Assembly (NCBI GenBank): GCA_034530875.2
Contig: JAVRCJ020000022.1
Coordinates: 67,048 to 131,047, forward strand
Direction of reading: 5' to 3'
Length of the DNA stretch: 64,000 nucleotides
Origin: Nostoc sp. DedSLP01
GTDB taxonomy: Bacteria > Cyanobacteriota > Cyanobacteriia > Cyanobacteriales > Nostocaceae
Shown here: positions 1 through 64,000 of the stretch, one piece after another
Layout of the letters: the number at the start of each line of letters is the position of its first letter
Numbering within the stretch: the first letter of the stretch is position 1
The notes under the pieces: model-generated
Seen by the model: only the letters and a program-made list of their open reading frames with translations
Told to the model about the DNA's origin: nothing
The model's database searches: none
Program-made: the position numbers and the translations under genes

Positions 1-559
1 CTGCTAAAATTTGTTTGACTGTCAGCACAATTTCTGGAAAAGTTGCAGAGATAATTTGCTGATTTCCGCTAAACTCTTGTTCCTCGTACAATCCTTCTGA
101 CAGCAATAAAATTGTAATTTTTGACTCTATTGGGTCTACAATCCAATACTCTGGAATCTCTAACGCTGCATATTCAGAACGTTTATAGCGATAATCGCGC
201 TTCACTGAATCAAGACTCACTACTTCCACTACTAATATCGGTGCAGTCTGACAAACAGCCGACTCATCCAGCAATTCCTTTACCTGTTCTGCTGCGACAA
301 CATAAATATCAGGTAATCTTGACTTCCGCCATCCCGTTCTCACTCCGGCTTCTCTAAAGCATAGCCACGGTAAACTCAGGCGATTGATTTCTGTGTCAAA
401 TGCTAGTTCAATAAATTTAGAAATCAGTAAATGTCTGAAAGTTGGTGGATTCATAAGTTCTAGTTTTCCATCCACCAGTTCATAACGGTTATCGGTACCA
501 TCGTCATAAGCGAGATATTCTTCAAAAGAATATAGACGTTCTGTAGTTGCCTTTGTCAT
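1..559 (-). CDS. Uma2-family (PDDEXK-like) endonuclease, runs off the left window edge
   Basis: Not in the ORF track; manual translation from ATG 559 gives MTKATTERLYSFEEYLAYDDGTDNRYELVDGKL...RLPDIYV...PILVVEVVS...KRSEYAALEIPEYWIVDP, the typical Uma2 motifs. Confidence 0.85.
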   Translation of the reverse strand, partial: MTKATTERLYSFEEYLAYDDGTDNRYELVDGKLELMNPPTFRHLLISKFIELAFDTEINRLSLPWLCFREAGVRTGWRKSRLPDIYVVAAEQVKELLDESAVCQTAPILVVEVVSLDSVKRDYRYKRSEYAALEIPEYWIVDPIESKITILLLSEGLYEEQEFSGNQQIISATFPEIVLTVKQILA

Positions 560-667
560 GGCATAATTTCTAATAACGAGATTTTTTTGAGATAGTTCTC
601 AAAATATCGTGGAAAATTGCAAATATGTTGGTAGTAGAGCGTGTGCGCTACTACCTCTATCAATAAC

Positions 668-2554
668 TTATTCTACCGTTACAGACTTGGCCAAATTCCT
701 GGGCTGGTCAACGTCCAAACCGCGACGGGCAGCAATGTGATAAGCCAATAGTTGCAAAGGTACGACTGTCAGCAGTGGAGAAAGCAATTCTTCTACATGG
801 GGGACAGGGAGTAAATCGTTAAAAATTTCCGCAGCTTCGCCATCTTTAACTGGAGTGACGCCAATTAAGCGAGAATCTCTGGCTTTGGCTTCTTGGGAAT
901 TGGAAATCACCTTTTCATATACGCTACCAGGAATTGCGATCGCCACCACCGGTACTTTCGCATCTAACAAAGCAATAGGACCGTGTTTCATCTCGCCAGC
1001 TGGATATCCTTCAGCGTGAATGTAGCTAATTTCTTTTAATTTCAACGCTCCTTCTAAAGCAATGGGAAAGTTAATTCCTCTACCTACAAAAATGAAATCT
1101 TGGGTTTCAGCAAATTCATGTGCCAGTTGTTCGGTTAAACGTTCCTGACTTTCTAATGTTGACTCAATATCTTTAGGAATTTGTCGCAAGCCATTAATAA
1201 TTTTCTCTAAAGTTTCTTTGTCAACTGTCTGCCGTTGAGCTGCTAAATCTAACGCTAATGCATAAAACGCCATCAATTGAGCAGTAAAAGTTTTTGTCGC
1301 GGCCACCCCAATTTCAATTCCCGCTAAGGTACTAATAATATGCGGTACTAAATGACCAAGGCTACTTTCTGGGCGATTAGTAATACCTAAAAGTCGCGCT
1401 TCATATTTCGCTTCTTTCCCTTGGCGTCGTTCTTTTTCCATCGCCAAAGCTGCTAGAGTATCAGCGGTTTCACCTGATTGAGTAACACCAATAATCAAAG
1501 TATTGGATGTCAATGGTGATGGTGCATAGCGATACTCAGAAGCGTAATGTACCTGGGTGGAAATTCCTGCTAATTGTTCGATTAAATATTTACCAATTAA
1601 TGCAGCGTGCCAACTTGTACCACAAGCAACGATGTGAATTTGTTCTAAATCTGTGTATAAATCTTCGGGTAAACCTAAATTGATAGGCGATCGCCCATTT
1701 TCTTCTACATTACTAAAATAAGCTTCTAAACTAGCTCTCACTACCCCTGGTTGCTCGTGAATTTCCTTGAGCATAAAGTGTTTGAATCCCTGTTTTTCCA
1801 CCATCGTGGGATTCAAGTTGAGTAGTCGGGGTTGTTTTTTGAGCCTATCGCCAGCAAAATTGTAAATCTCAACGCCCAATGGTGTTAGGCGGGCAATTTC
1901 GCCATTTTCCAAAGGTAGCACCGCCCGCGTGTAGGAAACGATCGCTGGCGTATCTGAGGCACAAAAAAACTCTCCTTGACCAAAACCAATCACCAAGGGC
2001 GCTTGTTGGCGAACAACAATCAATTCATCGGGATAATCAGCACAAACCACTGCCAGCGCAAATGCACCCTCTAAGCGGGTAACAGCTTGGCGCACTGCCT
2101 CTAGGAAAGTAAATGAGTCGTCAGATGAAGCGGAAAAATTCTTTAAAATGTCGGCAATGAGGTGGGGGATAACTTCGGTATCGGTTTCGGAACGAAAAAT
2201 GTGTCCTTTGGCTTTAAGTTCTTCCCGTAACTCGCGGTAATTTTCGATAATACCATTTTGCACCACCGCTACTCGCATTGCATTATCTAAATGGGGATGG
2301 GCGTTGTACTCTTCTGGTTTTCCATGAGTCGCCCAGCGAGTGTGACCAATACCAATTTGGGCAGGGGTTTCCATGTGTTCGAGTTTAGAACGTAGGTTAT
2401 GCAGCTTGCCTTTCGCTCGCACGCAATTAACCTCACCTTCCCAAACAGTAGCGATTCCAGCAGAATCATAGCCCCTGTACTCTAGTTTTTCCAGACCAGC
2501 TAATAAAATGTCTGTTGCCGCTTGAGTGCCTATATATCCAACGATTCCGCACAT
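668..2554 (-). CDS. glmS: Glutamine--fructose-6-phosphate aminotransferase
   Basis: N-terminal MCGIVG, GHTRWATHG, C-terminal DQPRNLAKSVTVE. Confidence 0.98.
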   Translation of the reverse strand: MCGIVGYIGTQAATDILLAGLEKLEYRGYDSAGIATVWEGEVNCVRAKGKLHNLRSKLEHMETPAQIGIGHTRWATHGKPEEYNAHPHLDNAMRVAVVQNGIIENYRELREELKAKGHIFRSETDTEVIPHLIADILKNFSASSDDSFTFLEAVRQAVTRLEGAFALAVVCADYPDELIVVRQQAPLVIGFGQGEFFCASDTPAIVSYTRAVLPLENGEIARLTPLGVEIYNFAGDRLKKQPRLLNLNPTMVEKQGFKHFMLKEIHEQPGVVRASLEAYFSNVEENGRSPINLGLPEDLYTDLEQIHIVACGTSWHAALIGKYLIEQLAGISTQVHYASEYRYAPSPLTSNTLIIGVTQSGETADTLAALAMEKERRQGKEAKYEARLLGITNRPESSLGHLVPHIISTLAGIEIGVAATKTFTAQLMAFYALALDLAAQRQTVDKETLEKIINGLRQIPKDIESTLESQERLTEQLAHEFAETQDFIFVGRGINFPIALEGALKLKEISYIHAEGYPAGEMKHGPIALLDAKVPVVAIAIPGSVYEKVISNSQEAKARDSRLIGVTPVKDGEAAEIFNDLLPVPHVEELLSPLLTVVPLQLLAYHIAARRGLDVDQPRNLAKSVTVE

Positions 2555-2645
2555 TGCTCACACCACTTTTTTTTCAGGATGATTAAATCCAGTATAGTTG
2601 TTAGCACAAACTGGGTGTTTTGCAAATAAAAAAAGGATTTATTTA

Positions 2646-2884
2646 GGGTGTGGGGTGTGGGGTGTGGGGTGTAGTGAAATAATGTGCTTTTACAGCTACT
2701 CTTTTATGGCTTGTTTATTTATTAGAGCCTGGGGTGTAGGGTCTAAGTGTAGCGAAAGAATATGCTTTTATACTGACTCTTGTATGGTTTCTTTATTTAT
2801 TAATGAAGACAATAAAATATATTTATGGTTAAATTCTCGAAATTGATTTGTGGCGATTCCCCCACACCCTACACCCTACACCCT
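2646..2884. repeat. GGGGTGT/ACACCCT heptamer arrays in inverted orientation enclosing a ~78-bp imperfect tandem duplication
   Basis: GGGGTGT array at 2646-2673, complementary array at 2858-2884; duplicated unit GTGTAG(T/C)GAAA..TGCTTTTA..ACTCTT..TATGG..TTTATTTATTA at 2669 and 2747. Confidence 0.7.
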
Positions 2885-2896
2885 TCTCAATCAGAA

Positions 2897-3072
2897 TTGA
2901 GTGCTGAGTCCCCAGTGGCGAGTGATCTGTATCTCAGCACTAGGCACTCAGCGAGAGTTTAGAGTAGTTGGCTACCCTTCGGGAACGCTAACGGCAAACC
3001 GCCGCAGACGCCCGGAGGGCGGCTTGTCGAAGACATCTGGACTTCGGCGATTCAACACTCGGCACGAGCCTT
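2897..3072. repeat. Cluster of GC-rich small dispersed repeats and hairpins downstream of psaC
   Basis: TGCTGAG/CTCAGCA heptamers, GCCGC..GCGGC hairpin, and TACCCTTCGGGAA, which also occurs inverted near 60278-60291. Confidence 0.55.
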
Positions 3073-3360
<288 letters not shown>

Positions 3361-3819
3361 TCATAATCAAGGCATAGTTTACCGCAGTGCTTGATAGCCT
3401 GTACTCAAAAGGCTACATAACTTCAAACAATTTAATAGGCACGTTAAAATATTTGTTTTTGGGAGATCGTCCCTATTGACTTAGCAATTTGCAACATTAT
3501 AACGACGTATTTACCCCATAGCGCAATACGCTGGGGTTTAGGGACTTGCAACTAAAAAATATCCTATCGCTGTGTAGGCACGGGGGCACGGGAGGCAGGG
3601 TAAAAAACAGAAATTGAGGGTTTGTCAGTAAGAACTGATGACTACTTACAAACCTTCTCTAGAAAAAGATATTTGCGTTTGCCGGGATTTAATCAGTTTG
3701 CAGCAAATTTTCTTTGGCGTTGCTGCATAACGTCATTAAGTTCCCAGCAGACGGTCACTAGGAGTTTAAGGTTGGGGCTGGCGATCGCACCAAGGTACAA
3801 TTGAGGCACGAGTCAAGCA

Positions 3820-4929
3820 TCAGAATTTTTTCGCCAGCACTTCCTGAGGAGTAATTTCGGCGTACTGTTGTGGAGTTAGAAAACCATCTCTAACATTTAC
3901 CTTCTTAGGTATCAGTCCCAAATCATACCACTTATCGGCTACTTGCTGTTGCTTTTTGATCATTTGCTCGTTAATCGGTACTAATGCAAAATCATATTTT
4001 TTGTGCATGATTTCTAACGTAGGTGTATCCAGTTGAGTAGCTGAAGCGAGTAATTGGGCTATTTCTTGAGGATGGGTTTTTGACCAATTTTGTGCTTTAT
4101 TTAGTTCTTCTAAAAAAACCTTAATAACTTCTCGGTTTTCTTCATAGAACTTGCGATTAGTAGAGTAAAAGTTGTTAGTATCCCGCAACCCATTTCCACC
4201 ATCTGTTAGGATACGCCCTGTTTGATTTTGAATATTTCTAGTAACAAATGGCTCCCAAATAAACCAAGCATCTACCTTACCTTGGCTAAATGCCACATTT
4301 GCATCTGGTGGTGGTAAATAAACTGACTCTACATCGCTGAGTTTTAAACCTTCTTTTTCTAAAGCTCTAACTAGAAGATAGTGACCAATTGATGCTTTTT
4401 GAAAAGCAACTTTTTTACCTTTCAAATCTTTGACGCTTTGAATCGGAGAGTTCTTTGGAACTAACAGCGAAACTGCTTTACCATCGCTAGAATTAGCAGC
4501 TAAATATACTAGAGGCGCGCCAGCTGCTTGAGAGAAAACCGGAGGTGACTCAGCTGTAGAAGCAATATCAAGTGCGCCTGCATTTAAGGCTTCTAATTGC
4601 TGAGGTCCGGCAGCAAATTCTGGCCACTCTACCCTGTAACCTAGAGGTTTTAATCGTTCTGCTAAAATTCCTTTTTGTTCTAAAACAGCTAGGGCTGTAA
4701 GTTGTTTAGAACGAACAATTCTCACTACTTTTTCACTAGTAGTACTACTAGCTACATTCGATGTCGATGAAGTTGTTTGTTCCTGAGTATTATTTCTTGC
4801 AGGGCTGCAACTAAACAGCGTCGTAGACAATACTACGCTATAGCCAAAAGCAAATAAAGCATGGCGGCGAGTGATGCGTAGGCGGTTCCAAGATGCAAAT
4901 CTATTTTTCATTTTTCGCACTAATGACAT
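3820..4929 (-). CDS. ssuA: Aliphatic sulfonate ABC transporter substrate-binding lipoprotein (SsuA-like)
   Basis: Lipobox LFSC; EFAAGPQQLEALNAGALD, ESPPVFSQAAG, VDAWFIWEPF. Confidence 0.85.
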   Translation of the reverse strand: MSLVRKMKNRFASWNRLRITRRHALFAFGYSVVLSTTLFSCSPARNNTQEQTTSSTSNVASSTTSEKVVRIVRSKQLTALAVLEQKGILAERLKPLGYRVEWPEFAAGPQQLEALNAGALDIASTAESPPVFSQAAGAPLVYLAANSSDGKAVSLLVPKNSPIQSVKDLKGKKVAFQKASIGHYLLVRALEKEGLKLSDVESVYLPPPDANVAFSQGKVDAWFIWEPFVTRNIQNQTGRILTDGGNGLRDTNNFYSTNRKFYEENREVIKVFLEELNKAQNWSKTHPQEIAQLLASATQLDTPTLEIMHKKYDFALVPINEQMIKKQQQVADKWYDLGLIPKKVNVRDGFLTPQQYAEITPQEVLAKKF

Positions 4930-5188
4930 GATTTTTTATTATTCAGTGATGTCAAAATCAAAAATTAAAGAAATAAGGTGGAAAAAACCACCTTAAGTAA
5001 CAGAATTCGAGGTTTACTGTGGCAGAAAATTTAATAAGAATTCAAGAGTCAGGATTCAAAATCATTTATTGATGAGATAAAAAACATAATTCCTAATTTC
5101 TGCGCTCCCAACTTTAGCCTTGGAGTAACAATTACTGTCTTCGTAGCGCTGGGCAATCTATTACGAATTATTCTGACTCCTGAATTCT

Positions 5189-5212
5189 GTTAGCGTAGCG
5201 GGGCGTAGCCCA
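5189..5212. repeat. 24-nt small dispersed repeat inserted in a TTCTGAA heptamer array (copy 1)
   Basis: GTTAGCGTAGCGGGGCGTAGCCCA; exact reverse complement at 49591-49614. Confidence 0.8.
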
Positions 5213-5229
5213 TTCTGAATTCTGAATTC

Positions 5230-6417
5230 TTACGAATATTGCGTAACTAAAGGTAATTCTTGATTAAGTACCCAATTGCCAATATCACGCAATTTATAAT
5301 CTACAGGATCGTGGAGAGTGAATGTACGCAAATCTCGCCAGTAACGGTCAAAGCCGTATTTAGTCGCTGTAGAACGAGTTCCGGTTGCTTCAAAAAGACC
5401 AGTAGTAATATCCAAACCAACACGAGAAGCAAAAGCTTTGGCTGCAAAAACAGAAATTGCTACTTCTCCCCTTTCTTGAGTTGTGAGGTTAGTTTCTTTT
5501 TTCCATACTTGTTGCACTTGGAGGCTAACTTTGTCAGCTAAACTAATTGCTGCTTGCAATTGCGTCCACAAGTTTCCATAGTGATGCAAAATATATGGGT
5601 CTTGAGTGGCACTATTAACACCAGATGTAATCCAAGGTTTTGTCTGAGTAATAGTGTATTGCCTTGCAGCTGCTAATGCTCCTTCAGCAATTCCCAAATA
5701 AATATAAGTTTTCGTTAATTGGGCGATGATTCCCAAAAATGTGCTAAAAGCACCATCAGGAGGATGAGGATATCCCAAAATTTCATCTTTTTTTACCAAA
5801 ACATCGTAAAAAGTGAATGTATCGCTATCTGTGCGTCTTTGTCCGATATTGTCCCAGTCTTGGTTAGAAGCAATACCAGACCTATCTTTAGGAATTATAA
5901 ATATTAAGGGTACTTCTACATTATCTTGAAGAGCTGAGAATACACGGTAATCTGCAATGGCAACACCCGTGCCGAAACTTTTGCTACCATGAACGCGAAA
6001 ATGTTCGCCCTCTGGACTAATTTTCAGCCTCGTATCTCTGGTGTTGATGGCATTAGCCCAAAATAAGTTTTTCTCGGCAGTCTCTCGATAATATCTTTCT
6101 TTTTGCTCTAGCGTTCCGGAAACATGAGCTAAGGCACTTAAGTTAAGATGGTTGCCATACAACTGTCCGATGGAACCGTCTGCTTTTGAAAGTTCTTGGA
6201 CTATTTTTAAAGCTTCTGCCCAAGTCGCACCTATACCACCGTACTCTTTTGGTACAACCAAAGATAGCAAACCAGTTTCTTTCAATCGTTGGATTTCTAT
6301 ATCTGGTAACCCTGCTTTGTTATCTCTTTCAACTGCGGTGGCTGTCAGTTCCGTAGATAAAGAAGCAGCAACATTAATCCAGTTTTTAGATTCTGCTTCA
6401 ACCAATAGTTGCACCAT
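5230..6417 (-). CDS. Acyl-CoA dehydrogenase-fold flavin-dependent sulfur-acquisition monooxygenase (SfnB/DszC-like)
   Basis: DWDNIGQRRTDS and GFDRYWRDLRTFTLHDPVDYK are typical of the DszC/SfnB clade. Confidence 0.85.
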   Translation of the reverse strand: MVQLLVEAESKNWINVAASLSTELTATAVERDNKAGLPDIEIQRLKETGLLSLVVPKEYGGIGATWAEALKIVQELSKADGSIGQLYGNHLNLSALAHVSGTLEQKERYYRETAEKNLFWANAINTRDTRLKISPEGEHFRVHGSKSFGTGVAIADYRVFSALQDNVEVPLIFIIPKDRSGIASNQDWDNIGQRRTDSDTFTFYDVLVKKDEILGYPHPPDGAFSTFLGIIAQLTKTYIYLGIAEGALAAARQYTITQTKPWITSGVNSATQDPYILHHYGNLWTQLQAAISLADKVSLQVQQVWKKETNLTTQERGEVAISVFAAKAFASRVGLDITTGLFEATGTRSTATKYGFDRYWRDLRTFTLHDPVDYKLRDIGNWVLNQELPLVTQYS

Positions 6418-6626
6418 TATCTATCATTCTCCTTCGGATGGGTATGCATGAGGAAATGGGAATTGGGAAACAACTTGGTGAAAGTTCATATTAGTTGCAA
6501 AACGATGAGGTATAGTTCGCCCAACTCCCAAGATTCAGTTGCGCAGCTGTTATCAACTCAGGATTTTTACGATATAGTGACCTGATTGCTGATAAGCAAG
6601 ATTAATTTAAATGGCTAGTCTGAAAC

Positions 6627-6652
6627 TACTGTAAATCGGTAGTATTTAAGTA
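6627..6652. promoter_or_regulatory. Putative sulfur-regulon operator box
   Basis: TACTGTAA-atcggtagta-TTTAAGTA; minus-strand TATACT (-10) at 6661-6666 lies just upstream. Confidence 0.7.
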
Positions 6653-7211
6653 GATTCGATAGTATAGAAGTTTTGCATAGTTCACTATAAAAGGCAAGTT
6701 TTTTTTGTGAAACAAATCAACAAATGCAATATTACTTAACTAAGTTATGAAATCTTGATATAGGGTAATTATAAGAAAATATACTCATTGACTCTGGAAA
6801 ATTAATTAACTGTTTATTAATAGATATAACTGAAAGCCTTACTGAGTAATCATTTCATTTATAATAGATGAGTTGATGAGAGTATTGCTTTTGTTAACTA
6901 TGCTCTGTGTGGGAAGATGGACAAATCGGGCACATCGTAGGGTGTAATTTGCGATCGCAACATTCAAATTAGGGCAAATGGATAATCTTCTCTCAGCAAC
7001 ACAAGAGTCTGAACCCCGAATTTATACGAATTTTAGGTACTTAGACATTTATCAAAGCATCTAAAACTAGTTGAATTTACACAATATAGATGGGTTTAGT
7101 GTGCTTAGAATTGCGAAACATTTAGCAACTATTGATTTCTCAAAAATAAAGTTTTACCTTGCTATTTAAGACAGCTAAAACATCAATTACAAAAACAGGG
7201 AAGCTATTTCT

Positions 7212-7619
7212 ATGATGATGACTGAATCTATACTCGCCGAAATCGAAGCTTGTAAAGAAATCTGCATGGAATGCCAAACCACTTGCATTGAGACTATTAA
7301 ATACTCTAAGACTCAGGGTGGTAAATACATGGATATGGGTATGATGTCCATGATGCGGGACTGTGCAGAAATGTGCATGATGTGCGTGAACATGATTAAT
7401 GACGGTTCTGAGTTTATGGGAAACACTTGCAGTCTGTGCGCTCAAATTTGCGATCGCACTGCAATGGTTTGCGAACAAATGAGCAACGATCCCACAATGA
7501 TGCACTGTGCTGCTATTTGCCGTAAGTGCGCTCAACACTGCAACACGATGGGACTCAATTCTGCTTCTTATTTCCGCAGATCGAGTTTAGTGACAGCAGA
7601 TGCACTACTTGCTAACTAA
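7212..7619 (+). CDS. Cys/Met-rich four-helix-bundle protein (Csp3/DUF326-like copper-storage fold)
   Basis: Repeated CxxxC/CxxC spacing (CAEMCMMC, CSLCAQIC, CAAICRKCAQHC); 15 Cys and 20 Met in 135 aa. Confidence 0.8.
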   Translation: MMMTESILAEIEACKEICMECQTTCIETIKYSKTQGGKYMDMGMMSMMRDCAEMCMMCVNMINDGSEFMGNTCSLCAQICDRTAMVCEQMSNDPTMMHCAAICRKCAQHCNTMGLNSASYFRRSSLVTADALLAN

Positions 7620-7704
7620 TTTACCCCCAAGATTGAGTTTCCTAACTCATCACAAACTAGTCTTTCTACTTAAAACCATATCGTGCCCGACTATTTTTAG
7701 TTGT

Positions 7705-7734
7705 TCGCCACCCAGAAAGTTTTTTGGGTGGCGA
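7705..7734. terminator. Hairpin between convergent genes, likely terminator
   Basis: TCGCCACCCAG...TTGGGTGGCGA. Confidence 0.6.
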
Positions 7735-7773
7735 TAAAATTAACAAAATTGTTTGGATTTCTGCAATGTAGTG

Positions 7774-8439
7774 CTAGGCAGCAACAGGAGTCGCAAATCT
7801 AGCATATCGTTCGATGTAGAATTCCTTGCTATTAGCGATCGCCACTACAGAATCCCTTTGTTTCAAAGCCTTTTTCCACTGACGCAGACGAGTAAATTCC
7901 TCTGGTATGCCAAAGCCTCGATATTGCTTCAGCGCAGGCCAACGTTCAAACCACGGGTAAAAGGTAAAATCAACCAAACTGATAGATTCACCAAACCAGT
8001 AAGGGCCGTCTTTTGATAACTTCGCTAAACCTTCATTTTCGATAAATTCCAAATGTTTGTACAGTTCTTGTTTAGCTGCTTCTTGTTGTTCAATTTCAGA
8101 ACTACGCAACAGAGCAGAAAAAGCTGGAACAAATCGAGTATTAGCAAAATCAATCCAGATTCGAGCCTGCGCTTTATCAATGGAATCGCTAGGCAAAAGA
8201 GGCGGATTTGGAAATACCTCATTCAGGTATTCATTAATAATTGCCGATTCCCAAACTCGCCGACCGTTATGAACGATCGCAGGTACTTTACCATAAGGGG
8301 AAATGTTCCTAAAGCCCTCCGGTGGATTTTGTAAATTAATTTCAATTAAATCAAAGTCGATACCTTTTTCTTGCAAAACCAAGCGCGAACGATGAGCATA
8401 AGGACAAACAACCGCGCTATATATTTGAATTTCAGCCAT
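7774..8439 (-). CDS. Glutathione S-transferase family protein, Cys-type (CPYA)
   Basis: [26 protein letters not shown] motifs. Confidence 0.9.
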   Translation of the reverse strand: MAEIQIYSAVVCPYAHRSRLVLQEKGIDFDLIEINLQNPPEGFRNISPYGKVPAIVHNGRRVWESAIINEYLNEVFPNPPLLPSDSIDKAQARIWIDFANTRFVPAFSALLRSSEIEQQEAAKQELYKHLEFIENEGLAKLSKDGPYWFGESISLVDFTFYPWFERWPALKQYRGFGIPEEFTRLRQWKKALKQRDSVVAIANSKEFYIERYARFATPVAA

Positions 8440-8515
8440 CTTGATGTTCCTCTATAATTTAGGATTGATTTATTAAGGAAGGCAGCAGGAAAACTGCTCT
8501 CTACCTTCTGCCTTC

Positions 8516-9640
8516 TTACAGCCAAGGCACTTCTTCAGGTGCATAACGAAACGCACGGAAGACTGAATTTTGTTCCCCACGAGCAACTGCTGATTTTTCA
8601 CCAGGAAGATTCCTGACGGCAAAGTGGGGATTAACATATTCCCAAACTATTTCTCCTGTAACTGTCACCTCAAAGATGCGACCGAAAGCACCTTCTGTAA
8701 TTAAAGTGTTGCCATTGGCTAGACGTTGTGCACCTGATATATAAGAACTGAAAAAATTGTGAGGTGGGGTGTCAGTGTATTCCCAAACTATTTGTTTAGT
8801 TTGGCGGTTGACTTCAATTACACGAGAAAAATTGAGCGCAGTGTGACGGCGATGTGCGCCATTATCAAAAATTAGGATATTGCCGTTAGCTAATTCGTTG
8901 GGAAAGTGCTGTTGTGCTAGGACGTCATCTCCAAGCGTCCAGATAATTTCTCCTGTGTGGCGATCGATAATTGCGACGGTAGAAATGTTACGAAAGCTGA
9001 CTATAATATTGCCGTCAGCGAGTTCGCCTACAGTATTACCATGAGTCCATTCGTGCCGTTGGTCTTGGGGAGTGATAGTAAAAATATCTGGATCTAAATG
9101 TTCGTGGGCGTGCCAAGTCCAAACAATTTCACCACCAGGAGTAACTTCATAAAGTACATCAGCATAGATATCGCCGTCTGCTTCGGTTCCTGGTATACCA
9201 CCTTTAATACGGGGAATCAAAGACTGGGGTATTTTTTCAATGGCTAATAAAATCGTGTTACCGTTACGTAGTCTGCGCCCATCGTGATGATGATATGGAT
9301 GTTTGTATTCCCAAATAATATTGCCTTTGGGATCTGCTTCTAAGACTACGCCCCCTTTAAAGGCAGCCCACAATGGAAAATGTGGCGGAATATTTAAGGT
9401 TTTTCCATTATAAAAAAGGTTGCCGTTGGGTAAGAGATAACCATATAAACCTGGTGGATAAGGCAAATTCCATTGATGTACCACTTCTCCTTCTAAATTG
9501 AGAAGATATACTTCTCCGTTACCTGTAAGTGGTGCAAAAAGCGTGTAACCTTTGAATACTTTGTCAGGATTATAAGCTCTTAATCCGGTACCACGGCGAC
9601 GAATGGTATTTTGATCGACTAATGCAGTTGCGATCGTCAT
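8516..9640 (-). CDS. Arylsulfotransferase (ASST)-like beta-propeller protein
   Basis: HHHD, WTHGN, QQHFP, LIFDNG, SGAQRLANGNTLITEG; start moved to ATG 9640 because the upstream extension translates a heptamer repeat. Confidence 0.8.
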   Translation of the reverse strand: MTIATALVDQNTIRRRGTGLRAYNPDKVFKGYTLFAPLTGNGEVYLLNLEGEVVHQWNLPYPPGLYGYLLPNGNLFYNGKTLNIPPHFPLWAAFKGGVVLEADPKGNIIWEYKHPYHHHDGRRLRNGNTILLAIEKIPQSLIPRIKGGIPGTEADGDIYADVLYEVTPGGEIVWTWHAHEHLDPDIFTITPQDQRHEWTHGNTVGELADGNIIVSFRNISTVAIIDRHTGEIIWTLGDDVLAQQHFPNELANGNILIFDNGAHRRHTALNFSRVIEVNRQTKQIVWEYTDTPPHNFFSSYISGAQRLANGNTLITEGAFGRIFEVTVTGEIVWEYVNPHFAVRNLPGEKSAVARGEQNSVFRAFRYAPEEVPWL

Positions 9641-9652
9641 AATTTTAATGGA

Positions 9653-9686
9653 TGGGATTGGGGATTGGGGATTAGGGACTGGGGAC
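9653..9686. repeat. STRR1-type heptamer tandem repeat
   Basis: GGGATTG GGGATTG GGGATTA GGGACTG GGGACA. Confidence 0.85.
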
Positions 9687-9709
9687 AAGGAGAATAATTC
9701 TTTCTTGTA

Positions 9710-9732
9710 CAGACGCGATTAATCGCGTCTCT
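9710..9732. repeat. Palindromic REP-like repeat AGACGCGATTAATCGCGTCT (related copies near 12124, 43926, 51277)
   Basis: Four related intergenic palindromes seen. Confidence 0.75.
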
Positions 9733-9801
9733 AATTCCTCACTCAAAACTCAACTTTCAAGACTTTTATTTTGAATTTTGAATTTTGAATTTTGAATTGA
9801 T

Positions 9802-10839
9802 TCATGGTGCTGGATTTGGATATTCAGCGTGAACAGCATCTATTTCTGCCAAGATATCTTTATCGAGAACTACATTGATACTTTCTAGATTCTCTTTAAG
9901 TTGTTCTAATGTAGTAGCGCCAATAATCGTGCTACCAACAAACCAACGACTCCGCACAAATGCTAAAGCTAATTGTGCGGGAATTAATTGATGGCGTTTG
10001 GCAATTTCTACATAAGCAGCGACTGCTTTGGTAACATTTGGTTTTAGATAGCGTTGACCAAAGTTTTCAAACAAAGCAACTCTGGTGTTTTCTGGTTTAC
10101 CGTTGAGATATTTACCAGTTAAATAGCCAAATCCTAAAGGACTATAAGCTAATAAAGGAATGTTTTCGTAATAAACTGCTTCTGCAAGAGCGCCATCAAA
10201 AACTCGATTGAGTAAATTGTAAGAATTTTGTATGGAAACAACTTTAGGCAATCCTAATTGTTTAGCTGCTTGGCTAAATTGTACAACTCCCCAAGGTGTT
10301 TCATTACTTAAGCCAATATAGCGAATTTTTCCTGCTCTAATGACATCAGCAAATACTTCGAGTTGTTCGGTAATGGGAACTGTCTCTTTTACTTGATAAG
10401 GGTCGAAAACTGTTTGCCCAAAACGAGGTACATAGCGGTCGGGCCAATGAATTTGATACAAATCAATATAGTCTGTTTGTAATCTTTTCAGACTATCATC
10501 TACTGCTTGTTTAATATTGTCTCGGTCAATTGCTTTTGCTCCATCACGCAGCCATTTAAAGCCTCTACCAGGCCCCGCAATTTTAGTGGCAATTATTAAT
10601 TTATCTCGCTGTTGGTGTTTTAACCATTCTCCAATGTAAGTTTCTGTTAAACCATAGGTTTCAGCACTGACTGGTACTGGATACATTTCAGCTGCATCTA
10701 TGAAATTAACTTCATTATTAGTTGCATAGTCTAGCTGTTGATGGGCTTCTTCGATAGTATTTTGCCGCCCATAAGTCATTGTACCCAGACAAATTTCAGA
10801 AACTTCTAGGTCACTATTCCCTAATTGATTATACCGCAT
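9802..10839 (-). CDS. NADP(H)-dependent aldo/keto reductase (Tas-like)
   Basis: ICLGTMTYG, IDAAEMYPVP, DYIDLYQIHWPDR, IGLSNETPWG; likely start MRYNQLG. Confidence 0.9.
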   Translation of the reverse strand: MRYNQLGNSDLEVSEICLGTMTYGRQNTIEEAHQQLDYATNNEVNFIDAAEMYPVPVSAETYGLTETYIGEWLKHQQRDKLIIATKIAGPGRGFKWLRDGAKAIDRDNIKQAVDDSLKRLQTDYIDLYQIHWPDRYVPRFGQTVFDPYQVKETVPITEQLEVFADVIRAGKIRYIGLSNETPWGVVQFSQAAKQLGLPKVVSIQNSYNLLNRVFDGALAEAVYYENIPLLAYSPLGFGYLTGKYLNGKPENTRVALFENFGQRYLKPNVTKAVAAYVEIAKRHQLIPAQLALAFVRSRWFVGSTIIGATTLEQLKENLESINVVLDKDILAEIDAVHAEYPNPAP

Positions 10840-10931
10840 ATTTTGGGATAATTTTATTATTCGTTTGACAATTTTTATTGTTGAGTTTTTATTACTCAAT
10901 AAGGAACCGATTAGAATTATTTGAATAATAC

Positions 10932-10957
10932 TACGGTATGTCTATCAAATTAAGTGA
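10932..10957. promoter_or_regulatory. Putative sulfur-regulon operator box between divergent genes
   Basis: TACGGTAT-gtctatcaaa-TTAAGTGA. Confidence 0.6.
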
Positions 10958-11092
10958 CTTAAGATAAAGTTTACAATTGTATGTAAATCAACCTCGATTT
11001 TATATAGTTGATGGGTAGTAGCGATCGCCATAACTAAAATTCTAGTTATCGATATAATTTTCTGTATACCTTAGCGATAAAAGAATCTAATT

Positions 11093-12112
11093 ATGACAGT
11101 CTTACAAGCTATAGACAAAAAGTTTTCACAAGTACCTGTTATTGATATTAGTACGTTGATTTACCAAACTAATAACTCTTGCGATCTAATTGCCGACCAA
11201 ATCAGACAAGCGTGCCAAGATTACGGTTTCTTCTATATTATTGGTCATGGAGTTAACGAACAATTACAAGAGCAGTTAGAAAATCTCAGTCAAGAATTCT
11301 TCGCCCAGGATATAGAAACTAAACTGAAAATTCGTATGGCTCTTGGTGGTAGAGCATGGCGAGGATATTTCCCTGTTGGCAACGAATTAACATCAGGTAA
11401 ACCTGATTTAAAAGAAGGCATTTACTTTGGTACAGAATTAGAAGAAAACCATCCTTTAGTGCAAGCTGGTACACCAATGCACGGCAGCAATCTTTTTCCA
11501 TCTAATATTCCCCAATTTAGGGAAACAGTACTTGAGTATATAGAAGCAATGACTAAACTCGGACACACCTTGATGTCTGGTATCGCTTTAAGTTTGGGAT
11601 TAGAAAAGTCTTACTTTGCAGACCGTTATACAAAAGACCCATTGATATTATTTCGGATTTTCAATTATCCTCCTAATTCATCATTATCTAAATCTGAATG
11701 GGGTGTTGGCGAACATACTGATTATGGAGTCTTGACTATCCTCAAGCAAGATAATATCGGGGGATTACAAGTCAAATCAAAGTCTGGTTGGATAGATGCG
11801 CCTCCTATTCCTAACTCCTTTGTTTGCAACATTGGAGATATGCTCGATCGCATGACAAGAGGATTGTATCGCTCAACGCCCCACCGCGTTAAAAACCTAT
11901 CAACAAGTAATCGCCTATCATTTCCCTTCTTCTTTGACCCCAATTTCAACGTTGAAGTCAAACCCATTGAACTAAATGACGTAGTAGTGAATGACGATCG
12001 AAGCGATCGCTGGGATAAAGCCAGCGTCCACGAATTTAGCGGCACTTATGGCGACTATCTCTTAAATAAAGTCTCCAAAGTCTTCCCAGAACTACGTCAA
12101 ACAGTACTTTAG
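11093..12112 (+). CDS. 2-oxoglutarate/Fe(II) oxygenase, isopenicillin N synthase-like
   Basis: VPVIDI, GFFYIIGHGV, HTD...H (GEHTDYG, STPHRV), RLS. Confidence 0.9.
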   Translation: MTVLQAIDKKFSQVPVIDISTLIYQTNNSCDLIADQIRQACQDYGFFYIIGHGVNEQLQEQLENLSQEFFAQDIETKLKIRMALGGRAWRGYFPVGNELTSGKPDLKEGIYFGTELEENHPLVQAGTPMHGSNLFPSNIPQFRETVLEYIEAMTKLGHTLMSGIALSLGLEKSYFADRYTKDPLILFRIFNYPPNSSLSKSEWGVGEHTDYGVLTILKQDNIGGLQVKSKSGWIDAPPIPNSFVCNIGDMLDRMTRGLYRSTPHRVKNLSTSNRLSFPFFFDPNFNVEVKPIELNDVVVNDDRSDRWDKASVHEFSGTYGDYLLNKVSKVFPELRQTVL

Positions 12113-12190
12113 AGTTCTGAGTGAGACGCGATTAATCGCATCTGTACAAGAATTATTCTCCTTGCCCCCCTGCCTCTTGCCTCCTGCCTC

Positions 12191-13414
12191 CTAATAAACA
12201 GATGTCAACAACTTATCTATCGCTGCTCGAAACGCTGTTGCTGCACCAGCACTCATATCACGAGGAGCGCAGATGCGATTTCTCAGATAAGCAAAAGTAA
12301 TAGCCCCCACAGCAGCGAAGATAGAATCAACACTGCTATTTTTACCACCAGTGCGACCGCCCGATAAACTCTCGCCATTGCCATGAATGAGATAATCAGC
12401 CAGTTGTCGCAAGTGAAAATCAACAGCTTCCTTAACTGTGGTAAAGTCGCCATCTGCTGCTAATGCTTGGACTCCAGAGTTTTTGATAATATCTGCGATC
12501 GCAACTTCTCGATTATCGCTCAATCTCTCAGCTGCTTCTGCTCGAAATTCAATGTTCTGACTATGTGCTGCATCCAAAGCTAAGGGATTTCCAGTCGGTT
12601 CGACACCCCATCTGCGACGTAACAGTAAATTGTTAGTAACATTATCCGACTTTACCCGATGATAAGCGGGGCGATCGTTGAGTGCTTCAAACCAAGCATT
12701 GATACGAGGATAGCGAGGATTTCCTTTCAGGTGATATCCCCGATATACAGGTAAATTAGCCGCCAATCTATCCAGATGGGGACTATACATAGCATCTACC
12801 AAGCTAAACGTACTTACAAAGTAGGGGCCTGGATATTTAGCCAAAACTTGTTCGAGTTCGTCCAACTTGGCCTCAAATGCTGTTTGTAAATTTGCCAACT
12901 CATCAGCATCTAGAGATGGTTCTCTAAGGTATTTGTAAGCAATCTCTTTAAAACCGTTAGTTTCAGCCTCTTCAACCAACTGTCTAGCAATAGCATTCTC
13001 CTCTGGATCTTGCGGTAACAATGGAGGATCGGGAAACCTTTCTTCTAAAGCTAAGAGAATATCTTTGGATTCATATACTAACTTTCCGTCAATTTTTGCA
13101 GCCGGGACAAGGGCTGTCGGAACTAGGTCAGTGTACCATTTGGGTTTATTACTTAAATCGATAAACTCCGTTGCAAAGGGAATTTGCTTTTCTTCTAAAG
13201 CAAACCAAACTCGCTCGCAAAAAGGACACCAGGAATTAGTATCTCGATAAAGCAAGACTAGTGGTTGTGTATTTGGCGGAAGTTTATCTAAACTGCTGGG
13301 AATTGGTGCAGTAGAAGGAGATTGTCCCGGCCTCTTTACCCTACGCGCAGAGGTATTTTTTCTCGCAGTTTCTAAAAGTTCTTCCCAACTCGATACTGTG
13401 TTTTGAATAGACAT
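12191..13414 (-). CDS. Long glutathione S-transferase family protein (CPFC, lambda/DHAR-like) with C-terminal extension
   Basis: LYRDTNSWCPFCERVW, KPKWY, ESKDIL, FSLVD, PRDMS. Confidence 0.8.
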   Translation of the reverse strand: MSIQNTVSSWEELLETARKNTSARRVKRPGQSPSTAPIPSSLDKLPPNTQPLVLLYRDTNSWCPFCERVWFALEEKQIPFATEFIDLSNKPKWYTDLVPTALVPAAKIDGKLVYESKDILLALEERFPDPPLLPQDPEENAIARQLVEEAETNGFKEIAYKYLREPSLDADELANLQTAFEAKLDELEQVLAKYPGPYFVSTFSLVDAMYSPHLDRLAANLPVYRGYHLKGNPRYPRINAWFEALNDRPAYHRVKSDNVTNNLLLRRRWGVEPTGNPLALDAAHSQNIEFRAEAAERLSDNREVAIADIIKNSGVQALAADGDFTTVKEAVDFHLRQLADYLIHGNGESLSGGRTGGKNSSVDSIFAAVGAITFAYLRNRICAPRDMSAGAATAFRAAIDKLLTSVY

Positions 13415-13417
13415 TTG

Positions 13418-14074
13418 CTACCTCGCTCTATTAGGAACGCCAGAAAACACAAATAACTGTTGCTCTTTGGGTTGAGGTAAATTTTCACCAAGGTAACGAT
13501 GAATACCTACTCCCATATCTCCTGTAGCCGTAAGTTTGAAGTTAACTTCTTCAAATCCAGATTTACTGAAAATTCTCCGCACATTATCAGAGTGTGGAAT
13601 ACCCTGAGAGTGTCCGCGAGTCCAGAGGACGAAAGTACCAGGTTTACTCAGAAAGCTCAAGTTATCAAGTAAGCGACTCAATTCTCCTTCATCAGGTAGA
13701 TTACCAAAAACACCGCAGGCGATCGCAATATCTGCCGGAACTGCACCTATATAGTTACTAGAAAGAGTTGCATCACCATTGATAAACTCAATTTGCTTGC
13801 TCAAACCCAATGATTCTATAGTTGCTCGTCCCCGTTCAACTAAATCTGGATTTATTTCAACCAGTCGTGCGCGAACATCTTTCGCCCGGTGGTGATTTTT
13901 TAAAACCCCTAGTAAATCTCGCCCATCACCCGCACAAACACTCACTATTCTGATAGTTCCATCTGGCGACGCATTCAAGCTATAAGCAATATATTCCCGC
14001 ACGATTTCTAGACGCTGCTGCAATTTTGGCTCAGTGTTGTAGAGGTCGTGCCATTCATACCAATCTTTTGGCAT
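13418..14074 (-). CDS. Class I SAM-dependent methyltransferase-like protein
   Basis: VSVCAGDGRDLL, LVE, GDAT; likely start MPKDWY. Confidence 0.7.
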   Translation of the reverse strand: MPKDWYEWHDLYNTEPKLQQRLEIVREYIAYSLNASPDGTIRIVSVCAGDGRDLLGVLKNHHRAKDVRARLVEINPDLVERGRATIESLGLSKQIEFINGDATLSSNYIGAVPADIAIACGVFGNLPDEGELSRLLDNLSFLSKPGTFVLWTRGHSQGIPHSDNVRRIFSKSGFEEVNFKLTATGDMGVGIHRYLGENLPQPKEQQLFVFSGVPNRAR

Positions 14075-14116
14075 AAGGGGTGATTCCCATTTGATGCACA
14101 CTGTTTATTTACAAAC

Positions 14117-14142
14117 TACGGTTAGTTTATCAATTAAATGTA
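14117..14142. promoter_or_regulatory. Putative sulfur-regulon operator box
   Basis: AAAC-TACGGTTA-gtttatcaat-TAAATGTA-GTTT. Confidence 0.7.
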
Positions 14143-14521
14143 GTTTATGAATCAGAGGTAGAGTATCACAGATATTCATCTAAAATCAAGCCTGATTCGG
14201 TGCGATCGCCATTAAGCAGTATTTATACGGTTATTGTTGTATAACAATAATTAGCCCTTTAGCCCTCGGTTGAGACTGTAAAATTAAAGTTAAAGTTATC
14301 TTTTAGCCTTAGAAGCTAAGTTCTCGTAAAATTTTTTCTAGAGCAGCGCCTTAAGGTGTATTTGATATCCCTGTACATCTCAGTAGGCAAAATTTTGACA
14401 ATTAATCAGCTTTACAAGCAACCTTCGATCCGTATTCTTCACATTTTAGTTTCATAAAAATTAACTGTAGATTAGGACAGTATCAGTACAACCTATACTT
14501 GGCGTAAAGGAGAAGTATACT

Positions 14522-14977
14522 ATGCTGTCAGATGTAATACGTCAAAAACAAATAATTGAAAAAACTGTTCGTAAGATTTGTGAAGGAATAAATGCTGGAA
14601 TTTGGCGGTTTAGCTTACAGTCTTTTGATAATGTAGATTCTGGCGATGTTTACGAGATTTATGGTATTGAGGGTAAAGCTCTTTGCCAGGAGTATGAAGT
14701 AAGTCTTGGTTTTGAGTCCAAGCGTTCACTGAAAGATATTGAAGATCTAGAATCTTACAAGTGGTATTTTTCATCTAACCTTAAGCAATCAAATCGAGCA
14801 GATCCCTTTGCGTTCAAAGGTGAGCTTGATGGAGTAGCAATTCAGTATGGTAGACATCGCCCAGAAGAAAAAGAAATTTTGGAATTAGTCAGAGATTCCA
14901 TTAGTCTTCTTCAAGAATCTCAAATTACTTTTGACTTGCAAGATATAGATAATACAGTGTGTGTACATTGCCATTAA
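14522..14977 (+). CDS. Hypothetical protein
   Basis: 151-aa ORF with AAGGAG RBS; no family recognised. Confidence 0.6.
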   Translation: MLSDVIRQKQIIEKTVRKICEGINAGIWRFSLQSFDNVDSGDVYEIYGIEGKALCQEYEVSLGFESKRSLKDIEDLESYKWYFSSNLKQSNRADPFAFKGELDGVAIQYGRHRPEEKEILELVRDSISLLQESQITFDLQDIDNTVCVHCH

Positions 14978-15023
14978 ATGTAACTGAAGAGCTAAAAACA
15001 CTTTAACTGTATATATCCGAATA

Positions 15024-15353
15024 TTACCTAGCAACAACTCTTGTTCGAGCTTGTGAGTGAGATTGAGGTTTAGCTGTCACTACAATCTCTACATCTTGAC
15101 CCAACGCATTCAGGAAGCGAAACAACCGCACGGTAGAAAAGCCTGATAATTTTCCATTCGTCAAAGCAGATATTTTTGGTCGATCGATTCCTAAAAGTTC
15201 TGCTGCTTGAGCCTGCGTCATTTGTTGCATACTAATAATATTGCTAATCTTACGTGCAAGTTCAGCTTTCACTAGCAATTCATCAGAGTTCTCTAAATCC
15301 AAATCGGCAAATATATTACCGCTACTAGCTTTTATTTTAATTTCTTCACTCAT
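15024..15353 (-). CDS. XRE/HigA-like HTH antitoxin
   Basis: SSGNIFADL, MTQAQAAELLGIDRPKISAL, FLNALGQDVEIVV. Confidence 0.85.
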   Translation of the reverse strand: MSEEIKIKASSGNIFADLDLENSDELLVKAELARKISNIISMQQMTQAQAAELLGIDRPKISALTNGKLSGFSTVRLFRFLNALGQDVEIVVTAKPQSHSQARTRVVAR

Positions 15354-15733
15354 TCTGGCTCCCCCTGCTGCTGGCTATAGTTTTCTTTGTAATGCTCTTT
15401 TGCTCGCTTAAGTCTTTTTTCAATCAGATCGATATCTTGCTTTGGTGTAGCTAGACCGTGCTTTGATTTCTTTTGAAAAGCGTGTAAAACATAAATTACA
15501 CCCGCAAGCTTTACAGTATAAACGGCTCGATAAGTATCTCCATCAAAGTCTTCTACAACTTCCAGCACTCCAGCACCTTTAAATCCTTTGAGTAGCTTAG
15601 CTGAGGGATGTTTCTCACCAGATTGAGCTAAGTACAGAGCATAACCCATAACTTGCCGTACTTCCTCTGGGAATTCTTTCAAATCCTCAAGCGAACTTCC
15701 AACCTACTCAACTAGTTTCAACGATAAACTCAT
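15350..15733 (-). pseudogene. RelE/ParE-fold (HigB/Gp49-like) toxin with an in-frame TAG at codon 10
   Basis: ATG 15733 reads MSLSLKLVE*VGSSLEDLKEFP...DGDTYRAVYTV...YVLHAFQKKS; TAG at 15704-15706 where Trp is expected. Confidence 0.75.
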
Positions 15734-15739
15734 ACTTGA

Positions 15740-15769
15740 AGTATGCTAGTTTTGGCATATTACTGTCAA
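15740..15769 (-). promoter_or_regulatory. TA operon promoter with inverted-repeat operator, probably leaderless
   Basis: TTGACA (15769-15764), 18-nt spacer, CATACT (15745-15740); TATGCTA-N4-TGGCATA at 15742-15759; ATG is 7 nt after the -10. Confidence 0.6.
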
Positions 15770-16068
15770 TATTCTGCGTACTTCTAGGAAGAATTGGTGT
15801 AGGCTTAAAGATTTTAAAATTTTCCTACTAATCATCTTACACTGCCTCAATTTACTTATGTATTAAATAAAACTGAGTAAATTACATCTAAACCCTTGAA
15901 TTTACAATTTATCGACATTAATTTCAGTATAATTTACAGCCAGACATACAGTTGCTATAATATTTAGTTATTCTAAATATTTGTAATTAATAAATTTAGG
16001 TAAGCATATATTTTATTTGCGAAAGACTTGAATTTTATTTAGTGGCGTGCAATACTGGTAAATTAATC

Positions 16069-16094
16069 ACCGTTAAATCGGTCAATAATTAGTA
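16069..16094. promoter_or_regulatory. Degenerate sulfur-regulon operator box
   Basis: ACCGTTAA-atcggtcaat-AATTAGTA, downstream of TTGAAT-17-AATACT. Confidence 0.5.
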
Positions 16095-16352
16095 TTTTTC
16101 AAAAAACGTCTGTATTAGCTTAAAGAATAAGCATTTCAGTTCATCTTCAACTGATGCATAGATTGATGCATAGATGAATTTGGCAAATCATGTGTATGGT
16201 CTTAAAAAGATTCCTGTCTATCGATTTCAGGAGTGAGAACTAGTGAAAGATTAGCAAATTTGCAATTCCTAAAAGTTTTTCTACAAGCTCCCTCGGATTC
16301 TTGGGGAAGCTTTACCCTTCCCCTTTTTCTTATTTTTAAAGGAGTAAATTTC

Positions 16353-17966
16353 ATGAATAGTCCTATCCCTCAAGATTCTTCTCATCTAGATTTAGTAACT
16401 GATGTATTAATTATTGGCGGCGGCCCGTCTGGTACTTGGGCTGCTTGGAGTGCAGCAAGTAATGGGGCAAAAGTCGTTCTAGTGGACAAAGGTTACTGCG
16501 GTACAAGTGGTGCAGCAGCGGCCTCTGGAAATGGCGTATGGTATATTCCACCAGACCCAGAACAACGGGAAGCAGCAATGGCAAGCCGGGAAGCGATGGG
16601 AGGCTTTCTTGCAGACCGCCACTGGATGACTAGGGTATTAGATAGGACATACGACAACATTAACTCCCTTGCGGATGAGGGGTATCGTTTCAGCGTTGAT
16701 GCTAATGGCAAGGTCATTCGTCGTTCCTTGCAAGGGCCGGAATATATGCGGTTCATGCGGAAAAAGATTAAGCAAGCAGGAGTGAAAATCTTAGACCACA
16801 GCCCTGCTTTAGAGTTGTTGGTGGATGCAGAAGGTGCTGTGGCTGGTGCTAAGGGTATCAATCGTCAATCTGGGGAACGGTGGAGAGTTCGAGCCGGGGC
16901 AGTTGTGATTGCTACAGGTGGTTGTGCTTTCTTAAGTAAGGCTCTTGGTTGTAATGTCCTTACAGGCGATGGTCTGTTGATGGCAGCGGAGGCCGGTGCT
17001 GATTTTTCTGGTATGGAATTTTCTAATGCTTACGCAATTGCTCCAGCTTTTTCCTCTGTTACCAAGACTCGTTATTATGAATGGGCTTCTTTCACTTATG
17101 AAGATGGCACGGTAATTGAGGGTGCAGGTTCTAAGCGCGGTCGTTCTATAATTGCCAAAACATTGCTGACTCAGCCAGTTTATGCGTGTCTCGACCAAAA
17201 TATGGATGAGGAAACAAAAGCTTGGATGCGGGGATCTCAGCCTAACTTCTTTATTGCTTTCGATCGCGCTGGTATTGACCCCTTCACTCAAAGATTCCCG
17301 ATAACTTTACGTTTGGAAGGAACTGTACGCGGTACTGGTGGTATTCGGATTGCAGACTACACCTGTGCTAGTTCAGTGAATGGACTCTATGCCGCGGGAG
17401 ATGCAGCGACAAGAGAGTTAATCTGTGGTGGCTTTACAGGTGGTGGTAGCCATAATGCAGCCTGGGCAATGTCTTCTGGCTACTGGTCTGGACAATCTGC
17501 TGCTAACTATGCCTTGAGTTTAGGAGAACGAGCAAACCAGCGTAGCGTCCAAGGAGTTGGTGAAGCGGGATTGTATGGGGAAGGTAATAAGAGATTTTCA
17601 CCCGATGACGCGATCGCTGCAACTCAAGCCGAAGTTTTCCCTTACGACCGCAACCTCTTCCGCAGTGCTGCTGGGTTAAGCGCATCCTTAGATAGACTAA
17701 ATCACCTCTGGCAAGAAATCCGCCATAGCCACACACCAAATGATAGCCAAATTGTGCGATCGCGGGAAGTTGCAGCGATGGTTGCTACTGCTCGTTGGAT
17801 GTACAACAGCGGTTTGCAACGTCAGGAAACTAGAGGTATGCACAAGCGCGTCGATTTCCCACAACAAGACCCTAACCAGCAATATCGGCTCCTCAGTGGT
17901 GGATTAGATAAGATTTGGGTGAAACCTGAGTTAGTTGTTAGCGGTCGAGAATTAGTCACAGCGTGA
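16353..17966 (+). CDS. FAD-dependent oxidoreductase, FrdA/SdhA/AprA flavoprotein superfamily (AsfA-like)
   Basis: DVLIIGGGPSG, ATGG, TGDG, GLYAAGD, RQETRGMHKRVDFP; AAGGAG RBS before ATG 16353. Confidence 0.8.
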   Translation: MNSPIPQDSSHLDLVTDVLIIGGGPSGTWAAWSAASNGAKVVLVDKGYCGTSGAAAASGNGVWYIPPDPEQREAAMASREAMGGFLADRHWMTRVLDRTYDNINSLADEGYRFSVDANGKVIRRSLQGPEYMRFMRKKIKQAGVKILDHSPALELLVDAEGAVAGAKGINRQSGERWRVRAGAVVIATGGCAFLSKALGCNVLTGDGLLMAAEAGADFSGMEFSNAYAIAPAFSSVTKTRYYEWASFTYEDGTVIEGAGSKRGRSIIAKTLLTQPVYACLDQNMDEETKAWMRGSQPNFFIAFDRAGIDPFTQRFPITLRLEGTVRGTGGIRIADYTCASSVNGLYAAGDAATRELICGGFTGGGSHNAAWAMSSGYWSGQSAANYALSLGERANQRSVQGVGEAGLYGEGNKRFSPDDAIAATQAEVFPYDRNLFRSAAGLSASLDRLNHLWQEIRHSHTPNDSQIVRSREVAAMVATARWMYNSGLQRQETRGMHKRVDFPQQDPNQQYRLLSGGLDKIWVKPELVVSGRELVTA

Positions 17967-17988
17967 TAATTGCAAACTCAAGACTATT

Positions 17989-18315
17989 TCAGAATTGATT
18001 TAGTGTTTGTTCGTACAAAGCTCCATGTGCCTCGCTGTCTACCAACACTCCATCACAGTCGAAATTTACCAGTTGTGTTTCTAGTTTACTTATTTCTTTA
18101 ACAGCTTCTTCATTAATATCATCCATTGATTCATAGGTCTCATAAGGGTGTGAGCCTTGAGCAATTACCCGATGGCTATGAATGCTGACTTGACTGGAAA
18201 AAGCAGAGTGAAAGTCAGGCTCAAATGTGGTGTTACCTGCTGGTAATAGCAAGCCCAGGCGGATATGCCTATGGGAGTCAGCTTTAGAGTACATCTGAAT
18301 CTCTGTTGTTGACAA
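17989..18315 (-). pseudogene. Chimeric remnant: maleate isomerase/Asp-Glu racemase N-terminus joined to a HAD motif I fragment
   Basis: RLGLLLPAGNTTFEPDF, then abruptly FDCDGVLVDSE and a stop. Confidence 0.6.
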
Positions 18316-18393
18316 GCCTAATTATATCTAGATATTTAGTTACCCTAATAATTAGGTATACATATTTTCAGATAGCCTGTATAATGTTTAAAC

Positions 18394-18419
18394 TACGATA
18401 AATCGACCGATAAAGTGTA
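18394..18419. promoter_or_regulatory. Putative sulfur-regulon operator box
   Basis: AAAC-TACGATAA-atcgaccgat-AAAGTGTA, 8 nt after TATAAT (18380-18385). Confidence 0.65.
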
Positions 18420-18561
18420 ATATATCATCTAACAGACCTACACACCTGCTAATTCTTTAATCGCACTCATCAACACATCTGGCTTCTGTATTATTGCTCT
18501 GGTTTCGAGTTGTGCAATTTCAAATAGCGTGCATTCACGATAATTACGAGGAAAGGATTTC

Positions 18562-19233
18562 ATGAGCAACGTACAACTTTACTTCGCCAAAGGTTCTACC
18601 TTCTCACAACGCACTCGTGTAGTCTTACTAGAAAAAGGTATTGACTTCACCCCGATAGAAATTGACTTACAGAATCTACCAGATGGGTACAGGCAGATTT
18701 CACGGTATGGAAAGGTTCCAGCTATCAAACATGGAGATGTTCAACTTTACGAATCTGCCATTATCAATGAATATCTAGATGAGGTTTTTCCAGAACCATC
18801 ATTGTTACCCCACGATCCTGCAAGCAAAGCGATCGCTCGTATCTGGATAGACTACGCCAATACTCGGTTTGTCCCGGCTTTTAACAAATTCCTCCGTGGT
18901 AAAGATAGCCAAGAACACGAACAGGGTAAAAAAGAGTTTACAGAAGCACTTTTATATCTCGAACAAGAAGGATTCGGCAAAAGTGATTACTTGTTAGGAG
19001 ATAGTTTTAGTCTAGTTGATATCAGCTTTTATCCTTGGTTTGAACGTTTACCACTATTAGAACACTTCCGTAAGTTCGCGCTACCAGCAGAAACACCTCG
19101 TTTGCAGACATGGTGGAATCTGGTGCGCGATCGCTCCTCAGTTCAACAAGTAGCAAATCCTGTGGACTTCTATTTAGAAAGATTCGCTAAAATCCTTGGC
19201 GAACCGATTGCTATTGGTGCAGGGCAAAAGTAG
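18562..19233 (+). CDS. Glutathione S-transferase family protein, Ser-type (STFS), paralog of 7774-8439
   Basis: [22 protein letters not shown](Y/F)ANTRFVPAF shared with the paralog. Confidence 0.9.
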
Positions 19234-19258
19234 GGATTGGAAAATTCATCATCTCATT

Positions 19259-19393
19259 CAATACGGTTCGGTTAACGCGTTTATTCCTCAAAGATCCCCC
19301 CAACCCCCCTTAAAAAGGGGGGCTTACAACCCTCTTTTACCCCCTTTTTAAGGGGGTCGCCGTAGGCGGGGGGATCTTAACCGAAGCGTATTG
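19259..19393. mobile_element. MITE (Nezha-like), 135 bp
   Basis: TIR CAATACGGTTCGGTTAA / TTAACCGAAGCGTATTG (1 mismatch); perfect 10-bp flanking repeat TCATCTCATT at 19249-19258 and 19394-19403. Confidence 0.9.
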
Positions 19394-19430
19394 TCATCTC
19401 ATTGACAATAATTTAGGAGAAATAAATATC

Positions 19431-20345
19431 GTGACTTCCCAATACTTTGATATCAAACCAATTGCCGGACGTATCGGTGCAAAAATCATTGGTGTTGACC
19501 TCAGCAAGAATCTTAGCGATGAAATTATCAGCGATATCCGTAAAGCTCTAGTTCAATACAAAGTTATCTTCTTCCGCGAACAGAACCTTGACGATAAAGC
19601 ACAAGTAGCCTTCGCCCGTCGCTTCGGAGAAGTCACTACAGCTCATCCTACCGTCCCTTCATTGCCAGAAAACCCAGCAGTTCTTGACCTGAATTACGGT
19701 AAAACTGTCAGTCGTGCCAATAACTGGCACACCGATGTCACATTTGTAGACCGTCCTCCTCTTGGTTCTGTTTTACGGGCGCTGGTTATCCCGCCATCAG
19801 GAGGCGATACCGTTTGGGCAAACTCGGTGACTGCATACGAAGATTTACCAACTCATCTGCGTAATCTTGCTAACGAACTTTGGGCAATACACAGCAACGC
19901 CTACGATTATGCAGCAGCAGCGGTTGATTTACCAAAACAAGTTTTAGAGTATCGAGCTGTTTTCACCTCAACTGTATACGAAACTCTGCATCCAGTTGTT
20001 CGCGTCCATCCTGAATCGGGCGAACGTGGTTTATTTATTGGTGGTTTCGTGCGTCGTTTGCGTGGTTTATCACAAAATGAATCTGATGAAATCTTGAAAT
20101 TGTTGCAAGCTTACATCACACGCCCAGAAAATACCGTCCGGTGGCGTTGGAAAGTTGGCGATGTAGCTTTCTGGGATAATCGCGCTACTCAACATTATGC
20201 GATCGCTGACTACGGCAATCAACCTCGTCACGTCCAGCGAGTCACCATTGTTGGCGACATTCCCGTTGGTATTGATGGTAAACAAAGTCAAGCCATCAAG
20301 GGAGATTCCTCTGCATATAACCGACGCGAACCCGCTTTAGTATAG
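19431..20345 (+). CDS. TauD/AtsK-family 2OG-dependent dioxygenase (sulfonate or alkyl-sulfate cleavage)
   Basis: WHTDVTF, GGDTVWA, HPVVRVHPESGE, FWDNRATQHYA. Confidence 0.92.
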   Translation: MTSQYFDIKPIAGRIGAKIIGVDLSKNLSDEIISDIRKALVQYKVIFFREQNLDDKAQVAFARRFGEVTTAHPTVPSLPENPAVLDLNYGKTVSRANNWHTDVTFVDRPPLGSVLRALVIPPSGGDTVWANSVTAYEDLPTHLRNLANELWAIHSNAYDYAAAAVDLPKQVLEYRAVFTSTVYETLHPVVRVHPESGERGLFIGGFVRRLRGLSQNESDEILKLLQAYITRPENTVRWRWKVGDVAFWDNRATQHYAIADYGNQPRHVQRVTIVGDIPVGIDGKQSQAIKGDSSAYNRREPALV

Positions 20346-20388
20346 AACAGATTAAAAAAGGTTTTTACCTTTATACTTCGTAAGAAAC

Positions 20389-20421
20389 AAGATCCCCGAT
20401 TTATTTGAAAATCGGGGATCT
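20389..20421. repeat. AAGATCCCCGA-N-TCGGGGATCT hairpin repeat or terminator (second copy ~52998-53031)
   Basis: Two near-identical intergenic hairpins following stop codons. Confidence 0.7.
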
Positions 20422-20495
20422 AAACATCGTGAATTCTCACAAATTTCTGTTAGAGTTTGTCTGCCCTCACAATTACGAATTACGAATTATAAATT

Positions 20496-21203
20496 ATGTC
20501 TCTCAGCACTATATTGTTTGATTTAGATGGAACTTTGACAGATCCCAAACTTGGCATTACTCGCTGCATTCAGTTTGCTTTATCTGAACTTGGTTACAAG
20601 CCACCTGATGCTGATGAATTACACTGGTGTATTGGCCCTCCAATCAAAGAAAGCTTTTCGCTGCTATTAAATACTTCAGATGATGCAGTTTTAGAACAGG
20701 CTATTTCACTCTATCGTAGTCGCTTTGCCACAGTTGGATTATTTGAAAATGTACTTTATCCTCAAATTTTAGAAACTTTAGATGCTATTTGTTTTGCTGG
20801 TTATAAAACCTTTATAGCAACTTCTAAACCGCATATTTATGCTAAACAAATTGCTAAACATTTTGGCTTGTCGTCGCTTTTCGATGGTATATATGGTAGC
20901 GAATTTGACGGAACGCGGAGTGTGAAATCTGACTTAATTCATCACATCTTGCTAACAGAAAATCTTTCACCTGCGACTGTGGTGATGATAGGCGATCGCT
21001 ACCACGATATAATCGGAGCCAAAAATAATAATGTGACTGCAATTGGTGTCACCTACGGTTACGGAACTGAGGAAGAGTTAAAGACTCACGGTGCTGATTT
21101 TATTGTTCATAGTCCAGATGAAATTATCAAATTGCTGGTTCATGGCAATGAACTAAGCCTAGAGACTGATGTGACATTGCCAGGGATTTGTTCCTTCATT
21201 TAA
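20496..21203 (+). CDS. HAD-superfamily hydrolase (phosphoglycolate phosphatase/5'-nucleotidase-like)
   Basis: FDLDGTLTD, ATSK, MIGDRYHDIIGA. Confidence 0.9.
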   Translation: MSLSTILFDLDGTLTDPKLGITRCIQFALSELGYKPPDADELHWCIGPPIKESFSLLLNTSDDAVLEQAISLYRSRFATVGLFENVLYPQILETLDAICFAGYKTFIATSKPHIYAKQIAKHFGLSSLFDGIYGSEFDGTRSVKSDLIHHILLTENLSPATVVMIGDRYHDIIGAKNNNVTAIGVTYGYGTEEELKTHGADFIVHSPDEIIKLLVHGNELSLETDVTLPGICSFI

Positions 21204-22528
21204 CTGGGAACTTGTAACAGCCATCCCAAAAGACTTTGTAATAGCAGCCAACCATTTAAACCAACGATAACAAGAGCAACTAACCAAGCTAAAGACTTGA
21301 GCCATAACGGATTAACAAACTCACCCATCAAGCGACGATTACTAGTAAACATCACTAAGGGAATCACTGCAAACGGTAACTGCAAACTGAGGATAACTTG
21401 ACTCAAAACGATGAGGCTGCTTGTACTACGTTCCCCAAAGATAATAATTGTAATCAACGCTGGAATGATAGCCAAAAGACGGGTAGCTAAACGCCGCAAC
21501 CAAGAGGGAAAGCGAAATTGCAAAAAGCCTTCCATCACAATTTGTCCAGCTAAGGTTGCAGTCAGTGTTGAACTTTGGCCGGAAGCAAGTAAGGCGATAC
21601 CAAAAATAGCACTGGCAGCACTAACGCCTAACAATGGTGAAAGCAGTTTGTAAGCATCTTGAATTTCTGCCACATTCTGATTGCCAGAAAAATGAAACGT
21701 TGCGGCAGAAACAATTAAAATGGCTGAGTTGATAAATAGTGCCAACGACAGAGCAAAGGTTGAATCAATTGTGCCAAACTTAATTGCTTCCCATCTTTTT
21801 TCATTAGTAGGTTGCCAATCACGGGTTTGCACAATAGAGGAGTGTAAATATAAGTTGTGAGGCATGACTGTTGCGCCTAAAATGCCAATGGCAATGTAGA
21901 GCATTTCTGGATTTTGTAAAATTTCTTTCTTGGGCAGATATCCTAACAAAATCCCACCCATATCAGGACGAGAGAACACTATTTCTGCTGTGAAACATAA
22001 GCCGATAGTTGCTACCAACATTATTACCAGAGCTTCTGTATAGCGAAAGCCTTTTTGCTGCAAGAATAGCAATACCAAAACATCCAGCGCGGTGATGCAA
22101 ACACCCCATACTAAGGGAATGCCGAATAAAAGTTGCAATGCGATCGCACTTCCTAATAATTCTGCCAAGTCACAAGCTGCGATCGCAATCTCACACAGTA
22201 CCCACAAACAAAAACTTACCTTTGGACTAAAATAGTCTCGACAAGCCTGTGCCAAATCTCGCCCTGTAGCAACACCCAAACGCACGCATAGCGATTGCAG
22301 CAAGATTGCCATGAGGTTCGACAGCAGAATAACTGTTAATAGGGTGTAGCCAAACTTAGCTCCCCCAGCGATGTCTGTAGCCCAGTTTCCAGGATCCATA
22401 TATCCCACTGAAACCAGATATCCCGGCCCTCCATAAGCCAGCATTTTGCGCCAAAAGCTCTTGGTGTTGGGGACTCTGATGCTGCGATGAACCTCTGGTA
22501 AGCTGGGTTTATTGTTTGGGATAGTCAT
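21200..22528 (-). CDS. mntH: NRAMP-family Mn2+ transporter
   Basis: YMDPGNW and GATVMPHNLYLHS. Confidence 0.95.
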   Translation of the reverse strand: MTIPNNKPSLPEVHRSIRVPNTKSFWRKMLAYGGPGYLVSVGYMDPGNWATDIAGGAKFGYTLLTVILLSNLMAILLQSLCVRLGVATGRDLAQACRDYFSPKVSFCLWVLCEIAIAACDLAELLGSAIALQLLFGIPLVWGVCITALDVLVLLFLQQKGFRYTEALVIMLVATIGLCFTAEIVFSRPDMGGILLGYLPKKEILQNPEMLYIAIGILGATVMPHNLYLHSSIVQTRDWQPTNEKRWEAIKFGTIDSTFALSLALFINSAILIVSAATFHFSGNQNVAEIQDAYKLLSPLLGVSAASAIFGIALLASGQSSTLTATLAGQIVMEGFLQFRFPSWLRRLATRLLAIIPALITIIIFGERSTSSLIVLSQVILSLQLPFAVIPLVMFTSNRRLMGEFVNPLWLKSLAWLVALVIVGLNGWLLLQSLLGWLLQVPS

Positions 22529-22542
22529 CTATTCTGCCGAAA

Positions 22543-22561
22543 TTTTCATAATCTTCTCATA
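22543..22561 (-). promoter_or_regulatory. ManR-type TATGA direct-repeat box upstream of mntH
   Basis: Minus strand TATGAGAAGATTATGAAAA: two TATGA repeats 11 bp apart, resembling the cyanobacterial ManR site. Confidence 0.7.
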
Positions 22562-22924
22562 ATTTCTAAAAATTTGGCATAAATATCAATATCCTTAATA
22601 TAGATATTCATATATGCATATAGGCATAAAAAAGAATGCGATCGCTCTAGTAGTCTGGCAACCCAAAAATGTTAGATAGAGGTTGGGTAAAGGTTAAAGG
22701 GGGAAAGGTGGAAAGGTTTAGTATTTTCCTTTCCCCACCTGTTGCAAAAGTGTTTTTTGTCTCTTACTCCATGACTTGCGCTCACAAGGAACAATGAAAA
22801 TTTTTTTCCCTATTCCCCACTCCCCATTCCCTACTCCCTATTTTCAAGGCAGTCTTATTTACTTAGCACCACGCTGTAATAGTAGCCCATACTAAAAGTT
22901 GTAACTCAATTCAGGTTTTACAAA

Positions 22925-23872
22925 ATGAGTCAAATTCGTGCTGTTGTTGTAGATCCTAATGTATCAGGACGTTTAGCATTGCATGATGTCGATGCACCTC
23001 AACCGGCTCCTAGCGAAGCTGTGATTCGGGTATCAGCAATTTCTCTGAATCGAGGAGAAGTCAGACGTTCTACCACGGCCGACGCTGGTTGGCGACCAGG
23101 TTGGGATTTAACAGGTGTTGTAGAAACTGCTGCTGCTGATGGTTCTGGCCCTGCTGTCGGTACGCAAGTCGTCGGTTTAGTTCGTTCTGGTGCGTGGGCG
23201 GAATTAGTACCAGTACCAACTCACTCACTAGCTGAATTGCCCTCGTCAGTTTCTTTTGCTCAAGCTGCTACGTTACCCGTAGCAGGTTTAACTGCCTATC
23301 ATGCCCTACTCAAAGGTGGCTCACTTTTAGGCCGTTCGATATTAATTACAGGTGCATCCGGTGGTGTGGGTCACTTCGCCATTCAATTAGCACAACTTAG
23401 TGGGGCGCAGATAACAGCCCACATTCGCCGTCCAGAAAACGAAAGTTTTGTTAAAGAAGCTGGCGCTCATTTTGTAGTCATTGGTGAGGATCTTTCGCCA
23501 GCTAAAGAATACGGCCCCTATCATTTAATTGTCGAATCAGTTGGTGGAAACACTCTTGGAACAGCCTTTAATTTGTTGGCAGAAGATGGAACTATAGTTC
23601 TGTTTGGTACTTCCAGTGGAAATGAGGTAACATTCAACGCACAGCCCTTCTACGCAGTTGGTGGTGCAAGTTTGTATGGTCTGATATTGTTCCACGAACT
23701 AAGACGAGAATCAGCAGCAGTAGGCTTAAAAAGGCTATTAAGTTTAGTAGAAGCAGGTCAATTGCGTCCTGTTATTGATATTGAAGCTGATTGGACACAA
23801 ATAGCTGATGTCGCACAGAAGTTGTTAAATAGAAGCTACCTTGGTAAAGCAGTGTTACACCTCTCCAAATAG
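22925..23872 (+). CDS. MDR-family (quinone oxidoreductase-like, Zn-free) dehydrogenase
   Basis: AATLPVAGLTA, ITGASGGVG, GKAVL. Confidence 0.85.
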   Translation: MSQIRAVVVDPNVSGRLALHDVDAPQPAPSEAVIRVSAISLNRGEVRRSTTADAGWRPGWDLTGVVETAAADGSGPAVGTQVVGLVRSGAWAELVPVPTHSLAELPSSVSFAQAATLPVAGLTAYHALLKGGSLLGRSILITGASGGVGHFAIQLAQLSGAQITAHIRRPENESFVKEAGAHFVVIGEDLSPAKEYGPYHLIVESVGGNTLGTAFNLLAEDGTIVLFGTSSGNEVTFNAQPFYAVGGASLYGLILFHELRRESAAVGLKRLLSLVEAGQLRPVIDIEADWTQIADVAQKLLNRSYLGKAVLHLSK

Positions 23873-24366
23873 CTGATTTCTCGAATTTTTTGTCAATTGA
23901 TTTACATTTTGCACTAGGCAATTTTCGCGCTTAGTGCTTTTAAATTTTTATTTCATAAATTAGTTTTATCGTTTTAAAAATCAAGAGTATTTGCTTTGAT
24001 ACGAAACAAACAATAATATTAAATTTAGAAGCTAATAAGCTTAACTGTTGAAGGGAAAAATACATCTTTAATGAATAGCGATCGCTTAAATTATTTTCTC
24101 AAATAATTGTATTGAAGTATTGCAAAGAAAGATTATAAATTAGGGAATTGATACGTTAATTATTGTAATATTTATGAGTTACCCAAAGACATTTGATAGC
24201 AATATTACAGCTTTACAGTTGAGATGAATAGCTAGGAAAAAATCATCACTTTTATTTATGCTCATACTAAATAATAGTATTTGATTTTCGACATTGATTG
24301 GTATTAAGGTAAAACCAAAGTTAATTGAAAGCAAAAAACAATACCGAATTCCAGAGGAATCAAGTT

Positions 24367-25011
24367 ATGAAAAAACCAAACTCAAAAAAAGTAGCTTCTT
24401 GGCTTTTAAGCATTGTATTTTTGGGATTTTTGACAGTATTTTCTCTTTTCGAGCAGCCTTATGCTTTAGCTCAAACAGAGACACCACCCGCACCAACAGA
24501 ATCTACACCGGCTCCGATAGTAGCTCCTGCTCCTGTGATACCTCCAACACCATGGCCAGTAAATAGCGTAGCTGCAAATGTTCAACGCCTATTAACAACC
24601 AATGAATGCGTTGGATGCTACTTAGTTGAAGCACAATTGGAAAGAGCAAATCTACAAGGAGCTAATTTAGCGGGTGCAAACCTGCTAAAAGCAGAGTTAG
24701 AACACGCGAATCTACAAGGAACCAACCTTTCATCAGCTAATTTACAAGCAGTAGATTTAAGCAAAGCAAATATAGCTGGAGCAAATCTGCAAGGGGCAAA
24801 TTTATATGATGCAGATTTAGAAGCAGCAAACCTGCTAGGCGCTGATTTGCAAGGAGCAAATTTACAAAAAGCGGATTTACAGAAAACAAATCTGATGAGT
24901 GCCAACATCCAAGGTGCAAACTTGCTAGGGGCTGATTTGGAAGATGCAGTACTACCGCAAGCAATGATGAATCTATATCAATCTCAATATCCATATCAAC
25001 CATATCAATAA
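24367..25011 (+). CDS. Pentapeptide-repeat protein with signal peptide and Pro-rich linker
   Basis: A(N/D)Lxx repeats, LLTTNECVGCYL cap, hydrophobic N-terminus. Confidence 0.9.
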   Translation: MKKPNSKKVASWLLSIVFLGFLTVFSLFEQPYALAQTETPPAPTESTPAPIVAPAPVIPPTPWPVNSVAANVQRLLTTNECVGCYLVEAQLERANLQGANLAGANLLKAELEHANLQGTNLSSANLQAVDLSKANIAGANLQGANLYDADLEAANLLGADLQGANLQKADLQKTNLMSANIQGANLLGADLEDAVLPQAMMNLYQSQYPYQPYQ

Positions 25012-25044
25012 TTCCAAGCATGAAGCTATGTGAATAGATATGTC

Positions 25045-25075
25045 AGCTAGGGAGCAATCCCTAGCTTATTTTTAT
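25045..25075. terminator. Intrinsic terminator between convergent genes
   Basis: AGCTAGGGA-GCAA-TCCCTAGCT followed by a T-rich run. Confidence 0.7.
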
Positions 25076-25082
25076 TAAACTT

Positions 25083-26087
25083 TTAAAGATTAAAAGTAAA
25101 ATTTAGGGCAGCAGCAATTTTTACAAAAACTTCTCTTGCTGGTGAAGCGTATTCACTAATAGCAATAGGATTTCCACTATCTCCACCGCTACAAATATGA
25201 GGATCTATAGGAATTTGTCCCAACAAAGGCGCTTGTAATTCTTTAGCTAATTGTTCGCCGCCACCACTGCCAAAAATCGGGTTACGCGAACCACAATCAC
25301 CGCAGATTAAGTAACTCATATTTTCAACAATACCAAGGACAGGAACGCCTACTTGGCGAAACATATAAATATTACGTCGGACATCTGCGACAGCTACTTG
25401 TTGAGGAGTTGTTACCAGAATTACTCCACAAATTGGGCTTTCTTGGATAATTGTAATTTGAGCATCACCTGTACCAGGAGGTAAATCTATTAATAAATAA
25501 TCTAATTCTCCCCATGCCACATCTTGTAAAAATTGCGTGATAATTTTATGTAAAACAGGGCCTCGCCATGCCAAAGGACGATTTGCTTCGGCAAGTAAAC
25601 CAACTGACATCAGTTTTATTCCCTGGACTTCTAGAGGTAAAAATTTATCCCCTGTCGGAGTATTAATAACTTCAATATCAGCTTGTCCCAAACCTAGCAT
25701 TTGCGGAAGATTAGGCCCATAAACATCAGCATCTAATAATCCAACTTTTGCACCTTGTAGTTTTAAAGCCACGGCTATATTTACGGCTGTTGTTGATTTA
25801 CCTACGCCACCTTTACCGCTAGAAATTGCTAGTGTTATTTTCACACCAGGAATTGTACAAATTTGAATATAAGTTTTTTTGCACCAAGTTAGAGATGATA
25901 ATTTAGATTGAATTTCTGGCTGTAATTGCTCCTGATGAGAACCAATATATAAACGCAAGTAAACATAGTCATCAACTATACGGAGATTTCGCACCATTCC
26001 TAAACTAACGATGTCATTCTTTAAGGTAGGTTCGATAATTTGTTTGAGTAATTGAACGACTTCTTGCTGACGAGAATCTGATTGCAC
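25083..26087 (-). CDS. Mrp/ApbC/NBP35 Fe-S cluster carrier ATPase
   Basis: SGKGGVGKST, DADVYGP, DLPPGTGD, ENMSYLICGDC. Confidence 0.92.
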   Translation of the reverse strand: MQSDSRQQEVVQLLKQIIEPTLKNDIVSLGMVRNLRIVDDYVYLRLYIGSHQEQLQPEIQSKLSSLTWCKKTYIQICTIPGVKITLAISSGKGGVGKSTTAVNIAVALKLQGAKVGLLDADVYGPNLPQMLGLGQADIEVINTPTGDKFLPLEVQGIKLMSVGLLAEANRPLAWRGPVLHKIITQFLQDVAWGELDYLLIDLPPGTGDAQITIIQESPICGVILVTTPQQVAVADVRRNIYMFRQVGVPVLGIVENMSYLICGDCGSRNPIFGSGGGEQLAKELQAPLLGQIPIDPHICSGGDSGNPIAISEYASPAREVFVKIAAALNFTFNL

Positions 26088-26142
26088 GTTGTTTATAGCT
26101 CTTGTTTAAATATTCTTTAAAATCTGTTTTATCTAAAGTTAT

Positions 26143-27120
26143 TTACTGCTTTTTTGACACTATTTTATCTGTTTTAATCTTGTGAATTGCTCGTTGTGCT
26201 TGAATAGCAACCTCCCTATCAGGGTCATCTAAAGCTTGTTGCAGAGGATTAATAACATCAGGATGTGCTAAATTACCAAGGGCAATTACTGTTTCTTTAC
26301 GAACATCTGCATATTCATCTGTTAATGCTTGAATTAATTTCGGCATCACTTGTATATCTGGAATTTTTTGCAAAGCTTGTGCTACTGATTTTCGTACTTG
26401 CCAATGTTCGTCATTTATAGCTATTTCTAATACTGAAATTGCTTGATGATTTTCATGAATAGCCAGAGATTTGGCAGCATTACGACGCACTTGCCAGTCA
26501 GTATCGTTTGTGAGTGCTTGAGAAAGTATGCCAATCACTTCTGTATCTTGTAAATGTCCTAAAGTTAAAGCAGTAGCACGACGCACGGCTGCTGATTCAT
26601 CAAAGATTAAATTCAAAGCTTGGGGACATTTTTCTATTTGATTTATATATCGAATTGTAATCACTGCTGCTTCTCTTAATTCAGCCTTATCTGAGTCTAA
26701 AAATGGTAGAATATATGGTAAAGATTGAATGTCATGTATTTTTCGTAGCAATACTAAGATATTTAATTGTGTATTGAAATTATTAGTTTGCAATTTATCT
26801 AATAGCAGTAGCAAATGGTCTTGGCTAACCAACTCATTTAAAGCAGAAGCAGCTTCAGCACGAATATCTGTATCTGGCGAACTAAAGCATTCAATTAAAG
26901 CAGGAATTGCTACAGGATCGGCAATTTCCCAAAGAGCAGATATCGCTATTTTCTGAACAGCAGTGTGTTCATCTTTTAAAGCAATAATTAATGCGTCTAC
27001 TGTTTCATCATCGCCAAGATGCTGTAAGGTTTTAACTGCTACTAAACGGTCATTTACATCAGGCGATCGCAGCATTTCTAGCCATTGATTTAATTCTGAA
27101 TTAGTACTATTTATAGACAT
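26143..27120 (-). CDS. HEAT-repeat (PBS lyase-like) protein
   Basis: Repeated L.D....VR..AA.AL. Confidence 0.9.
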   Translation of the reverse strand: MSINSTNSELNQWLEMLRSPDVNDRLVAVKTLQHLGDDETVDALIIALKDEHTAVQKIAISALWEIADPVAIPALIECFSSPDTDIRAEAASALNELVSQDHLLLLLDKLQTNNFNTQLNILVLLRKIHDIQSLPYILPFLDSDKAELREAAVITIRYINQIEKCPQALNLIFDESAAVRRATALTLGHLQDTEVIGILSQALTNDTDWQVRRNAAKSLAIHENHQAISVLEIAINDEHWQVRKSVAQALQKIPDIQVMPKLIQALTDEYADVRKETVIALGNLAHPDVINPLQQALDDPDREVAIQAQRAIHKIKTDKIVSKKQ

Positions 27121-27197
27121 TTTTAATGCTATTGGTAGAAGAAATTGGAAGCAAGCTAAAGAATTTTTGTTACAAGCTAGTTAGTCAGCTTATACAA

Positions 27198-27425
27198 CTA
27201 CCGCAACAAAAAAGGAATTTGTACCGTAATTGCATTGGTAGGACATTCTTTTTCACAAGGCAAGCAAAACCAACACTCATCATATTTCATATACGCTTTC
27301 CCTGTTTCTGGATTTTTTGCCAACACATCTAACGGACAAACTTCAATACAAGCAGTGCATTTTTCTAAACATTTAGATTCATCAACTATGACAGGAACAT
27401 CTATTCTTTGATTGATTAAAGCCAT
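27198..27425 (-). CDS. 2[4Fe-4S] ferredoxin (AprB/AsfB-like)
   Basis: CLEKCTACIEVCP and ECWFCLPCEKECP. Confidence 0.9.
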   Translation of the reverse strand: MALINQRIDVPVIVDESKCLEKCTACIEVCPLDVLAKNPETGKAYMKYDECWFCLPCEKECPTNAITVQIPFLLR

Positions 27426-27444
27426 AAAAATACTCCAATTGTAA

Positions 27445-27954
27445 CTAAGCTGTTAAGCGGTATAATAAATGCGGTAAATTTGCGTGGATAATATCACGCT
27501 GGTATTTAAATCCCAACTTTTCCATAACCCTTTGCGAAGCTTGGTTTGTTGTGAGAGTAAAGCAAATGACTTCTGATATATTTAGTAACTCAAAACCAAC
27601 TTGGAGAATTTTTTCGCCCATTTCTGTAGCTAATCCTTGACCCCAAAATTTAGCTATTAAAGCATAAGCTAATTCCACCTCTTCTTTCCCATCTACATAA
27701 GTGTTCCGAAGACCAGCACGACCAACAAACTGACGATTACTTTTATCTCGAAATACCCATAAACCAAAGCCATACTGCTGCCAATGATGCAAATTATTGA
27801 AAATAAATAGTCGTGTTGCTTCATCAGAACGAATACCGCCTAAAGTAGCCATAACTTCTCTATTTTGGTGCATACGGTAAAGTTCATTCAAATGTTGAAA
27901 ACGCAGACGTTCAGCAAACAAGCGGGGTGTAGAAAAGGTTTCGATTAACTCCAT
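27445..27954 (-). CDS. GNAT N-acetyltransferase (RimJ/RimL-like)
   Basis: FWGQGLATE, NQASQRVMEKLGF. Confidence 0.88.
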   Translation of the reverse strand: MELIETFSTPRLFAERLRFQHLNELYRMHQNREVMATLGGIRSDEATRLFIFNNLHHWQQYGFGLWVFRDKSNRQFVGRAGLRNTYVDGKEEVELAYALIAKFWGQGLATEMGEKILQVGFELLNISEVICFTLTTNQASQRVMEKLGFKYQRDIIHANLPHLLYRLTA

Positions 27955-27961
27955 ATTTTTA

Positions 27962-28423
27962 CTAAACTAATTGTTTATAAAAAGCTAAAGACTGTTTAAT
28001 GTTGGTATAGCCAATTTTTTCATAAAATAAATGTGCCTCCTTCCGTCTAAGGCTAGAACGTAACATCACACCTTCACATCCAGCCAGAGAAGCCCATTCT
28101 TCAATCTGCTGCATTAAAATACGTCCAATTCCACTACAACGATAATTTTTATCGACAACTAACCCCAAAAGAATTGCTTGAGTTGGAACAATAAATAAAT
28201 CGCTAATATGAGCGTGCGCCCAACCAATTACATATTCATTCGCTAAAGTTGCAACATAAACAATATGACTATTGTCATGATGAATTTTAGTAAGTCGTTC
28301 TTCTATTTGTTGGTTTGTAACATCGTATTCAAGCTGTTCAGAAAGATTAGCAATTCTTTCTGTATCTCTTAGTTCAGCTTCTCTAATTTTAATTTGCTCG
28401 ACTACAGCAACTTTATCTGTCAT
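27962..28423 (-). CDS. GNAT N-acetyltransferase
   Basis: LVVDKNYRCSGIGRIL, AHLFYEKIGY. Confidence 0.88.
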   Translation of the reverse strand: MTDKVAVVEQIKIREAELRDTERIANLSEQLEYDVTNQQIEERLTKIHHDNSHIVYVATLANEYVIGWAHAHISDLFIVPTQAILLGLVVDKNYRCSGIGRILMQQIEEWASLAGCEGVMLRSSLRRKEAHLFYEKIGYTNIKQSLAFYKQLV

Positions 28424-28440
28424 AACTTTAAATTAATAGT

Positions 28441-29223
28441 TTAATTATCCAAGGTTGCGCGGATAAAACGATAGCCTAAATCAACCTCTGTCAAATTCTG
28501 GATATCACCATATTTTTTAGCCCATTGTCCACTACTTAAATCTGCTGCTAATAAATGTAATCCTTCTTTTACTAAATCTTGATTTGCTAATGCAAAAGAT
28601 GATATTCCAGCACGTACTTCTGGCTGAAGATATAACTCTGGTCGTTTCCAGGCTGCTGCTGCGAATAAATCAGATAAGTCATCTGATAATAAAAGGGGTA
28701 TTGCTTCCACACGCTTTTTAGTATTATTCTCAATTAAATTAATTTGTTCGTTAAGGGGTAAAAATTGTAAAGCATCTTCCCACAAAAATGGGAAATAATC
28801 ATAAAGCCATATCTTCTGAGCAAATCTAATATCAAAACTTAGCAAAACTATTGTCCCATCTCGAATAACTCGTTGCATTTCTTGAAAAGCTTTTTCGAGA
28901 TGACTAAAATGATGAATTGCCAGGATACTGACAACGCCATCAACAGACTTATTCGGTAGAGGTAAATTTTCTGCATAGCCAGTAAACCACTTCACTCGCG
29001 GATGTTCTACTGCTTGTTTTTGCATCACTACAGAAGGTTCAACAGCACGAACAAAAAATCCTTGGTTGGCTAAACTTAAACTATAACTTCCAGTACCAGC
29101 GCCAATATCAGCGATAATGCTACCTTTGGGTAAATTGAGTAAATTAATTAATTGGTTGACAATGCGGATATCAGGAACCCGAGTTTTTGAATATTGTTGA
29201 CCAATTGAGTTATAAATAGGCAT
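28441..29223 (-). CDS. Class I SAM-dependent methyltransferase
   Basis: ADIGAGTGSY, AVEPS, AENLPL. Confidence 0.88.
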   Translation of the reverse strand: MPIYNSIGQQYSKTRVPDIRIVNQLINLLNLPKGSIIADIGAGTGSYSLSLANQGFFVRAVEPSVVMQKQAVEHPRVKWFTGYAENLPLPNKSVDGVVSILAIHHFSHLEKAFQEMQRVIRDGTIVLLSFDIRFAQKIWLYDYFPFLWEDALQFLPLNEQINLIENNTKKRVEAIPLLLSDDLSDLFAAAAWKRPELYLQPEVRAGISSFALANQDLVKEGLHLLAADLSSGQWAKKYGDIQNLTEVDLGYRFIRATLDN

Positions 29224-29246
29224 TTTTATATAAGAAAAATATTATT

Positions 29247-30410
29247 TTAAGTTGAATATTTACCATTTATATCTATATAACCTTCTGAAAGGTCGCAACC
29301 CCATACAGTTGCAGCAGCTTCACCAATATTGAGACTGACATGAATATTTACTTTTTCTTTGGACATAATTGTTTTTAACTGGTCAAGTTTTTCCTCAGAA
29401 GTAGCATCAGGATAAACTTGAATATCATCAAATCTAATTTGCACTTTCTCTTGATTTATCTCTTTGTCTTGTTCGCATTTGCCTATAGCCATAGCTACTC
29501 TTCCCCAGTTAGGATCGGCTCCATAAATAGCAGTTTTTACCAAAGGAGAATTCACAATTGCTTTGGCAACTCGTTTCGCTTGTGTGTAGTTGATAGCGGA
29601 ATCTACAGTAACTTCAATAACTTTAGTAGCGCCTTCTCCATCTCGTGCGATTTTCAGCACTAATTCATGGGCAATTTCTTGCAAAGCCTGACTAAATTCT
29701 TGTTGTGAAACTTCCCCAGCTAAACCATTGGCAAGAATCACAGCAGAATCACTTGTAGAAGTATCGGTGTCTATGCTCAAGCAGTTAAAAGTTTTATCTA
29801 TAATAGGTCGAAAAATAGCAGGTAGTACATCTTTTGGAATGGCTGCATCGGTGAAAAAGAAAGCTAAAAGTGTTGCCATATTAGGCTCAATCATGCCAAC
29901 ACCTTTAGCAATTCCGATTAACTTGGCATTGCCAATTTGCCGCGCAGCTAATTTAGGTACGCTGTCAGTTGTCATAATACCTACTGCTGCTTTTTCAAAA
30001 TCAGCAGTATTTAATTTTTTTCCAATACCTAATAAACCATCTCGGATTTTTTCTATCGGGTAACGTCTTCCAATAACACCTGTGGATGCTATGACAATAT
30101 CTTGAGCAGCTATTCCAGTTTCAGTGGCAACGAGTTGAATAATTTCTTCTGCATCAGCAAAACCAATAGCACCGTTAGCAACATTGGCATTTTTAGATAT
30201 GACTATAATGCCTTGGGCTTGAGTATCTTTTAAATTTCGGCGGCTGATAGTCACACTCGGCCCTGCAAATAGGCTTTGAGTAAATACGCCATCAGCAACA
30301 CATGGAACTTCTGATTTAACCAAAACGAAATCATCAGTATTATCTTTAATACCTAAGTTGGTAATAAAACTGCTAAATCCTTTGGGTACATCAGAAGTAG
30401 TTAGTTGCAT
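29247..30410 (-). CDS. argJ: Ornithine acetyltransferase (ArgJ family, Oat2-like paralog)
   Basis: ASTGVIG, IMTTD, KGVGMIEPNMATLL (autocleavage site), DTSTSD, DPNWGR. Confidence 0.9.
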   Translation of the reverse strand: MQLTTSDVPKGFSSFITNLGIKDNTDDFVLVKSEVPCVADGVFTQSLFAGPSVTISRRNLKDTQAQGIIVISKNANVANGAIGFADAEEIIQLVATETGIAAQDIVIASTGVIGRRYPIEKIRDGLLGIGKKLNTADFEKAAVGIMTTDSVPKLAARQIGNAKLIGIAKGVGMIEPNMATLLAFFFTDAAIPKDVLPAIFRPIIDKTFNCLSIDTDTSTSDSAVILANGLAGEVSQQEFSQALQEIAHELVLKIARDGEGATKVIEVTVDSAINYTQAKRVAKAIVNSPLVKTAIYGADPNWGRVAMAIGKCEQDKEINQEKVQIRFDDIQVYPDATSEEKLDQLKTIMSKEKVNIHVSLNIGEAAATVWGCDLSEGYIDINGKYST

Positions 30411-30446
30411 TTTTTACTAAGTTAATACTTTGAGCATTTGAATATT

Positions 30447-32156
30447 TTACCTCGCAGTGACATCATAAAGTTCTTTGATTCTATCTACTTCCACTATGTA
30501 AGGTTCTACAAGACGTTTAAACAATATCATTTGCCCTGAATCATCTTTTTTTAAGTTGACATGGCAAAACCACTCATCATCATTTTTTTCTGGATAATCT
30601 AAGCGGTAATGATAAAGTCCCCAACGAGTTTCTTGACGATATAATGATGCTCTGGCTGCCATTTCTGCACAATCACGAATAAAATGCACTTCCATAGAGC
30701 GCATCAATTCATGAGGGTCGCGTGCGCCCATTAAATCTAATGTTTGTTGATATTGGATAAAATGCTTTAAACCAATTTCTATTTTGTTACCTGTTTTTGG
30801 TGGTTGCAGGTAATCATTAACTAAGCGTCTTAATTTATATTCGACTTGGGTATGAAGTACGCCATTAGGGCGAGTTAATGGTGCATAAATTCTGGCTTTT
30901 TCTGTTTCCAAAAACTCTGTATCTGGTTCGATAAAATCTAAATTTTCGATATATTCAATGGCATGAGTTCCGGCTATGCGACCGAAAACAAATGCTCCAA
31001 TCATATAATTATGGGGAACGCTGGCCATGTCTCCGGCTGCATATAAACCGGGAACTGTTGTCTGCGCATTTTCGTTTACCCACACGCCAGAGGCACTATG
31101 ACCGCTACATAAGCCGATTTCGGAAATGTGCATCTCTACGCCGTGGGTGCGGTAATCTTCATTTCTGCCTTGATGAAAACGTTCTCTACTTGGTCGTTCG
31201 TTCGCCCAAAGTATCGATTCAATTTCGGCAATTGTATCTTCATCAAGATGGGTCATTTTCAGTTGGACTGGCCCTTTGCCAGAGTTTAATTCTTTCCAAA
31301 TTTCCAACATCATTTGACCACTCCAATAGTCGCAACTAATGAAGCGATTTCCTTCGGCGTTGGCTGTATGTGCGCCAAAAGGCCCGGCAACATAAGCACA
31401 GGCAGGGCCGTTGTAATCTTTGATTAAAGGATTAACTTGAAAACATTCAATGTTGCTGAGTTCTGCACCTGCATGATAAGCCATTGAATAGCCATCGCCG
31501 GCATTGGTAGGATTTTCGTAAGTGCCGTAGAGATAGCCAGAAGCAGGTAATCCTAATCTGCCGCAAGCACCCGTACATAAGATAACGGCTTTGGCTTGAA
31601 TGACTACATAATCGCCGTTTCTGACATCAAGTCCCACCGCACCAATAGCGCGTCCGGCTTTGACTAATACACGAGTCGCCATGACGCGGTTTGTAACTTT
31701 AACTTTGTGGCGTTTAACTTGGCGGGTGAGAATGGTTTTGAGGTCTTTACCTTCTGGCATGGGTAGGACATATTTACCTACGCGATGCACTTGTTTTAAG
31801 TCGTAGTTGCCTTGGGCATCTTTTTGAAATTTCACGCCCCAGCTTTCTAATTCTTGGATGACTTCATAACCTAATTTGCCGGTTTGATATACGGCTTTTT
31901 GGTTGAGAATGCCATCGTTAGCGAGGGTGATTTCACGGACGTATTGTTCTGGGGTGGAATGTCCGGGAATGACTGCGGTATTGACGCCATCCATCCCCAT
32001 TGCGATCGCACCACTCCGTCGTATGTTAGCCTTTTCTAAAATCAGCACCTCTGCATCTGGATTTGCTTGTTTGGCTTTAATTCCAGCCATCGTTCCCGCT
32101 GTACCGCCACCAATCACAAGCACATCTGTTTTTATCCACTGGGTATTGATATTCAT
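30447..32156 (-). CDS. FAD-dependent oxidoreductase, AprA/FrdA-like flavoprotein subunit
   Basis: DVLVIGGGTAG, RSGAIAMGMDGVN, GLYAAGD, RQETRWGLYHYRLDYP. Confidence 0.85.
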   Translation of the reverse strand: MNINTQWIKTDVLVIGGGTAGTMAGIKAKQANPDAEVLILEKANIRRSGAIAMGMDGVNTAVIPGHSTPEQYVREITLANDGILNQKAVYQTGKLGYEVIQELESWGVKFQKDAQGNYDLKQVHRVGKYVLPMPEGKDLKTILTRQVKRHKVKVTNRVMATRVLVKAGRAIGAVGLDVRNGDYVVIQAKAVILCTGACGRLGLPASGYLYGTYENPTNAGDGYSMAYHAGAELSNIECFQVNPLIKDYNGPACAYVAGPFGAHTANAEGNRFISCDYWSGQMMLEIWKELNSGKGPVQLKMTHLDEDTIAEIESILWANERPSRERFHQGRNEDYRTHGVEMHISEIGLCSGHSASGVWVNENAQTTVPGLYAAGDMASVPHNYMIGAFVFGRIAGTHAIEYIENLDFIEPDTEFLETEKARIYAPLTRPNGVLHTQVEYKLRRLVNDYLQPPKTGNKIEIGLKHFIQYQQTLDLMGARDPHELMRSMEVHFIRDCAEMAARASLYRQETRWGLYHYRLDYPEKNDDEWFCHVNLKKDDSGQMILFKRLVEPYIVEVDRIKELYDVTAR

Positions 32157-32226
32157 CTGCAATAAATAAAACCTCAAATGTCAACCAAACTAACTTGCTC
32201 GCATACAGCCTTCTGCCTCCTGCCTC

Positions 32227-33294
32227 CTATTTCTCGCCTTTCCAAACAATTTCGCTAATATTGATAGACTTCGGTATCAGTTTAATTTTATAGAAGGTAT
32301 CGGCAATCTCTTGTTGTGCGCGAATCACTTCGTCTGTTAAGGGTAGGACGCCATACTCGCGCCGTTTTTCTGCAACTTCTAGAACTTTGGCATCAATACC
32401 CAATTCTGGTGAGAGAAATTTGGCAACTTCAGCAGGATTATTTTGCGCCCAGGTGCTTCTTTTTTTCACTTCATCAAGAACTGTTTTCAAAGCATCAGGA
32501 TATTTGTCAACAAAAGATTTTGCAGCTAGATAATAACCGCGATTTGGTGCTAACCCAGTTGCATCAGTCAGAGTACGTGCGCCTGTAGCAGCTTGCGCGG
32601 CAGCTAAATAAGGATCCCAAATTGCCCAAGCATCAACGTTATTACCCTCAAATGCGGCACGCGCATCGGGAGGTTGGAGAAAAGCCGGTTTGATATCGCT
32701 GTAATTTACTCCGCCTTTTTCTAAGGCTTTTACTAATAAGTAGTTAGTATTTGAACCTTTAGCAACGGCAACTCGTTTACCCTTGAGGTCTGCAAAGCTT
32801 TGAATAGGTGAATTTTTTGGCACAAGAATTGCTTCTGCTTTGGGACTCCAAGGATCGTAAGCAACATAAACTAAGGGAGTACCAGAAACTTGGGCAAAAA
32901 TAGGCGGTGATTCACCGGTGTAGCCAAAATCAATACTCCCAGCGTTGATTGCCTCTAACATCGGCGGCCCGGAAGGAAATTCTGCCCATTTCACTGAAGC
33001 GCCACTAGCAGCAAAGGCTTTTTCCAAATCTTTTTGTGCTTTCATGGTGTTGAGGATAGTTGCTGCTTTTTGATAGCCAATGCGAACTACAACACCTTGA
33101 TTTGCCTGACTTGGATTTGCTGCCTGCGTTGGGGCAGAGTTGCTGGCACTGTTGGAACACGCAGAGATCGCAACAGCCAAGGCAAACCCGCAGGCAAAGA
33201 ATAAGGTAAATGCGCTAATTCTCCATATTTCATAATTCTGAAGAAAGCTGTTGACAATCTTCATAAGTCGTTTTGATAAATACTCGAGCCGCAT
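32227..33294 (-). CDS. ssuA: Sulfonate ABC transporter substrate-binding lipoprotein
   Basis: Lipobox ISAC; RIGYQK, EFPSGPPMLEA, VDAWAIWDPY. Confidence 0.9.
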   Translation of the reverse strand: MRLEYLSKRLMKIVNSFLQNYEIWRISAFTLFFACGFALAVAISACSNSASNSAPTQAANPSQANQGVVVRIGYQKAATILNTMKAQKDLEKAFAASGASVKWAEFPSGPPMLEAINAGSIDFGYTGESPPIFAQVSGTPLVYVAYDPWSPKAEAILVPKNSPIQSFADLKGKRVAVAKGSNTNYLLVKALEKGGVNYSDIKPAFLQPPDARAAFEGNNVDAWAIWDPYLAAAQAATGARTLTDATGLAPNRGYYLAAKSFVDKYPDALKTVLDEVKKRSTWAQNNPAEVAKFLSPELGIDAKVLEVAEKRREYGVLPLTDEVIRAQQEIADTFYKIKLIPKSINISEIVWKGEK

Positions 33295-33326
33295 AGGTGC
33301 ATTCAGACTATAAGCATCTTCAATAC

Positions 33327-33352
33327 TACGGCAATTTGAGTCATTTACCGTA
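33327..33352. promoter_or_regulatory. Near-perfect sulfur-regulon operator box in a divergent promoter
   Basis: TACGGCAA-tttgagtcat-TTACCGTA. Confidence 0.8.
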
Positions 33353-33404
33353 TTTTGGTAGAATATTTACATAGATACGCCACAAATGCAAAAGCCGAAA
33401 AAGT

Positions 33405-34070
33405 ATGCCCACCGGGAAAACACTAAATCTGACAACTAATTTGTACGATTATCTATTGTCTGTATCTCTACGCGAACCAGAAGTACTTTTGGAGTTGCGA
33501 GAAGAAACTGCACGCCATCCTCGCGGAAATATGCAAATTGTGCCAGATCAAGGACAGTTTTTAGCACTCTTGGTAAAGCTAATTGGTGCAAAGAAAACTC
33601 TAGAAGTAGGAGTTTTCACTGGTTATAGTTCTTTAAGTGTTGCTTTAGCATTGCCGCCTGATGGTAAGATTATTGCCTGTGATATTAGCGAAGAGTTTAC
33701 ATCGGTTGCTCGTCGCTATTGGGAAAAGGCAGGTGTGGCAAATAAAATTGACTTGCGGCTGGCTCCAGGGACAGAGACTTTAGAGTATCTTTTAGCACAA
33801 GGTCAGGCTGAAACTTTTGACTTTGCTTTTATTGATGCTGATAAGGAAAACTATTATCGCTATTACGAATTGGCGTTAAAGTTAGTGCGGCCTGGTGGTT
33901 TGATTGCTATTGATAATGTGCTGTGGTCTGGAACAGTAATTCAGCCGGAAATACAAGACTCGTCTACTGTAGCGATTCGGGAGTTCAACAAGAAGCTAGC
34001 TCAAGACGATCGCATCGATTTGAGTTTAATTGCGATCGCAGATGGGCTAACTTTAGCACGCAAGCGTTAG
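33405..34070 (+). CDS. O-methyltransferase (caffeoyl-CoA OMT-like)
   Basis: LEVGVFTGYS, FIDADKENY, IDNVLWSG. Confidence 0.92.
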   Translation: MPTGKTLNLTTNLYDYLLSVSLREPEVLLELREETARHPRGNMQIVPDQGQFLALLVKLIGAKKTLEVGVFTGYSSLSVALALPPDGKIIACDISEEFTSVARRYWEKAGVANKIDLRLAPGTETLEYLLAQGQAETFDFAFIDADKENYYRYYELALKLVRPGGLIAIDNVLWSGTVIQPEIQDSSTVAIREFNKKLAQDDRIDLSLIAIADGLTLARKR

Positions 34071-34099
34071 GGTAATTCGTAATTCGTAATTAAGAGACG

Positions 34100-34453
34100 T
34101 TAGGTTTGATTGATTTGTTGTAGGAAAGCGATGTTTAAATCTAGCTTGTTGCCTAGCCACAGGGCATGTGCTGTATGGTCTGTGACATCATCGCCTGTTT
34201 CAGGGTGGACGAGGATATCTAAGCCTTCGCGGTTGAGCATTAACCAGGGAACGATTTGCGTAAATTCCGTTGGTGAGAAGGCAACTTGATACATCGATTT
34301 GGGATGGGGGCCAACTAGCCGATCTTGCCAGCGCCCCAGCCGTACTTCAAATCTAGCTCCTAATTCATCTCGGATATGGCTAGCAACATCACGAGTCTCG
34401 GTATCGTAGTAGACATGAGCGTGAAAACCAGTGATGATGCTATTTTCTTTCAT
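34100..34453 (-). CDS. DOPA 4,5-dioxygenase family protein
   Basis: FHAHVYY, VGPHP, WLMLNR, LVHPETG, DHT..ALWLG. Confidence 0.88.
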   Translation of the reverse strand: MKENSIITGFHAHVYYDTETRDVASHIRDELGARFEVRLGRWQDRLVGPHPKSMYQVAFSPTEFTQIVPWLMLNREGLDILVHPETGDDVTDHTAHALWLGNKLDLNIAFLQQINQT

Positions 34454-34502
34454 GGCTTTATCTCGATGATTTTGTACGTGTACTGTGCTGCTACAAACAA
34501 TT

Positions 34503-34680
34503 GGCGTTGGTGATTAAAAATATGAATTTACTTCAGGCAGAGGAGCCAATGCGCCCTTGCGGGTTCCCCGACTTGTTCGCCCTTGGCGTGAAGGGTAGCA
34601 AGTGGCGTCGCGCAGAATCGCAGAGAGTAAAGGTTGAGAAGAGTTAATTTTTGAATTTCATATTCAAATTCAGCAATGCC
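34503..34680. mobile_element. MITE with GGCGTTG termini carrying a nested GC-rich insertion
   Basis: GGCGTTGGTGATT..TATGAA / TTCATA..AATTCAGCAATGCC; flanks AAACAATT / AAAAAATT; related to 53740-53844. Confidence 0.75.
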
Positions 34681-34731
34681 AAAAAATTTATATGGCATGG
34701 AGCTGAGATGGCTCTACTAGCTCTGACAAAA

Positions 34732-35211
34732 TTAGTATGGTGTGCCGTCTTTGCGGACAAATTTCCACAAGCCATTCTCTAAATTGGCCATAAGGTCGTC
34801 ATCGGGATAGCTGCCTTCGTCTCCCGGTGTTCTGTCCCCGATTTCGAGATAAAGAACATCTTCTGAGGTTTCGTTAATCAGATGGTGGGCGTTACCAGTG
34901 CCAGCCTTGAAGCCGGCACACATACCTGGGGAGAGTTGTGTACAACCTTCGTCGGTACGTAGCGTTGGATGTCCTTCCAAGATGTACACGAACTCGTCTT
35001 GTTTGCTGTGAGCATGACGAAGGGCTGAAATTGCCTGAGGAGCTAGGCGTGTTAGGTTTACACCAAAGTTCGTAAGTCCAAACAGGTCACCAAGTGCGCG
35101 TTTCTCCCTGCCCACCATACGCGATGCAAACGGTTCAGGATAGTTTGAGGGTTTAGTTCTTGTTGGTGCATCAGATGCTTTGATAGCGATTAATTTCGCT
35201 CCTTCTGACAT
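34732..35211 (-). CDS. Cupin domain protein
   Basis: HAHSKQDEFVYILEG, AGTGNAHHLIN; likely start MSEG. Confidence 0.88.
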   Translation of the reverse strand: MSEGAKLIAIKASDAPTRTKPSNYPEPFASRMVGREKRALGDLFGLTNFGVNLTRLAPQAISALRHAHSKQDEFVYILEGHPTLRTDEGCTQLSPGMCAGFKAGTGNAHHLINETSEDVLYLEIGDRTPGDEGSYPDDDLMANLENGLWKFVRKDGTPY

Positions 35212-35337
35212 AAAAACCTCGTAAGACGGAATAATGAAGGCTAATAGCAATTCTAAATTTTTGTAGGCTCTTATTTTGCCAAAGATATTGATATTTTAAT
35301 CAATTTTGTTTTTTAGCCTTTTAAGATTCTCACCTGA

Positions 35338-35482
35338 TATAGGACTCACATTTGATTGCGTGAAAAAAATCAGTACATCCAGACAAAGCTTCTGTCCTAC
35401 TCCCTACTCCCTGTCTATCGCGCTTGCGCTGCGCTTCGCGCACCACACAAATAAATTCTCCAAATCAAACCGGATTCCTATA
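35338..35482. mobile_element. MITE-like element (TATAGGA...TCCTATA) with a nested 28-nt insertion at 35418-35445
   Basis: Homologous to 44175-44289, which lacks the insertion. Confidence 0.75.
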
Positions 35483-35560
35483 CCAATTTGAAAAAAGAAT
35501 GCTCTCTATAGATAAGCTCAAACCCTTGTGATATTTAGTTTTTTGAATTTTGAATTGTTA

Positions 35561-36310
35561 TTACCTGTCTTGCTGAGTTGGACGAATGAGAATTTCATTG
35601 ACATTAACGTGGGGTGGCTGAGTCACAGCATAAGCGATCGCTCTAGCAATATCATCACTTTGTAGCGGTGTAATTGCCTTGATTCGTTCTTCTACATTTT
35701 TTTTGGCTACAGGATCGGTGACATGATTATTGATTTCTGTCTCTACCAAACCAGGTTCGATAATGGTGACGCGAATGTTATCTTTTAAAACTTCTTGCCG
35801 TAGAGATTCTGAAATAGCGTTCACACCCCATTTAGTTGCGTTGTATATACCAACACCTGCACGCGCTATCCGACCTGCTACTGATGAAATATTAACGATA
35901 TGTCCTCCACCTTGGGCTTTGAAAATTGGTAGGACAGCATGGGTAGCATAAAGCAATCCAAAGACGTTGACATCAAACATGCGCCGCCAGTCTGAAGTAT
36001 TGCCGCCATCAATATTACCTGTCAATGCTATGCCTGCGTTGTTTACTAGGATATCTATTTGTCCTAATTCGGCCTTAGCTTTGTGGATTAAGTTGTTGGC
36101 TTGGGTTTCGTCGGTGATATCGGTAACAATAGGTAAAGCCTTGCCACCACTAAATTCGATGCGTTTTGCTAGTGCTTCCAAGCGATCGCTTCTTCTAGCT
36201 GCAATTACTATTTTTGCTCCTTCTGCTGCCAAAGCGATCGCTGTCGCTTCACCAATTCCCGAAGAAGCTCCCGTAATAATTGCTACTTTTCTATCTAATT
36301 TACCTGCCAT
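35561..36310 (-). CDS. Short-chain dehydrogenase/reductase
   Basis: TGASSGIG, NNAG, SS..YNATK. Confidence 0.93.
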   Translation of the reverse strand: MAGKLDRKVAIITGASSGIGEATAIALAAEGAKIVIAARRSDRLEALAKRIEFSGGKALPIVTDITDETQANNLIHKAKAELGQIDILVNNAGIALTGNIDGGNTSDWRRMFDVNVFGLLYATHAVLPIFKAQGGGHIVNISSVAGRIARAGVGIYNATKWGVNAISESLRQEVLKDNIRVTIIEPGLVETEINNHVTDPVAKKNVEERIKAITPLQSDDIARAIAYAVTQPPHVNVNEILIRPTQQDR

Positions 36311-36337
36311 AACTGAATCCTTTTTCTACTAGTTTCA

Positions 36338-37144
36338 TTAATATTTCAAACCATCTATAACTATTTGCAGATATTCTATAGAAGCCTTTTCTGCTGAAGA
36401 ATGCACAATCAAATCTGGTTTGTTTAATGCTTGGCGAAACTGACGATATAAATAAATGCTATGTTGCAATGCTTTGGCAATTTCCAGACTATTATGTTTC
36501 ATCGGAATAGTCTGGTGAAAATCTGCTAATAAATGAGGAAGTTCTGTTTCCAAATTCCTCACACCGCGAGGAAGTTTTCCTGATTGAATTTTGGCTAATG
36601 GCCCTAAAACTTGTCCGCGAATATAAGAAAGAAAATCAATAGCTTCAAAAAGTTCGCCCCTGCCTAATTTGGTAGCGCCATAGTGTACCCACACCCAAAA
36701 ACGGTCTTCAATCCACTGTAAATCCAAAGGTGGATAATTTCCTGGATTATCCTTGATAGCTAAGGTTAATAAATTGTCTTGTTCCCATAAGACAATAGGA
36801 TTTTCAACCCGACCTATTTTCAAATCTTGTAAAACCAAAAACTTTAAATCAACGTGTAAAAGTGGATTTTCATATAAACAAATTAACAATCGAGGTTCGC
36901 CGACGTGTTCGCCTGTAAAAGCTGCTAATAACGAACCCAATCGATTGGCAAAAAGCTTTCGTTCATCTAATACCTGTTGATAGCTATCGTCAGCTACAAT
37001 AATAATTAAATCGAGGTCGGAATACTCATCCATTTGCCCACTCAAATACGAACCACCGATGGCTACACCTAACAAGCGATCGTCTTTTTTTAGCTGAGAA
37101 ATAATCTGCTCTAAAAAAACTCTTTGTGGTTCGGGAACTGACAT
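36338..37144 (-). CDS. Pol-beta-like nucleotidyltransferase domain protein
   Basis: GGS...DEYSDLD motif; RGELFEA helical C-domain. Confidence 0.7.
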   Translation of the reverse strand: MSVPEPQRVFLEQIISQLKKDDRLLGVAIGGSYLSGQMDEYSDLDLIIIVADDSYQQVLDERKLFANRLGSLLAAFTGEHVGEPRLLICLYENPLLHVDLKFLVLQDLKIGRVENPIVLWEQDNLLTLAIKDNPGNYPPLDLQWIEDRFWVWVHYGATKLGRGELFEAIDFLSYIRGQVLGPLAKIQSGKLPRGVRNLETELPHLLADFHQTIPMKHNSLEIAKALQHSIYLYRQFRQALNKPDLIVHSSAEKASIEYLQIVIDGLKY

Positions 37145-37312
37145 AGTGGTTCTATCGAAGATTGCTGAATTTTTGTAGTTTAGCCTGTGCTGAGTCAAGC
37201 CATACACTACACCTGCTAGGATTAGCGGTGAGAGGATGTCAACTCAGCACTTTTCATAGTAATTGAAGACGGCTTAAATTACAGCAGCAATTGGGTTGAT
37301 AAACAGTATCTA

Positions 37313-37921
37313 TCAAACTGCGATGGCAGGATTTTTGAAATAAATAGGTTCATTTCCTGGCTTCCATTTGATATTACAGCCAATACTCGGCTTTTGTTGC
37401 CAAGTTATAGCCCGGCCTGCCAAAACAGCATCAATTGCATTGCGCAAGTCTTTTCCAGTTACGGGTATACCGTTTTGTGGGCGGCTATCGTCTAGCTGTC
37501 CCCGATAAACAAGTTTTCCCTTAGCATCAAATAGGAAAAAGTCAGGAGTACAAGCGGCAAAAAAGTTCTTTGCAGTTGTTTGATTTTCATCAAAAAGTAG
37601 AGGATAAGCTAAATCTAACTCTTGTGCAAAGGCTTTCAAAGATTCTGGCGCATCATCAGGATGAGTAGTGGCATCGTTAGCGCTAATCGCCACAATTCCC
37701 AGATTGCTATCTGTATTTTTTAGATAGTCTTGACCCAGCTTTGCTAGCTCAAATTTGATGTGTTGTACAAAAGGGCAATGACGGCTCAAAAATATAACTA
37801 ACAGAGCTTTTCTGTTAGCAAAATCTGAAAGCGAAATTGTTTTTTCTAAAACTACATCTGGTAATTGAAAATCAGGGGCTAAAGTACCCAGAGGTAGCAT
37901 TGTTGATGAAGTTTTGACCAT
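37313..37921 (-). CDS. Thioredoxin-fold (AhpC/TSA-like) protein
   Basis: APDFQLPD, SRHCPFV, AACTPDFF, YRGQLDD, SIGCNIKW. Confidence 0.88.
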   Translation of the reverse strand: MVKTSSTMLPLGTLAPDFQLPDVVLEKTISLSDFANRKALLVIFLSRHCPFVQHIKFELAKLGQDYLKNTDSNLGIVAISANDATTHPDDAPESLKAFAQELDLAYPLLFDENQTTAKNFFAACTPDFFLFDAKGKLVYRGQLDDSRPQNGIPVTGKDLRNAIDAVLAGRAITWQQKPSIGCNIKWKPGNEPIYFKNPAIAV

Positions 37922-38004
37922 GAAATAAAAAACCTTTAATCGTTCAAAAAGATATTAGCAAATCTCTGTTAATAGTACGCGGAAAAATCCGTAATTATCT
38001 GATA

Positions 38005-39090
38005 CTATTTTTGACTAATTGTTGTAGGAGTAATAGCTGCATATTGCTCGGGTGTCAGCACAGCTTCTTGAATATTTACTGGTTTGGGAATCACACCGTT
38101 TTTATAGAAATAATCGGCAACTCGTTGTTGATCTCTAATTAAGTCAGGAGAAATAGCTCTTAACCCATAGCTACGACGGCTAAGTACCAAATCCATCACT
38201 TTTGGATCTAGTTTTTGATAAGGCATAATTAATTTTGCCGTTTCTTTGGGATGAGCCTCTGCCCAGCGTTGAATTTTATCAATTTCCTCAATCACAATTC
38301 TGAGTAATTCTGGATTATCAATTGCAAATTGTTTTCTGCCAACATAGTAGCTACCTGGAGTATCAAGCCCTTGGGCTGTTTTAATAATCCGTGCTTTACC
38401 TAAAAGTTCAGCCCTTGCTAAGTGAGGATCGCCACTTACCCAAACAGGAATCTTACCTTCTAGAAATGCGCTACTAGCTTCTACATTAGGTATACTCAAA
38501 ACTTGAATATCGCTTGGTTTTAAGCCTACATTTTCTAATTCTCTGAGGATAAAATAGTGAGAAGCAGAAGCTTTTTAAAAAACTACTTTTTGTCCTTTAA
38601 TATCTTTGACGCTTTTAATTGGAGAATTTGGCGGAACTGCGATCGCACTTCCTCTACCTGTTTTGTTTGTACGTTTTGAACCCACTACATAAACAATATC
38701 GGCACCAGCTGCTTGAGCAAAAATTGGCGGAGTTTCACCAACAGAACCTAAATCTATTTTGCCCACATTCATAGCTTCCATTAGCTGCGGCCCTTGAGCA
38801 AATTGTGCCCAGTCTACTTTCACTCCCAATGGTTCTAAACGCTTTTCTAATACTTGCGTCACCCTCACAAAATCACCAGCTTGCTGATACCCCATGTGGA
38901 GTACCTTGGTTTTAATTCCAGAGGCTTTAGTATCAGATACATTGGTCGCAGAAGATTGATTTTGGACGTTTTGGTTTCCTTGCGTACAACTAACTAAAGT
39001 CAAAGAAGTTGCTAAAGTTAACAATCCTGGAACTACGAGCAATTTAAATTGATGAAAGATTGTGAAATGCCGAGTTTTGCTAGATAGCAT
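38005..39090 (-). pseudogene. SsuA-like binding lipoprotein interrupted by a single in-frame TAA
   Basis: The two track ORFs are in one frame; reading through gives KVVF*KASASHYFILR versus FQKGSASHY in paralogs (CAA>TAA at 38575-38577). Confidence 0.85.
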
Positions 39091-39156
39091 ATTTATTTTT
39101 CTGAATTATAAATTAGTGAAAACACAAGTGGGCAATAGTTGATGAATCCGGGTTTT

Positions 39157-39241
39157 ACCCCACCCTAACCCTCCCCTTGTCAAGGGGAGGGAACTAGATT
39201 TTCTTATTTCCCCCCTTTATAAGGGGGGATTAAGGGGGGTA
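39157..39241. repeat. C/G-run double-hairpin repeat
   Basis: CCCTCCCCTTG..AAGGGGAGGG and CCCCCCTTTATAAGGGGGG; similar to the interior of the 19259 MITE. Confidence 0.65.
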
Positions 39242-39242
39242 A

Positions 39243-40295
39243 TTATTTTTGGCTAATCAAAGTTTTAGGCGTAATAGCAGCATATTGCTCGGGAGTCAGC
39301 ATTGCCTCTTTAACATTAATCGGTTTAGGAATTACTTTTTCTTGAGCAAATAAATCTGCTATTTGCTGTTGACCTGCCATAATTTCTGGAGTAATTGCTC
39401 TTAACCCATAGCTTCGCCTTTTAACTATTTCTGCGATGATCTCGTCATCAATTTTAAGTTGAGGAGCAGTTATTTTGACGACTTCAGCTTGATTTTTTTC
39501 AGCCCACTCATCTACTTTTTCTACCTCTTCAAGGACTAATCGCACCAATTCTGGATTTTCCGTAGCAAACTTTCGTGAAGCCATGTAATATCCACCTTGA
39601 GTAGCGATGCCACTAGCATTTCTTAAAACTCTAGTGTTACCTTTTTTCTGTGCTAAAGCTAAATGAGGGTCCCATGTGACCCAAGCATCAATTCGCCCTT
39701 GAATAAAAGCACCACGTGCTTCTGATGGGGGCATACTTAGAGCTTGAACATCACTATATTTCAAACCTGCTTCTTCTAAAGCTTTAACTAATAAGTAATG
39801 AGAAGCTGAACCTTTTTGAAAAATGATTTTTTTGCCTTTCAGGTCAGCTAAAGTTTTAATTGGTGAATTTTGTTGAACTACAATACCACTACCTTCGCCT
39901 GTTCCTGGTTCTCTACTAGCAATATAAACTAAAGATGTACCAGCTGCTTGAGCAAATATAGGAGGAGTTTCTCCAACAGAGCCAATATCAACTGTACCTA
40001 CATTCATCGCTTCCATTAATTGCGGCCCGGCTGCAAATTGCGCCCATTCAACGGAAATGCCCAAAGCTTGCAAACGCTTTTCTACTCCTCCTCTGAGTTT
40101 AACTAAGTCTCCAGCACTTTGATATCCCATACGGACAGTTGTTGCTGTAAAACTCTTTGATTTATTTTGTGTAGTTGGAGTTTCAACCGAACAACTAGTT
40201 AATATTGTCGAAATACTTAATAATCCAGGCAGAAATAAAAACGAAATTTGCTGGAATAAGTTAATTTTTGGAAATGTTTTAGCTGAAAATTTCAT
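39243..40295 (-). CDS. ssuA: SsuA-like sulfonate-binding lipoprotein
   Basis: Lipobox LTSC; QFAAGPQLMEA, GETPPIFAQA, IDAWVTWDP. Confidence 0.85.
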   Translation of the reverse strand: MKFSAKTFPKINLFQQISFLFLPGLLSISTILTSCSVETPTTQNKSKSFTATTVRMGYQSAGDLVKLRGGVEKRLQALGISVEWAQFAAGPQLMEAMNVGTVDIGSVGETPPIFAQAAGTSLVYIASREPGTGEGSGIVVQQNSPIKTLADLKGKKIIFQKGSASHYLLVKALEEAGLKYSDVQALSMPPSEARGAFIQGRIDAWVTWDPHLALAQKKGNTRVLRNASGIATQGGYYMASRKFATENPELVRLVLEEVEKVDEWAEKNQAEVVKITAPQLKIDDEIIAEIVKRRSYGLRAITPEIMAGQQQIADLFAQEKVIPKPINVKEAMLTPEQYAAITPKTLISQK

Positions 40296-40464
40296 GAAAA
40301 GTCGGTTTGCTCTGACTAAGATCGAAAGGACTAAAATTTTCTGTGGCGTACATTCAAACGCCAAAAAATACTGATTTATGATTCGTATTTTCAAGATAAG
40401 AAGGTGGACATTGCCCACCTTCGTAGTAGATAGCGGAGTATTGCATCAGGTACATAAGCTTTTT

Positions 40465-41952
40465 CTAAGCAGGAGTATTGTTTGCTAAATATTCTTCTGC
40501 TTCTTTTTCAATTGCCGTACCTTTAAAGAAGTCACGATTCAGACTTGTATACAATTCCAAAGGATGAATAGAAAGGAAGTATCGCAAGTCTTCTTCGCTG
40601 AGAATACCGCGTTCTACCATGCTGTAAGCGTTGGAGGTAACAGCTGTAATGTCAGGTACATCCCAGTGACCAGAATCAGAACCCAAGAAAGCTTTGACTC
40701 TATCTCCGTAAGGATTGGCTTTTTGGTGGAAGGCATAAGCTACACGGGTATCGTCTGATTCTGTACCAAAGTAGAAGTGCTTGAGGAAGCGATCGCGCAC
40801 ATCTTCAGCTTTGGTAATTCCTGCGGCTGCAAATTCATTCAAGTCGCCAGGATCTTCAGGTGCGAAGTATTTGCCGTGGAAGCCTAAACCGCTACCAATT
40901 TCATCAAAGCGATCGCGCAATTCTTTGTCACCATAACGAACGAACAATTCCCGCAATTCTTCCCGATTCACATTTCCAGGATGATTGTTCTGTAAAATCT
41001 CTGGGTTACGAGTTTCCCAATGCCAGATCAAATCTGTATAGAGACTAGCACCCCAAGCCGAACCACCTTCTAGAAAAGCAAATCTCAAAGTCGGGAAGCG
41101 ATTAGTAACGCCACCAAAGAACAATGCTTTACAGAAAGCCTCCGCAGCCGAAGCAAAGTGTCCGATGTGATTGTATTGATAGTTAGAAATCGAACGGCGC
41201 GATGTCCAACCCATACCAGAAGCATGGGTAGTGGGGACAACTTTTAATTCTACGCACTTAGCCCAGAAAGGATCGTAATCGTAGGCGCTATCTAAAGCAA
41301 AGTTATCGATCCAAGTTGCTTCTCGTTGCACTTCTTCGGGATATTTCTCGAAGCCAGGAATGACGCGAGTCACATAACCAGGAATTTGAATTGCTTTCAA
41401 TCCTAATTCTTTGACTGCATATTCCAATTCTTCGATTCCCTCCTCTGGTGTGTGGAGAGGAATAGTAGCGATGGGAGTTAAGCGATCGGAGTATGCCCGG
41501 AATATATCTGCATGGTAGAGGTTGGCTGCACGACAAACCGCCCGACGCATTTCTTCATTTTTGATTTGCGGTGCTAGGGTCGCTAAGTTGGGATATAGTA
41601 CGGCAAAATCTGTCCCAGCTTCTTGCAAACGTTCGTGCAGCAACTTCGGCAAGCTAACAGTCGCCAAGTTTAAAGTATCCTTGGTCGGACGACCCCAAAA
41701 TGGAGGTCTAGCTGTCCGGTAAGTATGACGTTCTTCCCAAGTTTGCTGGAACCAACGATAGCGACCAGCACCGGGTAAATGTTCGCGGAAGCTATCAGCA
41801 ATTTTCGCACCACCTACTTGAGCTAGATAATCAAGAAAAGCCGGTTCAAATTCCTGGGTATGGACATCAGTATCAATGATGGGATAACCTAGCTGTTCCC
41901 GAATCTGTGCAGAACGAGACTTTTTCGTAGGACGTTCAAGTGCAATTGTCAT
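40465..41952 (-). CDS. Amidohydrolase_2-superfamily metalloenzyme, function unknown
   Basis: PIIDTDVH, YDPFWAKCVEL..PTTH, FAFLEGG, GSDSGHWD. Confidence 0.8.
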   Translation of the reverse strand: MTIALERPTKKSRSAQIREQLGYPIIDTDVHTQEFEPAFLDYLAQVGGAKIADSFREHLPGAGRYRWFQQTWEERHTYRTARPPFWGRPTKDTLNLATVSLPKLLHERLQEAGTDFAVLYPNLATLAPQIKNEEMRRAVCRAANLYHADIFRAYSDRLTPIATIPLHTPEEGIEELEYAVKELGLKAIQIPGYVTRVIPGFEKYPEEVQREATWIDNFALDSAYDYDPFWAKCVELKVVPTTHASGMGWTSRRSISNYQYNHIGHFASAAEAFCKALFFGGVTNRFPTLRFAFLEGGSAWGASLYTDLIWHWETRNPEILQNNHPGNVNREELRELFVRYGDKELRDRFDEIGSGLGFHGKYFAPEDPGDLNEFAAAGITKAEDVRDRFLKHFYFGTESDDTRVAYAFHQKANPYGDRVKAFLGSDSGHWDVPDITAVTSNAYSMVERGILSEEDLRYFLSIHPLELYTSLNRDFFKGTAIEKEAEEYLANNTPA

Positions 41953-42122
41953 AATTACGTCTCCATATTTAATATGACTCGTTGATTTTCACAAGCCGTC
42001 AACCACAACCAAGCAAAAATCAAGACTCAAAACCCGATATCAACCAGAGTTGTATTACTGTCTTCGCGTTGATTATCTAAACTGGTTGTTCTATCTATGT
42101 AGTACTGATGTCAGACATAAAA

Positions 42123-42148
42123 TACTTTTTATCTACCGAGTTAACGTA
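42123..42148. promoter_or_regulatory. Putative sulfur-regulon operator box
   Basis: TACTTTTT-atctaccgag-TTAACGTA-GATT. Confidence 0.6.
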
Positions 42149-42602
42149 GATTAACTTAGTATTATTGCATAGCCCTAGTAACTGCACAACCACTCAGGAA
42201 ACAAAAATATATGTATTCCAAACTTTAAGTTTTTCTAAAATTTAGTTAAACTAAGTAATTATCTGAGTATTGGCGTGGCAAGACTAAAATCTTGCAATAA
42301 AATTTCTTGTAGGGTGGGCTTTTAGGCCGCCCCGGACGGGCAAAACGCCCTGATTTGGAAACTTCCAAATCTATACCCAAAGTATTCTTGTCAGACTATG
42401 TTAAGCGTGCTAACTTTATGGGTATCTAAATTTAAGCCTTTCTAATATTGCTGCAATAACTTGGTGAGAAAGTATAGAACTCGTTTCTTTTTCCCTCTTC
42501 CCTCTCTCTACGAGCGATCTACAAATCAAATCACATTTTTATACCACAATCAGTCAACTTTTCATCCAAAACTTGGCTTAGGTTACCCCACAGAAAATAG
42601 CA

Positions 42603-43910
42603 ATGCAACAAAGTAAGAAACACAGCTCCGAAGCAGGCAAACTATTGTTTACTTCTTTGCATCTCCCGCCTGCTCTAAAATCTCCTAATGTTTGTTGTTT
42701 TGTAATTGGAGAGAGCGTATCTTTTTTTGGTACTTGGATGACTCAAATCGCCCTAGTATGGATGGTTTATCAAATTACTAATTCAGCCATGTTAGTTGGC
42801 GTAGTTGGATTTACCAATCAATTTATGGGGTTGATTATCACGCCATTAGTAGGTGTATTGCTCGATCGCTGGAATTTACGTTATGTATTATTAACCACTC
42901 AGGTAGTATCTATTTTGTTATCTGGTACTCTTACCTTTCTCACCATTAACGGTCAACTCAGCGTTATCTCGATTATTATCATCGGTATCATGCAAGGGAC
43001 TGTCAAAGCCTTTGATTTACCAGCACGTCTAGTCAGCATTCCTAGACTTGTGGACAATAAAGTAGATACTTATAGTGCTATTGCTATTCATTCATTCTTA
43101 CTAAATACAGCTAAATTTGTCAGTCCCATGATAGGAGGGTTAATACTGGCTAGATTCGGAGCAGCTTCATGCTTTTTAGTAGATAGCATCAGTTATATAC
43201 CCTTTATTTCTGCAATATTAACTACTCAAATTAAAACAGTTCCGAATAAGTCTTCAGTTCAAAAAACAAACATTATACAAAACTTAAAAGAGGGCTTTGC
43301 TTTCGCATATAATTTTGTGCCCATCAGGTATGTTTTGATTTTACAAGTTATGATTTGTTTTATGGTCATGACCCATGTTAATCTCATGCCTATTTTTGTC
43401 AAAGAAATCTTAAATGGTAATGCCGAAACTCTGGGCTTTTTAATGACAGCTTCTGCCCTTGGTTCCATAGTTGCTGGACTTTATCTGATGTTAAGGAAGC
43501 AAGTCACAGGATTAGTACAATTAATAGCGTGTTCTACCACAATTCTCGGTTTAGGATTAATACTTTTTTCTCGCACTCAAAAATTAGAGATTTGCCTAAT
43601 ATTAATTTGCCTTGTCGGCATGACCAATACTCTTACACTGGCAGCTATTAGTAACTTTGTACAAGTAATTCTTGTTGATGAAACTAAGCGAGGTAGAGTC
43701 ACAAGTATATTAACAACAGGCTTCTTAGGAATATTACCTTTTGGTAATTTATTTTTTGGAGGATTAGCAAGCAGACTTGGAGTTGAAAACGCTTTGTTGT
43801 TTGGTGGTATTTCTTGTTTGATAGGAGGAATAATTTTTGCCAAACAATTACCCAGTATCAGAAGAATAATATTCCCGATATATGTAGAGATGAATTTAAT
43901 TAAACAGTAA
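42603..43910 (+). CDS. MFS transporter
   Basis: About 12 hydrophobic segments; GVLLDRWN motif A; GTWMTQIALVW. Confidence 0.9.
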   Translation: MQQSKKHSSEAGKLLFTSLHLPPALKSPNVCCFVIGESVSFFGTWMTQIALVWMVYQITNSAMLVGVVGFTNQFMGLIITPLVGVLLDRWNLRYVLLTTQVVSILLSGTLTFLTINGQLSVISIIIIGIMQGTVKAFDLPARLVSIPRLVDNKVDTYSAIAIHSFLLNTAKFVSPMIGGLILARFGAASCFLVDSISYIPFISAILTTQIKTVPNKSSVQKTNIIQNLKEGFAFAYNFVPIRYVLILQVMICFMVMTHVNLMPIFVKEILNGNAETLGFLMTASALGSIVAGLYLMLRKQVTGLVQLIACSTTILGLGLILFSRTQKLEICLILICLVGMTNTLTLAAISNFVQVILVDETKRGRVTSILTTGFLGILPFGNLFFGGLASRLGVENALLFGGISCLIGGIIFAKQLPSIRRIIFPIYVEMNLIKQ

Positions 43911-44174
43911 ATAAACAACTTGTAGAGACGCGATTTATCGCGTCTTCAGCCGAATATATATCACACTTGAATAACAAAAGTCATCCAAAAATGACTAAAT
44001 AAAAGTTTTTTAGTCAGCTTAAGATGACTTTTACTGTTAGCCTTCAGCTTTACTTCAAGGCAGTTGATAAAGCAAATAGTGAAGCTATTTCTAAGTTAAA
44101 TTCTCACCAATGGCAAAACGCCTATCCTACAAAAAACTCTAATTTATTACTTTAGAGGGATCGCGCGACTATAT

Positions 44175-44289
44175 TATAGGACTCATATTTGATTTCTGAA
44201 AAAAAATACTACACCCAAACAAGACTTCTTTCCCAGTCCCTACTCCCTGTCTACGCAAATAATTTCATGAATCAAGTCAAATTCCTATA
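44175..44289. mobile_element. MITE-like element, copy without the 28-nt insert
   Basis: TATAGGACTCATATTTGATT ... AATCAAGTCAAATTCCTATA. Confidence 0.7.
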
Positions 44290-45057
44290 TTAATGGCTCA
44301 TTTGCAATAATTGATTTGTATGAGTACCTTCATAGCTCATAACTTTTTCTAGTACTGCTTCTCTAATACTCACAAATACTTCACTTGCTCTGTCTCGCGG
44401 ACGAGGCAATCTTACAGGTACATCTAGCGCAACCCGTCCGCCTTCAATTACTATCACTCTATCTGCCAAAGTTACAGCTTCATCTACATCATGAGTAACT
44501 AAAAATGCTGTAAAACCTCGCTGCCGCCACAACTCTTCGATTAACTGTTGCATTTCTAGGCGAGTTAATGCATCCAACGCTCCTAAAGGCTCATCTAATA
44601 GTAATAGTTGTGGCTGGCTGACTAATGCTCTAGCCAATGCTACCCGTTGCCTTTGTCCTCCAGATAACACATAAGGCCATTCATCAGCTCTATCTTTTAA
44701 TCCAACTTGTTCTAATACCCATAAAGCTTTTGTACGCCAATTATCTTGCAAACCCAGACCCACATTATCAATCACACTTTTCCAGGGTAATAAACGAGGG
44801 TCTTGAAACATTACCCTTACAGAATGGCTTAGCTTACGCAGTGGTTCTCCATCTAATAGTATGCCGCCAGCTGTGGGTTTATCTAAGCCGGATACGAGAC
44901 GTAGTAAAGTACTTTTACCGCAACCACTACGGCCGACAATAGCGATAAATTCTCCTGCTGCTACTTCTAGATCTAAGGACTTTAAGACAGTTTGATTACC
45001 AAAAGACTTTGTTAAATCCAAAATTTGGAGTTGCGAACCTTGTACATTTTTAACCAT
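44290..45057 (-). CDS. ssuB: Sulfonate ABC transporter ATP-binding protein
   Basis: [40 protein letters not shown]. Confidence 0.93.
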
Positions 45058-45150
45058 CGTAATTCTCCTTTACTCAGCAAACTTTGTCGATGAAATTATA
45101 AATTAAAAATGTCAAAAATTAAACAGATGTTTAACTTTTGACCTGAAATT

Positions 45151-45978
45151 CTAACCGGCAGATTTGTAATTTGGATTCCATGCTAAGAATTTATTTTCTA
45201 GCCCCTTGGCGATGGAATTAGCTAGTTTACCTAGCAGCGCATAGATGACAATACTTAAAACCACAACATCTGTTTGCATAAATTCACGAGCATTCATTGC
45301 CATGTAACCAATGCCGGAATCTGCTGCAATTTGTTCGGCTACAATTAAGGATAGCCACATAATACCCAAGGAAAAACGAACACCGATTAAAATTGAAGAT
45401 AAAGCTCCTGGAAAAACTATTTGCCACAAAAGCTGCGGTGTTTTTAAGCCATAGACTCTGCCCATTTCAATTAGACCAGGATCTACGCTCCGAATTCCAT
45501 GATAGGTATTAAGGTAAATTGGGAAAAATACCCCTATGGAAACTAGAAATAATCTCGCTTGATCGCCAATTCCAAACCATAAAATTACTAGGGGAATTAA
45601 CGCTAAGTTGGGAATAGTGCGTAGCATTTGTAAGGAACTATCTAGCAGCTGTTCTCCAAGGCGAGAAAATCCAGTTATTAATCCCAAAATAAAGCCAATT
45701 CCACCACCAACAATAAAACCAGATATAGCGCGTGCGGCGCTAATTCCCATGTGCTGGAAAAGCTCTCCAGTTGAAGCTAACTTAAATGCAGTAAAAACTA
45801 CGTTACTGGGTGCTGGTAAAATTCTGCTGGAAAGTAAGCCAGTTCTAGATGAGATTTCCCACAAACACAGCACTACAAAAGGTACTACCCAAGGGATGAT
45901 TTTATCAGAGTATTTGTTGTTGAATAGTACTTCTAGCGATTTGACGCTATTTTTAGTATTTTTCAAACTAATAGTCAT
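45151..45978 (-). CDS. ssuC: Sulfonate ABC transporter permease
   Basis: ILPAPS, LALIPLVILWFGI, SGIGYMAMNAREFMQTD. Confidence 0.93.
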   Translation of the reverse strand: MTISLKNTKNSVKSLEVLFNNKYSDKIIPWVVPFVVLCLWEISSRTGLLSSRILPAPSNVVFTAFKLASTGELFQHMGISAARAISGFIVGGGIGFILGLITGFSRLGEQLLDSSLQMLRTIPNLALIPLVILWFGIGDQARLFLVSIGVFFPIYLNTYHGIRSVDPGLIEMGRVYGLKTPQLLWQIVFPGALSSILIGVRFSLGIMWLSLIVAEQIAADSGIGYMAMNAREFMQTDVVVLSIVIYALLGKLANSIAKGLENKFLAWNPNYKSAG

Positions 45979-46145
45979 AAGTGACCTGTTGATTGTTTTA
46001 CAAACTTCTTATTGACGTTGTTTATTCAATAAGGCTGAATCCGTCTTGTCTGTTAATGTTGGTTCTACCTAGATAGGTGCATAACTTAGTGGGAAATGAA
46101 CTAAAAAAAGGTTGCTTTGCCGCTTAAGTATTTATTCTTTTAAAC

Positions 46146-46171
46146 TACTAAATACCTAGCGAATTGCCGTA
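46146..46171. promoter_or_regulatory. Putative sulfur-regulon operator box upstream of ssuCB
   Basis: AAAC-TACTAAAT-acctagcgaa-TTGCCGTA-GATT; minus-strand TAGAAT (-10) about 11 nt upstream. Confidence 0.7.
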
Positions 46172-46274
46172 GATTAAGGATATTCTACACGATATTAGGT
46201 AAAAAGCAACTCCAAAAAAATACTGACTAGGAAATTTTCAGCTTTGCTTATAGATTTTTCCCATGAGTTATTAG

Positions 46275-47996
46275 CTAGAAAGTAAAGGTAGTACGGATGC
46301 TACCTACCCAAATTGCATCGTTAGCATCATTATGTTCGGGGTTGGTAATTACAAACAAACTAGGGATAATTCTGATGTTGTTATTTACCCCGTAGGAATA
46401 AAAAGTCTCTAAATGTAAAGAAGTGCCTCGGTCTTCAAAAACGGAGGCGGTGGGGGTAGGGCGATAATCATTGCTAGTTACTTTCGGTGGTACGCCGATG
46501 ATAATTCCACCTAAATTGCCTTCTTTGAATAAGTCTGGAAAGGCGAAAGTGAGGGCGCCATTGATGATAGTTGCATCGTTATCACCATTATCTAATTGAT
46601 TCGCTAAAGTGTAACCAAACCAACCGCCTAAATGAAAGCGACGACTTAGCCGCCAGTTAAATTGCAGTCCAAAGTTATCAGTAGTAGTGGCATTTTGTCC
46701 AAATGGATTTCTCGCAAAGGCGCTACCTGTTCCACCAGTAAGGTTAAAACCAGTTCCAGTACCAAAGTATTTACGGGCGTAAGTAAGACCGACATCTAGT
46801 TGAGAACTAGGTGTTATGGTTAATTGGCCTAGTACAAGATTGTTGGCGTTGAAAAATCCATTCCCTTCGCTGGGATTATTGGCTTGACCATCAGAACTTA
46901 TGAAACCTGCGTTGAATTGCAATTGCTTGTTGAATTTGTAGGCAAAAGCTACACCAGCACCATCAAAACCAGGACGGTAGATAGTAGGGTTGAATGCTGA
47001 AAAGCGTGAAGCAGCACCATTTAGTCCACCAATTGATGAGTTTATAGTTGGTGCAAATATAGCTGGTTGTAAGGCTCTAGTTCCTACCCAAACAGTCAGA
47101 TTTTTGCCTACTGGAAAACGATATGTCAATTGGCTTAAATATACTGAATCTCTACCATCGGTATCAAAGGTGAAACGGGTCATTGCAGTTCCCGTTGTAC
47201 TGGTAAAGTTAGGGATCGTGTTATATGCCAAGTTTGTTGTGAGTTGATCTCTACCAGTAAAGCTAGTTTGAAAAGAAAATCTAGTGCGGTATGCAAGAAC
47301 GGTATTAGTGTTATCTTCGGTGTCATTGGCTGGGGTATTATTGACGCGATCGCCAAATGTATCAGCTACTATAAATGTCGCATCACCAACCAATTTACTA
47401 GTTGTAGAAAACTGATTCGCTTCCACCTCAGAAACACGCGCTTCCAAGCTATCCACCCTACCCCGCAACTCTGCTAGTTCCGGTGCAAATTGTTCTTGCA
47501 GTTTTTGCAAAGTAGCTAAATCTTCTTTACGTACCAAATCTGCCGTACTAGTAGCAATCAGTTCGTTAAGTCGGTCTAAAGCAGCATTTAAGCCAGCCGC
47601 AAATTCATAACGTGTTAAAGCACGATTACCTTTAAATGTGCTATCTGGATAGCCCGCAATTACACCGTAGCGTTCAACTAAAGACTGTAAAGCTTGAAAA
47701 GCCCAATCTGTAGGCTGAACATCAGATAGCTGAGAAACAGATGTAACTTGTTTTAGAGAATCGTTTTGATTTGTTGAAGTCTGTTGAGAAATTAAACTTC
47801 CTTTTTGGTTGAGTAAAGAATCTGTCTTTTTGATGATTTCTGCATTGCCAATTTGATTAGACTCAGCTTGAGTACTTAGAGCCGAAATCGTTTGAGTTTT
47901 TGGCGTTTCAGAAGCAAATCCGGCCGAAGAGAGGAGCAAAAGTACGTTGAAAAAGGCCGGAATAACTAGCGCGTAATTCCACAAAGCGTTAAACAT
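46275..47996 (-). CDS. Cyanobacterial SLH-domain/OprB-type outer-membrane porin
   Basis: VTSVSQLSDVQPTDWAFQALQSLVERYG, TRYEFAAGL, FSTTSKL, C-terminal RTTFTF. Confidence 0.93.
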   Translation of the reverse strand: MFNALWNYALVIPAFFNVLLLLSSAGFASETPKTQTISALSTQAESNQIGNAEIIKKTDSLLNQKGSLISQQTSTNQNDSLKQVTSVSQLSDVQPTDWAFQALQSLVERYGVIAGYPDSTFKGNRALTRYEFAAGLNAALDRLNELIATSTADLVRKEDLATLQKLQEQFAPELAELRGRVDSLEARVSEVEANQFSTTSKLVGDATFIVADTFGDRVNNTPANDTEDNTNTVLAYRTRFSFQTSFTGRDQLTTNLAYNTIPNFTSTTGTAMTRFTFDTDGRDSVYLSQLTYRFPVGKNLTVWVGTRALQPAIFAPTINSSIGGLNGAASRFSAFNPTIYRPGFDGAGVAFAYKFNKQLQFNAGFISSDGQANNPSEGNGFFNANNLVLGQLTITPSSQLDVGLTYARKYFGTGTGFNLTGGTGSAFARNPFGQNATTTDNFGLQFNWRLSRRFHLGGWFGYTLANQLDNGDNDATIINGALTFAFPDLFKEGNLGGIIIGVPPKVTSNDYRPTPTASVFEDRGTSLHLETFYSYGVNNNIRIIPSLFVITNPEHNDANDAIWVGSIRTTFTF

Positions 47997-48243
47997 TAGT
48001 TGTTGGATATGCACAGAAAGTCAACAAATCTTTAATTGCTAGCACCACACAGAATTTTTCATCCAGATTACACATCCTGAATTGAGAACAAGTATTTTCT
48101 GGATAGATTGCTTTACAGAAGTCTTTTAATAAACAGCTTTTGGTAAAGACTAAATGGTATTCAAGATTACAAATGCAAGAGTGGCGAAGGTTGGGGTGCT
48201 CTCTTGAAAAGAAAGAATTTGAATTAGCCTGATTTGTGGGTGT

Positions 48244-48287
48244 TAGCAAAACTACTAAAAACTTATCGGGTTTTAGTAGTTTTGCTA
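48244..48287. promoter_or_regulatory. 17-bp perfect inverted repeat whose core fits the operator spacing, upstream of the porin
   Basis: TAGCAAAAC-TACTAAAA-acttatcggg-TTTTAGTA-GTTTTGCTA. Confidence 0.6.
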
Positions 48288-48426
48288 CTAACTTTGGATA
48301 TTTGCATAAAATAACAAAAAAAACAAGTGTCTTAAGACACACTTTTATAAAAAAGTATTAGCAAACTTGTGTTAAGGAGTACTTGCATTTTTCTTGTAAG
48401 TGTGGAAAACTCTGTTAAGAGTAAAC

Positions 48427-48452
48427 TACGGTAAATACGTCAATTTTTAGGA
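48427..48452. promoter_or_regulatory. Putative sulfur-regulon operator box
   Basis: AAAC-TACGGTAA-atacgtcaat-TTTTAGGA-GTTT. Confidence 0.7.
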
Positions 48453-48754
48453 GTTTGTAACAAGCAAACTACACTATTTCATTTACCAACTAACTACTTA
48501 GCCAGACCTAGAGAAAAGTATTGATAGAGAAGAGATTCATCGTTTAACTGGCTGGTGGAATATAGTAGTCAAACGTTCTATCAATGTTCTAATTGCTTCG
48601 CACAAACTGAGTCAGAAAGTCATCATTTTCGTACTACAAGTACTCGCTCAAAGATTTTGTTATACCAACACAAACTAGGGGGATATTCAGGATGGTTTCC
48701 CAATAGCAAATCCCCGGTATCTAAATAGAGATTGGTTCACCAAAAAGCTAACTT

Positions 48755-49576
48755 ATGGTTCAACTTAAAACACTTCCTACCTACGATCCAACATTATTTG
48801 AGGGTGCTGCTGAAGTTTACGCTCAATACAGAACTAAATACCCACCTGCTGTATTCGACAAACTAACAGAAATATTTAATCTCAACGGTCAGGGAAGACT
48901 TTTAGATTTGGGTACAGGGCCGGGTTTAATTGCGATCGGTCTGAGTCCTAAATTTGAGGAAGTAGTGGCAATAGATCCCGATTCAGAGATGCTCAAAGAA
49001 GCGCAACGCCAAGCAGTAGCCATCAAAGCAAACAATATTACTTGGCTAGAACAAGGAGCAGAACTGATTAACCCTAGTTTGGGAGTATTTAAACTAGCTA
49101 CTATTGGTAGAGCCTTTCACTGGATGCAACGCGAACTCGTACTAGAACGCTTGTATGAATTACTTGCAGATGATGGAGCGATCGCACTACTCAATACAGG
49201 CGATAATCCTTGGGAAAGTTCTTTACCTTGGAAACAAGCTGCTATAGAAGTAGTGAAAAAATGGTTAGGTGAAGAAAGGCGAACTGGACAAAGAGGACAA
49301 GGCGTTCGCAAACCAGTCGATCCTCCTCATGAAGTCGTGATTGCCAATTCTAAATTTGCTCGCCAAGAAACGTATGAAGTGCCATTTGAAAAATCTTGGA
49401 CAGTTTCTAGCTATCTTGGCTACTTGTACACTACAGCTTTTTCTCTGAAAATTTTCTACGGCGATAAAGCTGAAGAATTTGAGCAAGATATTAAAAATGC
49501 ATTACTAGCTGTTGAGCCTTCTGGTCACTTTACAGAAGAACTCACAGCAAAAATTCATGTAGTTTGGAAGCGGTAA
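48755..49576 (+). CDS. Class I SAM-dependent methyltransferase
   Basis: LLDLGTGPG, AIDPDSEML, AFHWM. Confidence 0.88.
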   Translation: MVQLKTLPTYDPTLFEGAAEVYAQYRTKYPPAVFDKLTEIFNLNGQGRLLDLGTGPGLIAIGLSPKFEEVVAIDPDSEMLKEAQRQAVAIKANNITWLEQGAELINPSLGVFKLATIGRAFHWMQRELVLERLYELLADDGAIALLNTGDNPWESSLPWKQAAIEVVKKWLGEERRTGQRGQGVRKPVDPPHEVVIANSKFARQETYEVPFEKSWTVSSYLGYLYTTAFSLKIFYGDKAEEFEQDIKNALLAVEPSGHFTEELTAKIHVVWKR

Positions 49577-49590
49577 GAGAGAATTCAGAA

Positions 49591-49614
49591 TGGGCTACGC
49601 CCCGCTACGCTAAC
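49591..49614. repeat. 24-nt small dispersed repeat in a CAGAATT array (copy 2)
   Basis: TGGGCTACGCCCCGCTACGCTAAC. Confidence 0.8.
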
Positions 49615-49778
49615 AGAAGTCAGAATTCAGAATCAATAACTGTTAAGTAATAAACGCTAGTTGCAAAAGAGCAAGAAGGCTTTGGACGAATAACTCTTGG
49701 AAAATACGCAACGCACTAGCTTCTGTCAACAGTCAACCGTCAACAGTCAACTAGGTATAGATTGAGAGAAGAGGGCAG

Positions 49779-51143
49779 ATGAGCAAAAAACGCCAGTTTC
49801 GTTTAGGTGCATTTATTCAAGCTACCGGACATCACATTTCTGCTTGGCGGCATCCAGACGCACAAATAGATGCTGGGTTAAATTTCGAGCATTATAAAGA
49901 AATTACCCAGACTGCTGAACGTGGTTTATTTGATGCTGTGTTTCTGGCGGATAGCCCAGGAGTTTGGGGTGGTACGCCAGAGACTCAAAAACGTAATGGT
50001 AAACTTGTCCATTTCGAGCCAGTCACACTCTTTTCAGCCTTATCTTCTGTCACGAAAAACATTGGCTTTATTGCTACCGCTTCGACTACTTATGAGGAAC
50101 CCTATACCCTGGCTCGTAAGTTCGCTTCATTAGATCATCTCAGTAATGGTCGGGCAGGGTGGAACGTAGTCACCACAGGTAATGAAAATGCCGCAGCTAA
50201 TTTTGGTCTGGAACATCATCCAGAACATAGCCAGCGTTACGAACGTGCTGAAGAGTTTGTAGAGGTAGTGAAAGGGTTGTGGGATAGCTGGGAAGATGAT
50301 GCCTTTATCCGCGACAGAGAATCTGGCATCTATTTCGACCCCAACAAACTGCATATACTCAACCACAACGGCAAGCATTTTTCTGTCAAAGGCCCTTTGA
50401 ATGTTGGTCGTCCGCTTCAAGGTTATCCAGTGATTGTACAAGCTGGAGCCTCGGAAGCTGGACGGGACTTGGCTGCGCGTACTGCTGAAGTCATCTTCAC
50501 AGCCAATCAAACCCTAGCTGATGCCCAAGAATTTTATAGCGACGTTAAGGGTAGACTGGCGAAATATGGACGCTCTCCAGACGATCTTAAAATCATGCCA
50601 GGGGCTTTTCCTGTCATCGGCAGGACTGAAGAAGAAGCTCAAGAAAAGTATGAATTTCTGCAATCATTCATTCATCCCGATGTTGCTTGGGGTATTTTGC
50701 GAAACTATTACAGAGGCGTCGATTTGACAAAATACTCTCTAGACGATTTGGCTCCCGAACTGCCTAACGATACTAACAATAATAAGAGTCGTCTGAAATT
50801 AGTCAGGGATTTGGCTACTCGTGGGACTCTGACGCTACGTCAGTTGTATCTGGCTTTGGCTACTGCAAGAGGTCATCGCACCATAGTTGGTACTCCAGAA
50901 AGTATTGCCGACCAATTAGAAGAATGGTTTAACAATGGCGCAGCAGATGGTTTTAATATCATGCCGCCCATCTTGCCTACAGGGTTAGATGACTTTGTTA
51001 ATTTTGTCGTTCCCATCCTCCAGAAACGGGGATTATTCCGTACTGAATACGAAGGTAGTACCTTGCGTGAAAACTTAGGGTTACGTCGTCCGGCTAATCG
51101 TTTTGCTGCTAAACAACCTGATGAGCAATTGGCTTTGGTGTAA
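49779..51143 (+). CDS. Luciferase-like FMNH2-dependent monooxygenase (NtaA/SnaA/DszA family)
   Basis: AERGLFDAVFLAD, ARKFASLDHLSNGRAGWNVVT, QAGAS, TLRENLGL. Confidence 0.92.
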   Translation: MSKKRQFRLGAFIQATGHHISAWRHPDAQIDAGLNFEHYKEITQTAERGLFDAVFLADSPGVWGGTPETQKRNGKLVHFEPVTLFSALSSVTKNIGFIATASTTYEEPYTLARKFASLDHLSNGRAGWNVVTTGNENAAANFGLEHHPEHSQRYERAEEFVEVVKGLWDSWEDDAFIRDRESGIYFDPNKLHILNHNGKHFSVKGPLNVGRPLQGYPVIVQAGASEAGRDLAARTAEVIFTANQTLADAQEFYSDVKGRLAKYGRSPDDLKIMPGAFPVIGRTEEEAQEKYEFLQSFIHPDVAWGILRNYYRGVDLTKYSLDDLAPELPNDTNNNKSRLKLVRDLATRGTLTLRQLYLALATARGHRTIVGTPESIADQLEEWFNNGAADGFNIMPPILPTGLDDFVNFVVPILQKRGLFRTEYEGSTLRENLGLRRPANRFAAKQPDEQLALV

Positions 51144-51231
51144 GTTATTTTTTTGCCAATGGTTAAGCTATATCTTCTCAAGCGTAGCTTTTGCAGATCC
51201 CCGCCTGGATGCTGCATTTTTTGGAGATGAC

Positions 51232-51342
51232 TATACCAATTTAATTAATGATTGCAACATATTCTGGGGTTAAGTTAAGACGCGATTCATCGCGTCTCTA
51301 TAAATGCTCTATTTGTTGCATTGTTTTTTCAAATTGGTATTA
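51232..51342. mobile_element. MITE-like element with TACCAATTT/AAATTGGTA termini
   Basis: Terminal inverted repeats flanked by TA; internal TGCAACA/TGTTGCA and REP-like palindrome; a lone similar end at ~35481. Confidence 0.6.
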
Positions 51343-51463
51343 CTAATTCGTAATTCGTAATTAATGGTACAAACCTCTCAATATTCCTAATTTCTGCGAC
51401 CCAGACTTGAGTCTTGGGCTAACAATTACGAATTATTTTGTTTTGTTTTTACAGGAAAAAACC

Positions 51464-52990
51464 ATGACTGAATATAACAGATTGAAAACTTCACGCTCCG
51501 CAGCAGTAAGAGCAACCTTGGATTATCCGATAATCGACACTGATGTTCACACCAATGATTTCAGTCCGGCGCTTGAGGATTACATCGCTAATTATGGCGG
51601 TACAAAACTCGTAGATGCATTACGCAAGGCAGAAACTTCTCGTCTCAACTCTAAGGTTAACGGTAAAGACTGGTATCAACAAACCCCAGAAGAACGTCAA
51701 TACAATCGCACAATTCGTTCTCCTTGGTGGGCGAGAGTTACGCAGAATACATTGGATTTAGCTACTTATACTTTGCCTGAATTATTTTATCAACGTCAGG
51801 CAGAGCAAGGATCTGATTATTCGGTACTGTTTCCTAACAACGTCCTCGCACCAGCTGGGGCTGGTCCCGAACATCGCCAAGCACTGCAACGGGCGGTAAA
51901 TCACTATCATGCTGACTTGTATCGGAAATATAGCGATCGCCTCACAGTAGTAGCAGGCATCCCTATGGGTACTCCACAAGAAGCTATTGAGGAGTTAGAA
52001 TTTGCTGTAAAAACACTAGGTCTAAAAGTAGCAAATATTCCTGGTGGTGTGAAACGGCCGATTAAAGCGATCGCCGATAAATATCCAGCAGACCAATTCC
52101 CAGAAATCGGCAAATATGCTTCTTACATCGACTTCTACGGATTGGATAGCGAATATGACTACGATCCATTCTGGGCGAAAGCAGTTGAATTAGGCGTACC
52201 TGTTACTACACACTACGGTAGCCAAGGTTGGACTGGACGCTCTTCCATCAGTAACTACATGAACAACCACATCGGTCACTTTGCCGATGGTTCGCAAGCA
52301 TTTGCTAAATCTTTGTTCTTTGGTGGCGTAACTAAGCGTTTCCCACAATTACGCATAGCCATGCTCGAAGGTGGTGCAGATTGGGGCGCTCACGTCTACA
52401 TTCATTTGGTAGACCGTTTCTCCAAGCGCAATCTCAAAGGACTGCAAAACTACAACCCAGAACTGACAAATTCTGATGAGTTGTTTGCATTATTCGAGCG
52501 TTTCGGTAGCGAATTCCTGCAAGCGCATCCACTCAATAAAGAAGAACTGACAAAATCTGTACTAGGTTCTTCCTTCAACCGTCATAGCCGATCGCCCATT
52601 GGTAGCGAACTCGAAGACTTTGCCGCAGCCGGAATTGAAACAATAGAAGACATCCGCGATCGCTGGGTGAATAGCTTCTTCTTTGGTTCCGAGTCCGACG
52701 ATCGCACCATCGGCACAGCATTCAACGACAAAGCCAATCCCTTGGGCGTGAAAATCAACGCCATCTATTCCTCCGACGTTGGTCACTGGGATGTACCCGA
52801 CCTCACAGATCCTCTGGCAGAAAGCTGGGATTTGGTGCAAGAAGGAGTAATTACCGAAGCTGACTTTAAAGCTTATGTTTTCGGCAATCCTTACAAGTTC
52901 TACACCCAAGCTAACCCTGACTTCTTCAAAGGTACAGCGGTTGAATCTCTTGTATCTCCACAAGTTGATAAGAACCTTGTAGTCGCTTAA
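51464..52990 (+). CDS. Amidohydrolase_2-superfamily metalloenzyme, paralog of 40465-41952
   Basis: PIIDTDVH, YDYDPFW, VTTH, HIGHFA, SSDVGHWD; start MTEYN after AGGA. Confidence 0.8.
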   Translation: MTEYNRLKTSRSAAVRATLDYPIIDTDVHTNDFSPALEDYIANYGGTKLVDALRKAETSRLNSKVNGKDWYQQTPEERQYNRTIRSPWWARVTQNTLDLATYTLPELFYQRQAEQGSDYSVLFPNNVLAPAGAGPEHRQALQRAVNHYHADLYRKYSDRLTVVAGIPMGTPQEAIEELEFAVKTLGLKVANIPGGVKRPIKAIADKYPADQFPEIGKYASYIDFYGLDSEYDYDPFWAKAVELGVPVTTHYGSQGWTGRSSISNYMNNHIGHFADGSQAFAKSLFFGGVTKRFPQLRIAMLEGGADWGAHVYIHLVDRFSKRNLKGLQNYNPELTNSDELFALFERFGSEFLQAHPLNKEELTKSVLGSSFNRHSRSPIGSELEDFAAAGIETIEDIRDRWVNSFFFGSESDDRTIGTAFNDKANPLGVKINAIYSSDVGHWDVPDLTDPLAESWDLVQEGVITEADFKAYVFGNPYKFYTQANPDFFKGTAVESLVSPQVDKNLVVA

Positions 52991-53067
52991 AGCCTACAAG
53001 ATCCCCGACTTCTAGAAGAAGTCGGGGATCTGATCACCACCACCAAACATACAGAGGAATTACAACT

Positions 53068-53721
53068 ATGGCTATCGAACATCGCTCTGGTTTATTGCCT
53101 TATCTGTTCTCGGCTGTTTCTGAAGATACTCAAAAACCCGCACCTCTGGTATTGTTTTTGCATGGGGCACGCGATCGCGGTAACGATCTAAATGTCCTCC
53201 TCAAATGGGGTTTACCTCGTTTTGTCAATGAATCAAGCCCCTTACCTTACTTCTTTTTAGCGCCCCAACTTCCTGAAGGACAGACTTGGATAGAGCGAGA
53301 ATCAGATGTCATTGCTTTGTTGGATAATCTTATCTCCTCTCGAGCGATCGATCCATCCCGCATCATCTTATCTGGGTTCAGTTTAGGTACGGCTGGGGCA
53401 TGGCATATCGCTGCTTCTAATCCTCATCGTTTTGCTGGTCTGGTGGCAGTTTCCGGTCGCGTTCCCAAAACATTAGAACCAAACCAACTAGCTGCACTCA
53501 AAGAAATTCCTATCCAAATATTCCAAGGCGACAAGGACGAAAAGCTTCCTGTTGAAGATGCACAGCAGATTGTGGAGACTTTACGTGGCTTAGGGGCAAC
53601 AGTAGATTTTACTGTACTGCCTGACCGCGATCATTTTATTGCCGATGAAGTCTACAGTGACTCGAAATTGCAACAATGGCTGATTTCACAGAACCGTCGT
53701 CAAGCTTCTGTAGTGGCTTAA
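53068..53721 (+). CDS. Alpha/beta-hydrolase (carboxylesterase/phospholipase-like)
   Basis: LVLFLHG, GFSLG nucleophile elbow, GDKD, DH. Confidence 0.85.
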   Translation: MAIEHRSGLLPYLFSAVSEDTQKPAPLVLFLHGARDRGNDLNVLLKWGLPRFVNESSPLPYFFLAPQLPEGQTWIERESDVIALLDNLISSRAIDPSRIILSGFSLGTAGAWHIAASNPHRFAGLVAVSGRVPKTLEPNQLAALKEIPIQIFQGDKDEKLPVEDAQQIVETLRGLGATVDFTVLPDRDHFIADEVYSDSKLQQWLISQNRRQASVVA

Positions 53722-53739
53722 CTGCGTACTTGCTAATTC

Positions 53740-53844
53740 GGCGTTGCATAATTACGGGATGATTTATCTCACGCAGAGGCGCAGAGAGAATAAGGAGTTT
53801 AAGATTTCAACGAATCGGGTTTCATCCCGTGATTCAGCAACGCC
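53740..53844. mobile_element. MITE, 105 bp, 8-bp target-site duplication
   Basis: TIR GGCGTTGCATAATTACGGGATGA / TCATCCCGTGATTCAGCAACGCC; GCTAATTC at 53732-53739 and 53845-53852. Confidence 0.9.
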
Positions 53845-53872
53845 GCTAATTCTATAAATAACGAACGCTAGC

Positions 53873-54871
53873 ATGACTTTACCAACAACTAAACTTGGTC
53901 AAACTGGATTGACCGTTTCCCGCCTCTGTCTTGGTACAATGACTTTCGGATTACAGGCAGATGAGGAAACCTCCAGGCGCATTCTTGACACTGCTGCTGA
54001 TGGTGGCATCAATTTTTTAGATACAGCTGATGTTTATCCGCTTGGGGGTGGACTGCCCACAGTTGGGCGTACTGAAGAGATCGTGGGACGTTGGCTCAAA
54101 GGTAAACGCGAACATTTTATTTTAGCTACTAAGGCTGTAGGCAATGTTGGCCCTGCGCCTTGGGATCGAGGTGCTTCGCGCAAACATATTTTAGATGCGA
54201 TCGATGCTTCCCTCAGACGGTTGGGAACTGATTATGTTGACCTATACCAATTGCACTCTGATGATGCCTCGACCCCCCTTGATGAAACCCTAGAAGCATT
54301 AGATACAATAGTCCGTGCGGGTAAGGTACGTTATATCGGGGTTTCCAACTTCTTAGCATACCGACTTGCTCGTGCTTTGGGTCGCGCAGATGTGCGAAAT
54401 TTGACTCGTTTCGTCTCAATTCAACCCCGCTACAATCTTTTATTCCGCGAAATTGAGCGAGAACTTTTACCTTTAGCCAAAGAAGAAGGCTTGGGTGTAA
54501 TTCCCTACAATCCCTTGGCAGGTGGTTTGCTTACAGGCAAACACAATCTGGCTCAAGGCCCCACCGCAGGTACACGTTTTACTTTAGGTGCTGCGGCGGA
54601 GCGTTATCAAGAGCGATACTGGCGCGATCGCGAGTTCAATACTGTCGAGGAATTACGCACAGTTGCAGAATACGCTGGATTCTCGCTCACTACTCTAGCG
54701 ATCGCTTGGGTTTTGGCTAATCCGATTATCACTGCTCCGATTATTGGTGCCAGTCGTCCAGAACAACTTGCTGACACCCTAAAGGCTGTGGAAGTCAAAC
54801 TCGATGACAGTTTGAAACAAAAACTAGACGACATCACCGCCGAATACCGCAGGGGAGATTCGCTGCGTTAG
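53873..54871 (+). CDS. Aldo/keto reductase
   Basis: LCLGTMTFG, DTADVY, DYVDLYQLH, GKVRYIGVSN. Confidence 0.92.
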   Translation: MTLPTTKLGQTGLTVSRLCLGTMTFGLQADEETSRRILDTAADGGINFLDTADVYPLGGGLPTVGRTEEIVGRWLKGKREHFILATKAVGNVGPAPWDRGASRKHILDAIDASLRRLGTDYVDLYQLHSDDASTPLDETLEALDTIVRAGKVRYIGVSNFLAYRLARALGRADVRNLTRFVSIQPRYNLLFREIERELLPLAKEEGLGVIPYNPLAGGLLTGKHNLAQGPTAGTRFTLGAAAERYQERYWRDREFNTVEELRTVAEYAGFSLTTLAIAWVLANPIITAPIIGASRPEQLADTLKAVEVKLDDSLKQKLDDITAEYRRGDSLR

Positions 54872-54936
54872 TTTCTCTGGCGATGACAAATTACAAATTA
54901 TAAACATTGAAATCAGAAATATCTCATTGCACAGCT

Positions 54937-55977
54937 ATGATTAAACGCCGTCGTTTTCTCAATGTTGCTACATCTAGTCTTGGCGGTTTTTCGATGGCAT
55001 ATCTGCTGGGAAGTTGTAGCCAACAAAGCCAACAAAATGTAGCAAATGGTACTAGTTCCTTGGCAATCAAAGCGAAGGTTCTACGCATGGGGTATCAGAG
55101 TGCGGGGGATCTTGTGCGAAATCGCCAAGTTTTAGAAAAACGCTTAGAGCCACTAGGGGTTAAGGTAGAATGGGCGCAATTCGTCCAAGGTCCTCAACTT
55201 ATGGAAGGAATGGCGGCGGGCAAAGTTGATGTGGGATCGGTAGGAGAAACACCACCAATTTTTGCACAAGTCGCCGGGTCACAGCTGGTTTATGTCGTTG
55301 GTACGCAAAGAACTGCCAAGACAGGAACAAGTAGTGTTATTGCTGTACCCCCAGAATCTTCTCTGACAAAGTTTGAGGAAATTAAGGGACAAGAAGTATA
55401 TTTTCAAAAAGGCTCGGCATCACATTATTTTATTCTCAGAGCGTTACAGTCAATTAACTTAACAATCAAAGATATCAAAATTAGAAGTATGCCGACCATT
55501 GAAGCGCGGGCTGCTTTTTTAGAAGGCAAAATTCCTGTTTGGATGACGGGAGATCCGCATTATGCGATCGCCGAAAAAATGAAACGGATTCGCGTCCTCA
55601 GAGATTCTGTTGGGTTAGATTCTCCTGGTGGCTATTATATTGCCGATCGGAAGTTTGCTGAAGAAAATCCTGGGTTGCTAAAAATCCTTATTGAGGAACT
55701 TAATAATCTCGATAAATGGTCAGAGACGCATCGAGATGAAGTCAAAAAGTTGATGATTACTACACAAAAGCTCGATGAAGATGTGGCTGAAAGAGTGATG
55801 TCTCGTCGCACTTTTGCAGGGCGTAGAGGTCTTAGCCCTGCACTGATTACAGAACAACAGCGTGTGGCAGATTTATTCTTTGAATCGGGTGTAATACCTA
55901 AGAAAATTGATATTAAGGAGGCTTTACTTCCGCCCGATTTATATGCTGCCATCACACCACCAGAAATTATGGTCTAG
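54937..55977 (+). CDS. ssuA: SsuA-like binding lipoprotein (twin-Arg-like KRRRFL signal)
   Basis: Lipobox LGSC; GETPPIFAQ, FQKGSASHY. Confidence 0.85.
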   Translation: MIKRRRFLNVATSSLGGFSMAYLLGSCSQQSQQNVANGTSSLAIKAKVLRMGYQSAGDLVRNRQVLEKRLEPLGVKVEWAQFVQGPQLMEGMAAGKVDVGSVGETPPIFAQVAGSQLVYVVGTQRTAKTGTSSVIAVPPESSLTKFEEIKGQEVYFQKGSASHYFILRALQSINLTIKDIKIRSMPTIEARAAFLEGKIPVWMTGDPHYAIAEKMKRIRVLRDSVGLDSPGGYYIADRKFAEENPGLLKILIEELNNLDKWSETHRDEVKKLMITTQKLDEDVAERVMSRRTFAGRRGLSPALITEQQRVADLFFESGVIPKKIDIKEALLPPDLYAAITPPEIMV

Positions 55978-56109
55978 CTTAAGAGTGTTGATTAGAGTAT
56001 AGGGGTTTAGGAGAAAGACATTTTTATGTTTGGTTATGAGATTTTCTCATGAATAACTGACTTGATTGATTTTAAATTAGTATAAATTGATGCTTCGAGA
56101 AAGAATTTC

Positions 56110-57957
56110 ATGAAGAAAAACTCGAGAAAATTTCAATCCTTTCAACGCGCTCACGACGCGCCAGCTTTACCAAAGACTGCATTTCGATTTATTGACCACT
56201 TTGTTTATAAATTTCGGTGGTGGTACGTAGCAATGGTGATTCTGGAGATACTTCATGCCACCTGCGGCATCATGTTACCTTATGCTATTGGCGAGATTAT
56301 TCGGAGTGTGACAAAATCCACAGGTGACACCAAGCTAGTCCTACAAGCTATACATCAACCGTTGATGCTGTTTGCTGGCTTAAGTGTGGGTGAAGTATTA
56401 TTCGGTCGTTCTGCTGGACTTTTGCAGACAATCGTTCATCCTATCCATCGGCAACATATTGTCAGATCCTTATATGCCTATTTGCAGCACCATTCTCACC
56501 GCTACTTGAGCAGTAGTTTTGCTGGCGCATTGGCACATCGCATCAGCGAAACTTCTTTGGGTGTCACTCAGACGATGAGCATGTTGATTACTGAATTTAT
56601 GTCATTAATCGTCATGTTCAGTGTCTCCACAGTGTTACTTTATCGCGCCCATCCTTATCTGGCTGCGTTTGTAGGAGTTTGGGCAATACTGTTTTTGGGC
56701 ATTTCTTTTTGGTTAGCAACTCGCTGCCGACCTCACGCATTGAATGCGGCGGCTGCTAGAAGTGAAACTACTGGGAATATAGTTGATTCTGTGACGAATC
56801 TCACTAGTACCAAACTGTTTGCACGTCTGGGTTTTGAAAGACAATATCTCAACGATCAATTAAAGCGAGAACTCAAAGAGGTGAGGAAATCTAACTGGTA
56901 TTCTGAGCGAGTTCGCTGGTTTCAGTTTGTGTCGGCAGCAATCTTGAAAATCGGCACTCTGTATTACTCAATTTCACTCTGGAGTCAAGGAGCGATCGCC
57001 GCAGCTGATTTTGTGGTGGCAACTAGCTTATCGCTGTTAATCATCAGTGAAGCCCGTAATATCAGCCGCCGCTTTCTCGAAGTTTTTGAACATATCGGCA
57101 ATGTTGCTAATGGCGTTCAGACTATTGTTCAACCCCACGAACTGATTGACAGAGATAAAGCGATCGCCCATTCAATCGATCGGGGTTGTATCGAGTTTCG
57201 GCGAGTCAATTTCAGCTACTCAGAAGGCAAGCAAGTTTTTAAGAATCTTTCTATTACTATTGAACCAGGCCAGCGCGTGGGACTAGTAGGCTTTTCCGGC
57301 TCTGGAAAATCTACTTTCGTAAATCTCATTTTGCGTCTATTCGACCCCCAATCAGGACAGATTTTTATTGATGGGGTTGATATTCAAGATATGACTCAAG
57401 ATGCTTTACACGCACAAATCAGTTTAATTCCTCAAGATCCTTCTTTATTCCATCGGACATTAATGGAAAATATCCGTTACGGACGACTAGATGCCACCGA
57501 TGAGGAAGTGATGAAAGCGGCGCGTAAAGCTCATGCTCACGATTTTATCGCAGCCATGAAGGAGGGATATAACTCCTTGGTGGGGGAACGTGGTGTGAAA
57601 TTATCAGGAGGACAAAGACAACGAATTGCGATCGCCCGAGTTATTCTCAAAGATGCACCAATACTCATCCTAGATGAAGCCACATCCAGCCTCGATTCAA
57701 TTACCGAAAGAGCCATCCAAGACACCCTCGATTTAGCGATGAATGGGAAAACAGTCATTGTAGTGGCTCATAGGTTATCTACCATCGCCCATCTAGACCG
57801 TATTTTAGTATTCGACCGAGGTCGCATTGTCGAAGATGATACTCACGCCAAACTCTTGGCGCGTCGTGGTGCTTACTACAAGTTATGGCAAATGCAAGCA
57901 GGTGGATTCTTACCTGTAGATAACAACCAAAATGTATCTGAACTCCAAACCGGATAG
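56110..57957 (+). CDS. ABC exporter, fused permease and ATPase
   Basis: N-terminal TM domain; [23 protein letters not shown]. Confidence 0.92.
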   Translation: MKKNSRKFQSFQRAHDAPALPKTAFRFIDHFVYKFRWWYVAMVILEILHATCGIMLPYAIGEIIRSVTKSTGDTKLVLQAIHQPLMLFAGLSVGEVLFGRSAGLLQTIVHPIHRQHIVRSLYAYLQHHSHRYLSSSFAGALAHRISETSLGVTQTMSMLITEFMSLIVMFSVSTVLLYRAHPYLAAFVGVWAILFLGISFWLATRCRPHALNAAAARSETTGNIVDSVTNLTSTKLFARLGFERQYLNDQLKRELKEVRKSNWYSERVRWFQFVSAAILKIGTLYYSISLWSQGAIAAADFVVATSLSLLIISEARNISRRFLEVFEHIGNVANGVQTIVQPHELIDRDKAIAHSIDRGCIEFRRVNFSYSEGKQVFKNLSITIEPGQRVGLVGFSGSGKSTFVNLILRLFDPQSGQIFIDGVDIQDMTQDALHAQISLIPQDPSLFHRTLMENIRYGRLDATDEEVMKAARKAHAHDFIAAMKEGYNSLVGERGVKLSGGQRQRIAIARVILKDAPILILDEATSSLDSITERAIQDTLDLAMNGKTVIVVAHRLSTIAHLDRILVFDRGRIVEDDTHAKLLARRGAYYKLWQMQAGGFLPVDNNQNVSELQTG

Positions 57958-57967
57958 TAAAAACGAA

Positions 57968-57998
57968 TGTAGAGAGGTAGCATTGCTACCTCTCTACA
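57968..57998. terminator. 15-bp perfect hairpin between convergent genes
   Basis: TGTAGAGAGGTAGCA-T-TGCTACCTCTCTACA. Confidence 0.65.
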
Positions 57999-58015
57999 GG
58001 GTTTCGGGTAACTAA

Positions 58016-58870
58016 TTACATCACTACTCTTGGATAAAGTCGCGCACAGGTTAAGGTCAAGGCGATTAATATTAACAACAGAATTGCAAAATCCAAACCA
58101 AAACCATAGATACTAGTTCCATTTGCTAACATCGTGCCGCGTAATGCATCGACTTGATAAGTTAAGGGATTGACATGAGACAAAAGCTTTAACCAGCTCG
58201 GCATCATGGAAATCGGATAAATGGCATTACTAGCAAAAAACAACGGCATAGTTAACAACTGTCCAATTCCCGTCATCCGTTCTCTAGTTTTCACTACACA
58301 GCCAATGATTAGAGAAAAGGTGCAAAAACAACCAGCTCCTAGCAACACAATTAATAGCACCTGCAAAAAAGCTAAAGGATGAAGGTTGAGTTTCACACCT
58401 AAGATAAATGCTAATACGTAAATAACAAACACCTGTGATAAACAACGCACACCACAAGCTAGGGATTTACCTAATACCATCGCTACTCTAGGTGTTGGAC
58501 TAGCAAGGAATTTATGCACAACTCCTAAATCTCGCTCCCAAATTAGGGTCATTCCGCCTGTAAAAATTGCGACAAACAGTACGCTCTGCGCCAGAATACC
58601 GGCTGACATGAAGTCTAAATAAGGTAAGTCGCCTGTAGGAATTGCGCGAATGCGGGAGAATACTTGCCCAAAGATGAGGAGCCACAGTGATGGTTGTACG
58701 GCTCTGACTACTAAATCCGTAGGGTCGTGCCTTAATTTTCGCACTTCCATCTCGGCGATCGTCAGGGTTTTTGTAAATGTCTGAATAATTGCAGAAATTA
58801 CATTGCTACGGTGGGAAGGTTTTGTCTTAACCCAACCGTTGAGCTGTACGTCTGGTTCTGGCTGTATCAC
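58016..58870 (-). CDS. ABC-2 type efflux permease (DrrB-like)
   Basis: PLFFASNAIYP, NPLTYQVDALR. Confidence 0.9.
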   Translation of the reverse strand: MIQPEPDVQLNGWVKTKPSHRSNVISAIIQTFTKTLTIAEMEVRKLRHDPTDLVVRAVQPSLWLLIFGQVFSRIRAIPTGDLPYLDFMSAGILAQSVLFVAIFTGGMTLIWERDLGVVHKFLASPTPRVAMVLGKSLACGVRCLSQVFVIYVLAFILGVKLNLHPLAFLQVLLIVLLGAGCFCTFSLIIGCVVKTRERMTGIGQLLTMPLFFASNAIYPISMMPSWLKLLSHVNPLTYQVDALRGTMLANGTSIYGFGLDFAILLLILIALTLTCARLYPRVVM

Positions 58871-59681
58871 GGTAGTTAACTCCTGATGTTAATTGGTCGC
58901 CTGTGTAATGAATAAAGACATCATCTAAGGTTGCATTCGGCTTTTCCAAAGAAGCTTTTAAATCGTTTGGTGCGCCTGTAATAACAACTTCGCCTTGCTG
59001 CATAATCGTCACTCGATTACACAGGTTATCGGCTTCTTCTAAAAAGTGAGTGGTTAAAAATATAGTTGTGCCGTAATCTGTACGCAATTGCTGCACAAGT
59101 TGCCATACGTGAGTACGGGCAATGGGATCTAGTCCTACAGTCGGTTCGTCAAGGAACAAAATCTTTGGGTAGTGCATGATGGATTGGGCAATTTCTAACT
59201 TGCGAATCATGCCACCAGAGTAATTACGTACTAAACGATGAGCTGCTGCTTGCAAACCCATAAAATCTAAAACTTCCTGAATTCGCCTTTGTCTGTGCTT
59301 GACAGGAATATCATATAGCTTGGCAAAGATTAAAAGATTTTCGTAGCCTGTAAGACTACCATCAGCAGATAACGCTTGTGGTACATAGCCAAATAGCCGC
59401 CTGACTGCACCAGCCTGATGAGTGATATCATAGCCAGCTATAGTTGCTCTACCTGCACTTAGAGGCAATAGAGTAGTCAGCATTTTAATTGCTGTACTTT
59501 TGCCTGCTCCATTGGGGCCGAGTAAGCCAAATACCTCACCTTGTTGTACTGTGATACTCAAATCGTTCACAGCAGCTACTTTACCGAAGTAACGCGTCAG
59601 TCCGTGTGTTTCTAAAATCACTGCTTGGGGTTTACTAGCAAGCGATCCTGACAAGTCAATGTTTCCCGTAAGTCTAGTCAC
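58827..59681 (-). CDS. ABC-2 type efflux ATP-binding protein (DrrA-like)
   Basis: GPNGAGKST, YSGGM, LDEPTVGLDP. Confidence 0.92.
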   Translation of the reverse strand: MTRLTGNIDLSGSLASKPQAVILETHGLTRYFGKVAAVNDLSITVQQGEVFGLLGPNGAGKSTAIKMLTTLLPLSAGRATIAGYDITHQAGAVRRLFGYVPQALSADGSLTGYENLLIFAKLYDIPVKHRQRRIQEVLDFMGLQAAAHRLVRNYSGGMIRKLEIAQSIMHYPKILFLDEPTVGLDPIARTHVWQLVQQLRTDYGTTIFLTTHFLEEADNLCNRVTIMQQGEVVITGAPNDLKASLEKPNATLDDVFIHYTGDQLTSGVNYRDTARTRRTAQRLG

Positions 59682-59697
59682 GAGTTTGATACGATTA

Positions 59698-59720
59698 AAT
59701 AGTTAGTAAAACTAACTATT
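59698..59720. promoter_or_regulatory. Perfect 10-bp inverted repeat, candidate repressor operator for the efflux genes
   Basis: AATAGTTAGT-AAA-ACTAACTATT, 17 nt upstream of the start codon. Confidence 0.6.
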
Positions 59721-59752
59721 AGCTTCGCATATTTTATTTGAAAGTCAAGATT

Positions 59753-60130
59753 TCAATTTGTAACGTTACTGGATTGGGCTATCTCTATACGATTTCCAGC
59801 AGGATCGCGGATAAAAAAGCGATCGCTTTCGGGCAAGGCACGATCCTCAATAATTTCTACCCCGTGTGCTTGCAGATGTTTGCCAAATTCTTCTAAGTTG
59901 TTAACTTCAAAACATAGATGCCGTCTAGATTCTTGGTTATGAGGCTGTTTCTCTATACCGATGTGAATCTGAATATCTCCCAGTACATACCATGCGCCTC
60001 CATTTACTTGGAGAGCCTCTGGTTTAGTAATTTCAGTTAGTCCCAAAATTTTACTGTAAAAAAACAGCATAGCATTCTCTGCTTCTGGCGGTGATGTTAC
60101 CTGAATATGAGCAACTGCTGTGAGCCACAC
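59753..60130 (-). CDS. VOC/glyoxalase family protein
   Basis: HIQV, FYSKILGL, HLCFEV, RFFIRDPAGNRIE. Confidence 0.9.
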   Translation of the reverse strand: MWLTAVAHIQVTSPPEAENAMLFFYSKILGLTEITKPEALQVNGGAWYVLGDIQIHIGIEKQPHNQESRRHLCFEVNNLEEFGKHLQAHGVEIIEDRALPESDRFFIRDPAGNRIEIAQSSNVTN

Positions 60131-60181
60131 TTTGATTTTCCCCGTGTTTCTTCAGAGGTTAAGGTGAATTTTGCTTTAATC

Positions 60182-60207
60182 TACGTTAAGCTTACCAATT
60201 TAGCGTA
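60182..60207. promoter_or_regulatory. Putative sulfur-regulon operator box upstream of the VOC gene
   Basis: AATC-TACGTTAA-gcttaccaat-TTAGCGTA-TTT. Confidence 0.7.
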
Positions 60208-60224
60208 TTTATGTTACTCTCATT

Positions 60225-60410
60225 TTGCACCCAGCCGTAGCAATTAGAAATCGCGGCTATACAAACGTAGGCGAAGCCTTCCCGAAGGGTAGTCTGCCTA
60301 TCGCGCTTGCGCTGCGCTTGGCGCACCACGCGGACTCACACAACATAAAGGGTTTGAAACCCGCGTAGGCGGGTTTTGCCTGTGTAGCTTCCAGTCGCCT
60401 GGTGCAAGAT
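60225..60410. repeat. Composite repeat with nested small insertions, including the 28-nt element at 60301-60328
   Basis: TTGCACC..GGTGCAAGA ends, AAACCCGCGTAGGCGGGTTT hairpin, CCTTCCCGAAGG, 28-nt copy. Confidence 0.65.
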
Positions 60411-60564
60411 ATAGCCTATGTATATAAATTTACTTATTTTTAATCTTTTGTTAAACTAACATTAATATTGAGTAAATCTATTGTTTTTCCGTAGTTTTAG
60501 GTTTAACAATAACTCTGCCAGTAGATGCAAAATTCTGCTCCATATATAAAGAAGGAATCCGGTA

Positions 60565-61092
60565 ATGGGAGATATGCTCATTAGCGCCAACGATTGGCCG
60601 CACATAGCATTCAGACTAGCTCTAGCCCTTGTGGTTGGTTGCACGATCGGATTCAATCGTCAGCAAGGGGGTAGACCAGCAGGAATGAGAACATTTATGT
60701 TGGTGAGTATGGGAGCTGCATTATTTGTGATGATTCCTTTGCAAGCTGAGGGTGATAGTCCCTATGCAGCCACCAACGCCTTGAGTCGGACAATTCAGGG
60801 TGTAGCTACCGGAGTAGGATTTTTAGGAGCTGGATTGATTCTACAGGAATCTCCCAGAAAATCTGCAAAGCCAAAAGTGCGAGGCTTAACCACAGCCGCC
60901 TGTGTCTGGACTGCGGCCGGATTAGGAGCAGCAATAGGTTGTGGTTTGTGGCAAATGGGTTTAATAGGAGGGCTGCTGACTCTAATTATTTTGAGTGGTG
61001 TAAAACGCCTCAATCACTTATTTGAAGTTATTACGGGTCAGGGTAAACAGGGTAATTCTGAAGATTCTGCGATCGCTGATGATGATGATTGA
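60565..61092 (+). CDS. MgtC/SapB family membrane protein
   Basis: PAGMRTF, GVGFLGAGLI, GLTTAA.W..AGLG. Confidence 0.92.
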   Translation: MGDMLISANDWPHIAFRLALALVVGCTIGFNRQQGGRPAGMRTFMLVSMGAALFVMIPLQAEGDSPYAATNALSRTIQGVATGVGFLGAGLILQESPRKSAKPKVRGLTTAACVWTAAGLGAAIGCGLWQMGLIGGLLTLIILSGVKRLNHLFEVITGQGKQGNSEDSAIADDDD

Positions 61093-61324
61093 AGCTCAGA
61101 AGTTTTTCCGCTTGCTTTTCGATATATTTTTCTAATACTGTTTCTTTGTGAAGCTGCGCCAAATCGTACTTTTTTTCAACGCAAAGGTACGCGGAGGTTA
61201 GCGCAGAGGTACGCAGAGGTTTTATAAAGATAATTAGATATCTCCGAAATAATTAGATGCATTTTCATAGAGAATTGCTATAAATCGGTAGCTTTATGCT
61301 TAATTTGCTTATCAATAATTTTAG

Positions 61325-61350
61325 TACGCTAAGTTAATAGGTTTAGCATA
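61325..61350. promoter_or_regulatory. Putative sulfur-regulon operator box (distal)
   Basis: TACGCTAA-gttaataggt-TTAGCATA. Confidence 0.6.
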
Positions 61351-61427
61351 TTTTACTGAGAAATACTATCAGAATTGCCATAGTACTTGTTTTTCTCAGT
61401 CAATTGTGAAATGATGCTTTTGTTAAG

Positions 61428-61453
61428 TACGGTAATTTGATGTATTTACCGTA
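61428..61453. promoter_or_regulatory. Perfect sulfur-regulon operator box
   Basis: TACGGTAA-tttgatgtat-TTACCGTA-GTATT. Confidence 0.8.
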
Positions 61454-61511
61454 GTATTTGTATAGATATCAAGAACTCTACCCTCAACGAGATTGTAGGC
61501 TAAATCCTCAA

Positions 61512-62267
61512 ATGACAAGCACAGAAATTCGCACAAGTCAAGTTAAAGTTCCAAACGGTGATTTGCAAATTGATGCTTATCTAGCTGAACCTGCAAAAGA
61601 GGGAACTTTCCCAGCCGTAATTGTGATTCAGGAAATCTTTGGAGTCAATATTCATATTCGGGAAGTTGCCCAGAAGTTTGCTAAGGAGGGATATGTAGCG
61701 ATCGCTCCTACACTTTATCAACGAACTGCTCCCGGTTTCGAGGCTCAATATACCCCAGAAGATATCCAGCGCGGTAGAGGCTATAAAGAACAAACTACAG
61801 CAGAGGAAATATTGAGCGATATTCAAGCCGCAATCGCTTATTTGAAAACTCTACCAAACGTCCAAAAAGATGCCATTGGCTCTATTGGCTTTTGTTTTGG
61901 AGGCCATGTTGTGTATCTAGCAGCGACTCTACCAGATATCAAAGTCACAGCATCGTTCTACGGTGGTGGAATTCCCAACTCTATACCCGGTGGTGGCGAA
62001 CCCACTATCACCCGTACTTCCGAAATTAAAGGCCCCATTTACGCCTTCTTTGGTAACGAAGATAAAGGAATTCCTTTAGAACATACACAACAGATTGAAG
62101 CAGAGTTAAAAAAACATCAAATTCCTCATCAAATCTTTCGTTATGAGGGTGCAGGGCATGGCTTTTTCTGCAACCATCGCGCTAGCTACAATCCCGAAGC
62201 TGCCGCCGATGCTTGGGAAAAGGTTGTAGAACTATTCCAAAAATCCCTGCAACTGCAAACAGTGTGA
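61512..62267 (+). CDS. Dienelactone hydrolase family protein
   Basis: QEIFGVN, GFCFGG, GAGHGFF; likely start MTSTEIR. Confidence 0.92.
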   Translation: MTSTEIRTSQVKVPNGDLQIDAYLAEPAKEGTFPAVIVIQEIFGVNIHIREVAQKFAKEGYVAIAPTLYQRTAPGFEAQYTPEDIQRGRGYKEQTTAEEILSDIQAAIAYLKTLPNVQKDAIGSIGFCFGGHVVYLAATLPDIKVTASFYGGGIPNSIPGGGEPTITRTSEIKGPIYAFFGNEDKGIPLEHTQQIEAELKKHQIPHQIFRYEGAGHGFFCNHRASYNPEAAADAWEKVVELFQKSLQLQTV

Positions 62268-62716
62268 AAAAAGCAGTTGCGATCAAACGTTTCTAGCTAC
62301 AATTTTGTAGCTTTTCTTTCCGTGCCTCTGTGTCTGTGTGGATAAATGATTTTTGACCGCAAAAGCACAGAGGAACAAACTTGTGCGAGCATTTCTTACA
62401 CAACTGAACATCAAAAAATTAGAAAAATTGTATTTATGAATACAAATAAAAACTTAAGTTTTTAGTTACTAATTTCTGCAAAATTTGATGTATAGCGCAA
62501 TTTTGGAATGCAGTCTCAGCAGGAGCTAAAAATAGCCCTATATTAGTCAATTTTTCATGATTTCATGTTTTTTGTTGCCGAAGTGCGGAAATACAATTAT
62601 TGACAGGTTTGCAAGTTTTTGTTATTAGTTACAACCGTGTTTCAATAGTTTTAACTTTTATTAAGTTAGTCCTTGATTTTCTCAAAAAAGTGTGCAAAGC
62701 TTTTTTTATGTGAAAC

Positions 62717-62742
62717 TACTGTAACTTGACCAATAAACAGTA
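62717..62742. promoter_or_regulatory. Putative sulfur-regulon operator box
   Basis: AAAC-TACTGTAA-cttgaccaat-AAACAGTA. Confidence 0.7.
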
Positions 62743-63253
62743 TTAATTTGTAAAGTGCAATTACCTTCGATGGGGCGAAGACGATTGCACGCACTTAAGT
62801 TTTCATTGCTGCTAAAGCTTGTGCTGTTTTGAGCAGAGCTTGAGGTTGCAATGTATTAGTGGGGATGGATACCTACTTTATGGCAGTAAAGGCGGGTGTG
62901 AGAACGTCAAAGATAGAATTTTCTAAGCTTAGGCGATCGCACTTGCTTTTTTACTTATCAACAAAACTTCAGATGTTGGATGTACAATGCAAAAATTGCG
63001 TGTAGCAATCTTTAGTAATTGCTTATAAGTTAATTTTTTGTATTTGCAAATAATTACTAATTCATAATTCCAAGAAAGGCACAAGCTCGCTGGTTTACCA
63101 ATAGTGGGCTAATCAGTAATCGGACATAATTAAATGTAAAATCCAAAGGAGCAAAACCTTTTACTGTTGAGGGTATTACCTCCTGCCTCCTGCCTTCTAT
63201 TTAATTACGAATTATGTCGACCGACAAAGCGACTGTTAAGGGAGTTGTCAGCT

Positions 63254-63973
63254 TTGAAAATCATCCTCACAAAAGACTTAGCCACAGAACTTCAGCCTCA
63301 TCTACCTGATGACATAGTAGTTGTGACTGTAGACAGCGAAGGTAACTTAGATGGCGATGCTACAGATGCCGAGGTTTTCTTTAGCTGGTTTATACTCAAA
63401 CCGACAATCATACATCGCGTCATAGAGTCTGCGCCGCAATTGCGTTGGCATCATGCACCGAATGCGGGGGTAAATCACATCATTACACCCGAATATGTAA
63501 AACGCAATCTGATTTTGACTAACGGTGCGGGAGTTCATGCAATTCCCATTGCTGAATTTGCGATCGCTTATATGCTCTCTCATGCCAAGCAATTACCGAG
63601 ATTATACGAACAACAGACTCAACACCTTTGGCAAAGAGGTTTGGGAATCCAAGAATTGCTAGATAAAAACTTATTAATTATTGGTGCAGGTGGAATTGGA
63701 CAAGAAATCGCCTCCCGTGGTAAAGCTTTTGGGATGCAGATTGTTGGGAGTCGTCGTCACCCGCAACTGCTACCTAACTTTGATAAAGTAGTCGGTGCAA
63801 ATGAATGGAAACCACTTTTGGGTGAAGCTGATTTTGTTGTAATTGCCACACCTCTAACTTGGGATACTAAGGGGATGATTGATGCCGAAGTACTGCGTTT
63901 GATGCGTTCCAGTGCTTATTTAATTAACGTGAGTTCGACGGATAGGAAGGTGCAAAAAGCTTGCTATGTATGA
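63254..63973 (+). pseudogene. D-2-hydroxyacid dehydrogenase, truncated after LINV
   Basis: AGVNH, LTNGAG, IIGAGGIG, TPLT..T.GMI, then LINV followed by unrelated sequence instead of ARG; C-terminal catalytic Arg/Glu/His are missing. Confidence 0.75.
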
Positions 63974-64000
63974 ATTTGGTCAACAGTGAATCGTTCAGGC
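63926..64000. mobile_element. Probable end of an IS or MITE inserted into the dehydrogenase
   Basis: Homology breaks at TTAATT|AACGTGAGTTCGACGG; the partner end is outside the window. Confidence 0.5.

What the first reader, a model, noticed from the sequence alone, without database searches (positions are those of the whole stretch)
6627..62742. A ~14-copy palindromic operator marks an apparently uncharacterised sulfur regulon across the region
Seen: a 26-bp core TACGGTAA-N10-TTACCGTA, usually flanked by AAAC/AATC and GTTT/GATT and often with an aTyGayCaAt-like centre. It occurs with identical spacing at 6627, 10932, 14117, 16069, 18394, 33327, 42123, 46146, 48253, 48427, 60182, 61325, 61428 and 62717. 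All copies are intergenic and head transcription units; I saw none before glmS, psaC, mntH, the TA pair or the pentapeptide gene. At 6627, 14117, 16069, 18394 and 46146 the box lies just downstream of a -10-like hexamer, which is repressor geometry. No regulator for it is encoded here. Inference: a trans-acting sulfur-limitation repressor; a long AT-rich dyad would suit an Rrf2/CymR-like protein, with Crp-family CysR as an alternative. The box also ties genes with no sulfur annotation (methyltransferases, VOC, dienelactone hydrolase, 2-hydroxyacid dehydrogenase) to this response.
Basis: partly seen in the sequence, partly recalled or inferred. Interest (0 to 1): 0.88.

Follow-up and report, generated by a model that had tools for sequence, protein, structure and literature searches.

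The report
Cyanobacterial sulfur-starvation operator box
A long palindromic DNA signal sits at the start of sulfur-scavenging genes in many cyanobacteria and is most likely the docking site of a CymR-like repressor that reads sulfur status through cysteine synthase, a control switch not found described for this group.

Summary
The box is real but degenerate: 1 of 14 sites matches the literal core and the rest carry 1-8 mismatches. As a 34-bp matrix all 14 stand clear of background, with a weak 15th at 60468.

The genome (a Nostoc relative) has 45 strong boxes against 0-3 for permuted matrices. Boxes lie before ssuD, sbpA, tauD, cysE, cysR and an rrf2-cysK pair. They usually sit just downstream of an extended -10-like element, which is repressor geometry. 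A strict pattern hits 108 of 301 class genomes (reversed control 2).

The best candidate is a Cys-poor Rrf2 protein with a CymR-like MYYI tail. It has its own boxes in 80 of 80 Nostoc-relative loci. Boxes were found in 0 of 41 genomes lacking it and in 18 lacking CysR. One genome (G121) is a counterexample, and binding is not shown.

The box also lies in the sulfur region of S. elongatus pANL. Ten literature searches found no description. This scan noted the same box and regulator before in other genomes (e1-4240654, e1-5137714).

The parts
6627..6652 (.). Operator box heading sfnB/dszC-like monooxygenase and ssuA (minus strand); divergent from a Cys/Met-rich four-helix protein
   Evidence: 27.1 bits leave-one-out; TATACT 8 nt before, on the minus strand
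10932..10957 (.). Weaker box between aldo-keto reductase/arylsulfotransferase/GST (minus) and a 2OG dioxygenase (plus)
   Evidence: 15.5 bits leave-one-out; 17.7 with the out-of-window matrix
14117..14142 (.). Box heading methyltransferase-GST unit (minus)
   Evidence: 30.3 bits leave-one-out; the same boxed pair occurs in G105 (L129)
16069..16094 (.). Box heading FAD oxidoreductase (plus)
   Evidence: 21.2 bits; extended -10-like element 12 nt before
18394..18419 (.). Box heading GST-tauD (plus)
   Evidence: 25.5 bits; TATAAT 8 nt before
33327..33352 (.). Box between the ssuA/FAD oxidoreductase/argJ-like run (minus) and an O-methyltransferase (plus)
   Evidence: 23.1 bits; annotations
42123..42148 (.). 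Box heading amidohydrolase-ssuA-ssuA(split) (minus)
   Evidence: 27.4 bits; extended -10-like element 12 nt before
46146..46171 (.). Box heading ssuC-ssuB (minus)
   Evidence: 25.1 bits; TAGAAT 10 nt before
48253..48278 (.). Box heading SomB-type porin (minus)
   Evidence: 25.7 bits
48427..48452 (.). Box heading methyltransferase, NtaA/DmoA monooxygenase, amidohydrolase, esterase, AKR, ssuA, ABC transporter (plus)
   Evidence: 29.1 bits
60182..60207 (.). Box heading VOC protein and DrrAB-type ABC genes (minus)
   Evidence: 28.2 bits
60468..60493 (.).
   Evidence: 15.8-16.7 bits; a box precedes an MgtC/SapB gene also in G029 (L132)
61325..61350 (.). Weaker upstream box of the dienelactone hydrolase pair
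   Evidence: 15.9 bits leave-one-out
61428..61453 (.). Box with a perfect core, before dienelactone hydrolase (plus)
   Evidence: only exact match; 28.1 bits leave-one-out
62717..62742 (.). Box before 2-hydroxyacid dehydrogenase (plus)
   Evidence: 27.3 bits; extended -10-like element 15 nt before
3820..6417 (-). SfnB/DszC-like monooxygenase and SsuA-family binding protein
   Evidence: NCBIfam TIGR04022 (below cut-off) and TIGR01728; the monooxygenase has no internal Cys or Met
18562..20345 (+). GST and TauD-family dioxygenase, both without internal Cys or Met
44290..48014 (-). Porin, SsuC permease, SsuB-like ATPase
   Evidence: NF033921, NF008470, NF008420
48755..57957 (+). Methyltransferase to ABC transporter run, including NtaA/DmoA monooxygenase and SsuA-like protein

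Best explanation
The box (34-bp consensus AAAmTACgGTAAnTcgA|TcgAnTTAcCGTAkTTT) is the operator of a cyanobacterial CymR-like Rrf2 repressor that carries a C-terminal M-[YF]-Y-I tail. SHOWN: the motif, its placement at the heads of sulfur-scavenging units, its position about 9-20 nt downstream of extended -10-like elements, its presence before the rrf2-cysK, cysE and cysR genes, and its co-distribution with the tailed Rrf2. INFERRED by analogy with B. subtilis and S. aureus CymR: when cysteine is plentiful, O-acetylserine is low, the tail docks in the CysK active site, and the CysK-Rrf2 complex sits over the transcription start. In sulfur starvation O-acetylserine displaces the tail and about 45 promoters in this genome are released. 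The genome has three tailed paralogues with near-identical putative recognition helices: a widespread unboxed 'core' copy (porin-rrf2-cysK), a boxed autoregulated copy, and a third copy. The core copy alone appears sufficient, because genomes with only that copy have boxes. CysR (Crp family) is a boxed member of the regulon and probably a second-tier regulator.
For: (1) Two boxes lie directly before G000:C19:76925 rrf2, which is followed by cysK and divergent from cysE-cysR. A box lies within 300 bp of the orthologue in 80 of 80 loci, two boxes in 64 (all close Nostoc relatives). Boxed rrf2 genes also occur in G067 (L113) and on pANL. (2) Tail: M, Y and the terminal I are invariant in 21 of 21 aligned proteins. 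C-terminal Ile is the CysK anchor and CymR is a CysK partner (PMC12895370, PMC13689551, passages). (3) Distribution: pattern hits in 108 of 260 genomes with the tailed clade and 0 of 41 without; 0 of 12 after removing family f19 (kin are not independent; clade assigned by E-value). 18 box-positive genomes had no CysR-family match at 1e-40. In five rechecked genomes the best hit was 1e-18 to 6e-34. In single-contig G257 the boxes precede cysA and sbpA. (4) Geometry: TGnNAnnnT faces the box at a 9-16 nt gap 23 times versus 4.1 expected (pattern chosen after viewing). In 21 boxes of five other genomes, 17 face in and 5 face out over 8-23 nt. (5) 0 of 45 boxes contain the NtcA-type GTA-N8-TAC (motif recalled). 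Rrf2 wings read A/T-rich minor grooves (PMC9338935, passages), matching the A/T flanks. (6) Cys+Met median is 1.1% in 29 window proteins versus 2.4% genome-wide (p=8e-6; genes picked by me), and 1.9% for 25 first genes outside the window (p=0.019). (7) CysK2-Rrf2(2) prediction scored 0.60 against a best control of 0.00, graded 'weak support'. 116 of 157 solved and 2 of 215 mismatched pairs reach the mark, but only 18 of 157 solved pairs and both mismatches pass at <=0.60. Runs share >=82% of contacts and partner pLDDT is >=78. The pass may come from likeness to solved CysK-peptide structures.
Against: No binding or expression data for this strain. G121 has a 29.2-bit box before a tau operon but no tailed Rrf2 was found (280 contigs). 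152 of 260 genomes with the Rrf2 have no strict-pattern hit; the pattern finds only 19 of 45 sites in the own genome at that stringency. The core paralogue has no box of its own. 63 of 72 genomes with a strong CysR match are box-positive, so CysR also tracks the box. CysR is the published regulator of cys and srp genes in S. elongatus (PMC11420160, passages). G071, one of the CysR-less genomes, keeps a C-terminal CysR fragment. NCBIfam CymR scores (91-109 bits) are far below the cut-off of 195. A plain TATAAT-like test was only 22 versus 13 of 44. In 24 boxes of loci L085-L125, from mostly distant genomes, only 4 had the extended -10 at 9-16 nt.
Confidence: 0.74

Rival explanations
1. The box is bound by the Crp-family CysR, as an activator or dual regulator, and the Rrf2 gene is only a regulon member.
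For: CysR is the only named cyanobacterial sulfur regulator and its regulon is described as undefined (PMC11420160, passages). cysR is itself boxed. 63 of 72 strong-CysR genomes are box-positive. G121 has CysR, no tailed Rrf2 found, and one strong box. CysR also ends in an Ile tail.
Against: 18 box-positive genomes have no CysR-family match, including single-contig G257 with boxes before cysA and sbpA. G117 (2 contigs) has CysR, no tailed Rrf2 and no box >=12 bits in 11 kb around cysR-mgtC-cysK. Boxes lie downstream of -10-like elements, and only 7 of 44 fit class II activator spacing. No GTA-N8-TAC spacing is present although CysR has an NtcA-like STRVT helix (NtcA motif recalled).
Confidence: 0.1
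2. The 34-bp box is a composite site. Rrf2 and CysR both act on it or on overlapping parts, possibly bridged by a CysK dimer that can hold two Ile tails.
For: The box is longer than the 23-29 bp operator fragments of NsrR and IscR complexes (PMC9338935, passages). Both regulators have conserved Ile tails and are often neighbours. Box counts are highest where both occur.
Against: The full-length box is kept in genomes without CysR. The motif is one symmetric dyad with no second sub-motif.
Confidence: 0.1
3. Another, unidentified regulator (LysR, TetR or other) binds the box.
For: A TetR gene (G000:C19:81662) and a LysR-like gene (L113) lie divergent from single boxes. G121 has a box and no tailed Rrf2 was found.
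Against: Neither gene recurs beside boxes in the loci read. The rrf2 link recurs from Nostoc relatives to pANL.
Confidence: 0.05
4. The motif is a chance pattern in AT-rich intergenic DNA, or a repeat remnant.
For: 13 of 14 sites deviate from the literal core.
Against: 45 genome hits versus 0-3 in 20 permuted matrices; 108 versus 2 of 301 genomes against the reversed pattern; unrelated flanks; 44 of 45 boxes have a downstream gene start.
Confidence: 0.01

Closest known systems
CymR-CysK system of Bacillus subtilis and Staphylococcus aureus (Rrf2; NCBIfam NF047409; PDB 2y75, 3t8r)
   Same: Rrf2 winged-helix protein without an Fe-S Cys triad, C-terminal Ile tail, link to CysK, and a regulon of sulfonate/sulfate uptake and cysteine synthesis genes with operators at promoters (PMC2940859, PMC13689551 passages).
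   Different: Different phylum. HMM score 91-109 versus cut-off 195. The operator differs from the Bacillus CymR box as I recall it (not checked against a source). Up to three tailed paralogues per genome here, some autoregulated and some plasmid-borne. A second tailed regulator (CysR) is inside the regulon.
CysR of Synechococcus elongatus PCC 7942 (Crp family) and its 29-gene iModulon
   Same: Same kind of target set: cys transport genes, sbpA and the pANL srp region (PMC11420160 passages). Boxes lie in that pANL region.
   Different: No binding site was given in the passages read. The box persists where CysR is not found and has repressor geometry.
PDB 4cic Rrf2 protein (recalled as Thermincola potens IscR) and IscR generally
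   Same: Best solved-structure match (E 1e-20), ending in the same MYYI tail.
   Different: The Nostoc protein has a single Cys and scores 73 versus cut-off 207.55 for IscR. The boxed genes are sulfur scavenging, not isc/suf operons.
RegPrecise cyanobacterial regulogs
   Same: Comparative-genomics regulons exist for 14 cyanobacterial genomes (PMC3840689, table passage). I recall one labelled IscR.
   Different: The database could not be viewed, and the paper text and its one supplement give no cyanobacterial CymR or sulfur regulog. Overlap is not excluded.

Membership tests
CymR (Rrf2) | Rrf2 domain | tested here: met
   PF02082 over cut-off; TIGR00738 108 versus 73.3
CymR (Rrf2) | NCBIfam equivalog NF047409 cut-off (195 bits) | tested here: not met
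   90.7, 106.8 and 108.7 bits for the three tailed paralogues; so 'CymR-like', not CymR
CymR (Rrf2) | C-terminal Ile tail for CysK docking | tested here: met
   M-[YF]-Y-I in 21 of 21 aligned proteins; NF047409 aligns through its last position
CymR (Rrf2) | Physical complex with CysK, released by O-acetylserine | tested here: inconclusive
   Prediction 0.60 versus control 0.00, weak support; gene adjacency to cysK
CymR (Rrf2) | Represses cysteine and sulfur-uptake genes by binding their promoters | not testable with these tools
   Only indirect: placement, geometry and co-distribution
IscR | Three Cys ligands for a [2Fe-2S] cluster (feature recalled); TIGR02010 cut-off | tested here: not met
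   One Cys in the L004 protein; 73.2 versus 207.55 bits
Crp/NtcA-type operator (CysR) | GTA-N8-TAC-like half-site spacing (motif recalled) | tested here: not met
   0 of 45 boxes
Crp/NtcA-type operator (CysR) | Box present only where the regulator gene is | tested here: not met
   18 of 108 box-positive genomes had no CysR-family match
Sulfur-starvation regulon | Induction on sulfate removal | not testable with these tools
   No RNA data for this strain. Homologous boxed units are published as induced in S. elongatus (srpI, sbpA, cysA; PMC8049743 passages)

The most novel reading that the evidence does not exclude
In cyanobacteria the CysK active site is a single sulfur-sensing hub for at least four competing C-terminal Ile tails: the Rrf2 repressor (M[YF]YI), the Crp-family regulator CysR (W[HY]Y[EQ]I), serine acetyltransferase CysE (..GAGI/GGGI) and the sulfate-transporter ATPase CysA (..YxI). 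One metabolite, O-acetylserine, would then at once lift repression at this box, set the activity of CysR (itself boxed, giving a feed-forward loop) and tune sulfate uptake after translation.
Probability: 0.3. Interest if true: 0.87.

Novelty: new variant of a known kind. Interest (0 to 1): 0.66.

Why it matters
How cyanobacteria switch on sulfur-scavenging genes is still open. CysR has been known since the 1990s, but a 2024 paper calls its regulon undefined (PMC11420160), and no operator turned up in my ten searches. This gives a matrix that defines the regulon genome by genome (about 45 sites here). It assigns many unannotated enzymes to sulfur acquisition and names a candidate master repressor and its sensing route. 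It also places testable sites in a tractable model (S. elongatus pANL positions 9886, 10543, 17045, 8552). A sulfate-controlled repressor and operator pair would also be a useful tool for cyanobacterial expression.

Tried and rejected
The literal 16-base core as a repeat: rejected, one exact copy.
Sigma-70 consensus scan: 34 found versus 31.9 expected, uninformative.
RNA evidence: no RNA holder listed.
The idea that the box controls the sulfur-poor phycocyanin operon (cpc3 type): no box within about 1.5 kb of 6 of 6 Met-free cpcB copies (best 4.5 bits); best 10.3 bits among all 30 cpcB loci.
The fourth Rrf2 of the genome (C4:143344, no tail) as the regulator: none of the 12 genomes outside family f19 that have only an untailed Rrf2 had a pattern hit.
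A Crp-domain family search in five genomes could not tell CysR from other Crp proteins; replaced by a CysR alignment.
The pattern hit in G117 and G121 at 15.6 bits lies at a gene junction of an unrelated ABC operon and was treated as chance. The pANL hit at 23001 (11.6 bits) lies inside an ORF.
Nicholson and Laudenbach 1995 is not held, so any upstream motif noted there is unchecked. The four supplement files of PMC11420160 held as text gave no CysR gene list.
The related-loci scan returned only close Nostoc relatives, so that footprint is not phylogenetically independent.
Full report
OBSERVATION. The window is G000:C22:67048-131047 of an 8.57-Mb genome. Its closest rrf2 orthologues are in Nostoc records. 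The window is an organosulfur-scavenging island: SsuA-family binding proteins, SsuB, SsuC, TauD, SfnB/DszC-like and NtaA/DmoA monooxygenases, an arylsulfotransferase, GSTs and a porin (57 ORFs scanned). A symmetric 34-bp matrix gives leave-one-out scores of 15.5-30.3 bits; the next window hits are 60468 (15.8) and then 9.4. A matrix from 31 out-of-window sites ranks the 14 sites first, with 60468 15th and a drop to 8.6 after it (semi-independent). So the statement is wrong as a literal repeat and right as a degenerate dyad.

GENOME-WIDE. There are 45 hits at >=19 bits against 0-3 in each of 20 column-permuted matrices. 41 of 45 lie outside ORFs of >=100 aa (coding fraction 0.75). 44 of 45 have a downstream gene start, and 32 of 45 lie in divergent gaps, against 1018 of 4566 gaps overall. 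Judged from their N-terminal sequences and phmmer matches, out-of-window targets include ssuD (three boxes), further ssuA and tauD genes, an sbpA paralogue (20.6 bits), a TauE-like exporter, a NIL-domain protein, cysE, cysR and rrf2-cysK. sbpA (14.6) and cysA (10.0) have weak boxes about 50 bp upstream. Proteins of 29 window genes that I assigned to boxed units have a median Cys+Met content of 1.1% against 2.4% for 5060 genome ORFs (p=8e-6). Four have none, and the methyltransferases, esterase, dienelactone hydrolase and porin are in the low tail; MgtC and two FAD enzymes are not. The unselected out-of-window first genes give 1.9% (n=25, p=0.019).

GEOMETRY. A plain -10 test was modest (22 versus 13 of 44; 7 of 44 at class II activator spacing). 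An extended element TGnNAnnnT, noticed on reading the flanks, faces the box at a 9-16 nt gap 23 times versus 4.1 expected. It replicates in 21 boxes from five other genomes (17 in, 5 out, 8-23 nt). It replicates only weakly in 24 boxes of loci L085-L125 (7 in, 0 out). The box would then cover about +1 to +35, which is repressor geometry. No start sites were measured.

REGULATOR. G000 has four Rrf2 genes and three end in MYYI. One (C19:76925) has two boxes directly upstream, precedes cysK and is divergent from cysE-cysR, with further boxes before cysR, the NIL protein and the TauE-like gene. The box before this gene is kept in 80 of 80 orthologous loci (close kin). A second copy lies in a porin-rrf2-cysK arrangement without a box and is the widespread form. 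The tail is invariant in 21 of 21 aligned proteins. The proteins score below the NCBIfam cut-offs for CymR and IscR; the best solved relatives are 4cic and CymR 2y75. CysK binds partners through a C-terminal Ile, and CymR is such a partner (PMC12895370, passages). O-acetylserine controls the CysK-CymR complex (PMC13689551 and PMC2940859, passages). A CysK-Rrf2 prediction gave weak support only: 0.60 versus 0.00; contacts agree >=82%; partner pLDDT >=78; 116 of 157 solved and 2 of 215 mismatched pairs reach the mark, but only 18 solved pairs and both mismatches at this level.

RRF2 OR CYSR. In 301 genomes of the class, a strict pattern (<=1 mismatch) hits 108 and the reversed control hits 2. 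The tailed Rrf2 clade (best E <=1e-32 to alignment A1) is found in 260. All 108 box-positive genomes are among them and none of the 41 others is (0 of 12 without family f19). Kin are not independent, and the pattern misses more than half of true sites. The CysR family (E <=1e-40) is found in 179; 18 box-positive genomes lack it. Five were rechecked with all candidates scored and had only distant Crp proteins, except a C-terminal fragment in G071. Their boxes precede cysA, sbpA, a TauE-like gene and a GST. Conversely G117 has CysR, no tailed Rrf2 and no box around cysR-mgtC-cysK. Against the reading: G121 has a 29.2-bit box before a tau operon and no tailed Rrf2 was found (280 contigs; an orphan operator or a missing contig is possible). 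Also 63 of 72 strong-CysR genomes are box-positive, which fits cysR being a regulon member but also fits CysR binding.

MODEL STRAIN. On S. elongatus pANL, four of the five best scores lie at unit heads in the sulfur region: 9886 (21.8 bits, before an Rrf2 ending MFYI), 17045 (13.7), 10543 (13.4, before the carbonic anhydrase/catalase-like/MgtC/chromate transporter/cysK run) and 8552 (7.2, before cysK-cysE-srpI). The fourth-ranked hit (23001) is inside an ORF and the sixth scores -1.4. srpI is induced by sulfur starvation (PMC8049743, passages). That the catalase-like gene is srpA is recalled.

MECHANISM AND RIVALS. Most likely (0.74) this is a CysK-gated Rrf2 repressor bound over the transcription start and released when O-acetylserine rises. 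The sensing step is inferred from CymR. CysR as the binder (0.10), a composite site (0.10), another factor (0.05) and chance (0.01) are the alternatives. A further lead concerns tails. The sulfur-cluster CysR proteins end in W[HY]Y[EQ]I (8 of 10 aligned, plus the G000 copy). CysE ends in GAGI or GGGI. CysA ends in YxI in 8 of the 11 whole copies whose ends I read. CysK may therefore be a shared hub.

NOVELTY. Ten searches returned no paper describing this box or a cyanobacterial CymR. I read passages only, of PMC11420160, PMC3590769, PMC8049743, PMC6522883, PMC12895370, PMC2940859, PMC13689551, PMC3840689, PMC3773388, PMC2491639, PMC3323872 and PMC9338935, plus term searches in the supplements of PMC11420160 and PMC3840689. 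The plastid motif TAAWATGATT before cysA and cysT (PMC3773388) is a different, 10-bp one-box element. The library lacks most subscription papers; Nicholson and Laudenbach 1995 and the RegPrecise database were not seen and could hold a prior description. This scan noted the same box (e1-4240654) and the same tailed regulator (e1-5137714) in other genomes. I recorded my reading before seeing them and do not count them as support.

VERDICT. A real, widely conserved operator of a cyanobacterial sulfur-starvation regulon, with a well-supported but unproven CymR-like repressor. It is a new variant of a known kind of control, and it makes a long-open question directly testable.

Noticed in passing
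G000:C19:75138-75728; L088, L089, L102, L112, L115, L116, L130, L134: The Crp-family CysR-like proteins of the sulfur clusters end in W-[HY]-Y-[EQ]-I, a possible CysK-docking tail; the copies in L106 and L103 lack it.
   Followed up: partly
G000:C5:72223-73239; L102, L103, L106, L115, L116, L123, L146: The sulfate ABC ATPase CysA ends in Y-x-I in 8 of 11 copies read (not in L113, L144, L145), suggesting post-translational control by CysK.
   Followed up: partly
window 7212-7619 (+): A 135-aa four-helix protein with 15 Cys and 20 Met, divergent from the boxed sfnB unit. pANL has a 118-aa counterpart (20 Cys, 31 Met) divergent from boxed cysK-cysE-srpI. It may be a sulfur store regulated opposite to the scavenging genes.
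   Followed up: partly
G000:C4:228397-228918 (L164); L151-L155: Met-free, cpc3-type phycocyanin beta genes carry no box. In G117 and G121 the gene sits beside cysK-mgtC-cysR in genomes where no tailed Rrf2 was found, hinting that cpc3 is under CysR instead.
   Followed up: partly
window 38005-39090 (-): An SsuA-family gene is split into two ORFs of 171 and 164 aa.
   Followed up: no
window 17989-18315 (-) and 63167-63973 (+): A 108-aa ORF with no family match looks like a gene remnant. The 2-hydroxyacid dehydrogenase ORF ends early, matching the NAD-binding domain only to position 127 of 178.
   Followed up: no
G000:C19:74364-75113; L090, L092, L094: A small NIL-domain protein is one of the most constant boxed genes, also in genomes with very few boxes (domain name from my reading of the sequence).
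   Followed up: no
G000:C17:30347, C61:10242, C19:133807, C54:25786: Strong boxes near genes with no obvious sulfur role: a flavodoxin (Cys/Met-poor; possibly replacing Fe-S ferredoxin), a GNAT or phosphatase-like pair, a band-7-like protein, and a sterol-desaturase-like protein (names from N-terminal sequence only).
   Followed up: no
G000:C4:165202-167391; L133: A 729-aa FAD/NAD-binding protein with a weak box ends in DYQI; its homologue in G073 has a 29-bit box.
   Followed up: no
G121:C34 (L085:4997): A strong box before a tau operon in a genome where no tailed Rrf2 was found; possibly an orphan operator on a transferred island.
   Followed up: partly
plasmid hits H1-H4 and pANL (L105:9947-10381): Rrf2 genes of this clade occur on cyanobacterial plasmids, one next to cysE, so regulator and regulon parts appear mobile.
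   Followed up: no
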